DNA of 64,000 bases from Monocercomonoides exilis PA203 (Eukaryota; Protista; Preaxostyla): contig LSRY02000003.1 in the NCBI GenBank assembly GCA_001643675.2, positions 372,001 through 436,000 of the forward strand, given 5' to 3'. Both the position numbers and the translations under genes were made by a program. Shown here piece after piece: positions 1 through 64,000 of the stretch (positions within the stretch are counted from its first letter, which is position 1; every line of letters begins with the position of its first letter). The notes under the pieces were generated by a model. That model ran no database searches. It saw only the letters and a list, made by a program, of their open reading frames with translations, and was not told the DNA's origin.

Positions 1-145
<145 letters not shown>

Positions 146-242
146 TAACTTCTGTGATAAATCAATATTTCTTCTAAATTTTTAAATGGAAAAAGGGTAA
201 ACAAACATCTTTAAAACATTCTTTATTAACTTTTATTATATA

Positions 243-3200
243 ATGGGTACTTCTCTGAAATTCGAATTCAATTTGAATCGTGACAACGTTACAACATCTT
301 TTCAGAGTAATTTGATATTTTGGAAAATAATGTTGCAAAGTAATTTTTCATCGTGGGACTTGTCAATTTCGTCTTGTTCAGGCATCCCAATTGATTCTTT
401 TCATCTGACTTGTTACTGTCAAGATGCGAAAAGAATGGTTAATACAGAAGAGATGTCACAGCAAAAATATTGTGTATCGCCATTTTTGCTTCATTTTGGA
501 TCTATAAGTTCTGTTTCATCCGTTTTTCAATCGATTTTAATCTCAAACCAATCACAAAATTCCCCAATTTGTGTGAGTGTAAAATTTGAAAAACAACAAA
601 TCAAATCAGTTGAAAGTGAATTTTATCCTTTACTAAATTTATCGAGTCCTCATTTAATTCTTCACGAGAAAGATGTGCAAATCAATAAAAAAGAACAAAT
701 ACAAGAAAGCGAAATGATAAGTTGCTTTCATCATATTACAAATGATATTGTTACACAATATTTTAGGCAAATGGATGAAAATATATTGGATTCTCCAAAT
801 GAGGAACGAAAGGCTTTGCAAAATGAATCACATATGGAAGAAGAGACATTTCGAGATTCAATTTCTTCGCTTTCTACACAATTTTCAAAGCTTCTTGATG
901 AATCTTCGTTTTGTTTTTCTTTTGGAAACGAACATGAAACCGATAAAAGTTATTCAGGTTATCAAAAATCAGGGTTAATTGTCATCAAACCATCTTCAAC
1001 CTTAAATTTGGACATATATTTTGAGCCAAACATCGATCTTCCGCTGTCACAAGAAGGAGCGCCATATCTTATAACTTCTCTTTTATCTATATCTGTTTTC
1101 ACGCCTTTTGGAAATGATGAGGAAAGAGAACTTAGCAAATCTGACAAGTCTCATTTAATGGATTCGTACTATTCGCCTGTTCTTTTTCATCTGCTTCCGC
1201 TGAGTGGATTTGTTTCTCGATCTATTTTACGACTTCCCCTTTGTTTGAAGCATCTTTTACACATTGGCAAAACCGGATTCTATGCATCAAAATATGCCAA
1301 AAGTACAGAAAAAGCAACAATTCCTGAAAATATTGAAGAAAATGGTGAAGCAACAGACGAAGTTGGAGTGTTTGTTGGAGTTGAACAAATAATTCCGTTG
1401 CTCAATACCTCCACTTCAAAACGCATTTCTTCAAAAATTGAATGTACATCTTCGATTTCTTCTTTAACTCTCAAAGATTCCGAAAGAAATGGAAGTGAAA
1501 AGATTTGCATTCCTTCTCTAAGTTTTTCTGATAATTCAAAAAACAAATCGCTCTCTTTACAAGCTCAAACAAATCTCTTTAATCAGACTTGCGCGATTAT
1601 TCCTTCTGCACTTTCTGAATTATGTGTCCAATCACCTTCGTTTCTCCGCCATCTTCGAGAGAATAGCTCAATCATCAGCACAAGTGAATCTCTCCTCGAG
1701 CTTGAGCCAGGCAACTCAACAAATATCCATCTCCAATTCATTCCTCCTTCACCATCGAAGATTCATTCTATTATCGATCCGCTTGCTGACGCTGTTTGCG
1801 CAAAGAAAGAGATTGGCTCGCCACCTATTGTATCTTCACTGATGGGGAATGCATCACAAAAACTGATCCAGAAAATGAGGCATGGCACAGGCTTATTGCC
1901 GAATGATGTTTGTATCACAATAAAAGGACAGCTGACTCTGAAACCGCTTGATGAATATGAAACCGATTATGAAGAAAAGCCAATGGAAGAGAAAAGAGGG
2001 TTGCAAAATTATTTTGGAGAAAGTCATTCATTCAAAGAGAGAAGTTGCAACAATGTTGAAAATTGCTTCTGCGATACCTTCGCCTTTTCAGTGACATTCG
2101 ATCCGACTGAAGTTGTTGAGCTGAGCAGCAGCGACGAAGACGATGATATCAACCAATTTGGAATGAGCAACGCCAAAAAACCAGAAGACACAGAATTTAT
2201 TGAAGAAACTGAAAAAGAGAGAGAGATCGAAGAAGAAGCAGAAGACGAAAAAGGCGACCGAGGAAATTTTATTCAGAACGCTGAACTGGAAGCTGATTGC
2301 GAGGAGCCAGCATTTCAATTTTTAGGTGAACAGGCACAAAGAAATGAAGGTACTAGCGCTGAGCGACTTGAAGAGTTAGAAAAGAAGATTGAACAAATTG
2401 CAAATCGGAAGGAATCAGAAATGAAGCAGGAAAAACAAATTGTCTCTGATGCGTTGGATAACATCCATTCGATTTTATCGGAGTTGCTTTCTTTGACTTC
2501 GAGCGCAAACGAAAAGAAGAGAAAAGAAAAGAACAATAAAACCCCTTTCATTCACGAGTCAAATGAAAAAAACGAATCTGAAATTCCAAAAAATGTTGAG
2601 GAAGAACAGAGCAAAGCAAACAACTTTACAGAAACTGAACCAGAAATTGAAATGCAAACATTCAAAAATTCTTCATTTAATCCCACACATTCCTCTGAAG
2701 AGATGTCAATGCCGATGCCAATATCAATGTCAATTTCAAAGGATCAGAATAAATCGACTAAAAATTCTGATCAGTCACAAGACAAACCTCATTCTTCCTC
2801 AAATCCTCCAACATTTTCATCCTCGTCTGTTTTCATTCCTTTGAGCCGCGTTCCAAGCATTTCATCGCCGCACCACACTCCTGTTCGCCCGGCTTCTTTT
2901 CCATCGTGCGCTCAAATAATACAATCAGCAGAACAAAACAAATCAAATTCTTCAAAAGAAAGAAATAAAATAGACGATTGTTTAATTAGAGATGAACAAA
3001 GCAATGCTTATGAAGCTTCATTTCCTCAACCAGGTTCAATGAGTAATTCTTCATTTCACAAAGAGTCAGAATCATCTTCTCATCTTCCAGAAGCTTATGG
3101 GAAGCCAAAATTTGATAACACAACACCTCAGCCTCTTTCTTCAGTATTTTCATCGCCTGAAAGTGATGATTCCACCAGACAATTGCCTTCTCCTTCAACA

Positions 3201-4427
3201 AGTGCTGGAAAGATGCCTTATAATCGTCACGTCTCTTCTTTCCAATCCGAAAAATATTTCCCATCTGATCCTACACTTCGTTCTTCTGTACCTCAGTTTT
3301 CTCCACCTTCTACGAATGAGCAACGCATCACTTCACCTCATTCACCTCATATCTCGCCTAATTCTCAACATGCAAGCAGAAATATTCAGTTAACTTTTTC
3401 AGCGCCTTCGTCTCATTTGCGCCCTTCTTGTAACTCAGCTGACTTCAAGCAAAATGCTTCCTTCACTTCAGTTCCACCTTCATCTCCCCATTTCAAACAC
3501 AGTTTTTCAACCTCTCTACCACGCGCAGCTAAATACTCCTCTTATCCAAAGCCAAAATCTGATGCATTTCAGGAACTGCCAACAGCTACGAGGATGTCTT
3601 CGCCTCCTCGTCAATCAAAAATCTATAAGCCTTCTTTGAGCATTCTTGCCACTCCATCCACGCTGGAAACTGTTCGAAATCATTTGGAAAATTCGTGCTT
3701 ATCATCATATCATACACAAAAATTATCTGCCTCTCCATCATTTGCAAGGGAACCAGCTCCGCTTCCTCCCACTTCATCAATTCCTTCATATCTTCCTAAT
3801 TCATCTTCACCTCGTTATCAGTCGTCATATCAACAAAAGAAAGAAAGCTTCTCATTTAACGATGGACGCATTTCACCACTTCATTCTCCGCCTTCTCAGC
3901 CCTGTTCACCACGTTTAACTCATCAGTTATTACATTCATCAACACCTCATCATTTCCCTATCTGTCGAAAACCTTCTCCTCTTGTCTCTTTCTCATCTCG
4001 CTATTTAACAATTGCACCAACTCAACCAAACACAGTAGCTTATGAGAGCTGCACTGCTGCTTCTTTGGTGAACTTTTCTTTGTCTTATGAAATCAAATGC
4101 AAAGAGACTCGAATCTTGTTGTGCACGGACGAATCTGGGCATAATTATGAACCTGCAAGCTACAGTTTTAAGATAAAAATGAATAAGAATGGTTATGAAG
4201 AAGAAAAAAATAGGAATATCATTCAATTAATGAGCAACGAACGAGGAACGCTCTTTGGAAAAGAAAATGCAATCTTTCGATTCAAGTTTAATCCAACCTT
4301 ATTCGATCAAGGCTGTGCATTTTCAAAAGAATTTTTCGTTTATTTTTGGAATTCGCTTAATCGCAGTGTATGCATGGAAGAGATTATTGTAGTTCGAGCC
4401 GAATGCACAAATAATTACGCAAAGTAG
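243..4427 (+). CDS. 1394-aa hypothetical protein with acidic coiled-coil, long Ser/Pro-rich region and three putative ASH/PapD-like Ig-fold motifs (possible centriole/cilium protein)
   Basis: Uninterrupted ATG..TAG ORF. Motifs LIVIKPSSTLNLDIYFEP, LLELEPGNSTNIHLQFIP and GTLFGKENAIFRFKFNP resemble the L.PG....i.v.F.P pattern of ASH domains. Function is tentative. Confidence 0.7.
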   Translation: MGTSLKFEFNLNRDNVTTSFQSNLIFWKIMLQSNFSSWDLSISSCSGIPIDSFHLTCYCQDAKRMVNTEEMSQQKYCVSPFLLHFGSISSVSSVFQSILISNQSQNSPICVSVKFEKQQIKSVESEFYPLLNLSSPHLILHEKDVQINKKEQIQESEMISCFHHITNDIVTQYFRQMDENILDSPNEERKALQNESHMEEETFRDSISSLSTQFSKLLDESSFCFSFGNEHETDKSYSGYQKSGLIVIKPSSTLNLDIYFEPNIDLPLSQEGAPYLITSLLSISVFTPFGNDEERELSKSDKSHLMDSYYSPVLFHLLPLSGFVSRSILRLPLCLKHLLHIGKTGFYASKYAKSTEKATIPENIEENGEATDEVGVFVGVEQIIPLLNTSTSKRISSKIECTSSISSLTLKDSERNGSEKICIPSLSFSDNSKNKSLSLQAQTNLFNQTCAIIPSALSELCVQSPSFLRHLRENSSIISTSESLLELEPGNSTNIHLQFIPPSPSKIHSIIDPLADAVCAKKEIGSPPIVSSLMGNASQKLIQKMRHGTGLLPNDVCITIKGQLTLKPLDEYETDYEEKPMEEKRGLQNYFGESHSFKERSCNNVENCFCDTFAFSVTFDPTEVVELSSSDEDDDINQFGMSNAKKPEDTEFIEETEKEREIEEEAEDEKGDRGNFIQNAELEADCEEPAFQFLGEQAQRNEGTSAERLEELEKKIEQIANRKESEMKQEKQIVSDALDNIHSILSELLSLTSSANEKKRKEKNNKTPFIHESNEKNESEIPKNVEEEQSKANNFTETEPEIEMQTFKNSSFNPTHSSEEMSMPMPISMSISKDQNKSTKNSDQSQDKPHSSSNPPTFSSSSVFIPLSRVPSISSPHHTPVRPASFPSCAQIIQSAEQNKSNSSKERNKIDDCLIRDEQSNAYEASFPQPGSMSNSSFHKESESSSHLPEAYGKPKFDNTTPQPLSSVFSSPESDDSTRQLPSPSTSAGKMPYNRHVSSFQSEKYFPSDPTLRSSVPQFSPPSTNEQRITSPHSPHISPNSQHASRNIQLTFSAPSSHLRPSCNSADFKQNASFTSVPPSSPHFKHSFSTSLPRAAKYSSYPKPKSDAFQELPTATRMSSPPRQSKIYKPSLSILATPSTLETVRNHLENSCLSSYHTQKLSASPSFAREPAPLPPTSSIPSYLPNSSSPRYQSSYQQKKESFSFNDGRISPLHSPPSQPCSPRLTHQLLHSSTPHHFPICRKPSPLVSFSSRYLTIAPTQPNTVAYESCTAASLVNFSLSYEIKCKETRILLCTDESGHNYEPASYSFKIKMNKNGYEEEKNRNIIQLMSNERGTLFGKENAIFRFKFNPTLFDQGCAFSKEFFVYFWNSLNRSVCMEEIIVVRAECTNNYAK

Positions 4428-4839
4428 TTTTTATGTGCAAATCGTCATTTCATGAATATAAAATATTGAAATAAAATCAATTTATTCAAAAAAGAATATG
4501 AATTTCATTTTCAATTCCAAATATTTATATTTTGTCAGTTATGAGTTGAATGCTATTTTGTTTCAAATTAAATTGAAATTTTTTAAAAAAGATTTAAACC
4601 GACAAAAGATGTTTTTGAATGTTTCAAAGCCCAGTAGCTTTTAACTCAGAGAAAAAAAAGAATCGGCCAAAATATGAATAAATCAAATGACAAAAATAAG
4701 TTGAATATTCTCTTGATCGTGAACAAAAGTTGTAACTAAAAAATAATTGCGCTGTCATTGAATTGTTTAATAAACTAATATATGATTTCACTCATATATA
4801 TTGAATTAATTATTTGTTAAAATCCTAAAAAATATTTTA

Positions 4840-4904
4840 TTGATCGCAGGAATAATTAATATTTTCATTTTTGTTATGTTTGGAAATCGTTTATCTTGTG
4901 AAAT
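4840..4904 (+). promoter_or_regulatory. Conserved 5' leader/core promoter of receptor copy A
   Basis: ttgatcgca...tttatcttgtg is nearly identical to the reverse complement of 50736-50800. Homology stops abruptly upstream of ttgatcgca. Confidence 0.5.
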
Positions 4905-7900
4905 ATGAAAGGAAATTCGATAACAGTATTTTTATTGGCTATAATGTCGTGTTTACATACCAGAGGCAAAGCAGTAGAAAGTGTGCTCCTTATTGGGCTA
5001 GCGGAGAACGTTGGAAATGCAAGATTCAATCACATCTGTGGTGATCAGACAAGCCTCGCCCTCATCAACACCTCCTTGTGTGTGACCCATCTCAACCTCA
5101 TCCCTCTCAGCGGTTGTCCACTCCTCACCGCCCAACAACACTCAGCTGCCTCCATCTGCTCCTCCACTTGCCAAGTCAACCCAGCAGCAAAATCTCCACT
5201 TTTCATCTCTGCCCATGCCTCCCTCGCCCTCACAAACTTCTCCCTCACCACCCATCAACCAGCCATCCTCTCCTTCCCCCTCTTCTCCACCCCAAACAAT
5301 CTCCTCCCAGATACCCACTCCCCAATCCCTGCCTCCTTCTCCATCTCCCACTCCTCCTTCTCCTCTTTCGTCTCCCTCATCCAGCCCTTCCTTTTTTCTC
5401 CTTCTTCCCTCTCTTCCCCTTCCCCTTCTCCATCTCCATCTCTTTCCCCTTCTCCTTCATCTTCCTCATCCTCACCCACATCATCTTCTTTTTCTTCCCC
5501 TTCCTCTTCTCCTTCTCCTCTCCATATTCATCGCCAATCCCATCCCCACCTCCAAATCCACCTCAATCTCCATCTCTCAAACACCATCTTCTCCAACATC
5601 TCATCTCCCCAATCCCTTCTATCACTTCCATCCCTTCCCTCACACTCACTCAATTCATTCATTTCAACCACTTCTTCCTCTTCCTCTTCTTCCTCTTCCA
5701 CCAACACCAACACCAATTTAATCCCCTCCTTCTCCCTTCACTCATCTCTCTCTATCCGCTCAACCATCTTCCTCCACACTCACAACCCCATCGATGGTTC
5801 CATCCTCCCCAACCTCAACGGCCCATCCACTTCTCTCTCCGCCTTCAATGCCTCTTTCCTCCACCAAACTCGTTCTTCACAAAATGCTGCTGTTGTGCAT
5901 GTTGGAAATGAATCTCAAAGAGCGAAACCTGGAAGATTGGATTCGTTTGATGAGAACAGCCATAAATTTGAATGGTGCGAATGGGAAAATACAACTGGAG
6001 GGCGGAATCGAGGAGGAGCGCTTTATGTGGATTGTGCAAATGCAAATCTCACAATCACTTCTTGTTCATTCAACAATTGCTCAAGTAACGGACATGGTGG
6101 AGCATTATGTTGTGATTACTTGTTGAAAATCAGCCTCACAAAATCCAATTTCACAAGCTGTTCTGCGCTTCATGGAGGAGCAGTCACCTCATGGAACCCT
6201 CAATCATCTTCTGCTTGGACATTCTCAGGCAACATAGTTGAAAGTTGTTCAATAACAAATTGGTGCGGAACTGGTTGGTATTTTGCTCTAGGAAATGATT
6301 ATACAAATTTTCAATTACTATTTTCCAAATGCAAGTGCATTTCAAATTCTGGTGGTGATGCTGCTGGTTCTTTAACATTTAATAATCCTCCCAATACTAA
6401 ACCGAGTCAATTTTCAATAAATGATTGTCAATTCATCAATAACAAATTGACTGCCTCTGTCAATTATGGAGGTGCAGCTATTTTCTACTATTCAACTTTT
6501 TCCTGGATGAATGAAATGAAATTCATCACATTTTGTTTCTTCGATGGCAACACTGCCACTAATGGCAGAGGAAACGATGTGTTCTTCAATGGCAGCAGCA
6601 TCACCCAATCTCCATTCGAGAATTGTGGATCAACAACCCTATCGAAAAGAGTATGGAATGCTGGAACAGCTGATAACGCTGTATACAACAGCTGGCTTCC
6701 AATCATCAACCAGAACAAAATCGTTGCAAATGGTGGAAGTGATGTCGATGCTTGTGGCAAAACACAGCAAAGTCCATGTGCCACTGTGGAGTATGCTCTC
6801 GGATGCGTTGCTCCCTTCAGCGATGCCTCCCTCTCTCTTCTCGTCTCCACTTTTACTCCCACAAAGACTCTCACATTCTGTGCCCCAAATACAAAAATCA
6901 CAGGAAATGGCACAACTGCCACCACTATCGCCTCCAGTGGCATTCCTCAACCATCATCATCTTCTTCTTCATTTCCTTCTTCAACATCTTCTTCACCAGA
7001 TCCATCTGCCACTTCTGCCCTCTTCCAACAGACACAGGGCTCCCTCACAGCCTCTGCCCTCGCCATAGCCCACAACTCCACAAACCAAATCACCCCCATC
7101 CTCTTCCACCTCTCCGAAAACTCCCCTTCCCTCAACCTCAACACAACCATCATCACCGGAACAACCTCCAATTCAATCACCACACCCCTCTTCTTCCTCA
7201 CTGCTGGCTCCCTCGCCCTCAATCACACAGCAATCACCCGTCTCGCCCTCAACAGCCAAAGCATCTTCCACCTCACCTCCCTCACCGCTCCCCTCACCCT
7301 CAACTCCTCCAACATCACCGACATCACCTCCACAGCCACCCCCACCAGCTGTGTCCTCTCCTCTGCCACCTCCCCTGCCCTCTCCCTCTCCCTCGCCAAC
7401 TGCACCATGACCAGCATCAACTCAGAACAGTTGAGCCAACAGACTGCCACAGATGGCGGGTGCATCTCATTCGCCTCATCTGCCTCTGACAATACGTTTT
7501 CTGCGAGCAACACCACCTTCTCCACCTGCTCTGTGAGCGAGGATGCAAGCAATGGAGGAAAAGGAGGAGGAATATATCTGGATTGCAGCCTGAATGAAGT
7601 CGGATTTCAACTTTCATCAATATCGTTTTCTGAGTGCAGTGCAACAGTTGGGAAGAACATGTTTGTGAAGAGCAACAATCTGGCGAACACTGTGAATACA
7701 GAGTGTTTTGCATTTGATTGCTCAGATTACGAGGATGATGGAAATGCATTTGTTGGGGAAGATGGGATTTATGGAGAAATGGATCTTCGAGTGTTTCTTG
7801 TATCTTTGAAGTGGGTGGTTGTAACTGTTTCGACTGGTGGTCATGACACATTGGGATGTGGAAGTGAAAAATTCCCATGCCAATCGATGAAGAGTGGAAT

Positions 7901-10900
7901 TGACCACATTGACAGAAGTGGGACAGAAGGAGAAAGGAAAGTGAAAGTGAAAGATGAAGTGACAATCGAAGATATTTATTCTTTCACAGATGCACTTGTG
8001 ATTGATGGAGAAGCCATTAAACACAAGCCAATTCATTTTGAAAAGACGATCAATGGAGATTCTGCATCATCAACAAGTGTTATTTCATCAATTCAGCCAC
8101 TCAGCTTCTTTTATTTGAAATTGCAGATCCCAAATCAATTCACACCAAGTGTGAATTCCTTAATCTCATCGAGTAATAATCTTCAACTCGAAAACTGTTT
8201 ATTTGAGATTCAATCATCAACAGATATTGTTCAATATTCATTGATATCCACAACCACTGGAAGTTGCACACTGAAAGGATGCGGTTTTGCAGATTGTTCA
8301 TTTATCAAATCTCCATTGGTATTAGCTTCTTCTGTTTTGTTTGAAAACAGCAACTTTTCATACATTGTGAATACTGGACGCAGTGGAGAAGGAGGTCTTG
8401 CAAGAGTGATATTGCAAGGGAATGAAGAATTGGTGATCAAATCAACAAATGTTTCATTTTGCTCACTTTCAGCAGGGAATGGAAAAGGAGGATTCTTGCA
8501 TCTGGATTGTGAAAATTGTTTGAATGAAAAACCATTTCTTTTGGAAACAGCTTCATTTAATAACAACAATGCAGACATTGGAAAGAACTTGTTCATTTTG
8601 GGAAAGGATTTAAATACTTCTGTGACGAATGAGTCATTCAAGTTCGATTATTCATCAATGATAGATGATGACAATTTGTTTGTAGGAAGTGATAACTTTC
8701 ACTCAAACAAAGATTTGTTCATGTTCCTCGTTCCATACAGCTCCATTGAGATATTTATCTCATCAGAAGGATTTGATGTTGCAAGATGCGGAAGTGAGAA
8801 AGAACCATGTTTCACAATGTGGAAAGGGATGGAAAACATGGAAAAGGAGATTGGAAATAAAACAATTCAAATATCAGGATCAACAATTATTCAAGATTCA
8901 TACAATGTGTCCAATTATCAGATTAAAAAAAGTGTAAAGATGGGAGAAGAAGAGGTGAAAGCCAAATTGAATTTTGAAAATGCAATTGGAGATCAACTGG
9001 AATATTTCATGGTGAATGATGATCATCTTGAATTGACAAATATTCAACTCCAACTGAAATCTGGATTTGACAATTCATCCAAAACAATTATTTCAAACAG
9101 GGGTGGAAATTTGGTGATAAGTGAATGTTCCTTCCATTCAGAAGCAGGAATGAACAATGGATTTGATTGTGTATTTGTGAATGTGATTGGAGGGAATATG
9201 GAAGTGAATGATTTGTCGATTAAGTCATGCAATGTTGGAAACAGTATTTTTGTCGTTCATGATTCTGGAATCATTTGTCATTTGACGAATGTTCGAGTAG
9301 AATCGTTGAATGAAAGCGGAGGATGTCTTCTTCTGATCAAAGGAACTGAATCACTGAAAAAGATAAATGAAGGAGGAGAGGAAATGAATCTCAACATTGA
9401 TAATTCATCATTTTCAGGAGTGAAGAGAAGTGGCAATGGACCAAGCATTCTGCGATCAAAGAGTGACAAAAAGATCGATTTGGTTGTAAAGGAGAGCAAC
9501 ATCACAGAAGACAAAGCAGAAAAAAGTGAAAAAGGAGGAGCAATATACTTCACATTGGGATCGTCTGGATCGATGAAGATGATTGACTCAAAAATCACTA
9601 ATTGCAATTGCAGTATTAGTTCAGGGAAAGGAGGAGGAGTATATTTGACAACAGATGAAAGAGGAGAATTGAATTTTTCATTTGCGGGTATGAAGTTCAG
9701 TGACAACGGTGCAAGTGTTGGAAAAGATGTTTTCATTGATTGCTTTAACATATCTTCGCAGATCAATGAAACCCAATTTCAATTTGATCTTCGAGAAGGT
9801 CATTATTCACGAATTAATGCCATCTATGGAATTGATAGCTGTGATTATCCAATCGATACAGATCTGATTGAATTTGTGACGATTCATCAGAGTGATACGA
9901 TCATTGTGAGCAGTGTGAATGGATCGGATGAGAGGCAATGTGGAACAAATGCTCTTCCTTGTGATTCAATTAATCATGGACTAATGCATCTGACTTCGGA
10001 ATTTGTGAGTCTGTTGCACGTTGACACCAAGAGCGCAATTGAGGAAGAGATTAATCTGAAGGAAATGAGTTTGAGTTCAAAGAGCAGAGAAACGTGTGAA
10101 GTTGAAGTGAAATCAAAGATAACAAGTGAAAAGAATTCTTTGATTTCAACAACAGGAACAGTTTCATTGGTGAGAGTGAATTTTGTATTTGATCCAAATT
10201 TTGCTTCTTCGCATAAATCACTGATATCACCAGAAGGAGGGATTCTTGAAATTGTGAATTGTTCATTCACCACAAAACAATCCAATGAAGAAGAAAATGA
10301 AGCTTTTGCAAATATTCAATTCCACATAATAAAAATGGAAAAAGGAGAATTACAACTTGATGGATGCACAATATCAAATCTCATTCTTCAAGAATCTGCT
10401 TTGCATCTTTCATCACCACTTCCATCAGTGATTTATTTATTTACAATTTACAATTCAGCAATTTCAAAATCTCTGATTGATATAAACGAATGTGGACAGT
10501 TGAATATGGACAGATTAAATACAGAAAATATCACAGTTGAAGGAAATGAAGAATCACTGATATCTTGCTTGTCAATGAAAAAGACGATGCAATTTGCAAA
10601 TTGCACAATTGGCGGAGTCAGTTCAAAGGCCAAAAAAGGAAAATTGATGAAATTGGAGAATTGTTTGGATGTGAAAATGGATAGTTGCTATTTTGATGGG
10701 AGTTCAAAGGAAAGAAATGAAATGAATTCAAATACAGAAGAAGAGATGTGCAGATGGGATGGATCTGTTGTGGATGTTGTGAAGAGTTCTGTGATAGTGA
10801 AAGACACAACAAACTCGAATTCACCAGATGGTGGAATAACGATGAGAGGTGGAAATGTGAATATTGAGAAAGGAGAGTTCATTAACAATAATCCCTCAAT

Positions 10901-12467
10901 TGAAGGATATCCATCATTGAGAAGAAACATCATCTGTTCAGATTCAGGAACATTGAATGTGATGAGTTTGAAGGGAGGAGATGGATTGAAGGATAACACT
11001 TCACTTTGGATGCTGAATGAAGGATGCAATTTTGAAGGGATTGTTTCAGAAAGGGATTCATCATTCTTCATTCCTGTACTGGAGAGTGTGGAAGCAAAAG
11101 AAACAACAGATAGAATGAAGCTGACATTCAAAGGGATGCTTCTTATTCCATGCAATCTGTCATTCTCAGTTGTGAAGAGGAAGGGAGATGAGAAAGAGAT
11201 TGAACATTATGATTTTGATATGGAAGGATTCTTGTCAGAAAGAGAAGCAGAAGGAAGTGTGGCAAAAGACCTGATCAGCAGTTGTGGAGATGAAATGGAA
11301 GTGAGCGTGTGTATTTTGTTTGGGAATGCAGAATCTCCTTCTTCAACAAATTCATTCATTCTGAAAAATGCTAGCATTACTCCACCAAAAGATGATGAAA
11401 GGATTGTTGAAGGAGGAAATGAGAATGACAATGGAAATGTGAATATGATTGAATGGAGTTTATTTGCCTTTATTGGCTGTGTTGTAGTTGTAATAATTCT
11501 GTTGTTCGTAATTGTTGTGGTTGTTGTGCTTTTCCGAAGGAAATTGAGGGAAGCAGAAAGGAAAGCAGAGGCAGCAGATTCAGAAGCAAAACAAATAATG
11601 GAGAAGATTGAGAGGAGAAGGGAAAACAAAAGGGGTAGCTTTGAGATGAGTGAGATGCCATCAACACTGCTGGAAGGGATGACAAGCCAAATTCCACTTC
11701 TCATTGACAACGATGAAGAAGACCTTCCAGAGCCTCCACCAATGACTGATGGAGAGCTGAATGAAAATGATTTTCCAGATTTGGAACCACCATTGCTATT
11801 TTCTGAGGACGATTCTGCTGCTGGAGCACCAAAATCTCATTCACTCAATGTGATATCAGCGAAGAAACCATTTCGAGAGAAAGAGAAAAAGAACATCAAA
11901 ACATTACACTCAGTGATTCATTCAGTTCAGGGCAATTTCACACTGGGAACAAGAGCGATGGATGTTGTTGATGGGAAGGAAGTGGTAAAAGTAGTGGCAG
12001 AGCTGTTTGAGCATTTGATTTCAGTTGATGATGAAAGGGTGGAAATGATGGCGAGGCAGCTGTGTCCATATTCAATCTTTGTTGAAGAAGGGAACAATGA
12101 AATATACCTATTGACTGAAGAATTGGAGGATGAAAAACAGAAGGAAGAAATGAAACGATGGAAGGCACCAGAAATTGGAAATGAAGATGAGGAAGTGGAA
12201 AATGATGGAATTGAGCAAGCAGTTGTATTCACACTTGGACTGATACTCCATGAAATGACAACAGGTGAAGTTCCATTGAGCGAGTGTGAAGCCGAGGAAG
12301 CACAGGAGATGATGAGGGATGGAGTGCGACCACTGACAGAAGGAATCGAAGGGGAAGAAATGGCTGAGCTGATAGAGAGGATGTGGGCAGATGAGCCAGA
12401 TAGCAGGCCAACTTTGGGAGAAGTGATTCAATCGCTGATGGAAATGGCAGAGAATGATGCAGAGTGA
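4905..12467 (+). CDS. Surface receptor copy A (2520 aa): signal peptide, beta-helix (Pmp/pectin-lyase-like GGAI/FxxC) repeats, TM helix, TKL-like pseudokinase C-lobe
   Basis: Intronless ORF with hydrophobic N-terminus. Repeated GGA(L/I/V) and FxxC/FxxN motifs and CG....PC module boundaries. TM WSLFAFIGCVVVVIILLFVIVVVVVLF (~11454-11534) followed by RRK. C-terminal RWKAPE, VFTLGLILHEMTTGEVP, GVRP and W..EP..RP motifs. Confidence 0.9.
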   Translation: MKGNSITVFLLAIMSCLHTRGKAVESVLLIGLAENVGNARFNHICGDQTSLALINTSLCVTHLNLIPLSGCPLLTAQQHSAASICSSTCQVNPAAKSPLFISAHASLALTNFSLTTHQPAILSFPLFSTPNNLLPDTHSPIPASFSISHSSFSSFVSLIQPFLFSPSSLSSPSPSPSPSLSPSPSSSSSSPTSSSFSSPSSSPSPLHIHRQSHPHLQIHLNLHLSNTIFSNISSPQSLLSLPSLPSHSLNSFISTTSSSSSSSSSTNTNTNLIPSFSLHSSLSIRSTIFLHTHNPIDGSILPNLNGPSTSLSAFNASFLHQTRSSQNAAVVHVGNESQRAKPGRLDSFDENSHKFEWCEWENTTGGRNRGGALYVDCANANLTITSCSFNNCSSNGHGGALCCDYLLKISLTKSNFTSCSALHGGAVTSWNPQSSSAWTFSGNIVESCSITNWCGTGWYFALGNDYTNFQLLFSKCKCISNSGGDAAGSLTFNNPPNTKPSQFSINDCQFINNKLTASVNYGGAAIFYYSTFSWMNEMKFITFCFFDGNTATNGRGNDVFFNGSSITQSPFENCGSTTLSKRVWNAGTADNAVYNSWLPIINQNKIVANGGSDVDACGKTQQSPCATVEYALGCVAPFSDASLSLLVSTFTPTKTLTFCAPNTKITGNGTTATTIASSGIPQPSSSSSSFPSSTSSSPDPSATSALFQQTQGSLTASALAIAHNSTNQITPILFHLSENSPSLNLNTTIITGTTSNSITTPLFFLTAGSLALNHTAITRLALNSQSIFHLTSLTAPLTLNSSNITDITSTATPTSCVLSSATSPALSLSLANCTMTSINSEQLSQQTATDGGCISFASSASDNTFSASNTTFSTCSVSEDASNGGKGGGIYLDCSLNEVGFQLSSISFSECSATVGKNMFVKSNNLANTVNTECFAFDCSDYEDDGNAFVGEDGIYGEMDLRVFLVSLKWVVVTVSTGGHDTLGCGSEKFPCQSMKSGIDHIDRSGTEGERKVKVKDEVTIEDIYSFTDALVIDGEAIKHKPIHFEKTINGDSASSTSVISSIQPLSFFYLKLQIPNQFTPSVNSLISSSNNLQLENCLFEIQSSTDIVQYSLISTTTGSCTLKGCGFADCSFIKSPLVLASSVLFENSNFSYIVNTGRSGEGGLARVILQGNEELVIKSTNVSFCSLSAGNGKGGFLHLDCENCLNEKPFLLETASFNNNNADIGKNLFILGKDLNTSVTNESFKFDYSSMIDDDNLFVGSDNFHSNKDLFMFLVPYSSIEIFISSEGFDVARCGSEKEPCFTMWKGMENMEKEIGNKTIQISGSTIIQDSYNVSNYQIKKSVKMGEEEVKAKLNFENAIGDQLEYFMVNDDHLELTNIQLQLKSGFDNSSKTIISNRGGNLVISECSFHSEAGMNNGFDCVFVNVIGGNMEVNDLSIKSCNVGNSIFVVHDSGIICHLTNVRVESLNESGGCLLLIKGTESLKKINEGGEEMNLNIDNSSFSGVKRSGNGPSILRSKSDKKIDLVVKESNITEDKAEKSEKGGAIYFTLGSSGSMKMIDSKITNCNCSISSGKGGGVYLTTDERGELNFSFAGMKFSDNGASVGKDVFIDCFNISSQINETQFQFDLREGHYSRINAIYGIDSCDYPIDTDLIEFVTIHQSDTIIVSSVNGSDERQCGTNALPCDSINHGLMHLTSEFVSLLHVDTKSAIEEEINLKEMSLSSKSRETCEVEVKSKITSEKNSLISTTGTVSLVRVNFVFDPNFASSHKSLISPEGGILEIVNCSFTTKQSNEEENEAFANIQFHIIKMEKGELQLDGCTISNLILQESALHLSSPLPSVIYLFTIYNSAISKSLIDINECGQLNMDRLNTENITVEGNEESLISCLSMKKTMQFANCTIGGVSSKAKKGKLMKLENCLDVKMDSCYFDGSSKERNEMNSNTEEEMCRWDGSVVDVVKSSVIVKDTTNSNSPDGGITMRGGNVNIEKGEFINNNPSIEGYPSLRRNIICSDSGTLNVMSLKGGDGLKDNTSLWMLNEGCNFEGIVSERDSSFFIPVLESVEAKETTDRMKLTFKGMLLIPCNLSFSVVKRKGDEKEIEHYDFDMEGFLSEREAEGSVAKDLISSCGDEMEVSVCILFGNAESPSSTNSFILKNASITPPKDDERIVEGGNENDNGNVNMIEWSLFAFIGCVVVVIILLFVIVVVVVLFRRKLREAERKAEAADSEAKQIMEKIERRRENKRGSFEMSEMPSTLLEGMTSQIPLLIDNDEEDLPEPPPMTDGELNENDFPDLEPPLLFSEDDSAAGAPKSHSLNVISAKKPFREKEKKNIKTLHSVIHSVQGNFTLGTRAMDVVDGKEVVKVVAELFEHLISVDDERVEMMARQLCPYSIFVEEGNNEIYLLTEELEDEKQKEEMKRWKAPEIGNEDEEVENDGIEQAVVFTLGLILHEMTTGEVPLSECEAEEAQEMMRDGVRPLTEGIEGEEMAELIERMWADEPDSRPTLGEVIQSLMEMAENDAE

Positions 12468-13090
12468 CATGAGATACGAATTCAAGAACACCAACCAAAA
12501 ACTTGCATTTTGTGAAATTGGAGGAACTGAAACTTGCTTTTCTCTTTTTGTTTAATTTGAAGTTTTTTTAAAATGATTTGTGCTGTCCAAAAACGTTTTA
12601 TATGATGGCTTTGTGGTTATTTTTATGAATAATCGCGTCAATACTAAAATCTAATTAAAAACCAAAACTTGTTTTCCATTTCGTTGCTTATTCAAGTCCA
12701 TTTTGATTTGGAATTGAAAAAGTGATTTGTTGAAAAGTTTAATCAGCTTTGAATGTTATTTGAATTTCATTTTATCGCTCATGCCAAACAGCTGAGAATA
12801 TCATTATATTTCAAGCAACAACTGCTTCAAATCAGGTTTTCAATTATGTTCTAAAATGCATTGCATTGGAAATGAAAGGAAAATTAAATAAAACCACTCG
12901 TTTTAGCGAAAAATATTTATTTAGTGAATTTTCATGTGAATTTTCTAATGGCTAATCCTGTTTGAAATCAAACTTTTTCTTCAGTCTTCATCGTTTTTTT
13001 CTCAATGTGAATTCCATATACTGCTTCAAGTACAACTGACAGTTTCAGAAACAGTTGTTGTACAATTTTTCATAATCAATCAGATAATCA
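12468..13090 (+). repeat. 3' non-coding arm of the inverted duplication (partner 43460-44087)
   Basis: Alignable by eye to the reverse complement of ~43460-44087, e.g. catgagatacgaattcaagaacaccaacc, atcgctcatgccaaacagctgagaatat, tttgaaatcaaactttttcttcag. Confidence 0.9.
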
Positions 13091-14029
13091 CATTTAGAAT
13101 AAAAATTAAATTGAATTTCGAAAATAATTATTGTTTCAAAAATTCTCACACAGACCTTTTCAATTCTCGAAAAAACATCTTGTTGTATTTAAGTGTGAAG
13201 ACGTTTTTCACATATTTTTAGGATATATCATTCACATCATTCGAAATTCCATCACAATAGAAATTGCACAGAACTCGTTCCAGTGTCAAAAGTTTGTTTC
13301 ATTTTTAGGAAAATGTTGATAGATGAAACGGACTTTTGAACAAAAAATTAATTTTAACGTTATTATATGTGAAATCATATTTTTTTATGATTAAAATATC
13401 GTTTGCAGATTTGTTTTGAACATTTGACAGCGAATACAAGAAACTTATACTCCCTAATCAAGAAATCTTTTCATCTTTTACTACTCAAGCATCCACTTCA
13501 ACAATGCTGACAATTGATTGAATATTTCTTAAAGAGTTTTCCAATCAATGTAAATTTTCCAATTTTTCTTTGAAAAAACAGAAATTATTTGTTTTTACAA
13601 AAATATTTTCTCACATACAAAGCTGTTTTCTTTTTGTAATTCATTTTTCCTCACTTTATTTTGTGGAAAGATGCATTCGGAGGAAATGGTTTGCACGAAA
13701 TTATTATTGTAAATATATGAAATGATTATTTCAACTTTTCAAAATAAATTTCTTCATAGAAGAAGTGGAATCGATTTTGCAAGAAGGAAATGGAAGTTCA
13801 AACGTTTGAGGTGGTTTTTTTGTGCTTGTCCATTTGAGTTTTTAGAAATGTCGCTGAAAATAAAAGTTTCGTGAATGAATGAAGGAAATTGTAACAAATG
13901 ATATGTATACTGTAAAGCTTCTGCTAGGACTGTTTTTTAGCAGTTATGAATAAGATGAAGGAGCTTCGGATGAAGGAATCATCTCAGAATCCAAAAGAGT
14001 TTATACACGTAAGTCTTCTGGCTAACAAA

Positions 14030-14490
14030 CATGCACAGTCAAAACCAGATATAATCACATCGGTTTTTGCACAACTTTTTGTGACTAAATCCGATGAAGA
14101 ATATATTTGATGCTGCTTATCACAGAAAAACAAAAAAATATATAAATTTAATAATTTATAAAAGTTTTTTTTTATTTATTTTTGAAAATTCTTCACAAAA
14201 ATTCATTTTTCCCTTGCGAAAACATTTTTAATCATAAATACACATTATTAAAACATATTTGAGCACATATTTGAAAAAGCGAAAAATTGAAATTTCTGAT
14301 CAAAAAATCGATTTTTCATTGAAAATAGCACACATTATAATAAAAAATGTGATTATAAATTTTCAGCACTGTGATTTTATGCGATGGAAAATGAATGAAA
14401 AACTAGCAAAAAATGTCGGTGCATCTAAAAATGTGACAATAAATGATGTTGATTACATTCGATGTGATCATGTCAGGTTTGGACTGTATT
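14030..14490. repeat. Degenerate inverted pair of a dispersed ~100-bp repeat (possible MITE-like relic); third copy at 43024-43120
   Basis: 14031 atgcacagtcaaaaccagatataatcacatcg resembles the reverse complement of 14460-14492. 14395-14490 aligns directly with 43024-43120. Confidence 0.4.
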
Positions 14491-14630
14491 CATTAAAAAG
14501 AATAAATAAAAAGATAAACAAAAAAATAAATAAAATAAAAATAAAAAATTAAACGAAAAAAAAATAACCCTGTGTGACGTGAAGAAAAAACTTTGTCACG
14601 TCCGTCACCATTTTTCCACTCATAAACAAA

Positions 14631-14631
<1 letters not shown>

Positions 14632-14670
<39 letters not shown>
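14632..14670 (+). repeat. Poly(A) tract (~39 nt)
   Basis: Directly visible homopolymer. Confidence 0.95.
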
Positions 14671-14671
<1 letters not shown>

Positions 14672-15482
14672 AAAGAGTGAAACAATATAATTTATTAATT
14701 AGTTTTTACATTAAAATTTTATTCACATTATGTGAAAAGATAAAAACGTCATCATCATTTTTTGTTCGAGAAAATCGATTATTGAAATAATTTATGAAAA
14801 TTTAAAAAAAAAAAAGAATGAAAAAAAAAGTGGCTTCAGAAGTTTTAAAATAACCAAAAAACGAAAAAAAAATGTATGTTAACAATGTCAAATGAAGAAA
14901 ACTCGTACAAGTTATTTGAAATGCGAGAATAATTTAGATCATTATTTAATTACAAATAATGTATCAAAATATTTTTTTGAAAATAGAAAAGAATAAAATA
15001 TATTTTTGGAATTGTATTGAAAAGTTTTATTTGATCTTTTATTATGTCAATTTCTTCTTTTTAATAATTATTAATACTTATTAGAGGATCTTTTTTGATT
15101 TTCAAATTGTAAAAAGAAACAAAATTTTGTCTCTTTAATGATTTGCAATTTTTAAATCCTTCTATACTATTATGTTTTTTTTATGCTTATTTGAAAGTAG
15201 AATAAGTATTGGATATGTTGCAGAAATATTTTCAAAAAATTAATAGAAAAAATATTTGGATTTCTGTGTGAAATGGTTTATTACACAACGATTTGTTATA
15301 TTTCTTTAAAACAGACACATATGCTTTTTCTCAGAGTAAAAACTTAATGAAATATTTCTCATGAAAGAATTGAATTAATTTTTCAAAACACCCATAACAT
15401 AATATTGGTCATTAATATTTTTTGTGTTGAAAAAGAGAGCAAATATTATTTTAAAAGCAAATAGACATCTCGTAAAGACCAA

Positions 15483-18103
15483 ATGATAGAAGAGGAAGAG
15501 GAATTTGAAGAAATAGAAGAAGAAATAGAAGAAGAAACAGAAGAAATTTGTTTTGAAAGAGAGGACGAAGATGCTTCTTCATCAAATATCCCATCTTCAA
15601 GCAGGAATACTCTTGACGCAAGTTCAGTATGATGGAGACATTGTAACATAAATTTTTAAAGAATAATTTCCATTCTTTTGCTTTTCCATTTAGTCATATG
15701 CTTTCATTCCACAGATAGAAATTCGAAATACTCTAAATTCATTTATTGAAAACATACAGTCATTTACTAGTCGATCTGCAGATGACTCAACATTAATGTG
15801 TATCCATTGTCAGTGTGCTTTAATAGTTTTTTCTTTTTTCATTTTCTTTTTTTTTTTAAGTTGGAATCAAGATCAACTTCTCTCTCTTTACGCAGATAAT
15901 TCCAGTAAACTTTTAAAGGATTGTGGCGCTCAATTGAATAAGATCGAGCCATTAAGAGAGTCATTTTCTGGAGATGAATTTACGTGCCCAATTTGCTATT
16001 GCGATTATCCAAAATCAGAGAGTCTGAACATTCTATATCTTCATAGGATTGAATAACATTCAATTTATGAAGAAATTTGTTTGCCATGTGGACATGGATT
16101 TTGTTTGGATTGTTGTAGGGGCAATTTACTTTCTTCACTTGGAAAAGGTGTTACATGTATTTCAACTGCATGCATGCAGAGTGGTTGCAATCTGATATAT
16201 CCTCCAAGCATGTGGAAAAAAGTTTTAAAAAGTTTGGATTCGAAAGGTATTTGAAAATGTTTAAAGATCATTTATTTCGAAATTCATAATTTTTTAAACA
16301 TTTTTATTGATTAGATGAAGATTATGAAAGATATATGTTTTATCTCCAGCAGAACTTTGTTTCAGAAAATAGGGATCTCAGGTGCGTAGCCTTTAAAATG
16401 CAACATTTTTTTCTTATGAATTTTTTGGTTTTCTATATTGAACTTTTCTTGTTATCATATTTTTATTATTCATCGAAATATTTATTTTAAAAAAAATTGT
16501 TGAACGCTTAAACACTCTGGTTATCCGTTTTAATTGAGATGGTGTCCTGCTCCAGGGTGCACTTGGATATCTCAGCGCAAAGGCTTTGACACGAGTGTGA
16601 TATGCAAATGCGGGAGAGGATACTGGTGTGACTCAGATGCTTTGATTTTTTTATGCAAATTCTCATTTTTGTGAATATTTCTCATGTTAGCTTTGCATGT
16701 GGAGATGAAATACACACACCAGTGACTTGCGAAATCCTGAAAAAGTGGTATGCAAGAATCGAAGATCAGAAGGATAGTGGAGATGTTTATCTTTCAACGC
16801 TTAAGCCTTGCCCAAAGTGTGCCAAAATGATTCTTTCATAAATCAATATTTTTTGTTCTTTTCTTTTCTTTTCTTTTCTTTTCTTTTCTTTTCTTTTCTT
16901 TTCTTTTCTTTTCTTTTCTTTTCTTTTCTTTTCTTTTCTTTTCTTTTCTTTTCTTTTCTTTTCTTTTCTTTTCTTTTCTTTTCTTTTCTTTTCTTTTCTT
17001 TTCTTTTCTTTTCTCTTCTCTTCTCTTCTCTTCTCTTCTCTTCTCTTCCGTTTTATCTTCATCCTTCTCTTCTCTTCTCTTCTCTTCTCTTCTCTTTCTC
17101 GAAATGAATGCTTCAGATGTACTGTTTTGCTAGACAAAGACGGAGGGTGCAACCACATGACATGCAAGAGCTGCAGATACGAATTCTGCTGGATTTGCAT
17201 GGGGCCCTGGAAACAGCATGGGCAGGAGACAGGTTTGATATACTTGAAACACATCGCTGTTTTGAGATATTTATTTTATTTTATTTTATTTGTTTATTTA
17301 TAAATATTCATTGACAAAATATGATTGATGAATTTTGTTGGAATATGTCTGAAACAACAACTTGATTGCATAATTCTTCTTTCAACAGGCGGGTATTATT
17401 CATGCAACAGACCTGTTGATGAATCATTACTTGGGGAATCGAAGAATGCCAAGCAGAGATTGGATTATTTCGAGCATTATCACACGCGATTCGTCGAGCA
17501 CGGCAACTCTCAGAGGTTTTCGCAGAATCAGCTGAAGTCCATCTCATCGAAAATCCAAAAATTCAACAGCTTGAACGCATGTGCGGAAAACGTGGGAGAG
17601 TTTATTAGAGAAGGGGTTGAAGTGGTGGCTGAATGCAGACGCATTCTGAAATACACATATGCTTGGGGATTCTTCATGGAGAAAGGTCCACAAAAAGACT
17701 TGTATGCCTGAATCAGAGAAAAAGAAAGACTGAAGAATATGTTTTTTTGAATGATAGAGAATTACGAAGTCTGGCTTTGATATGAACAATTTTTTTTTTG
17801 AATTTGTTTTTCTTTCAATTTTTCTGAAATTCACAAAATGTTCTTTTTTTTTTTCACTCTTAAATCAATTTGAAGGTTTGAATTTCTCCAGCGTGATCTC
17901 GAAGCAGAGACCGAGAGGTTGAGCGAATTAACTGAGGAACCAGTTGAAAAGATTGATAGACTGATCCATCTTGAATATATAAAATCCTCAAAAAAAGTAT
18001 CTTATCTTTTTGAATATTTTTTTTTAAACATTAATTCATATTATTTATGTAGTATTTAATTAATTTGCTCGATGGACTTTCGGACTTTCAGGGAAAGGCA
18101 TAA
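15483..18103 (+). CDS. ARIH1: Ariadne-family RBR E3 ubiquitin ligase, 11 exons
   Basis: Spliced translation gives an acidic N-terminus, RING1 ([14 protein letters not shown]), IBR (WCPAPGC..CKCG..CFAC..H..C), RING2 ([24 protein letters not shown]) and an Ariadne domain ([32 protein letters not shown]). Predicted introns: 15627-15693, 15813-15860, 16022-16072, 16247-16314, 16382-16538, 16626-16690, 16817-17116, 17233-17388, 17702-17875, 17997-18052. All keep frame. Confidence 0.93.
16855..17099 (+). repeat. (TTTTC)n grading into (TTCTC)n microsatellite inside Ariadne intron 7
   Basis: Directly visible, between donor 16817 and acceptor 17116. Confidence 0.95.
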
Positions 18104-18476
18104 ATAAATCCAATTCAAATTTGTTTTTGGGTTGTAAATATTCTTTTTAACTATAATTTTTCATTTTTTTTCCAACTACGTCCTAGTGATGATTTTAATA
18201 TTGTTTGATTTTCTAAAAGTATATCTTTCATTTTTCTCCATGAACTTCATCTTATTAAATTTGAAAAGTTTGAAAATAATTATAAATACATAATTATTGA
18301 ACAATCGGTCAAATATTGTTGATTTAACGAATGACCTGAAGTGGTAAATTTGAGCACCAAAGGTAATTAGTTTAAAGAAAAGGGATTTCAATTCATAATC
18401 ACTTAAGATTAAGAATGATCCAAAACTGAATCTTAATCGCACAGATTCAGTTGACAGCGTCGAAAGCAAAATATAT

Positions 18477-18700
18477 TTATTTTGACTTTGCTCTCAACCT
18501 CCTTCTTGCTCTCTTCAAGCGGCGCATACGCTTCTTTCTCCACTAAACATGTGAAATGCAAAAAAGTTATTTAATCGTTGATAATGATACGAAATATTAA
18601 TATTTCATATTTCGAAACATAAGAAATACAATTCAATAACATTTTCGTTACACAATAGTCATTAATATACTAAATAAACCAGTCAAACCTTTGCACGCAT
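18477..18700 (-). CDS. RPL41: Ribosomal protein eL41 (L41/eS32), 25 aa, two exons
   Basis: Exon 18700-18689 (MRAK), intron GTTTGA..TTTAG 18688-18543, exon 18542-18477. Product [25 protein letters not shown], matching canonical [25 protein letters not shown]. Confidence 0.97.
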
Positions 18701-18971
18701 TTTTCTATCAGTTGTGCTTAGTCAGTTATGGAATTACGGAAGATCAATAAAGCCATTGTTTAAATTAAGTGAAAAAAAACATAATGCCAATTATTGTGAT
18801 AATTACAACAAAAAATTTAAACGACAACAAAAATTTGAGCTTAATTACAAATAAAGACTGGAAGGCAGTTGATTTTTACATATGAATTACCAAAACCAAA
18901 AAAAATTTGAAATCAACTCCCTTACTGTTAAATAATATCAATTAACTAGTAAAATAATAGCTATTTTGGAA

Positions 18972-21900
18972 TCAGCCCATCATAGCCAGCATATACGGTG
19001 GTAGGTCGTGTTGCGGGCCGTCGATAGCCTTTGAGATTTCTTCTTTTCTCTCTTCTTGCTGCTCATCGTCGCTTTCTTCCTCTTCTCTCACAGGTCTCAC
19101 TGGCTCTAGTTCATCATTCTCTTCTGCTTGCTCATTTTCTGCTTCAATTTCCTCTCTTTCTCTTTCTTCTCTTTCTCTTTCTTCTTCTTCTCCTTCACGA
19201 TTCATTTCCTCCTCTGTTCTCCTCTCACATGCACCCTGCTGCATCTCTTCTTCTTCTTCCATTCTTTGCTCTCTTCCAAAGTTCTCCTCTTCCTCTCCTT
19301 CTCTCTCTTCTCTCTCTCTCTCTTCTCCTTCTTCTCCTCCCTCTTCTCCTTCTCCCTCTTCTCCTCCTTCTCCAATATACCCTCCTTCATCTCCCTCTCC
19401 TTTCCCCATCATCGCTAGCATATACGGTGGAATTCGATGCATCGGCCCATTCACTGCCCCTTCTTCTCTCTCTTCTCCTTCTCCTTCTCCAAATTCTTCC
19501 TCTTCTTCTTCCTCTTTCCTCTGCCTCACGGGCGGAAGAGGAGAAACAGGTGGTGTTTCTTCTCTTTCTCCTTCTTCTCCTCCTTCTTCTGCTTCATTTC
19601 TGCTCATTCTGACACGAGCTGCTGGTGGAGAAAGCGGAGAAACGGGAGAAATAGGGGAAATAGGAGAATTTGACATGTTATTGCTGTCAAAATTAACATT
19701 ATTATTATTAACACTGCTGCTGTTACATTCTTCTTCATTCTGAGCATCGCTCTGTTGAGGAAATGCTGCTATCACCACACGGGCAGGCGGTGTCAATGGT
19801 GTATTTTCTCTTTCATTTTGCATTTTTCCCTTTGATTTCCTATGCCCTTCAGAAGACAAATCTCTTTCTTCTCTTTCCTTCATTGCACGTACTGGATCAA
19901 ATTCATCTGCTTCATCTTCATTCCCATTTCCCCCTTTTTCACCTGTTTGTGAATTTTTCGCTTTGTTTTTCTGCTTTTTTGGTTTGAATTGAGAAGGAGT
20001 GATTGGAGGAGAAAGAGGAGAAACTGGTTCTTCTTCTTTTTGCTGCTGTTTTTGTTGAATGTTAATATCTTCATTGCTGCTGCTGCTTCGGCTCTTCTTC
20101 TTCATTGGCTTTTTGGACTTGGAAATTGGATCGAGTTGGTCGTTTGATGCATCTATGAGAGAGAGAGAGAGAGAAAGAAAGAAAAATTGAAAGAGAAAGA
20201 GAAAGAGAAAGAGAAAGAGAAAGAGAAAGAAAAATTGAAAGAGAAAGAGAAAGAGAAAGAGAAAGAGAAAGAGAAAGAGAAAGAGAAAGAGAAAGAGAAA
20301 GAGAAAGAGAAAGAGAAAGAAAGAGAGAGAGAGAGAGATGAAAAGTATTATTCAACAACCATGCAAATCAAATATATGTAAATGAATATGTCAAAATTTT
20401 GGTTTAATCAAAGAAGCATTGAAAAGAAAAGTTTTATTAATTTAATAGGAATACATTGAATAACAGCAACAATAACAATTAAATATTTTCCTTTTCACAC
20501 CTCCTCCTCTCATCACAACCGAAGCCGAGTCCAACAGCGACTGCTCTTCGTCTCTTTTGCTCTTCGGAAACTGATCAACCAGCGACGAATGCACAGAAAG
20601 TGTGTCATAATGAGAGAATTTCGTAGGCGAAAAGACAAGAGAAGAGGTTTCATACTCCCCTTCTGCCATCGCACTTGGTGATATTCCTTCTTCATTGTCT
20701 TCTTCTTCTCCTCCTTCTCCTCCTTCTCCTTCTCCTTTCATCTCCCTTTCCCTCTTCCTCTTCCTCTCCATCTCTTCCTCCTCCATCTCCAGCTCTGCAT
20801 AGAAAGACCGATCATTCACTCCTCCTTTCCCTCCATTTCCATTCCCACTCTTCGCTTTCCCTTCTCCATTCCCCTCTTCCCCTTCATTGCCCCATTCATC
20901 ACCCCCAACCTCCTCCTCAATCTGCATGTGGAAGAGCGATTCTGGCTGCCACGGCTTCACATTTGAATGTTGAGTGTGCTGAGAATGAGGAGTGCGATAT
21001 GGTTTGTGTGTCTGTGGATGGAACCCCGCAAACTGAGTGAGAAACGAGAGAGACTGAGAAGGATGGGAAAGAGGGCTGTAGCTGTCACCATTTTCTCTAT
21101 CATCTGCAGAAGACGAGGCAAAAGAGCCAAGAGAATGAGGATCTGATTGATTATTTTGATCTTGTCTTCCTTGTTGTTCTTGTTCTTGTTGTTGTTGTGT
21201 ATGTCTTGCCAGCAGCATCGAAACAGGAGTGAGTGGAGGTGCTTCTCCAAATGGCTGCTGATCAGCTGCTGATACTGGCTGAACGGGCGTTCCCAGAACA
21301 GAATTCGCTTCTCTGTTCTGCTTTTGACCTGCTGCAGCGACAATTCCAGGCGCCAAAGCGGCTCCTGCAATCAGCGCTGATGGCAAAATCATTGATGAAG
21401 AAGAAGATGATGATGAAATTGGACCAGAAATAGGAGCAGAAGCCTTATGACTCACTGCTGTTGTATCAGGTGCTCTTCCACTCCCTCTCTGGATGTATCC
21501 TTCTTTCTGCTGCTCTGCTCTGCCATATCCTGCCCGCTCTCCTTCGCTCTGCTCCACAAAACCCACTTGCTTCCTTCTCTTTCCTCTCAGCGATTCCACA
21601 TCATTCACATCCGACGCATAAACATTGCTGCCATCTTCTCCTTCATATTCACCGGCACCAAAACCAACTCCACTGCCTTTGGGCATTTGAGCTTTATTTA
21701 TCACTCCTCCTCCTCTTCCTTCTCCTCCTCTCCCCATCCCTCCATTCATCCTTCTCCCTGCCTGTGAATAGTAATTCCCCATCCCCCTCGCAAACTGCAG
21801 CCTTCTAATCCGCTCTTCATACTCTGGATCTCTCTTCCCTCCTCTGTATCCTGCTGAAAAGCCTAACTCTTTCTTCTTCGCATTCCTTTGCCTCAAATTT

Positions 21901-24900
21901 CCTTCTTCATTCCCCTGTCCTTCTCTTCCTCCTCCTCCATAAGCTCTTATCTTACTTGGCCATTTCCCTTCCTTGTTCCTCTCATCATATCCATTCATCT
22001 GCCCATATAAGCCAACAGACACCAAATCCTTCCCGACTCTCCTCTGCTGCGCCTTCTGCTGCATCGCATTTGGATTCCCTCCCTTTTCAAACTCCTGAAA
22101 AGAAGTGAAATCTTCTCCAGCTATTCTGTTGCTCCCTCTCTTCACACCTGCCATCCTTCTTTTGAACTCGTCCAGATACTTCTCTTCCTCCTTCTTTGCT
22201 GCCTGCTGGCTCTGCTGCAGCCTTCTTTGCCTGTCCCTCGCCATCTTCTTCTGCCAGTTCTGCTGCGCCAGCTGCTGCTTCCGTTCATTCTCGCTCTTCC
22301 TCCGCTGCCTCTCACTCTCATACTCCTTCATATGATTCCTAATCTCTCTTTGCTTCTCCTCCCTCTCCATATCCAAAATCTGCCTTTTGATCAGCGCTGC
22401 ATTCGATGCTGCCACCGCCAGCGCATCGTCCCTCTCCTTCTTCGCCTTCTTCTCTGCCATCTGCTCCAGCCGCTGCCTCCTCCTCTTCTCCAGCTCCAGC
22501 TGCCGGTTCGCCTCTTCCATCACCCTCTGCTCTCTTATTGAGACTCCGCTCCTATTCACATTCGCCCCTTCCCCTTTCGTCTGGTCAGCAGGCGCACTGA
22601 AACGCATTCTTCCCGCATTTCTGCCCTTCTGTAGCACACTTGCTCCTTTCACCCGGTTCTTCCCGAATCCTGCGCCTTCTCTTCCACCATTGCTATTGTT
22701 ACTACTGTTATTATTACCAGCATAAGCAGACGATGAAGGCTGTTGTGATTGAATAGGGCGGCGCAATGGATGCAAACGAGGTGGCTGAGGCTGAGGCTGC
22801 GGTTGAGGTGTCATCTCTCCATTAGCCAAAGAAGGATACGAAGAGAAGGAAGAAGGCATCCCTCTCATCATCACGATCAGTCTTTGCTGCTGTGCTTGTT
22901 GTGTCAGTTGAGTTGAGTCTATTCCCTTTGGAACAGCAGAAGTTGTGGCAACACGTACTGGACGCAATCCTCTTTCAGTCTGTGCAACTGAATTGAACGT
23001 TCCTTGACTCATCGAATACTCCTGTGAATTTGAGGCATACCTTCCATCAGCCATCACCCCTTGCGCCTTCATCTCTTCCTCTCTCTTCCTCTCTCGCTCC
23101 ATCCGCAGCCGCCACTTCTCAAACACAGAATAGAAGAATAAAGAAGTAGGTGACCAGACTGTTGAGACTAATCTTCCCTGTGAAGAAGACCAGAAATGCT
23201 GCTGAGGCGCTCCAATGTCGTTGTGGAAGATAAGTAAATCTTGAAGAAATAGACAAGAAGAAGAAGAAGAGGAAGAAACGCCTTTCTCTTCCTCACCATC
23301 CATCTTACTGTTATTCCTTTGCACATGCTTGAAGAAATGAGTGATTCTCCCCAGCAGATACAGCAACAGGTTTGAAGCTGCATCCAAATCGAATGGATGA
23401 CAAGGCGGAGGTTTCATCGGCAGCTGGGGAAGAATATCTTGCTGTGAAAAGGGCTCATACTTGGCAGCAGCAGTGAGAGGAGGAGGATGAAATGGAGGAG
23501 GAGGAGGAGGAGGAGGAGAAGAAGAAGAGGAAGGATGAAGAGGAGAAGGATGAGATTTTTGTGAGTTTAGTGTGCTGTTGAGAGGGTTGTGAGGCAGTGA
23601 GGAAGGCGAAGTGAGAAGAACAGCAGCAGATGAAGTGTAAGGAAGATTGCGTTGTTGTTGTTGTTGATTATTATTAGGAAGTGAAGAGAAGGAAGAAGAA
23701 GAAGAAGATGATGATGATGATGAAATGTTATCAGCTGAAGTACAATTAGCAGAAGAAGAAGAAGAAGAAGAATTATTTGATAGAAATGACGTAGCAATTG
23801 GTGTAACAGACGTATCATCTGTTGCTTGACTTGAAGGTACGTTGGCAAATGTCACCATTCTTTTCTTAGCTGCTCCATCAATTGGATCAGAAGAAGAAAA
23901 CGAAGAAGAAGAGGAGGAAGAAGAAGCAGAATATGATGAATAATAAATTTCTTCTTTATCTTCTCTCATCTCCTTCTCAGCTGTTGATGGAGGTGTTGGC
24001 GTGAGTGGAGGTGTTGGAGTAGGCGGAGGAGTTGGACTAATCGGCGGCTCATCCTCAAAATTGTCTTCTTCTTTATCTTCTTTTGTTTCTTCATTGTTCT
24101 TCTCTTTAGTTTTTGCAGTGAACATTTTTGGCTCTTTTATCTCTTCCTCCTCCGTTTTTGTTTTTGTTTCTTTCTCTTTTTCGTTTTCTTTTTGAATTTC
24201 TTCTTTTTCTTCCTCTTGTTGTTTTTGTTGTTGTGGTTCATTCACTTGTTTTTCCCTTGCCATTCTTTCTTCTCTCAAAGTCTTCAATTTTTCTTTCATT
24301 TTGGCATCTTTCTCTTTCTTTGCTTTGAGAATCGAATTAATCGTTGAGCTCATCTCGTTTATTCTTGCTGTCTCATTCATTTCATCTTCTTCATTGTTTG
24401 CATCCGACTTCACTTCTTCTCCCTTTTTTTCTCTTTCTTCACCATTCTGCATTTCTGTCTCCATCATTGGCAGTTCTTCACTCATTTCTCTAACATTCTC
24501 TGCTTCTCCTTCATTTATCGTCTCCAATGGCATCGCATTTCCTATCTGTTGTGCTTCATTCATCATTCCATTCTGCATATAATTCTGTGCTTGTTCTCCT
24601 TCTTCATTCATTCCATTCATTCCTGTTTGTTGAACAGTTCCATTCACATTCCCATTCACATTCTCATTCCCTTCCATCTCCTCCTCTCTCGGGCGAATGA
24701 ACTGTGGCTGAGTGAATGGCAAGTCACGAAGATACTTCGGAATCATCTTGATTGCTACTTCTGCCCCAAAGAAAGGGTTGCTGGTGTCTAAAGAGGCAGA
24801 CTTGAAGTGTTGTGTCTTTGGACGGGGCATCTCATTGGCTGGATGAGGAGGAAGAGAATGGGCAAGAGGAGGAAGAGGAGGAGGAGGAGAAGAGGATGAT

Positions 24901-27900
24901 AATGGCAAAGGAGCAGGAGTTGAGGAAGCCAGCTGAGAAGAAAGAGAAAATTGCTCATTCACTTCAGGCAATGCAGATGATTGAGTCTCCATTGCATGTC
25001 CATTTGATTGAGCTTCATTGTTTGCCTCGCTCATTTCAGCAGTCAAAGATGAATGAGGTCTAACTGTTCCATCGGTTGTCATTGAAAGGCTCCTCACATC
25101 AACAGAAGGAGTGTTCTTACGCAGAGCAGCTGGTGTGGTTGCAGTGAGAAGAGGAGAAGAGGAGGAAGAAGAAGAGGAAGAGGAAGAAGAATCGATTAAT
25201 AGATTGTTTGGTGGCTGAATTGTGTTATCATCAGAAGAAGAAGTGGATGGGATTTGAAGAGGAGTTGGTTTTTCTTCTTCTTCTTTTGCTTCGTCTTCTT
25301 CTCTTCTCTTCTCTTCAGCTTCTTCTCTTTCTTCCTTCTTCTTTTTGATTCTCTCTTCTCTTTCTCTTCTTCGTTTGTCTCTTTCTTCTTTGTCTCTCTT
25401 CCTTTTCGCATCTCTTTCTCTGATAAATTCTTCCCTCTTTCTCATCTTCTCTTCATGTGCTTTCTTCTTCATCTCCATTTTTCTTTCTCTTTCTCTCTCT
25501 TCCTCTTCCAACCTCTCCATTTCCCTCCTTTCCTTCTCTTTCTCCTTCTCCTTCTTCTCCTTCTCCGTCTCAAAACTCCTTGGAACATAAACTTCTCCTC
25601 TCTCCGCGCACTCCCTCTGCCTCTTCCTCTCCTTCTTCTGCTCAATCTCTGCAACAAGCGACAACAACGTGCCTGTTGTGAAGAGGGATACAAGAGAAGG
25701 ATCGCCAAAGAGAGAAGGAGGCGGAGGATATGGCTGCACAAGGGTGGGGTGCCGGCTCTTGGTGAGGTTTGAAGGAGGGCGGGGGAAGTTGGAAGAAGAA
25801 GAGGAGGAAGAAGAAGAAGAAGATGATGATGATTGAGAAGAAGAAGAATAAGAGGAAGATGAAGCAGACTCAGAATTGCCGAAGGAAGAATCTTGTTCTT
25901 CTGTGAGTATATCGCTTTCTCTGATGCATGCCAGCGACAAAACAAGGTCAATGAGGATTTTCTGGTGCACAAAAGGAATCCAACTGTCGCTGTGTGGAGA
26001 GGACGGATCACTCGTTTTGGCTCGGGCGAAGAAGCATTCAACGTCTTCTTCATCTTCATCCTTTCCTCTTCTTCCTCTTTTTCTTGTTCTTCTTTTTCCT
26101 CCTCTTCCTTTTTCTTGTTCTTGTTCTGCTTCATTTTTTGATTCAAATCTTCTAAAGTCTTCTCTTTTCCCTTCTCTTTGGTCATCTTCTGAATTAGTTT
26201 CTATCTCATCATTGTTACTCCCTTCTTCGTCTCCTTCTCCTTCTCCTTCTTCTCCTTTTTCACTTGAAAGAATTCTTCTGCTTTTCTTATGAGATGTCGA
26301 AACAGACGAAAATGGCGGGGTTACAAGTGGATTGCGCCTTATTTCTTCATCAAATTCCTTTTCTTTGCCTTCTTCTGCAATGTTATCAGACAAAGACGCA
26401 TTCTTCTTCTTCCTCCGAACAATCTTTTTGATAACTTTTTTGCTCTTCCCTTTCTTCTCTTTCTCTTTCTGTTCCTTCCCTTCTTCCTCTTCCTCTTTCT
26501 CTTTCCCTTCTTCCTCCTCCACATCCACCTCCACCTCCTTCTCTATCTCTTCCTCTGCTTTCCTCTTCTCCTCCAGCATAGCCGCATTCTTCTCGTTCAA
26601 CTCTCTCAATCGCTGCTCCAACTCCTTCAGCATCTCCATCTGCTGCTTGTCTTCAGCTGATATCTCGCTTTCTGCATCAGAAAGATCAGAAACTGATGAA
26701 ATCACTGACAAATCTTCATCATCCACATCTGTTGGCGCTAACCTTTTGACTGTTAAGGCATTGTGATCAGTGGATTCTCCTTCTTTTTCTCCTTTTTCTC
26801 CTTCTTTGACTTCTCCTTTTTCTCCTTCTTTGACTTCTCCTTTTTCTCCTTCTTTGACTTCTCCTTTTTCTGCTTCTCCTTCTTTTTCTCCTTCTTTCAT
26901 CACATTTGGTATATCAGAAATTGTATGAGATTTGTCCAATGCTGATTTGCTTTCTTCTTCTTCTTCACCTTCTTTTCCATCCCCTTCTCCTTCTTTTATC
27001 TTTTCATTTTTAACTTCGGCCCCTGCTCCTGCTCCTCCTTCTGTTTCTGTCGCTTCTTCATCTTCCACCTCAATCTCAATCTCTTCCTCTTCCCATTCCT
27101 CTTCTTCCTTCCTCTCTTTCTCTCTCCTTTCCTTCTCTGCTTTCTCTTCTTCATTCTCCTTCTCTTCTTTATTTTCTTCTTCTTCTTCTTCCTCATCCTC
27201 AGCCCACCCAAACTCCTCTCCTTCCTCGTTCTTCCCATTTACTTTGCTCATCTCCCTCTTCATCCAATACCCCATCCTCGTCTGCCTCACATGCGCCTTC
27301 AAACACCCCACAAACTTCCCTGATGACAGTAGCTCCATCACCACATGCCTCACCAGCGAGTCAATAAAGCTCTGCATAGAACCAGCTTTCTCAAACCGCA
27401 TCGCCAGCTTCCTCACAATCTCCGCCAGCTTCCTCAGAATGAGCGACGATCGCAGCCAGTTCTGCAATGGGAGTGGCTTCATCAGCTTCTCCAGCGGCGT
27501 CTTCTGCATCTTCGTCTGCAGCGCCTGCTGCTCCTTCACCAGTTTCTCCCTCTCTCTCTTCAGCTGCTCGATTGCCTCTCTCTGCATCTCATTCTCTCTG
27601 CCTGCTGCTCCGCTGGCGAGTGACGGGAGAGAAGAAGAGGGAGCAGAAAGAGCAGCAGTGAGGGCCTCAACCTCTGCCAGCGACGCCGCCAGCGACTGCA
27701 GCTGAGACGGCTGTATCATCGCCATTCGGTTTGTGAGGAATGTGAAGATGTCTGCTCGCCAGTACAGCCGCGGCAGATGAGGGAACGATGCTTCGAGTGT
27801 GTCTAACATCGCCTCGTTGTCGTCTTCCTGCAGAAGAGATAGAAGATTGTCTCTTTCTTGCTCCTCTTCTTCGGCTTTCCGCTGGCTGATCTTCAGACGC

Positions 27901-30900
27901 TCTCGCTCAATCTGCGCGTCTGACTGGAACACAAGTGTGCGGTTCATTTGGGTGAAGGCATCGGATTCTGACTCTGTTTCATCCTCTTCTTCGTCTTCTT
28001 CTCTTTCTCTTTCTCTTACTTCTTTTGTTTGCTCATTTGCTTCTTCAACTTTTTCATCATCATTTCTATCTGATCCGTCCATTAGCATCTTTTCTTTCTT
28101 TTCCTTCTTCTCCTTCTCTTTCTCCCTTCTCTTTCTCCTCCTCATCTCCTTCTTCACTCTCCTCGCCTCTTCTCCATCAAACCTCTCGTCCCATCCTTCC
28201 AACCTCCTCCTCCCATTCAACAGCAACGACGCCACACACCTCGCAATTCCAATCCCTTCACCTGCTTTTGTGAAGCTGTGATGCAAAACACACAGCAACA
28301 TCTCAATCTCTGCTTCTCCACAACACCTTCGCAGAAGCCTGCTGCGCAGATGGTTGAGCATTGGCAGCACAGGCACGCCTGTTGGGAAGAGGAACATGAT
28401 GTTAGTCAGCTGCACAGCACATTGGGCAGATGAGAAGGGAGGGTAGAGAGGAGAAGGGGGGAAATCGAGTGTGTAAAGAGGGAAGGAGTCTGCAAAGAGA
28501 GAAGGCGCGCGGCAGGTTGGGAGAGAAGAGGAGGCGAAGAACGACAAAAGAGAAGACAATACGATTTGGGTGTTGCTGTGGAGGAGCTGCAGGTTCTGCT
28601 GCTGGCTGTTGGCTGACTGGAGAAGAGTGGCACACAAAAGGGAAACAGTGCGGAGGATGGGGAAGGCCCAGATCTCGGCATAGGGAGAGGCAGAGGTAGC
28701 GGTGATGATTGCCTGGATATGAGATGTGCGCAAAGAGATTTGGGAAGAAGAAGGTTTTGCAGTGGAAGCAAAAGAAGAAGAGGAAGAGGAAGAAGAGGAT
28801 GCAAAGGAAGGAGATGAGCGTAAATCTGTTTGAGTAGAAGGAGTGCCGGTTGTTGAACGAATAGTTCTTGACCCGCCAGATGAATGAGAATTAGAAGAAG
28901 AAGAAGAAGAAGAAGAAGGATCAAAGACAGAAGGGAAGAACTGGAACACGCGGATGATGTAAGACAACGCAGACAGAAAAGAAATAGTCTCATTTGGTGT
29001 GGAGAGAGAGAACAAGCACAAAGGCAGCTGATCTTCTGCTTCTTCTGATTCTGTTTGCTCTTTGCTAAGATTATTATTTTCTTGTCTTTCTTCAGAGCTC
29101 TTTGGAGAAGTGGCAGTTTCAATTGAATCGTTTTTAATTTGTGCGTTTTTCTTTTTCTTTCTCAAATCTGCTGACTTCTTTGTGATGAGTGTGTCATCTT
29201 CATAACTATCCCATGCATCTTTGCTTTTCTTCTCCACATCATCTCCTTCTTCTCTTAATCCTTCCCCTCTTCCTTCCTCTTCTCTTTCCTCTTCTCCCTC
29301 TCTCCTGTTCTCCTTCTGTGTGATTGACAGAATTGTGCTGCACATCTCATGTGCTGCATCCACAATCTGCCCCAGCGTCTGCTCCACAATCTTCCTGTCT
29401 CTCTTCACTTCTTTTATCACTGATCGCAAAAACAACAACCTTTCTTCATCAAACCTCATAGCTGCTGCTGTTCTTTCGTCTCTTTCGCTTCCTTCTCTCT
29501 CTAACTCTCCCTTCTGCAGCCGCTGCACATCCTTCTCCAGCTGTGTCTGCACAGACTTCATCTTCTCTCCTCCATTCAAGACAGCACTGGAATCCTGTGA
29601 AGATTGCTTTTGTTGATTTGCCATCTGCTGCTGAAGTTGTTGTTGTTGCTGCTGCTGCTGTTTAATCAGGGCAGCCACCGAAGAAGCTGCAGTTGTTGCC
29701 TTTGCCGCTGCATTCGATGTCGACGTGACGAGAACAGAAGCAGCCAGCACTTCTGCAGGCGATGCCTGTGTGTTGAGGAACGTTGGCAGCTGAGCAGGGA
29801 TGTCAGCATGGGACAAGGGGGACGATCCTTCAATGGCTGGCAGACGACGCTGGAGTGGAAGAGGAGTGGAGTATGCATCATTGGGTGATTGATGCATCTG
29901 AACAAGCTGTTGTTGTTGGTTGATTCGCATTTGTTGTACTTGTTGCAGTGCTGTTGATGGAGAAAGAAGCATTTGCTCCTTTTGCTGCTGCTGCAGAAGT
30001 TGCTGAGGAAGCTGTGAATAAACAGTCATCCCACTCTGAGGTGAAGCAAATGACTGGGCAACACCTGAAATTGGGATTTTACCTCCTCTTTCAATGATAT
30101 TCATTCCATTCATTCCATTCATCGCCATCATCCCTGCCATCTCAGGTGTTGAGAAATACGTCTGCTGCCTCACAATCTCCATCCCATTGCTTCCACTTCT
30201 GTTCCTTCCCATTCCTCCTCCTCCTCCTCCTCTTTCTCCTCCAAAATCACCAGCAGCATTTGTCTGTGCGATCTGCCTCACTCTGCCCATCCCCTGCTGG
30301 TGCTGATGCACCACAATCCCTTTCCCATTCAGAATCCTCCTTCCTGTCTGCGGATCGTATCGGTGTGTCGGTCTGTGCGACTTCTCAATCAGCACCTCCT
30401 GCGGAATCGCTTCTGCCCCTGCACGATACGGCTGGGGGCGCTGCATATACGAAGAGGACTGAACGGAAGAAGAAGAAGAAGAAGAAGAGACACCTACCAA
30501 TGAAGACATCAGAGGTGGATGGGCTGACGGGCCGTTGAATCTCTGCTGCTGCTGCTGTTGTTGCTGTAGCAATTGTGAAGGAAGCATTGGACTCAGCTTC
30601 GTCACTGATGTCTGTTGTATTCGTGCATATGGATAACTGCCCAGCAGCCTCGCTTGCACTGTTGGATCAGCCAATCCAGTGGCATTTCTGCCTCTCCCTG
30701 CTCCATACTGTGCTATCCCCATGTTATCCAGCAATGCTCTGCTGCCTCCTCCCACAATCGGTGGCAGTTTTCTTCTGTCTGCAACACTTGAAGCTCCTCT
30801 TCCCATCCCCATCCCCATCCCCATTCCATTTCCCATTCGATTCCCCTCCTTTCCCGCAGCTCCACCGCTAAACAGCTCTTTCTTCTTCCTCTCCTCCTCC

Positions 30901-33900
30901 TCTTTCTTCATCTGCTCCAGCTGTTTCAGCGGCGCCTCGTTCTCATTCGCCCACTGCTCCCCCAGCTGCTCCAGCCCAATCCCAACACCAGCCACCAGCG
31001 AGGCGTCCAGCTCAGCTGCATACTTCTCCAAGAGGGCAGTGTTTGTAAGTGCAGCAAACTCCATCACCAGCCTTTCCACACAGTTCAGATAGCGCGCCAT
31101 GTTCCCGACGAACAACGGAGGCAGCTTCTGAATGAGAAGAGTGGCAAACGTGGCTTTGCGGCCGAAGGAGAGGAGAAGGCGAGCGAAGGAAGACGGGATG
31201 AGGGAGGAGTCTAAAGAGAGGTAGGACGTGAGGAGGTCAGAAGCTGTGAGCTGGGGATCAGAGTCAATTGGATCTGGCTGGAGAGAAAGACGAGGAAGAG
31301 GAAGAGAAGGTGACTGTTGGTGTTGAAGTTGTTTTTGTTGTTGTGATATGTTTTGAAATGAAGGCAAGTTGGCAGAAGATGAAATGGAAGCAAAAGGTAC
31401 AGAAGGAGAAATAAGCTGTGAAATGCTGGATGATAACGCTGAAGGTGTTTGGAGTGGAAGAGGAGAATGAGTATGTGCAGGTGATAGCTGATTGGGTGTG
31501 GTGGATGAAGGAGATTGAGTGGGAGGGAGATAGAGAGGCAGCTGTGACATGGAAACAGATGAGAAGGAAGGAGGAATAAGAGCATTGCGCTTGTTGTTGA
31601 TGACTTGTGGTGAAGCAGAAGAAGAAGATGATGGTGATGGTGAAGAAGAAAGACCTGATGAAAAAGGAGAAGAAGCAGAAGCAGAAGCAGAAGGTGTTAC
31701 TGCTTCTTTTCCTGCCTCTGTTTCTCCAACATTCTCCTTTTCTCCCTGTCTGGGTGTGAAGAATATCTGAGCATCCCATTCAGATTGACTCATCAGCTTC
31801 TCTTTCTCTTTCTCTCTCACTGACAACTCTTGTTTTCTATACTCTCTTTTGAGCTCTATCTCTCTTTCTCTCTCCATTTCTTCTTTCTCATACGACGAAC
31901 GCAGATCCATCTCAGAAAATGCATTATTATTATTGTTATTATTGTTATTCTTAGCATTTGCATCATTATTCCCTTGCTCATTCCATTCTTTGCTTCCATT
32001 TCTGTTATTATAATAACTTCCTCCTTCTTCTGCTTCAATATCTTTTCTTCTGCTCTCTTTACCAAAATTCCTGTTCTCATTATCATTTCCATTTCCATTT
32101 CCATTTCCATTCAAATTCTCCTTCGCATCCACCGACTCCTCTAGCAGCTCAATCAGCCGCTGCAGACGCGGATGGCGTTTGTGTTTCTGAGGCTGCGAGG
32201 AAAAAACATAAAGAGAATCACTTCGTAACAAACAAGACAGTGCTAAGATCAGCCCACCTTGATTAGAAGTGAACCAGCTCCAGGTGACTGATTGGAGGAG
32301 AGAGAGGTTCACACGAATGGCTTGGATATCTGCGAGTGTGAGGGAAGAGGAGGGGGAGGCTGAGGACGCATTGAAGAAGATGGATTGGAGAATGGCTGGT
32401 TGAGAAGACTGAGACGATTGTGAAGGAGATTGAGAAGGTGCTTGCGATTGAAGTGGGAACTGGGAAGAAGGCAAATGCGAAAGCAACTGCTGCTGATTGA
32501 AAAGCTGAGTATTCTGTCCATTTTGTCCATTCATCCCATTCATTCCCAGAGTCATCATCGTCTTCTCTCTCAGCGCCCTGTTAATCTTCTCCTCTTCTCC
32601 GCTAAGCTCTCTTTCCAGAACCACAAAGATGCATCTTATCAGCTCTGATATGCACTCCATCGATGCTCTTGCCACCAGAAAGTCTTCAGATGTCATTCCA
32701 TAGCTCAGCGTCTCCAGCACAAACGCAAAAGCACGGGGATCTCGAATAGCTAAGCAGACCATACGCATTGCGTTGCATTCAGCGAGAAGGAAGAAGAGAA
32801 GGGCAGGGTGAAGACGAAGAGGATGGGATTTGAGCAAAAGAGGGCAGTATAGTTGGCTGGCAATAGACTGGGTAGAAGAAGTAGAAGAAGAAGGGGAAGG
32901 GGAGCTAAGTGTAGACAAAGAAGCAGAGGAGCTGGTCAGACTCTGCTTTGAAGCCTGGTTTCCTCCACTTCCTCCTCCGCCTTTCTGCTTCAGTCCGTGT
33001 ACCTCCTTCACATCTGTCTCCACCTCGTACCCTCCGCAGCAGGGGCAGTAGTGCTGCCCTTTGCGATGGCGATGGTGGATGAACCCAAACTCCGCCATCC
33101 AATTCTCATCTTCATTCGAATTGGCACACGAAGAGCTGATGTTGCTATTACTACTGCTATTGTTAATGTTACTGTTAGTGTTATTGTTGAATCCTCCAGC
33201 CGAACACGATCTGCTTTCCATCTCTGCTGCCATTTTCTTCCTTTCCTCCGCCTCTTCCTCGCTCTCCCACACAATTATCTGCTTCTCCTCCTGTTTGCCC
33301 TCTGAAACCACCCTTCTTATCCTTATCCCCACAGCATCTGGAAACGACAGAGAAAACTTCTTGCAAAAAAGCCTTTGGAGGTCACCTGGCCGTTTTGTGA
33401 AGAGCTCAACTGCTGTTTTTGTGTCGAAGGCGAAGGAAGCTTCGAGCAGAGCAACGAGCAGATCGAGGCAGGTGTGTGCTTGAAAGAGAGAGAGGAGATG
33501 GGAAGGGAGGGTGATGGCTGAGAAGAAGGAGGAGGGGGTGAGAGAGAGGAGTGTGAGAAGGCGGAGTGGAAGAAATGACTCAGTGGAAGAGGAAGAAGAA
33601 GAAGAAGAAGCTGATAGTGATGAAGTGTTTGATGAAGTGGAAGAAGGAAATGCATTTTGAGATGATTTTGTAAAAGATGATGAATGCGGCTGAAAGAGAT
33701 AAGATGCATTGATTGGAAGAGAATGGGCGTTGTATGAAGAAGAAAAAGAAGAAGAAGATGATGATGATGAAAGTGTTTGTGTATCCGAGAAAAGCGCTGT
33801 GAATCTTGACTGCGAAAAGGGCGGAGCAACCGAAGACGATGGCAGGTCTGCTATTCTGTCTCCCTCTGCATCGCCCACAGACACAATCCTCTCTCCTCTG

Positions 33901-36127
33901 TTGCCCACCAGAAACCGCTCGTTCTTCTGCCTCTGCACTGCATTCTGCAGAGAGCGGGAGAAGGTGTGTGCGAGCGTGATCAGCCGCAGAAAGCGGGAGA
34001 CTGGTTTTGAGAGAGGAACAGGCTGCAGTGAAGACGAGGGTGTGGCTGGAAGCCTATCAAAAGGGGCAGTTGTTGTGGCTGTGGTGCCTGCTGTGTTCAA
34101 TCTGTTGACAGGCTCTTGTGGAAAACTTGATTTCTCTTTCTCTCTTTCTTTCTCTTTCTCTTTCTCCTTCTCTTTCTCCTCCATCTGCCTCTTCTGCTGC
34201 TGCAGCATCTCCGTCTCCTGCTTCACCCTCTCACGTGCCATCTCTATCTGCTGCTCAGCCTCCATCTTCGCCTTGTTCAGCCGCGCCAGCTGCAGCTGTG
34301 ACATGCTATTTGTCGCCTTCGACGCCTGCTCCACCCTTCTCGCCTGCTCCAGTGCAGCTTCTGCCCTCTCCTCTGCTGCCTGCTGAATCCTCACCCTCTC
34401 CAGTGCCATCCGCTCCTGCGCTGCTCTCCTCGCCTCTTCGTCGGCCTTCCGCCGCGCTGCCAGCTCCTTCACAAGCGCCTGCTCTTCTCGCCGCAGCTTC
34501 TGCTCTGTCTCTGCAATACGCTGCCGGCTCTCCAGAAAGCCCTGTGTCTCCCTCATCCGCTCAGCCATCAGCTGGATCTGCCGCCGCTTCTGCTTGTCCC
34601 GCTCGTCTTCCTTCATCTGCAGCGACTCCTCGTCGTCTTCGTCGCCCACTTCACTCAGCGTCTTCGCCAAAATCAGCTGCTGCTGTCTCATCTCCTCGTC
34701 GTCCTTCGCCCACTGCTTCTTCGCCCGACTTTCTTCCTCGTCCACTTCCTTCTTCATCCGCGCTATCACTGCTCTCCACTCGCTCCTCTTCCCTTCCAGC
34801 AGCTTCTCATCAGCCTCTCTCCGCTTCCGCCGCTCCTCCTCTTCCTTCCGCTCCTTCTCCTCCATCTCCAAAAGCACTGGGTCAAAGTCCATCGAGCCAA
34901 ACCTCACTTTTCTCCTTTTATTTCCTTCTAAGCCTGCACTTTTGGATCTGCCCCCATCGCTTCCTTCTTCACCGCCTGGAAATACCCCTCCTCCGCCCAT
35001 CATCCCCAACTCAATCTGCGCTTTCATGCGGATCCTTTCCACTTCCAGTTCTTTCAGCTTCTCTTCCATTTCTTCCATTCTTTTCTTTTCCTTCTCTCTC
35101 CGTTCTTTGTCTTTTTCTTCTATTTCCCGCCATTTGGCTTCCGATTCGTCATCTCCCCTCAAAAGAGAAATAATTCCTCCTTTCAGCTGCTCCTTTGGCT
35201 TCGGTTTGGGCTTTGGCCGCTGCTTGATCTGTTCTCTCTGCTCGTTGAACTCTGTTTGCGAATGGAGTTTTGGCAAAAGAGATGGTCTTTGCTTTCCTTT
35301 TTTGATATTGTCAATGCGTTGTTTAAAAGAATCCGAATCGGACTGAATTTCCCCTGGAGAAGAAGATGATGGAGCATCTTTTTGCTCGGTGGGCTGCGAA
35401 TCGTCGTTGTTCTTTTGAACAGAAGCTGAAGCAGGGTCAAAAAGAAGCGGTGTAGTTGAATGCACAATTGGAAGCTTCTTAAGTTTTGCGCTTTCCTGCG
35501 ATTGAACGATTGAAGAATGAGGAGAGATTTTGTGAAAGTCTGGAGGTAATCGAAGAATTGGATTTATTGAGTCTGCTTCTTCATCTGTTGTTGGAAGTTC
35601 AGAAGGTATTGGTTGAACTGATCCAAATAATTTTATAAACATGGCATTTGAGAAAGAAAATTCATAAAAAAATGACAAACATTCAGGATTATCAAATTCT
35701 TCGTCTTTTCTCTTTAGTTCAGAAAGAATGGAATTTATTTCTTTTGAGTCTTTGATGAAAATTTTATCATGAGAAATTTGAGTGAAAAATGCATCATACC
35801 TCCTTCTGTAATCAATTTTCGTTGAGAAGAAGATTTTTTAATCCCCATTTTGGAAAAAATTGGAAAAAGTTGATTCCAGTTGTCCATTCTCACGTAGTAT
35901 GTTTCTCCAGAAGATAAATGCATTCCATTAAGCAATGCAATAACGTCTCTCGTATTAGATCGTTGCGATATATACATTAACAAAGAATGAATCAGAGTTC
36001 CATTGAGAATAATTTTTTGTAGAGCAGCACTTGTAGTGACTTCTTCTGATTCCGATGTCATTGGAAGTTCAGACAAAGGTACTCCACAATTTGCAAGCCA
36101 TTCTGCGACATCGAGAGGTATTATCAT
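18972..36127 (-). CDS. Giant ~5,564-aa protein: N-terminal calponin-homology-like (Spef1/CH_2-type) domain, coiled coils, helical blocks separated by low-complexity tracts
   Basis: Three ORF-track entries join in frame. Exons 36127-35800, 35749-35681, 35617-20501 and 20152-18972 total 16,695 nt, all introns GT-AG. N-terminus has LNGTLI..MDNWNQL..MGI..ITEGDSKEINSILSEL, a CH_2-like pattern. Function unknown. Confidence 0.8.
20157..20338 (-). repeat. (TTTCTC)n/(CT)n microsatellite forming the 3' part of the last intron of the giant gene
   Basis: (GAGAAA)n on + strand. On the minus strand it abuts the acceptor AG at 20153-20154. Confidence 0.93.
26790..26870 (-). repeat. 24-nt coding tandem repeat (GEKGEVKE x3)
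   Basis: tctccttctttgacttctcctttt repeated three times. Confidence 0.85.
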
Positions 36128-36581
36128 TGCAAAGTTAAATCCAAATTGGTAAATGTGAAATGAAACCAATTACTGCCCATAATAATTATTGGATAATTCA
36201 GAAGTATTTTGACAATTGTTTATTGAGTGAAAAAAATAATATTTGTTTCGAAGGTCTGACTTCCTAATTAATGACTTATCATTTCGTTGATGATACACTG
36301 ACAATCATCTCAAATATTTTCAAATGAAATTAAAATATCACTAAAAATTGGCAAACAACAATTTAATAAGGAATATGCTGTTAATGCGGGAATGTTTGCC
36401 TTTCAATAATACACGCATAATATAAATGTGCAAATGTTTTAAAATTAATAGTGTGCTTCTATTTTATCTGAAGCATGTTAAAAATGTCCATAAAAAAAAA
36501 GAAAAAATCAAAAAAAAAATTAAAAAAAAATTAATAATAAAATAATAAATAAAAAATAATCATTAAATATAATAAAATAAT

Positions 36582-37020
<439 letters not shown>

Positions 37021-37072
37021 TGTATCTGGGAAAAACGAAATTTAAAAAATTAACATTTCTTAGTATATGAAA

Positions 37073-37170
37073 TTTGAATAATCTTCTTCAATTCAAATAA
37101 ATCCATTTATTTCAAATAAAGTTGGTTTATTTTAAATGAAGTTGGTATATTTTGAATGAAGATAATTTAT
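37073..37170. repeat. Degenerate ~20-bp tandem array (TTYRAATRAAGTTGGTTTAT)
   Basis: Units at 37111, 37131 and 37151. A related array lies at 41617-41715. Confidence 0.6.
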
Positions 37171-37559
37171 ACAGATAAACGCTGAAAACCATCATGAAAA
37201 AATTTTGAAAAATTATATTTTATTTTTTGAAATTGCTAATTGGTTCATTTGGTGTAGTTTTTTGAAGTATAAATAATACATTTTTTTAACAATTTTGATC
37301 TTTAAGTTTTTAAATGGAAATATGACTAAATTCCAACAAAATGAGCTTCAAAGACAAAAAAAAAGAAAAAATCCGAGAGTTAAAGTTTATTTCACTTATA
37401 TTTTAATGTTTATTTTGGAAAAAACACAGATGATGCGATTTTCATTGGATAAAAATGTTGAGAGGAAAAGTGAAATGTTCCGAACAGTTTCATTTCATGA
37501 AACACAAATAACTGCAAAAGTGTACGAAATGAAGCGTGGAAGTTGACTACCTTGATTTT

Positions 37560-38899
37560 CTTTTTTCTTCTTCCTCTCCTTCCAGCTCTTTTTCATCACA
37601 TATTATCTCCTCCCAGATGCAAATCCCTAAATCACAGCCTCCTCCTCCGTCTCTGATTCTTCTTTCTCGTCTTTCATCTCTCTTCACAATTCCTTCCTTT
37701 TTTCTCCTTCCCCTCTCCATATCCATCACCAATCCCATCCCCACTTCCAAATCCATCTCAATCTCCATCTCTCAAGCACCCTCTTCTCCAACATCTCCTC
37801 TCCCCAATCCCATCCATCTCTTCCATCCCTTCCCTCCCACTCACTCAATTCATTCACCTCAGCCATTTCTTCCTCTTCTCTCTCTTCCACCAACACCAAC
37901 ACCAATACAATTCCCTCATTCTCTCTTCACTCATCCCTCTCCATCCACTCAACCATCTTCCTCCACACCCACAACCCCATCGATGGAGCCATCCTCCCCA
38001 ACCTCAACAGCCCATCCACTTCTCTCTCTGCCTTCAACGCCTCTTTCCTTCACCAAACACGCTCTTCACAAAATGCTGCTGTTGTACATGTTGGAAATGA
38101 ATCTCAAAGAGCGAAACCTGGAAGATTGATTTCATTCGATTTAAACAGCCATCGCTTTGAGTGGTGCGAACGGAATGATTCAACTGGTGGAGAAAGTTAT
38201 GGTGGTGCACTTTCTGTTTCTTGCATAAGTGCAAGTCTCACGGTCACATCTTGCTCTTTTCACAATTGTTCAACCACTGGGGAAGCAGGAGCGTTATACT
38301 GTGGGCAACTATTGAATATTAACACTGCAAAATCAAACTTCACCAGCTGTTCAGCTGCTCATGGTGGAGCAGTCACTTCTTGGGGTCCTCAATCAAATTC
38401 TGTTTGGACATTCTCAGAAAACAGAGTGGAAAGTTGTAAAATAACAAATTGGTGTGGAACCGGCTGGTATTTCTTGCTCGATGACATGCCATCAAACGGA
38501 AAATTTTTGTTTACCAAATGCAAGTGCATCTCAAATTCTGGTGGTGATTCTGCTGGTTCTCTGACATTCAATAATCCTCCACAAAATAAACCAATTCAGT
38601 TTTCAATCGTTGAGTGTCAGTTCATCAATAATAAATTGACAAGTTCATCAACATCATGGGGAGGAGCTGCGCTTTGCTGCATAAACACCCTCATTTGGAT
38701 GAATGGAGTCATATTCATCACATTTTGTTTCTTCGAAGGCGTCACTGCAACTAATGGAAGAGGAAGCGATGTTTTCTTTAGTGGCAATGCCATAACCCAA
38801 TCTCCATTCCAGCAATGTGGTTCAACAACTCCAACACAAAGACTGCGGAACAGCAATACAGCTTATAATGCTAAGTGCAACAGTTGGCTTCCAATCATC
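37560..38899 (+). pseudogene. Receptor copy C: startless fragment with the C-rich tract and beta-helix head only
   Basis: Homologous to ~5300-6708 and to the reverse complement of ~48870-50330. In-frame TAA at ~37628, no signal peptide or ATG, and homology ends right after WLPII. Confidence 0.85.
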
Positions 38900-40480
38900 T
38901 TATCTCCTTTTTTTCATATGAAAATTCATGAGAAATTTCATCTCTTCATTTTCTTCATTCTCTTCCTCACCCTCTCTTCCTATTCCTTCCGCATCGACTA
39001 TGTTTGTGAAAATATACCTTTTGAATGTGAAGCTGAAGCTACAGCTTCCGTGTCCACTTCTCCAAAACCTCATGTATTATTTCCTCTTTCTGCTTTTGTT
39101 CTTTATATTTCTCAAAAATAAACTTCATGTCTCCATCAACTTTCCCTTCTTTCACCTCCTCCTCTTCCTTCTCAATATCAATCGAATTTCTCTCTATCTC
39201 TGACTCCTCAAACATAGCCAAATCATTCTTCGATATATGCATTTGTTCCTCATCTTTCTTTTCTCCATCTGAACTTCCATCAAAAGTTATGTCCAAAGAC
39301 CCATCTGCTGATTCTTATTCTGCTCTCCTGTTCTCCTGTTGGATGTTATCGGATGGAGAAGAACTGCATCCTTCACTTTCTGTTAATTACTGTTTTTCTG
39401 CCTCAGTCTCTGTCCTCGCCTTCGCAAACCTCAACCGACTCGTTCCAAGCACCTCCACAACCAGCGGCGCCATCGCTTCTTCCAGCTTCCCCTGGTTCTC
39501 TTTGATTCTCTCCACAAACTCTCTGTGCGCTGTCGGATACCCGCCTTTCTCCTCATTCCCATCACCTCCCTTTCTCCCTCCCTTTTCTTCTCCCTTTTCT
39601 TCTCCCTCCACCTCTTCTCGCTCCTCAAGCACCACCAGCACAATTGCTTCAGACAACAAAACCATATCCTCCATTCTCAGCTCCGCAGCATCCAACCCTT
39701 TCTCAACAATCTCCTCCACTTCACACACTGCAACGCTTTGCACCATCACTTTCTCGTCCAGCTTCACTACCACATGCATCGATCGCGGCTATCGCTAAGA
39801 CAGCAGCAATGTTATAAACAGATCTCATTCACATCTTCCGCTGCAAAAATCGCTTGCTCCCCGACTTCGTGCCCACCGACGCTGCAAGCGACGGAAGTGG
39901 TTCCACCAGCGGAACAGAAAGCATTGCCAAAAGCATCATATCGTAGGCACACACAACACCTCCATACAGCACCGCCCGCCGCTCCACTACATATCCCAGC
40001 AGCGTCTGTAGCGCATGCCGCGACAGCGGCATGTGCCGCTCATCACCCCAGCTATCTCAAGTGCAACAATCCGCAGCCGCCTCTCGAAGTCGTCCATCGC
40101 TTCTGCTGATGTGTATGATGCTGCCACCGCGGAGGTATCCGAAGGGTCAATAGCAGGTGCTGATGATGACTTGTCATTCTCTAAAGATTTCTTCTCTTCA
40201 CTTCTCCGACTCCGGAATGGTGAAGTTGATCGGCGCGCTGCTCCAGATCAGAATGAAGAAATATATTAGGAAGATGGGATTTGATCTGAAAGAAACAAAA
40301 GTAGTGGAAGAAGAATGAAGAGAAGATGAAAATGAGCCATTGCTTTCTACGGCACGTGAGCAGCAGCATTTCATTGATGGAGAAAGAATGCGTTTTTGAG
40401 TGTTTCTGAGTTGAATCACTGCCAGCGATAAGTGAGGACGAAAAGGGAGAAAGAGATCATTGCAGCCAGAAGGATATGAA
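38900..40480 (-). pseudogene. Disrupted fragment of an unrelated protein-coding gene
   Basis: Coding-like frames (AMDDFERRLRIVALEIAG / MPLSRHALQTLLGYVVERR / MHVVVKLDEKV..) broken by at least two frameshifts and several in-frame stops. Confidence 0.6.
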
Positions 40481-41616
40481 GAAGAAGAAGAAGAAAGAGG
40501 AGGAGGAGGAAGAAGAAGTGAACTGATGAAATAATTAAAAGTCTTGTTTTATGAAGGTTAACGATAACAAATTAAAAGATGCTTGTCGAGATCAATCTTT
40601 ATCTGACTTATTCTTCTTTGGTTGCACATTCTTCTGGCAAACAGTAATTACTGGATTTTTCAAACGTTCAACTTGCCCCTTCATCTCTTGTCAACAAAAA
40701 AGGAAACATATGGTAATCCACATTTCTGTTTTTTCCAACTCTCATTTTCCTCTATGATTTCCTTTGTTTATATAAAAAATATCTTTCAACTTAAGCGTTT
40801 CCTCAACTAGAACAAATATCAAGCGTTTTATAATGTTATATTCACGCTCAATTTATGTATATACACCTTTTCTCATCCGTCTTTCTTTTTTTGATATATT
40901 CTTTCCTCCTTTTTCTTCGTCTCGCTGAAAATGGATTTCTTCTTCATCTAAAAATCAGTCGTCATATTTCAATTCTGTTGCTCTTTTGTAAAGTTCCATA
41001 TTATCATTTCATTAGCCTAAATAAAAATATGAATATTCAAATGCGTAAAACAACACATTCAACATTATTCAGGAAAATAAACCTTCAATATAACTTGCAA
41101 ACATTAATTCTGATTCAAGTTTGAACGTTTAAAGGATAATTCTTCATTACTGCTCCACGAATATGAATTTGAACTATTTGTTTTTATTTCTCCTTCCATC
41201 AACAATTTTCGAAAAATTGTAATGATCTTCCTTTCTGAAAGAACTTGTATGCTCCTAGGATTTCTCTTTCATAAGATCTGTTGTCTTGTAAACCAAATAT
41301 CGAGTATCAAAAATTCAACAATTCCATATTTTTTTTAAATTGAAGTTTTCACTCAACAAACTCACTCAGAGAAACATTGAAAATTGCTTTTGATAAATGT
41401 ATTTTAAAGTTTATGTGTTTGGAATTTCCTTTAAATGCGTCCAAGTCGATGAGTTCATTTGTTGGAATTTCGAAAAAAAGAAATCATCTTTTCACTTTTT
41501 CATTGAAGAGAAAAACACATAAAAATAATTTTCACTGAACATTATAATTATGATGTTCTTTATTCTGTTCTTAATGAAATCATGATTTATCAGAAACTCA
41601 AATGAATTATGGAATT

Positions 41617-41715
41617 TCTAAATGAAGTGAGTTTATTTGAATAAAGTATGTCTTATTCAAATAAACTTTTATTTTTTTCGAATAAAATGAAGTTATTTCA
41701 ATTGAAAATTTTTAT
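41617..41715. repeat. Degenerate ~20-bp tandem array related to 37073-37170
   Basis: Units tctaaatgaagtgagtttat / ttgaataaagtatgtcttat / tcaaataaacttttattttt / ttcgaataaaatgaagttat. Confidence 0.5.
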
Positions 41716-41739
41716 TCAAAATTTATCAAGTGCCTAAAT

Positions 41740-41779
41740 TCTTTCTTTCTTTCTTTCTTTCTTTTTTATTTCTCTATCT

Positions 41780-41821
<42 letters not shown>

Positions 41822-41893
41822 CTTCTTTTCTTTTCTTTTCTTTTCTTTTCTTTTCTTTTCTTTTCTTTTCTTTTCTTTTCTTTCTTTTTTTTT
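41740..41893 (+). repeat. Compound (CTTT)n/(CT)n/(TTTTC)n microsatellite
   Basis: Directly visible. Confidence 0.95.
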
Positions 41894-43459
41894 TAAAGTG
41901 AAAGGCCTGATGCAACCTCTTCACAATTTTTTGAATTATCTTTAGAATACTCGCGTTTTTTGTTTTCGAACTATCACTCTTTAATGAATTATTATATATC
42001 TCCAAGAAATACTAGTCTTTCGAAGATTTTTCCAAAGCCATTGCAAGGTGAAAGCAGATGGATGTAAGGCTGGAACATATAAAAATCAATACTATCTGTT
42101 AATTGAATAAAACATTTATTTATTTGCTTTTTTAAAGTTATCAATTATGAACAGAAACAAAAATCGATTTTCAAAATGAGTGATAAAAACTTTTAACTTT
42201 TTGTTGGAAAGATCAACATAATTTCTTAAAAGAAAAAATCCAATGTAAAAAGAAAGGTTAACATGAATGATGATCAATGCATTTAATGAAAAAGAGAAGG
42301 TTTGGAATAGCCGTTGCACTGTATTGTGAGATGTAATGGTTTTGTCAAATACATGTGAATCAACAAATTTTTGAAGCCGTAGCGTATTTTATTTAGTGCA
42401 ATTGGAATTTTTATATAATATCGAAAGAAATTCTGTTGATTGGATTTTGTCTCGAAACTTGTTTATAAAAGAGATTAGAGGAGATATATTGCCAAAACAA
42501 AATATGATCACATCAAGTTTTCCACAACTATTTGTGATCAAATTCGATATTTATATAAACAATGTCACGAAACACAGAAAACAATAAAAGCCAATTCAAA
42601 AATTAATAAAGTTTTAGTCAACTTTTGTGTTATAAAAATTTTTTATTGAAACACATTTTTCGAATGAGACAACAATTATTTTTTTTTTTTTTGATTTATT
42701 TCTATATTTTGACTTATTTGAATGGGTAATAATTTTTGAAATCATTTTCTTTCATTAAAAATTTTCGATTCAACAATTTCTTTAAAATTTGGATTAATGA
42801 TCACTGAAATGTGAAAAGGCACAAAAAAGACATTTCATCCTTTATTTCAGGTGAATCATTTGTTTTTAAAAACAATTATCATTCTTTTTCTCTTTTGAAT
42901 TAAAATTTTCTTTCAAAAACCAACAAAGTTTGAAAAACCAACACCCCGAAAAAAGTCGTGATTTCAAAAATAATCACCCATGAGTATTTCATGTCCCAAG
43001 ACTGTTTAAAAAAGGAAAATTTTTGAAAAAATGATACAAAATGTTTGTGCACGGAAAAATGTGCTTGTGAATATAAGTGATTATATCGGATGTGATTTTA
43101 TCCGATTTTGATAGTGCGAATTTCTTTTGGAATGGAATCTTTAAAGTTTATTCACAATAAGAAAAAAAAAGATAAAGAAAATTATTTCTTATTCACGTTT
43201 CATTGAATTTGTCTATAAGTTCACTTGTGTATAATAATTTATGAAAAATTTTTTTTGATCATTTTTCTGTTTTATCTTTAAAATAAAAAAAAATAATATT
43301 AAAAAAATCATCACTTTATAATTCAACGATGTATTTTAAGTTGAAATGGAATTTTGAAAAGAAAAATCGAAATATTGACGGAAAAAATTATTTTTCACAT
43401 TGCCGATCTTTATTGAGATCAAATTTTCATTCGAATTTTGATCAAAATTTATATTATCT

Positions 43460-44087
43460 ATGGGAATATCCGAAAAATTGTGAAAAACTACACAATAGCT
43501 GTTTATGAAACTATCAATTGAACACTAAACATAATATGGAATTCACTATGAGAAAAAAATGATGAAGGCTGAAGAAAAAGTTTGATTTCAAACAGGAATA
43601 GCCATTAGAAAATTCACATGAAAATTCACTAAATAAATATTTTTCGCTCATACGAGTGGTTTTATTATTTTTTCCCTTTCATTTCCAATGCTTGGCATTT
43701 GCAAATATCATTGAAAAGCCTGATTTGTAGTAGTTGTTGTTTGAAAAATAATAATTATATTCTCAGCTGTTTGGCATGAGCGATAAAATGAAATTCAAAT
43801 ATATTCAAAGCTGATTAAACTTTTCAACAAATCACTTTTTCTATTTCATATCAAAATGGACTTGAATGAGCTATGAAATAGAAAACAAGTTTTGGTTTTT
43901 TATTAGATTTTAGTATTTCCACGATTATTCATAAAAATAACCGCAAAGCCATCATATAAAACATTTTTGGACAGCACAAATCATTTAAGAAGCTTCAAAT
44001 TGAACAAAAAAAGAAAAGCAAGTTTCAGTTTCTCCAATTTCACAAAATGCAAGTTTTTGGTTGGTGTTCTTGAATTCGTATCTCATG
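43460..44087 (-). repeat. 3' non-coding arm of the inverted duplication (partner 12468-13090)
   Basis: Reverse complement aligns with 12468-13090. Confidence 0.9.
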
Positions 44088-47000
44088 TCACTCTGCATCA
44101 TTCTCTGCCATTTCTGTCAATGATTGTATCACCTCACCCAAAGTTGGTCTGCCATCTGGCTCATCTGCCCACATCCTCTCTATCAGCTCAACCATTTCTT
44201 CTCCTTCGATTCCTTCTATCAGCGGTCGCACTCCATCCCTCATCATCTCCTGTGCTTCCTCGGCTTCACACTCGCTCAAAGGCACTTCCCCAGTTGTCAT
44301 TTCGTGGAGTATCAGTCCAAGTGTGAATACAACTGCCTGCTCAATTCCTTCCTCTTCCTCTTCCTCCTCTTCATTTCCAATTTCTGGTGCCTTCCATCGT
44401 TTCATTTCTTCCTTCTGTTTTTCATCCTCCAATTCTTCAGTCAATAGGTATATTTCATTGTTCCCTTCTTCAACAAAGATTGAATACGGACACAGCTGCC
44501 TCGCCATCATTTCCACCCTTTCATCATCAACTGAAATCAAATGCTCAAACAGCTCTGCCACTACTTTTACCACCTGCTTCCCATCAACAACATCCATCGC
44601 TCTTGTTCCCAGTGTGAAATTGCCTTGCACTGAATGAATCACTGAGTGCAATGTTTTGATGTTCTTTTTCTCTTTCTCTCGAAATGGCTTCTTTGCTGAT
44701 ATAACATTGAATGAATGAGATTGAGATATTCCAGAAACAGAATCGTCCTCAGAAAAAGGTACTGGAGATTCCAGATCTGGATGATCATTCTCATTCGGCT
44801 CTCCATCAGTCATTGGTGGAGGCTCTGGAAGATCTTCTTCATCGTTGTCAATGAGAAGTGGAATTTGGCTTGTCATCCCTTCCAGCAGTGTGGATGGCAT
44901 CTCACTCATCTCAAAGCTCCCTCCATTGTTTTCCCTTCTCCTCTCAATCTTCTCCATTATTTGTTTTGCTTCTGAATCTGCTGCCTCTGCTTTTCTCTCT
45001 GCTTCCCTCAATTTCCTTCGCAAAAGCACAACAACCGCAACAATAACAAACAACAGAATAATAATAACTGCAACACAGCCAATAAAGGCAAACAAACTCC
45101 ATTCAATCATATTCACATTTCCATTGTCATTCTTATTTCCTCCTTCAACAATCCTTTCATCATCTTTTGGTTGAGTAATGCTAGCATTCTTCAGAATGAA
45201 TGAATTTGTTGAAGAAGGAGATTCTGCATTCCCAAATAAAACATGCACACTCACCTCAATTTCATCTCCACAACCGCCGATAAGATCTTTTGCCACACTT
45301 CCTTCAACTTCTCTTTCTGACAAGAATTCATTTGAGTCAAAATCATAATGTTCAATCTCTTTCTCATCTCCCTTCTTCTTCACAACTGAGAATGACAGAT
45401 TGCATGGAACAAGAAGCATCCCTTTGAATGTCAGCTTCATTCTATCTGTCTCTTCTTTTGCTTCCACACTCTCCAACACAGGAATAAAGAATGATGAATC
45501 CCTTTCTGAAACAATCCCTTCAAAACCGCACCCATCATTCAATATCCAAAGAGAAGTGCTATCCTTCAATCCATCTCCTCCTTTCAAACTCATCACATTC
45601 AATGTTCCAGAATCTGAACAGATGATGTTTCTTCTCAATGATGGATATCCTTCAATTGAGGGATTATTGTTCTCAAATCTTCCATCATTAACAGTCATTT
45701 CCCCTCCACTCATTGTTATTCCACCTTCTGGTGAATTCGAGATTGTTGTGTCTTTCATCAAAACAGAACTCTTCTCAACATCCACAACAGATCCATCCCA
45801 TCTGCACATCTCTTCTTCTGTATTTGAATTCTTTTCATTTCTTTCATTTGAACTCCCATCAAAAATGCAACTGTCCATTTTCATATCTGTGCAATCTTCC
45901 ATTTTCATCAATTTTCCTTTTGTGGCCTTTGAACTTACTCCGTCCATTGTGCAATTTGCCAATTGCATCGTCTTTTTCATTGCCAAGCAAGATATCAGTG
46001 ATTCTCCATTTCCTTCAACTGTGATATTTTCTGTATTGAAATCTTTAATTGTTAATTGTCCACATTCGTTGATATTTATCAGAAAAGTTTCAATTGTTGA
46101 ATTGCAAATCGTTAATAAATAAATCACTGATGGAAGTTGAGAAGAAAGATATAATGCTGATTCTTGAAGAATGAGATTTGATATTGTGCATCCATCAAGT
46201 TGTAATTCTCCTTTTTCCATTTTTATTATGTGGAATGGAATATTTGCAAATTCTGCATTAATTCCTTCCATCAGTTGTTTTGTAGTGAGCGAGCAATTCA
46301 CAATTTCAAGAATTCCTCCTTCTGGTGATATCAATGATTCATGAGAAGAAATGAAATTTGCATCAAATACAAAATTCACTCTCAGCAATGAAACTGTTCC
46401 TGTTGTTGAAATCAAAGAATTCTTTTCACTTGTTATCTCTGATTTCACTTCAACTTCACACGTTTCTCTGCTCTTCGAGCTCAAATTCAATTCTTCCAGA
46501 TTAATCTCTCCTTCAATCATGCTCTTTGCCACAATGAACATCAGACGAACAGGTTTTGATGTCAGGTGCAAAAGACCATGATCAATCGAATAACAAGGAA
46601 ATTCACCACTTCCACATCCCAATGTGTCATGTCCATCTTTCGAAACAGACACGACCGTCCACTTCAAAGAAACAAGAAACACTCGAAGATCCATTTCCCC
46701 ATAAATCCCATCTTCCCCAACAAACGCATTTCCATCATTAGAATATCCTGAGCAATCAAATGCAAAACGCTCTATTTTCACCGTATTCACCAGATTCCCA
46801 CTCTTCACAAACATGTTCTTCCCAACAGTTGCCCTGCACCCAGAAAACGATATCTCTGTGAGTTGAAATCCGACTTCATTCAGACTGCAATCCAAATATA
46901 TTCCTCCTCCTTTCCCTCCATCGCTTGCATCCTCACAAACACATCCAACAAATGAACTATTTTCAATGGAGACATATCCTCCTTCACTCAACACTATCTT

Positions 47001-50000
47001 CAGTGCTCCTCCCTCTTTGCTCTTCTCCGACACTGCCCCTTCTATCTTGCTTCCATTCATCGCCATCCCAACTCCCACACTCCCTCCAAACACTGCTGCC
47101 TCTTCACCTCCATCAATCTCCAATCCTTCCGTTGTGCAATTCAATAGCTTCACCTTGTATTCCTGATCATTCACAGTTCCTAATAAAGGAGAAATTGAAA
47201 ACAACGAAACGGTTGATTTCGCATCTGAAATCGTGACAGAGTCCAGTTCAACCATCTTCCCTGTCGATTTGATCAAAAAATATCCAATTGTGTTTTGCTT
47301 CCCTCCATTCACACTCATCTCACAGTTCTTCATGTGCAACTCCCCATTTTGAGTGCTCGATTCAATCACTGATGTGATTACTCTGTTAAAAGTCGATGGC
47401 ACAACAATCCCAATGAACTCCATTTCTGTGGGTGATGATGATTTCAGAACACACGCTTCAGATCCACTCACTTCCCTTTGGCATTCTATCTCCACAATTG
47501 TCTCGGTTTTTGCCTTTATACACATATTACTCACATCCACACATCCAGTTAAAGACGATTTTGCAGATAAAATTATTTCTTCTTTAACATTCAGTGTTCT
47601 CTTCAAGCGTTCCATTCCACAATTAACATTCAAACATGGCGCCTTCTCCAATCCACAATATACCCTCTCCACTCCGGATATTCCATCCACATATATTGTA
47701 TCATCAAAGAATCCATCAAAAAATATGAATAAATCGACATCCCAATCACCGAATGCTTCTGTTCTGTCATGTCCAGCAACCGAGTTGTCTTTCTGAGTGA
47801 TGCTTGTCATGAAGGCGAACAAGGGCTCTTTCACAGAAACGACAAATGATCCACACACAAAATACATATCTCTTCCGACACTCGCTTTGTTGGCTGAAAA
47901 CACGATATTGGTGACGGAAAAGGTTGTGGATGACACTTCTGAATCATCCTTGTACTCGATCATGAGAGCACCGCCTCTTCCTCCAGAACTTGTATCCTCG
48001 CTCACAGAGCAGGTGGAGAAGATGGTGTCACTCACAGAAAACGAGTTGGCAGGGACAGATGAGGCGAATGAGATGCACCCGCCATCTGTGGCAGTCTGTT
48101 GGTTTTGTGGAGCTGAGTTGATGTTTGTGATGGTGCAGTTGGCGAGGGAGAGGGAGAGGGCAGGGGAGGTGGCAGAGGAGAGGACACAGCTGGCGGGGGT
48201 GGCAGTGGAGGTGATGTGAGTGATGTTGGAGGAGTTGAGAGTGAGGGGATTTGTGAGGGAGGTGAGGTGGAAGATGCTTTGGCTGTTGAGGGAGAGTTGG
48301 GTGATTGCTGTGTGGTTGAGGGCGAGGGAGCCAGCAGTGAGGAAGAAGAGGGGGGTTGTGATTGATGATGAAGATGAGGTTGTTCCAGTGATGGTGGTTG
48401 TGTTGAGGTTGAGGGAAGGGGAGTTATCGGAGAGGTGGAAGAGGATGGGGGTGATTTGGTTTGTGGAGTTGTGGGCGACGGCAAGGGCAGAGACTGTGAG
48501 GGAGCCCTGGGTCTGTTGGAAGAGGGCAGAAGTGGCAGATGGATCTGGTGAGGAAGATGTTGATAATGATGATAATGATGAAAGAGATGATGTTGATTGT
48601 GATGAGTGTGAATGTGAGTTTTGTGGTTGAGGAATGCCACTGGAGGCGATGGTGGTGGCATCTGTTCCATTTCCTGTGATTTTAGTGTCAACCGCGCTGA
48701 AAGTGAGTGTTTGAATGGGAACAAACGTTGAGGAAAGGAGGGTGAGGGAGGCGTCTTTGAGGAGGGAAATGAAGCCGTTGAGGGCATACTCGATGGTGGC
48801 GCATGGGGTCTGTTGGGGTCTGCCACAGGCGTCAACGTCGGTTCCATTGCTGGCAACGATTTTGTTCTGGGCAATGAGGGGGAGCCAGCCATTGTACACA
48901 GCGTTATCAGCAGTTCCATTATTCCACACTCTTTGCGTTGGGGTTGTTGATCCACAATTCTCAAATGGAGATTGAGTAATGGCATTACCACTGAAGAACA
49001 CATCATTCCCTCTGCCATTAGTTGCGGAATTACCATCAAAAAAGCAGAAAGTGATGAATTTTACTCCGCTCATCCAAGAGAAAGTATTTGTGCAACACAG
49101 TCCAGAACCTCCATAAGCAGATGAATTTGTCAATTTGTTATTGATGAACTGACACTCAACGATTGAAAACTGAATTGGTTTATTTTGTGGAGGATAATTA
49201 AATGTTAATGATCCCGCAGCATCACCACCAGTATTTGCTATACACCAACATTTGGAAAACAAGAATTGAGCATTTGTTTGGGCATTTTGGATAGAAAAGC
49301 ACCAAGAAGTTCCACACCAACTTGTTATAAAGCAACTTTCAACAACATTTTCAGAGAACGTCCAAATAGAATTAGGTTGTGGACCCCACGAAGCGAATGC
49401 TCCTCCATGAGCAGCCGAGCAACTGGAAAAATTGGATTTTGCAATGTTCATTTTCAACAAATAGGCACATAATAATGCTCCTCCTTCTCCAGAAGCTGAA
49501 CTATTGTGAAATGAACACGAAATTATTGTGAGATTTGCATTCGTGCAAGTAACATAAAGTGCACCACCATGATTTGATCCGCCATTTGAATTATTCCATT
49601 CGCACCATTCGAAGCGATGACTGTTCACATCAAAAGAAGTCAATCTTCCAGGTTTCAATTTTTGAGATTCATTTCCAACATGCACAACAGCAGCATTTGG
49701 TGAAGAGCGTGTTTGGTGGAGGAAAGAGGCGTTGAAGGTTGAGAGAGAAGTGGATGGGCTGTTGATGTTGGGGAGGATGGCACCATCGATGGGGTTGTGA
49801 GTGTGTTTGAAGATGGTTGAATGGATGGAGAGGGATGAGTGAAGGGAGAAGGAGGGGATTGAATTGGTGTTGGTGTTGGTGGAAGAGAGAGAAGAGGAAG
49901 AAATGGCTGAGGTGAATGAATTGAGTGAGTGGGAGGGAAGGGATGGAAGAGATGAATGGGATTGGGGAGAGGAGATGTTGGAGAAGATGGTGTTTGAGAG

Positions 50001-50735
50001 ATGGAGATTGAGGTGGATTTGGAAGTGGGGATGGGATTGGTGATGGTTATGGAGAGGGGAAGGGGAAGAGGAAATGGAAGGGGAAAGGGAAGGGGAAAGG
50101 GAAAGGGAAGGGGAAGGGGAAGAAAAAAATGATGATGATGATGAGGATGAGAAAGATGAAGGAGAAGGGGAAAGAGATGGAGATGGAGAAGGGGAAGGGG
50201 AAGAGAGGGAAGAAGGAGAAAAAAGGAAGGGCTGGATGAGGGAGACGAAAGAGGAGAAAGAGGAGTGGGAGATGGAGAAGGAGGCAGGGATTGGGGAGTG
50301 GGCATGTGGGAGGAGATTGTTTGGGGTGGAGAAGAGGTGGAAGGAGAGGATGGCAGGTTGGTGGGTGGTGAGGGAGAAGTTTGTGAGGGAGAGGGAGGCA
50401 TGGGCAGAGAGGAAGAGGGGGCAGTGGAGGAGGTGGTGGTTTTTGGTGAGGGAAGGTGGGTGGATGGTGCAAGTGGAGGAGCAGATGGAGGCAGCCGAGT
50501 GGTGTTGGGCAGTGAGGAGTGGACAAGCAGCGAGAGGGATGATATTGAGATGGGTCACACACAAGGAGGCGTTGATGATATTCAGACATGTCTCAACACA
50601 TGTGATATGATTGAATCTTGCATTTCCAACGTTCTCCGCTTGCCCATTGGGGATAGTGCTTTCTATTGCTTCACCCCTGGTAAGTAAACACAACATTATA
50701 GCCAATAAAAATATTGCTGTCGAATTTCCTTTCAT
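44088..50735 (-). CDS. Surface receptor copy B (~2215 aa), paralog of 4905-12467
   Basis: Intronless ORF. ATG at 50735 (MKGNS) matches copy A. Same architecture, with near-identical TM and pseudokinase tail. Confidence 0.9.
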   Translation of the reverse strand: MKGNSTAIFLLAIMLCLLTRGEAIESTIPNGQAENVGNARFNHITCVETCLNIINASLCVTHLNIIPLAACPLLTAQHHSAASICSSTCTIHPPSLTKNHHLLHCPLFLSAHASLSLTNFSLTTHQPAILSFHLFSTPNNLLPHAHSPIPASFSISHSSFSSFVSLIQPFLFSPSSLSSPSPSPSPSLSPSPSSFSSSSSSSFFSSPSPSLSLSPSLSPSISSSPSPLHNHHQSHPHFQIHLNLHLSNTIFSNISSPQSHSSLPSLPSHSLNSFTSAISSSSLSSTNTNTNSIPSFSLHSSLSIHSTIFKHTHNPIDGAILPNINSPSTSLSTFNASFLHQTRSSPNAAVVHVGNESQKLKPGRLTSFDVNSHRFEWCEWNNSNGGSNHGGALYVTCTNANLTIISCSFHNSSASGEGGALLCAYLLKMNIAKSNFSSCSAAHGGAFASWGPQPNSIWTFSENVVESCFITSWCGTSWCFSIQNAQTNAQFLFSKCWCIANTGGDAAGSLTFNYPPQNKPIQFSIVECQFINNKLTNSSAYGGSGLCCTNTFSWMSGVKFITFCFFDGNSATNGRGNDVFFSGNAITQSPFENCGSTTPTQRVWNNGTADNAVYNGWLPLIAQNKIVASNGTDVDACGRPQQTPCATIEYALNGFISLLKDASLTLLSSTFVPIQTLTFSAVDTKITGNGTDATTIASSGIPQPQNSHSHSSQSTSSLSSLSSLSTSSSPDPSATSALFQQTQGSLTVSALAVAHNSTNQITPILFHLSDNSPSLNLNTTTITGTTSSSSSITTPLFFLTAGSLALNHTAITQLSLNSQSIFHLTSLTNPLTLNSSNITHITSTATPASCVLSSATSPALSLSLANCTITNINSAPQNQQTATDGGCISFASSVPANSFSVSDTIFSTCSVSEDTSSGGRGGALMIEYKDDSEVSSTTFSVTNIVFSANKASVGRDMYFVCGSFVVSVKEPLFAFMTSITQKDNSVAGHDRTEAFGDWDVDLFIFFDGFFDDTIYVDGISGVERVYCGLEKAPCLNVNCGMERLKRTLNVKEEIILSAKSSLTGCVDVSNMCIKAKTETIVEIECQREVSGSEACVLKSSSPTEMEFIGIVVPSTFNRVITSVIESSTQNGELHMKNCEMSVNGGKQNTIGYFLIKSTGKMVELDSVTISDAKSTVSLFSISPLLGTVNDQEYKVKLLNCTTEGLEIDGGEEAAVFGGSVGVGMAMNGSKIEGAVSEKSKEGGALKIVLSEGGYVSIENSSFVGCVCEDASDGGKGGGIYLDCSLNEVGFQLTEISFSGCRATVGKNMFVKSGNLVNTVKIERFAFDCSGYSNDGNAFVGEDGIYGEMDLRVFLVSLKWTVVSVSKDGHDTLGCGSGEFPCYSIDHGLLHLTSKPVRLMFIVAKSMIEGEINLEELNLSSKSRETCEVEVKSEITSEKNSLISTTGTVSLLRVNFVFDANFISSHESLISPEGGILEIVNCSLTTKQLMEGINAEFANIPFHIIKMEKGELQLDGCTISNLILQESALYLSSQLPSVIYLLTICNSTIETFLININECGQLTIKDFNTENITVEGNGESLISCLAMKKTMQLANCTMDGVSSKATKGKLMKMEDCTDMKMDSCIFDGSSNERNEKNSNTEEEMCRWDGSVVDVEKSSVLMKDTTISNSPEGGITMSGGEMTVNDGRFENNNPSIEGYPSLRRNIICSDSGTLNVMSLKGGDGLKDSTSLWILNDGCGFEGIVSERDSSFFIPVLESVEAKEETDRMKLTFKGMLLVPCNLSFSVVKKKGDEKEIEHYDFDSNEFLSEREVEGSVAKDLIGGCGDEIEVSVHVLFGNAESPSSTNSFILKNASITQPKDDERIVEGGNKNDNGNVNMIEWSLFAFIGCVAVIIILLFVIVAVVVLLRRKLREAERKAEAADSEAKQIMEKIERRRENNGGSFEMSEMPSTLLEGMTSQIPLLIDNDEEDLPEPPPMTDGEPNENDHPDLESPVPFSEDDSVSGISQSHSFNVISAKKPFREKEKKNIKTLHSVIHSVQGNFTLGTRAMDVVDGKQVVKVVAELFEHLISVDDERVEMMARQLCPYSIFVEEGNNEIYLLTEELEDEKQKEEMKRWKAPEIGNEEEEEEEEGIEQAVVFTLGLILHEMTTGEVPLSECEAEEAQEMMRDGVRPLIEGIEGEEMVELIERMWADEPDGRPTLGEVIQSLTEMAENDAE

Positions 50736-51099
50736 ATTCCACAAGATAAACGACTTCCAAACATAACAAAAATGAAAATATTAATTATGCGTGCGATCAA
50801 TTATTAAGTTATAAAATAATGATAAATATTCACAGTTTTGCATGAAAATTCGAATCATGACAAAGGATTTTATTTTCCCAAAGATTGCGTATTTCCTGTT
50901 TGTTACAGATGTGGTTTCTGCTATTAATTTATATAAGATTTTTTATTGACAATTCTTTTCTGAGCATGTATTGTTCTTGCTGTACAATGGAAAAATGATT
51001 AAAAGTTTGATTTGATTTCCCTTGAAAAGAGAATTTATTTTTTTTTTTTCTTTTTCATTTTTTGAAAATGTTTTTATGATTTAGTTCAAGCAGACATGA

Positions 51100-53100
51100 T
51101 AATTTTGGAGAATTAAGAAAGTGTTTTTGAATAAAAATGCTTCGCTGAATTCACCGAAAAGGCTGAAAGGGAAGAAGAAAGGATGTTTGAGATTATATTT
51201 ATTTGTTTTTGAATGAGATGAAATTTTGCATTGTTTCCAAAGCAGCAGGTGGAAAAGAATGAAAATGAATGAAAGCTTTATATCTCGTGATGCAGGGTGA
51301 CCATCGAGTTGGGAGAGCGAATTCATATGGAAAGTGCCCAGGGTGAAGGGACTGGGAAGGGAATTGGAGATGATATTTTCAGACGAAAAACAGGATATTT
51401 TTCAATGAGAAAGTTGGAATTTGAGCAAAATACATAAGTTTCACATTTTTCAGAAGAACCAGAAATCGATGCATTTGATGGATAAATGACTTCTAGAAAG
51501 GACGATTAGCGAATCAGATGAAGAAATATTTGAAAATGGAAGGAATAATGAATTTTTATTGGAGGGAAATGAGCTTTGTCAATGGAATAAAATATAGAAA
51601 ATTGCCTATAAAAATGATTAGAAGGTTTGTTGTTGTTGTTGTTGTTTTGAACTGATTATTATTTTGTTTTAAGAATGCTGAAAGAGTGAAGAATTGGATG
51701 GCTTTAAAGAAGAAAAGCCAGAAAAGCAGGAAAGGAAAAATAAAGACGGATAGATGAAATGCGAGATATTTCGAAGATGCCTGGCATTGGGCTTTGACAA
51801 AGAATTATTTTTGAGGAAAGATGATTTTTTGTGAAAGAAGGGAAGCGAAAGAAGAAAAGATGGAATGAAAAAGGAATTGCTCAATCTTTCCTATTTTTTG
51901 TTGGAGAGAGAGAAAGAATCAAATTGAAATTGTTATGAATTCAAAGGATATTATTTGCCAGAAGAAGACAAAAACCTGAAGAAGAGAATTTCAATGAATT
52001 TCTCCGTTGATATTAATTGGCTCTCAACTTCTCAATTTTCAACAATAAATAATCTCATTCAATTCATTCATTATCATCATCTTCTTCTTCTTCAAACGCA
52101 TCAACAACATTTCACACAGCCTCATCTTCATAATCTTCATTCACTTCATCTGATTAGATTGCTTTGCATTCCGCATCTGCATCAGAAATTATGAGCAAAA
52201 TAAAGAAAAAGAGCATTTTTGACCAATTGCTGTTTGAGAGACTACACTTCAACAATCGCTTCAACAACATTTGCAAAGTCTTCCATTGGCGCCTTGTCTG
52301 TTGTCGAAGGAGATGCGCAATGGACAAACGATACATTTGCTGGAAACACAATTAAATCTTCAGAATTCAGTTCTGTTCAGAGGAATGTTATGTGCGAGAA
52401 TGGGGAGATCATGTTGATCTAATTTATTCAGATTCTGGAAAAGAGCCCCTGAAACAATGAGTAATGGAGAATATGATGAACTTTGGATTCAGAGCAATGA
52501 ATTTATAATAAAAGGAATAGCGGATTTGGAACTGTACGAAGGATGCAATTCGAATGAGAAAGAGCTTCGTGAATTTCCGCAAAAAACATATCTTTTTTGC
52601 AGGCCACATATTTCAACCGTTTCTCGAAGTGAAGAAGGAGACAAGATAATTATAAAGTTTTTTGGAAGAAATCTTCTTCCTTGCCTTGTTTCGTATGAGC
52701 TCTTTTCATTGATGATGACTGGCTCAACCTCAGAAAAACAGGTTTTAAGGTTTTTATTCGTTTCATGTGCGTTTATGAGCCAAGATAAAATTGTAATTGA
52801 AAAGTCAAAATCTCTACTTGATTCTGCTGTTTGTGATCAAGGTTTATCGATCTATGTACAAGCAGTACTGAAATTAAGAGAAGACTCTTTTGATAATTTG
52901 TATTAGAAAGACACTGTGTGGCTAAAACAAAAAGTATTCATTAAAGAGTAGATAACCTTTAAATCAGAGTGAAGATAGTTCAAAAGCTTCTGCAATCACA
53001 TTACCTTGGTGGATTATTATTGCCATTGCGGTTGAGGAACTTATTGTTGTGACTGTAATTACAGCGATTGTGATTCATTAGAAGAAGCATACAAATTAAT
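51100..53100 (+). pseudogene. Decayed distant member of the same receptor superfamily (membrane-proximal region + TM)
   Basis: Fragments NELCQWN (~EEMCRWD), SSVQRNVMCENG (~PSLRRNIICSDSG), LWIQSN (~LWMLN), FFGRNLLPCLVSY (~FKGMLLIPCNLSF) and a TM-like LPWWIIIAIAV..VVTVITAIVI. Multiple stops and frameshifts. The 5' boundary is uncertain. Confidence 0.6.
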
Positions 53101-53596
53101 TGCTCAGAGCTGAATCAGATGGAATGCGTTATGAAATCTTGATTTAGGAGACAAAGCATACTGCAGCAAAAAATTCTCTTGGAATGAAGTGAATTCAGAG
53201 AAAAAATCATTTGCAAAAGAAAATGAACCATCAACAATTCTACAGATTGTTCATTCAACCAAAGGCGGAGGTTGAGAAATGAATAACAAGCATTGTGAAA
53301 ATTGTCATTAAATTCGATGTGCTTGCCTGAATGTTTAGAAGAGCCAAACAACAATTCGAAAAATGATAAGTTTTTGTACTTTCTTAATGCTTTTTCAAAC
53401 AAAATTAACCGATTGAAGGCTTTTGTTAAAAATTTTAAAGAAGATATTAAAAACATAAAAATGATTGAAATCATAATATAACTCGCAATTTGCTTACAAA
53501 AAGACTTGAAGTGTTGATATTTGATAAATAATAGTTAATAATTCGGATCAAATCAACATTTTTTATTTGAAAAAATTTCAACGACCCTTGACCTAA

Positions 53597-56500
53597 ATGA
53601 AAAAAAACAAGAAGTTACCTTCAAATACAATTTATGATGATGACGATGTCGAGGGCCGTGATTCTTATAAATTCAATTTGTACAAACAATCAAAAATGAA
53701 AGATCTTTCTTCGTTTTATCCTTTTCATTGCATTTATATTGCAGGAAATGATAAGCGCGGAAATCCTGTGGTAGTTATTCAAGCACATACAATTCCAACG
53801 TCAACGGAGAAAACCTTGTTGTTTTATTTTTTTTATGAGAAAATATTTAACATAGTTTGTAATTCGCATTTTAAGATTTTTTTCTCAAATCTGAATTTGC
53901 GTTGCATATATAAATTTACTAATGAAAGGCATTTAGACCATTCTCGATTTTTTTAACGCAGTATTTTCAAAATGCAAGTTACTCATTTTCAATCTCAGAT
54001 TTGTCATTGTTTTACAAAAAGCTTCCATCTTCCGCCAAGCAATCAGTGGCAAATATTTTTATTCTTGGAAGTAGCTCTTCACTTTTCTCAACAAATCCGA
54101 TTTTAAAACTTTTTTTACCTGCTGACTTCAAATCAAAACTTCATTTTTTTGAATTTGCCAATGAATTGGATCAGATAATTGCACCAGAAGAATTGAGACT
54201 TGCTAATTGTGTGTATTGGATGACCAATGAAAAAATGGCAAGGAAAACACATTGGGTTCAAATGAAAGCAAATCACATCGAACAACGCTCCTCATTATAT
54301 AACATTAACATCTCTTATTTAAGTGGATTGGAAATGGATTTTTCTCTAGTAAGCACGAATGAATTTATTCCGTTTATTATTTTCTCGATTATGAATGGAT
54401 TTATGCGCTCAAAAGGTATTACCTAACTTCTTTTTTTTTTTTTTTTAAATGTGATAAATTTTACTTTTTTTAAAAGCTGTTTTATATCCTCATTTATTCC
54501 TGTGCGCTCCGTGCATCCCTCATGAATTTCAGTTGCTGGAACTCTATTCAAAGACTACAGACATAATGTTCAACGGTTTGATCATTCAAATTAATAAATA
54601 CAAAGTTTCATAAATTGATATTTTTCACACACATATTCAAAAAATAAATAAATAAATAAATCACAAACTATTTAAATGCACACAAACAACCTGCTTTTTT
54701 TCTGCCTCTACCAATTCCTTCAACAGATCCATTGCACACGCTGCCTCCAAAAGTGCCAGTAACACTCTGCATATACCTTCTGTGCACAACATTGCAGCAC
54801 GTTGAGCCGAAGCTCGTTCCGCTTCACAGCGCCGTTGCGATTGTTGAAGGGATGGCCATAGGGCGGCTGAGAGAGAAGAAGCGGATTGTGAAGGAAGTGC
54901 GCAAGAGAGAGAAGGAAATCCTGAGAAAAGCCGAGGAGCTGAAACGCCTGGAGGAGCGTGCATTTAGACAGTGGAAGGAAGAGAAGAAGAGGGCGAAGCA
55001 GAAGGAGAAAGAGAGAAAGCTCCTCAACGCCCTCAAGAATGCCCTCCGCGAAGCAGCAGCGATGCGCGGCGTCGATCCGCAGAAAGAGGCAGCTGCTGCA
55101 GAAAGGGCGAAGACGATAAGAGAGCAGCTGCAGAAGAAGCTTGCGCAGCGGAAGCAGCACGAGGCAGAAACAGGGTATGTGAGCAGATACACAGAGCGAA
55201 TGAAGAGCCGGGCAGACGCAACAGCTGAAGCAGCAGAAGCAGAAGCAGCTGCTGCGGTGGTGGTGGCAGAGGAGCAGCGGATGCCGCCGAAGGAAAGGAT
55301 GCTATTTGACAGGGAGATGAAGAAGTACATTGAAAGATTTGAGATTGCAAGGAGCATTGTGCACTCAGAAACCGCGTCTTCGACGTTTTCTGAGAGAAGC
55401 GAAAGAAAAGAGCGGAAGAACGAGAAAGAGAAAAAGAGATTCAAAGCCAAGATTGTGAAAAACTCTTCAAACAGCAACAAAAAACGGAGTAAGTTTGAAG
55501 AGCAGCAGAGGGAAGACTTCGACGTTCTGAATGAAATGGAGGCGATGATCAACGTTGATGGCGATGCTGCCACCGACGACGAGATCACACTGGACGCATC
55601 GATGGAGCTGCTGAACTCAATAAACAACAGAGAGAAGTTTCTGAGAAGCTTGGCTGCCCAGCCGATGATCACGAGCCAAGGGTTTGTTCCTCCAGCGCTT
55701 TCGATGTTTCCGTCTGCTGCAGAAGAGGACAGATTTATGCAGGCTATTGCCACGTGCAGTGAGCTGTGTGGAAGGAATCCTTCTTCTTCTTCTTTGTATT
55801 CTTCGTCATCGTCGTCATCATCATCATCAACCTCTTCCTTTAGCAAGCGGAAGAGGAAGAAAAGAGGGAAGCGGCAGCGTTTGAAGAGGAAAGTGGAGAA
55901 GCAAGAGATCGAAGAGGTGGTGAGCGGGTCAGAGCTGGGTGTGTGTCTGGTGAACTACATTTCGCAGCTTGGAGAAGCCGTTCTGTCGCTTCCTGTAGCT
56001 CATCTGGCAACGCTGCAGATGGTGATGATTCTACTGGGGGAGGTGTGGGGCAACGAGGAGGAGATGCAGAAGAGGGTGGAAGAGATGGTGTTTGGAGATG
56101 GAGAGAGGAAGCAGAAGGAGAGAGAAAGAGAGAGGGAGAGGGAGAGGGAAAGAGAGAAGGATGCAGAAGAGGTGGAGAAGGAAGTGGGAATGGAAGTGAA
56201 GTTTACGGCAGCTGATATCACGTGGCTAGTGTGCTTGATGAAGAGAAGGAAGTTGGAAGAGGAATTTGAAAAGCAGAAAGAAGAGAGCATAAGAAAGAAG
56301 ATGGAGGAAGATCAAAAGCTGTTGAAGGAAGAGGAGGAGAAGAGGAGGAAGGAGCAGGAGGAGAAGAAGGAGAGAGCTAAAGAAGAAAAAAGAAGATTGA
56401 AAGAAGAAAGGGAAAGAGAAGAGAAAGAGAAAGAAAGAAGAGAAAGAGAAGAAAGAGGAGAAGAAGTTGAGAAAGAAACAGAAGAAGGAATTGACGAGGA

Positions 56501-59500
56501 AGATGAAGTTGATGGAATCAGCAGGTCACAAAATGAAAATCAGAATGTTGCAAAGAATGAGAATGGAACTCAAGAAGAAGCAAACATTTGTTGTGAAGTT
56601 ATTCATCAAAGGACGAATGAAAAGGTGATTGAAGAAGAAGAAGAAGCAGAGAAAGTTGTCAAAGTGGAAGAGACAAGAGAAGAAGCTGAACAAATAGAAC
56701 AACAACAAGAAGAAGCACAATCAACTCAGCCTCCTCAGAACATTTCTTCTTCTTCTGAACCATCCTCCTCCGCCTTCCCAACCCTCGTTGAAGACTTCGC
56801 CATTCCTCCCATTTACTTCCCTCCTCCTTCGCTCAAAACGAACATGGCTCTGTTTCCTGATGTGTTTCCTGCGCTGCATGCATTGGCGCTCACATACATT
56901 CCATACATCTTCCCTCCACCGGCTGAAGTGGCTGCTGCTCTTCTGGGGAAGATGAGGGACTGTGTGATGGTGATGAGGAGGATGAGCGGGGCAAGGAGGA
57001 AGAGAGAGGCAGAGGCGAGAAGAGTGGTGAGTGAGAAGATTGAGGAGCAGAAGAAGAGAAAAGAAGAGGCGCAGAGGAAGGCGGATGAGAAAGTGGAGGA
57101 GAAGAAGAAGATGAATGAGGTGGTTGAGATGATAAGGAAGATGGTTGTTGGAGGAAAGGAAGATGAAGGGAATGAGGAAAGAAAAGAAGATTCACGTGGA
57201 AATGGAGTAGATGCAGATGAAGTTGTTGAAAAGGATACACAAAAAACGGAAATTGAGAGAAAAAGCAAGGAAGGAGAACAGTTGGATAAAGAGACCAACG
57301 ATGGAATTTTCACAAAAAGCTTTTTCAAAGTCAATAATAAAGATGGTAATACATCTTCGAAAAATTGTAAGAAAATTGATAATGATGAAAAACAGAAGCT
57401 TAATCAATCTTCCTCCTCCTTCTCCTCTTCTTCTTCCACATCGCATCTCCCCATTGACTTCACTCAGCCCGCCGACATTATTGTCAACTCCCTTCTCCAT
57501 CAGTTCCACAACCCATCTGAAGCTCTCACAGCTGCCGAGTCTTCATTCATTTCAATCAGCCGAGAAAGCACATTTCTGTCTGAGCAACTGCTTTCTGAAG
57601 AGAAATTGCTGTTTCGTCTGTTTTCTGAAGAGCGCTTCCGAAAGCGTGCAGTTGAGAGAGAGACGGAGAAGATCAGCCAGCTGGAGAGGATGATGCAGAA
57701 GGATGGCTCGTTTGGCAATATCGATGCGATCTTCAATGAAAACTCGCCGTTTGTCGATGCGGTGCTGCTGATGGACAGGCAGACGAAGGAGAAAGGAGGA
57801 AGTGGAGGAGAAGGAAAGAAGGAGTTGAAAAACAAAGGAGAGAAAGGAGAGAGAAAAGAAAAAGAGAAGAAGAAAGATGAGAAATTAAATGGGAAAACAG
57901 GATTCAATGAGATGTCATTGGCTGATCGGGAAGAAGAGAATGTGAATGTGAAAGGAAAAGCTTATCAACAATCAGTTGTGTCAACATCTTTGATGGATGA
58001 AGATGCTTCAACTTGCTCATCGCCTGAATCAACTGGATCAACTGGATCAGCTGCATCTTCTTCTGCTTCCTCTTCTTCTTCTATTTTTGCTTCTGCTTCA
58101 GCTTCCTCCTCCTCTCCTTCTTCCTCTCCTTCTTCCTCTTCAACCAGCCAGACCTGCGTCTCTGGTGTCAGTGACTACGCATCCATGTCTCCTCCGCCTT
58201 GTCTGCCAACACTCGCTGAGCTGACTGAGTTTGTGACTGAGTCGCTCACATTCGCCCTGGGCATCTTCATCTCGTCGTGGTTTGAGGTCAGAGGAGAGGC
58301 CTCGAGGCTGATGAAGCATCACCCGCCTTATGTGTGTTGAATGAGATGGAGTGGAATGAGTGATTTGTTATTCTTGTTGTTTTTTTTTTTATTATATGGA
58401 TAGAAATGGATGGGAATTATTTTGAAGACTAGCCACTTTATTTATAATTTATGATTTTAATTCTTATTTTGAATGCTTTCTTTGATTTTTATTCGTCACA
58501 TTTCTTATTTATTTGCTTTCTTCTATATTTTTTCATTTTTTGTGATTCCAATTATTTCCCACTTTGTCGTCCTCACTATTATATCATTATCTCCTTCTAC
58601 ATCCCTCTTTCTCCATTTCTCTCTCTCTCTCTCTCTCTCTCTCTATTTCTATTTCTATCTCTATCTCTATCTCCAGCGAGCAAACTTCCCCTCTCTGATC
58701 CCCCTCACCCTCATCCCTTACATCCACACTTCTCTCCTTTCTGCTATTCGGCGCCGGCGTCCTTTGACCACAGCTCCTCTCACGTTGCAATCAGCACTCA
58801 CAAAAAGCTCCTTCGCCACTCCACTCACAGTCAGCACATCCATTTTGGACTCTTCTTCCTTCGCCTCCTTCTCTGCCTCTGACTTTGTCTCTTCTCCGGC
58901 CCAACCTCCACAAAAGCCTAAGGCACAATCAGCATTGCAGTTGCAGTCACAGACGCAAACACATTCTTCTCAAATGGTTCGCTCTGCTTCTTCTGTTTCG
59001 CCTTCTCTTCGCTCGCCTTTCGCAAAGGCCTCGGCCAGTTCGTATTCACATCTAGGTGCTTCATCATCGTCATCATCATCATCATCATCATCTTCTTCTT
59101 CTTCTTCAAACTACACATTGCTTTCAGCCACACAACCAGAATCACTCGAAGATGATGCAACATCATCAGCTGGGAAATTAAATTCCGCTTCAGCTGGAGT
59201 TAACAGCACTTCATCATCATCTTCTTCTTCCTCAACTTCTCAGAAATCTCATCCTCAGCTTCCATCTTCCAATACAACACCTTCTCCTTCACCTCGCCTC
59301 AAGACACAAACCACCTCCTGTTCTATTTTGATGCCCCATTCACACACAAAGACTTCATCCCCTGATCTTTACTTGGCCAAATCTGGTGTCTCATTGCAAT
59401 CCCTTGCTCTTTCCTATATTTCCTCCACTTTCTATGAATTCTACGTGTTCAAGTCCTTTTCCGCGAAGCCGCTCCCGTTTTTCCCCTTTTCAGCGCATGT

Positions 59501-60095
59501 CAGTTCTGTTTCTCCTTATCTTCTTTTTTCACCGGCAGTTGTGAAGATGCTGAATGAAGCAGTGGAATCTGCGAAGGAGGCAAGACTGAAAGCAGAACAA
59601 GAGGAAGAGCAGAGGAGGAAGAAGAGGAAGAAGCGGAAGGAGAGTCAGGAGTCGAGCAATGCTGATGGATTAAGGAAGTCGAAAGAAAGAGAAAGAGAAG
59701 AAAGAGATGAAAGTTCGCTCTCCAATTCCAGTTCAAGTGAGAGCAGTGTTAGCATTTGGTTTAAAAGTGACAGAGAGAAAGAGGAAATGGAAGATGGAGG
59801 AGAAGGAGAAGAAGAAGGGAGAGAAGGAGATGAAGAAGAAGAAGAAGAAGAAGAAGACGATGATTCAGAGGAAAGCTATGCAGAATCAGAAAATGTAGTT
59901 TCTCGCAGGATTGAAGTAGAGTTGGAAGAGAAAAACAGATTGAATGTTTCGTATTTTGATAGAGAAGAAGAAGAAGTGAAGGAAAAAGTTGTGCAACGTG
60001 AAGAAATAATTTTGATAGACGAGGAACAGAAAAAAGCGATTGAGCAGAAAAGATTGGACCGAAAGTGGATGAAGATGTCTGGTTATTATCCTTGA
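53597..60095 (+). CDS. BCH/CRAL-TRIO (Sec14-like) + degenerate RhoGAP protein (ARHGAP1/8-like architecture), ~1955 aa, 5 exons
   Basis: Exons 53597-53854, 53929-54415, 54477-54575, 54727-58331 and 58677-60095 total 5,868 nt in frame. IYIAGNDKRGNPVVVI and FYKKLP..FKSKLHF..ELDQIIAPEELRL match BCH. RhoGAP-like helices are scattered downstream. Confidence 0.72.
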
Positions 60096-60552
60096 AGTTT
60101 GAAATAATTGAAGTGAAGATGAAGAATTAATCGAAAGAAATGTGTTTGAACGAAACAATGAGAGTTCATATTTATTTAAATGATGTCAGCGAAAATTACA
60201 AAGTATTTATTATGAACATTAATCCAGGGAAAGAGGAAATAAAAATGAAAGCAAAGAAATTAAGGAGAATACTTGAATTTGTTAAATAAGAGAGAAATAA
60301 CTTATTTTTTATGAAGAATTTCTGTTTTAAGAAGAAACAGAAATTTTCGTTATTTAATTATTTTTAACTTGTTGTATGAATTTGTTAAATATTTATATTT
60401 TCGTATTTTGCACAATAGCTTTATCTCCTTGTTATATTTGAGAATTTTCTGCCTTCTTTTCTGTTTAAAAAACATTGATTTTTCAATCAATATGTGAAAT
60501 GAGTATAAAGACTTTAACTTTTTGAAAAGAAATAAACACCAGAAAAAGAAGT

Positions 60553-61212
60553 TCATCCTTGATCTACTGATCCTGATTGAAGCTTTTTCAGTATTTTATT
60601 AACTCTAACTTTCATAAGTGGTTGACCTTTTTTATTTTTCAATTTGTATTTTGATGCTTCCTTTTTCCTCCGTTTCTGGGCTTCTTCCTTAATTTTTTGA
60701 ATTTTTTCAAACTTTTTTTGTTTTTCCTCCTTTTCTTTTTCAATAATACTCCTTTTTGCTTCATATTGTTTCCTTGCTTTTGCGTATGGATCAGGTTTTT
60801 TTGTTAATGGTTTTTTCGGTTTTTCTCGAATAGTTTCTTTTGTAACTAGAAATAGTGGATATAATTTTAAATATAGATCATTGAGAATTAATTTATCTAT
60901 AATGTTGAGCGAAAACCTGGTAATGGAACGGTTTTTATTAAGTCGATTGTTCTTCCAGGTTCTTTAATTTCAACATTTTCAGAATTTGTAAATATTTTAT
61001 CATATAATGTTGGACGGCCAGAATGGCTCGATTTTTCTTGTTCCATTTGTTTTTTGACAGCCTTATAAGCACGAAGTCTTCTATACTTCAAGATGGCTGC
61101 TTTCTGTTCTAAAAATTGCATAGGCAATAGTTATTAATTATATGCTGAATGTAGAATAAATTTGAAAACCTTTTCTCTGCCTGTATCTTTGCTGTGGCCC
61201 TGTTTTAACCAT
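60553..61212 (-). CDS. FYV7: Fyv7/TAP26 (CCDC59)-family rRNA-processing protein, 175 aa, 3 exons
   Basis: Exons 61212-61170, 61108-60917 and 60845-60553. Basic coiled-coil ending KNKKGQPLMKVRVNKILKKLQ, the family's GQPxM..i..lL.Ki signature. Confidence 0.82.
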
Positions 61213-61269
61213 GAAAACAAATAACAATTTTGATCAACTACATACTTTTTTGTTTATGATCAATATTTT

Positions 61270-64000
61270 TTATTCCTTTTTTTGATATGGCATGAAAAAT
61301 GAATGAAGTTCATTCATAAATGCTTTTATTGGCATAGCGGATGGCCAATATCGTTTCATTTCATTGATGCTAAGATTTATGAAAGAAATAAAAATAAAAA
61401 TAAAAATAAAAATAAAATTAAAAATGAAATTAAAAAGAAAATTTTTTTTAAAAATTGAAATAAAAATGCAAACGCTTTTGTAAAATCCATCTTTGTAAAT
61501 GAATAATTGAGCATCCATTCTTGTGAAAATCCCTCATTATCTTTGGCATCTGAAGCAGTAAGTTCGGGCCTGAGCTGTTTATTTTCGTCAAATAAAGCAA
61601 CCATCGCCGCCAAGCCAACACAAACGCTTCTGTTAATTCCTAAAATGAAACAAACAAAGGATATGTTGAACAGCAGGAGAAAAATTTGTCATAATTTTGA
61701 AAAACATTCAGGATAAAAAATAAAATAAAATAAAATATCTCAATTGAGAAAAATTTTTGTATTGATTTTGAGGTAGTTTCTTAATTATACCTTGAGTGCA
61801 ATGAATCAAAATCCGATGATGCTGTCTCAAGTGAATTGAGCAAAACTGCAGCGCAATGGGAAGCGAAGAGGCCAAGTCGTGTCTGCCTTTCTTGCTTTCA
61901 TTCACAGGAAGATGGAGATATGATGGCAGGGGCGGGCGTGCTTGTGATGAAGTTGATGGCTTTTCTGTTGAGCTTTCTTCTTCTGCTGTTGAACTGAGTA
62001 AGTGTGTATTCTTTACAAAGATTGCTGCTAAAGAAGGGAAGTTTGATGAGATCCATTCATTTGACTCTGATTCCAATGGAAGCATCTCGTCAAATTGTTG
62101 TTCTCGCATGTTGATAATGGCATCAAAATTGTTCCAGCATTCAGGTGGTTTGCCTGATGTAAAAAAATAAATGATAACAGAGATAATCGCATTGAAGAAT
62201 ATGGAATAATAAACAGAAAACACATAAATATTTATAGGCACATACAAAGAACTCAATAAAAAAATAAAAAAGAAAAATCATAAAAAGCATTTCCAAATCA
62301 CGAAAGTTAAAAAGCAGTGGGATAAAATGTTTCGATGAATTAAACCAAAAAAAAACCGATCCAAATTAAATAGCCTACCTGCCCATTGATCGCCTATTGC
62401 AACGCCAGTATTTCCAATAAAGGCAAAATGTGATTTTTTGCCAGAAGCAAAGCTTTCTCCTTCGCCTGAAGAAAGTGAATATGAAGGCTCAGAGCTAAAA
62501 CAGATAACATTGAATGGTTAAAGCATGCAGTTGATATAAAAAATTTTGAGAAAAAAAAAGTTATTCCATTGAAAATTATCCATTAATGCAAGAATGTGAA
62601 TAAAAATAAAATATTTAATAGAAGAATAAAGACAAAATCAAATTTTGTGTGTATTTTTGAGAAAAATTAACAATGTCAATGAAATAAACCTTTGCTTCTC
62701 TTTCTCTTCTGCCACGATTCTTTCAACAATCTCGCGGCACTTCGATTTATGAGCAAGTATTTCGTCTCTGTGCTTCCAAAACATCTCGTGAGTCAGTCCT
62801 TTTGCCCAAGTTTCTTCGTCATCGGCGGCTCCTGGAAGATAACTAGATGAATGAAGAATTAGAAATATGAATATCATCAAAAAGAAAGATAAATAAAATC
62901 ATATAAAATTAAGAAGGAACTGAAAAAAAAGGAATAAGAAATAGAAACAAACTGAAATGGAACTCCATCTCGCCTTTGATAAGCAGTGTCTGGAATACTC
63001 GCTCGATTCCAATATTGTTTTTCCTTTTCTGCCTTGTGTGCTGCTGAACTCAAAGCATCTTCTCCTTCTTTTTTCTCATTTTCCTTTGTTTCTTCTGTTG
63101 CTTTGCACTCACAATCAGCGCTAGGCTTTGAGTAAGAAGGCTTTGAGACAGACAGAAGGACGATGGGGATGAGGTTGTGCTGTTTGCAGTGAGAGAAAAA
63201 AGACTGGTGCAAAAGCGGGCGGTTTGGAGACAGCCACTCGCAGCAAAGATAAAATGGACAGTTTGGCTCTAATAATTCTGGGGGGAATGACAATGAGGAT
63301 GATATTGACTGAATGTTTTGGTTAAAGAAAGAAAGAAAGAAAAAAGAGAGAGAGAGAGAGAAGGAAAAAATAGTGCAGAAGAAATGAAATGAAAATTATT
63401 CAAAAATAAACAAGAAAAATGTACGTTTTGAACAAAAAATAAAAGAAAAGAATTGAAAAAAAACTATTAGTTATTTTCTATCACACCATTACATCGTCAA
63501 CCCAACTATCCAATTTTGAGCATATGAGAGAATGCTCATTTAACGAAATCGATGGCGGAAGATGCAGCATCAGGGGATCGAAAGGAGGAGAAGGAAGAGG
63601 AAGGAATTCTTGAACAACAAAATGTGAGTAATCAAGAAGCGGATCATAACACGAAGGAGGAGATGCACAATAAATTGAAGAGGCAATTGAAGACGAAGAA
63701 GAAAACGATGATGAAGACGAAGACGGAGACGAAGATGAAGATGGAGATGGAGATGGAGATGGAGACGAGGTCGAGGTCGACGATGAAGTTGAAGTTGAAA
63801 TTGAAGTTGAAATTGAATCTTTTGCAAATGGCTGCTTTAGTTCCAATTCTTCAGCATCAGACAATTCATCACCATCTTCACTCGCATCAAATGTGATGAA
63901 GTCGCTCAAGTCAGAACTATCTTCAGATGGCAATTTTTCTTCAACTGTTTTGCTATCATCAAGCATTTCAGGCTTTTCATGTGGGAGTTTTCCTTTGAAA
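61270..64000 (-). CDS. RIT1: Initiator tRNA A64 2'-O-ribosylphosphate transferase (5' part outside window), multi-exon
   Basis: Motifs LHLPPSISLNEHSLI..LDSWV and YLPGAADDEETWAKGLT..FW, plus a C-terminal DUSP-like domain (SKKGRHDL..LP..ILIHCTQGINRS..). Stop at 61270. Confidence 0.88.

Follow-up and report, generated by a model that had tools for sequence, protein, structure and literature searches.

The window, a stretch of 64,000 nucleotides, is part of contig 25 (C25) of Monocercomonoides exilis and contains two long genes, A and B, a shorter copy named fragment C and a relic named D (Table 1). The positions and strands that a preceding sequence-only reading gave for A and B were correct, and both open reading frames are intact. 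Gene A encodes, in this order, a signal peptide, a Ser-rich linker, a beta-helix head, a stalk of the modules s1-m2-m3-m4-px, an Ig-like domain, a transmembrane segment (TM) and a kinase-remnant tail. The public annotation places its start 534 codons too far downstream; in read contigs covering gene A, RNA depth upstream of position ~4897 is zero. Gene B follows the same plan with an additional module, bi, and has lost most of m2 and, with it, m3 and m4, the junction lying at a repeated CG..PC motif. The architecture of A, which lacks bi, was found in 14 relatives. The stalk modules had been described as shuffled, but their order is fixed and their presence alone varies: whole modules drop out via recombination between repeated motifs.

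Table 1. Features of the window (positions in the 64,000-nucleotide stretch)
Feature	Positions	Strand	Description
Gene A	4905..12467	+	2520 aa, intact ORF, single-pass
Variable head of A	5895..6704	+	right-handed beta-helix (predicted) with GGA/FxxC coils; its loops are a mosaic of shared variants
Loop-4 tract of A	6262..6345	+	
Conversion tract in A	6519..6715	+	197 nt
Module-bi junction in A	7521..7570	+	355-codon module bi absent from A, present in B
TM and cytoplasmic tail of A	11454..12464	+	
Non-autonomous DNA transposon around C	37065..41728	.	4.66 kb, degenerate terminal inverted repeats
Fragment C	37692..38899	+	linker end and head; no ATG or signal peptide
Second transposon cargo	39140..40250	-	broken piece of a different multi-copy gene family
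Gene B	44088..50735	-	2215 aa, intact ORF, single-pass
TM and tail of B	44091..45101	-	92.3% identical to A
Variable head of B	48876..49685	-	
Left half of D	51225..52210	.	~1-kb dispersed repeat, 319 candidate places
Right half of D	52222..53096	+	frameshifted, decayed Ig-like and TM relic

Across the whole genome we counted 336 head motifs and 222 stalk motifs, and at least 54 full-size relatives share the ectodomain type of A and B. The sequence-only reading saw four members of one family within 50 kb; A, B and C are in place, but the window holds no special cluster. Judged from their sequences, A and B belong to a set of several hundred germline genes that encode giant receptors or adhesins of the surface, each passing the membrane once, and A, B, C and D are ordinary family members and debris. 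In the available parts of two publications (PMC6759080; PMC8767320) the family appears solely as the largest of M. exilis, under the name ‘tyrosine kinase’: the ‘protein tyrosine kinase’/TKL family has 332 counted members (320 TKL) and overlaps with ‘unclassified repeats’, and those parts make no mention of ectodomains, recombination or head-only arrays for it. ‘Protein tyrosine and serine/threonine kinase’ is among the public names of relatives. The family, the largest in this model amitochondriate eukaryote, can now be re-identified as one of surface receptors that combine a beta-helix with the remnant of a dead kinase.

Pfam and PDB matches of the tail cover the C-lobe only, from about APE onward (PF07714 positions 158–258); the N-lobe with the Gly loop and the VAIK lysine lies outside these matches, and neither HRD nor DFG was found in 15 aligned tails. 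The tail of A and B thus reads as a non-catalytic kinase remnant, with a probable role in docking or sorting. TM and tail had been called almost identical between A and B. They are well conserved, with 95.4% identity in the kinase-like part, but the overall value in Table 1 falls short of that description. Homogenisation of the tail could be rejected, since its dS (0.21 for TM and tail) is not below that of the stalk (0.15–0.22); with a dN/dS of about 0.15–0.2, the similarity is best read as purifying selection plus local kinship. Nor is the tail constant within the family: a different type is present in 33 of 38 relatives, and three tail types occur beneath one ectodomain type, ectodomains being joined to differing tails.

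Identity between the heads of A and B is 71.5%, and 68% in the core; the 28.5% of residues that differ agree with the earlier estimate of about a third and lie, as the alignment confirms, between the GGA/FxxC framework positions. A structural model of the head reached a pLDDT of 70–94 across the coils. Its best matches with a wider structure aligner were all beta-helices (Z 12–15, maximum 15.4), supporting the predicted fold; no significant match was obtained with Foldseek. Divergence is not uniform along the gene: dS is 0.8 in the head versus 0.15–0.3 in the rest. Silent divergence in full genes is high from codon 351 to codon 675, and the end of this zone coincides with that of the longest head-only cassettes (codon 668; see below). 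A strong C bias in the flanks may be a partial cause of their low dS.

Recombination among heads was clearly detectable, as the sequence-only reading had proposed to test (PHI p = 0.001, 36 heads). Significant identical tracts were found in 43 of 630 head pairs, spanning all copy classes, and identical loop peptides recur in differing combinations in full and truncated copies. For example, positions 6519–6715 of A are identical to a neighbouring full gene at C25:445 kb, the remainder of the two heads being only 77% alike; this stretch is a gene-conversion tract. The head tree is rejected by the tail data (AU p = 0.004) and by the proximal-stalk data (AU p = 0.0005), and distances between modules are nearly uncorrelated (Spearman ≤0.33, 38 proteins). 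Non-uniform divergence, conflicting trees and the recombination signal together support a recombining repertoire. Uniform divergence, congruent head, stalk and tail trees and lack of recombination, all named beforehand as evidence against such a repertoire, are absent; a head dN/dS well below 1, named with them, was observed (0.24–0.30). Such values together with the high dS indicate that old variants are reshuffled. Positive selection on the head was rejected on the same values and because the site-level signal shrinks when trees vary along the head: in a FUBAR-like test 2dlnL was 32.8 for a single tree, 21.2 for five segment trees and 7.5 for ten, which is the pattern of a recombination artefact. 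Only T412 and Y529 were still positive after segment trees. The proposal of a recombining repertoire with partial copies therefore stands with respect to recombination, tree conflict and a head array, but not to positive selection. Adenine-directed mutagenesis of the diversity-generating retroelement type was also rejected, as variation per consensus base was 0.18 for A, 0.17 for C, 0.13 for G and 0.18 for T.

The two truncated copies in the window differ in origin. Fragment C is a real head fragment with 80–82% DNA identity to A and B; its frame is open, with six private changes at framework positions. It is decaying cargo of a dispersed transposon, of which about 19 left ends were found genome-wide. 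The element around C is flanked by the 3-bp target duplication AGT, and all eight copies with both ends show a 3-bp ANT duplication (AAT or ATT pairs in the other 7/7). By this duplication and its terminal inverted repeats it matches the Pangu group of PHIS DNA transposons (PMC4482050), and like Pack-type elements it carries host gene pieces; unlike Pangu, it contains no transposase and its cargo is repeatedly overwritten. Between transposon copies the flanks are 91–98% alike and the heads 62–84% (head dN/dS 0.2–0.4), a visible sign that other family versions repeatedly overwrite the cargo heads. Stops occur in two of four transposon-borne heads. As transposon cargo in the most damaged copy class, fragment C was rejected as a purpose-built cassette. 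Relic D was likewise rejected as a silent copy of A or B: tblastn gave no match to either gene, its left half is a repeat that also precedes B-like genes and follows one class of head-only copies, and its right half belongs to a distant subfamily, ~50% identical to intact genes elsewhere.

The partial head-only copies postulated earlier do exist, not as C or D, but as an array at C25:1.49–2.49 Mb, 1.1–2.1 Mb away from the window. At least 77 heads, mostly without a body, lie at C25:1.48–2.55 Mb. An exact stalk motif follows the head in 6 of these at least 77, versus 16 of 20 in the remaining contig; at C25:1.48–2.10 Mb alone there are 36 exact head and 4 stalk motifs, compared with 62 and 71 elsewhere (Fisher p = 4e-7). 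Each cassette consists of a conserved 5′ arm (110–320 nt), the head and a 3′ arm (0–200 nt), and the arms form near-perfect palindromes. No stop was found in 18 array heads differing by ~20%, for which neutral simulation gave P < 1e-5 even at 2% drift. Each copy has on average 0.33 private changes at framework positions in the array, 1.33 in full genes and 4.0 in the transposon-borne class. The array copies were mostly chosen for resembling A, a criterion biased towards intact copies; five chosen by their flanking repeat had 1.0 change per copy. The difference between transposon-borne and array copies indicates that copies which only receive tracts do decay.

Among ten loop windows of A and B, one matches the array at ≥95%, four match neighbouring full genes and five match nothing above 89% (among the best 40 candidates, which the genome searches scored). 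Loop 4 of A is 98% identical to a head-only palindrome pair at C25:1.548/1.554 Mb, its best genome match among those listed, and three of four tested windows of the B head are 96–97% identical to a full gene at C25:511 kb, again among the matches listed. For A, compared over 5.9 kb, no head variant appeared in four runs from 2016, 2022 and 2024, as seen in contigs, from which rare variants drop out.

We consider it on balance probable that slow germline conversion acts across many receptors, with the head array as likely reservoir, C as cargo and D as debris. The family diversifies over evolutionary time through ordinary ectopic recombination: conversion tracts of 50–200 nt exchange old loop variants, limited in number, among heads that may bind gut bacteria or glycans. 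The array would occasionally donate tracts to full genes, would be kept readable because of this and would so supply many receptors in parallel as a slow reservoir; fragment C receives tracts and decays. Somewhat unlikely in our view is a one-way relic, that is, a birth-and-death family with conversion between full genes, whose head-only debris gives nothing back and looks intact because working genes overwrite the dense palindromic arrays before mutations can build up. The near-perfect palindromes, the visibly overwritten transposon-borne heads and the loop matches of A and B, mainly to neighbouring full genes, agree with it, and two 3′-arm haplotypes that are common to cassettes of one junction indicate gene-to-array flow no less well. 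However, overwritten transposon copies gain stops and framework damage whereas array copies gain none, and for two array heads no near-identical source, full-length or other, was found (best 86% and 82% among the matches listed). That the head-only copies are retained for making short proteins, secreted or spliced (decoys, soluble lectins), and not as donors, seems quite improbable: 14 of 20 array heads examined (two cut by the locus edge) have no in-frame upstream ATG and 5′ junctions vary, although clean frameworks fit direct selection and two array copies open with an ATG and a signal peptide and run on through linker and head in a single frame of ~700 aa.

Programmed antigenic variation, with one or few exclusively expressed loci rewritten from silent cassettes, was the layout suggested by the sequence-only reading. 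The archives of Anaplasma msp2/p44, Borrelia vls, Neisseria pilS and trypanosome VSG likewise contain clustered truncated copies, conserved arms and conversion mosaics; they supply one expression site rapidly, so that expressed segments closely match their donors. In M. exilis, readable truncated candidate donors, their variable part set between conserved arms, are found in the distant array, but neither in C nor in D, and the transposon class of C is not readable. Full genes number in the hundreds and bear several tail types, where such a system would have one or few loci with a constant anchor, and most loops of A and B lack a recent whole-loop donor. The few array loop matches and the unchanged A point to slow germline conversion rather than to an expression site of the vlsE/VSG type. 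Conserved arms around a variable core on one chromosome do resemble the msp2 functional pseudogenes (PMC2789410), and some family member other than A could serve as a switching site; the organism, however, is described as a commensal (PMC6759080), and we regard this explanation as very improbable. Doubtful, too, is a megabase-scale, selectively maintained tip library, analogous in build to antigenic variation or chicken-type gene conversion, that would rewrite the heads of many receptor-pseudokinases, possibly fast from cell to cell, for sensing bacteria and not for immune evasion.

Nothing indicates a trypanosome-like switch; the tips are likely slowly reshuffled among full genes and a tip-only array on the same chromosome. 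The array would then be a cassette-like reservoir serving many genes instead of one expression site. Should transfer from the array into genes be confirmed, the system would link ordinary multigene conversion with programmed antigenic variation as an intermediate form, and because this commensal can be cultured, one could test how such systems arise.

Entamoeba transmembrane kinases and plant receptor-like kinases also form large families with a variable ectodomain, one TM and a kinase-type tail, shaped by duplication and conversion. Their ectodomain fold is unlike that of A and B, their tails are mostly whole kinase domains, and we know of no head-only reservoir in either. The heads resemble Pmp-like proteins of trichomonads and Chlamydia, beta-helices with GGA(I/L/V) and Fxx(N/C) coils (PMC6701047; PMC11166332): A and B show repeated GGA(I/L/V) and FxxN (often FxxC) motifs, and their language-model neighbours are parabasalid and Chlam_PMP clusters (0.91–0.92). 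Pfam Chlam_PMP stayed below cut-off for 23 heads, one of which reached E 0.054. The trichomonad Pmp-like family is, like that of M. exilis, expanded, TM-anchored and present in a metamonad (PMC6701047; PMC11166332), but its members end in a TM and a short tail, whereas A and B exceed 2000 aa and carry the kinase remnant.

We found that genes A and B belong to a receptor family that does recombine and that probably has a reservoir of variable N-terminal domains (heads). Both frames are intact (2520 and 2215 aa). In codon comparisons between A and B the head is 71.5% identical (dS 0.83, dN/dS 0.24), linker plus distal stalk and proximal stalk have dS values of 0.15 and 0.22, respectively, and the TM plus cytoplasmic tail is 92.3% identical (dS 0.21, dN/dS 0.18); five genes of the same contig (C25) agree with this pattern. 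Silent sites as well as residues thus mark the head as older, and what keeps the tail alike is purifying selection, not recent homogenisation. A sequence-only reading had correctly estimated that a third of head residues differ and expected non-uniform divergence, which we observed. TM and tail, described there as near-identical, are well conserved, but their dS lies at about stalk level. A head dN/dS well below 1, named there as counting against a diversifying repertoire, was observed, and the signal for positive selection at single head sites was not robust.

The public models of both genes start within the head, that of A at residue 535, so that most of the head is missing along with the linker and signal peptide. 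RNA depth is zero immediately 5' of the first ATG of A, where DNA depth is not; this favours the long frame over the public one. A-specific stretches of the head are matched by contigs from two RNA runs with no difference. Mismatches at two other positions in A possibly reflect assembly error or paralog contigs. Many relatives are apparently truncated in the public annotation in the same way.

According to two genome papers, protein tyrosine kinases are the largest M. exilis family (332, including 320 TKL) and overlap unclassified repeats (PMC6759080; PMC8767320); the literature accessible to our search held nothing on ectodomains of this family or recombination within it. The 82.3-Mb assembly (101 contigs), in which the window lies at G000:C25:372001-436000, contains 336 head motifs and 222 copies of one stalk motif. 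Among 54 close full-size relatives the order of modules, s1-bi-m2-m3-m4-px-Ig, is constant: the set is complete in 15, lacks m2 in 19 and lacks bi in 14 (as in A); in B most of the stretch from m2 to m4 is gone. Loss junctions are located in repeated motifs. Stalk variation is therefore deletion from a fixed order, not the shuffling suggested before. Nor is the anchor constant: among 38 proteins sharing A's ectodomain type, A's own tail type occurs in only 2; in 33 the tail is of another type, ~30% identical to that of A, and a third type occurs in 3. A's tail type has at least 40 genomic copies. The kinase C-lobe is the sole part matched by the tail, and HRD and DFG are absent from the aligned tails; judged by these established motifs, the tail would be a kinase remnant, not an enzyme.

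The head is modelled as a right-handed beta-helix. Its top structural matches (Z 12–15) are all beta-helices, tailspikes and polysaccharide lyases among them, a likeness of fold that says nothing on function; the head may bind a ligand. GGA, GTG, GSL and FxxC positions are fixed across aligned heads and variation follows them, in line with what had been seen by eye in the sequence. The family recombines: PHI was significant for 36 heads (p=0.001), and 43 of 630 head pairs, spanning full, truncated and transposon-borne copies, share significant identical tracts, the weaker of which may be inflated by conserved blocks. A and a neighbouring gene have 197 identical nt in common, loop peptides reappear in new combinations, and both tail and proximal-stalk data reject the head tree. 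The anticipated recombination signal and incongruent trees were thus found.

Tracing head matches beyond the window located an array that is the strongest feature of the receptor system. C25:1.48–2.10 Mb holds 36 exact head motifs versus 4 stalk motifs; the corresponding counts in the remaining regions listed are 62 and 71 (p=4e-7). Units start 110–320 nt ahead of the head and end at the head end or 200 nt beyond; most lack an in-frame ATG. In 18 of 18 copies examined no stop interrupts the head despite ~20% divergence, which is incompatible with neutral drift. Three of the 18 carry one-base indels, which may be assembly errors; two of these have an intact palindrome partner. Private framework changes are rarer in array copies than in full genes, and two array heads tested had no close source in the genome. 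Four-fold silent divergence among full genes is 0.20–0.54 at codons 351–675 and at most 0.12 past codon 700; codon 668 is where the longest cassettes stop. Two head-only copies still have an ATG, a signal peptide and the linker, and their products could be secreted proteins of ~700 aa.

The array would be transcriptionally silent and would pass head tracts to full genes. Ten variable windows of the A and B heads were searched genome-wide: loop 4 of A matched an array pair at 98%, four windows matched neighbouring full genes at 96–97%, and five had no match above 89%. In msp2 or vls systems, by contrast, expressed segments closely match donors (PMC2789410). For A, contigs of 2016, 2022 and 2024 data gave no head variant. 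A and B therefore change slowly, mainly through exchange with neighbours. The receptor system can be likened somewhat to a cassette system of the vlsE/VSG type, but it departs from that class in two defining features, a single expression locus and close donor matches. The suspected head-only pool exists as the array, not as fragment C or relic D.

Fragment C, regarded before as a silent partial copy, sits in a dispersed transposon with 19 exact left ends. The transposon has terminal inverted repeats, and the duplication of 3 bp, AGT at the window copy and AAT or ATT in 7/7 others, fits the ANT pattern that marks Pangu-type PHIS transposons (PMC4482050). Between copies the right flanks are 91–98% alike versus 62–84% for heads (dN/dS 0.2–0.4), indicating that versions from the family pool overwrite the cargo. 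It also decays: transposon-borne heads carry 4.0 private framework changes per copy, and 2/4 contain stops. (TC)n and (TTTTC)n runs adjoin the right side. D is no copy of the A/B set; it is a distant Ig-like+TM relic adjoining a dispersed repeat, which may be an arm of a long-TIR transposon.

Coordinates of features (window numbering unless a contig or locus is named)
Feature	Position	Strand	Remarks
Gene A	4905-12467	+	public model omits 4905-6506
Gene B	44088-50735	-	public model omits 49074-50735
Mismatches in A	10116; 9539		10116: assembly A, all four runs G; 9539: T in three runs
Fragment C	37692-38899	+	transposon-borne head
Element holding C	37065-41728		4664 bp; junctions recur on at least 10 other contigs
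(TAA)n run	36575-37020		~450 nt, pure; adjoins element's left side
Relic D	~51100-53100	+	
Repeat at D	51225-52210		inverted pairs 7-12 kb apart on C7, C26, C30, C35, C39, C54, C58
Head array	G000:C25:1480000-2548433		loci L032-L066; at least 77 heads in 1.48-2.55 Mb (pooled searches), most without body; tandem and inverted (palindromic) pairs; open frames
Head-only copies	L032:347-2557; L052:1251-3560		
Broken relative	L069:8190-8260 (C25:857.8 kb)		
Long ORFs	243-4427; 54660-58340; 58473-60095		
Giant open frame	20442-35837	-	>5000 codons

One relative on C25 changes frame after a break in its proximal stalk, and it has a tail of another type than A's. Three long ORFs of the window gave no convincing Pfam match. 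The giant open frame is rich in low-complexity and coiled-coil-like stretches and is not related to the receptor family.
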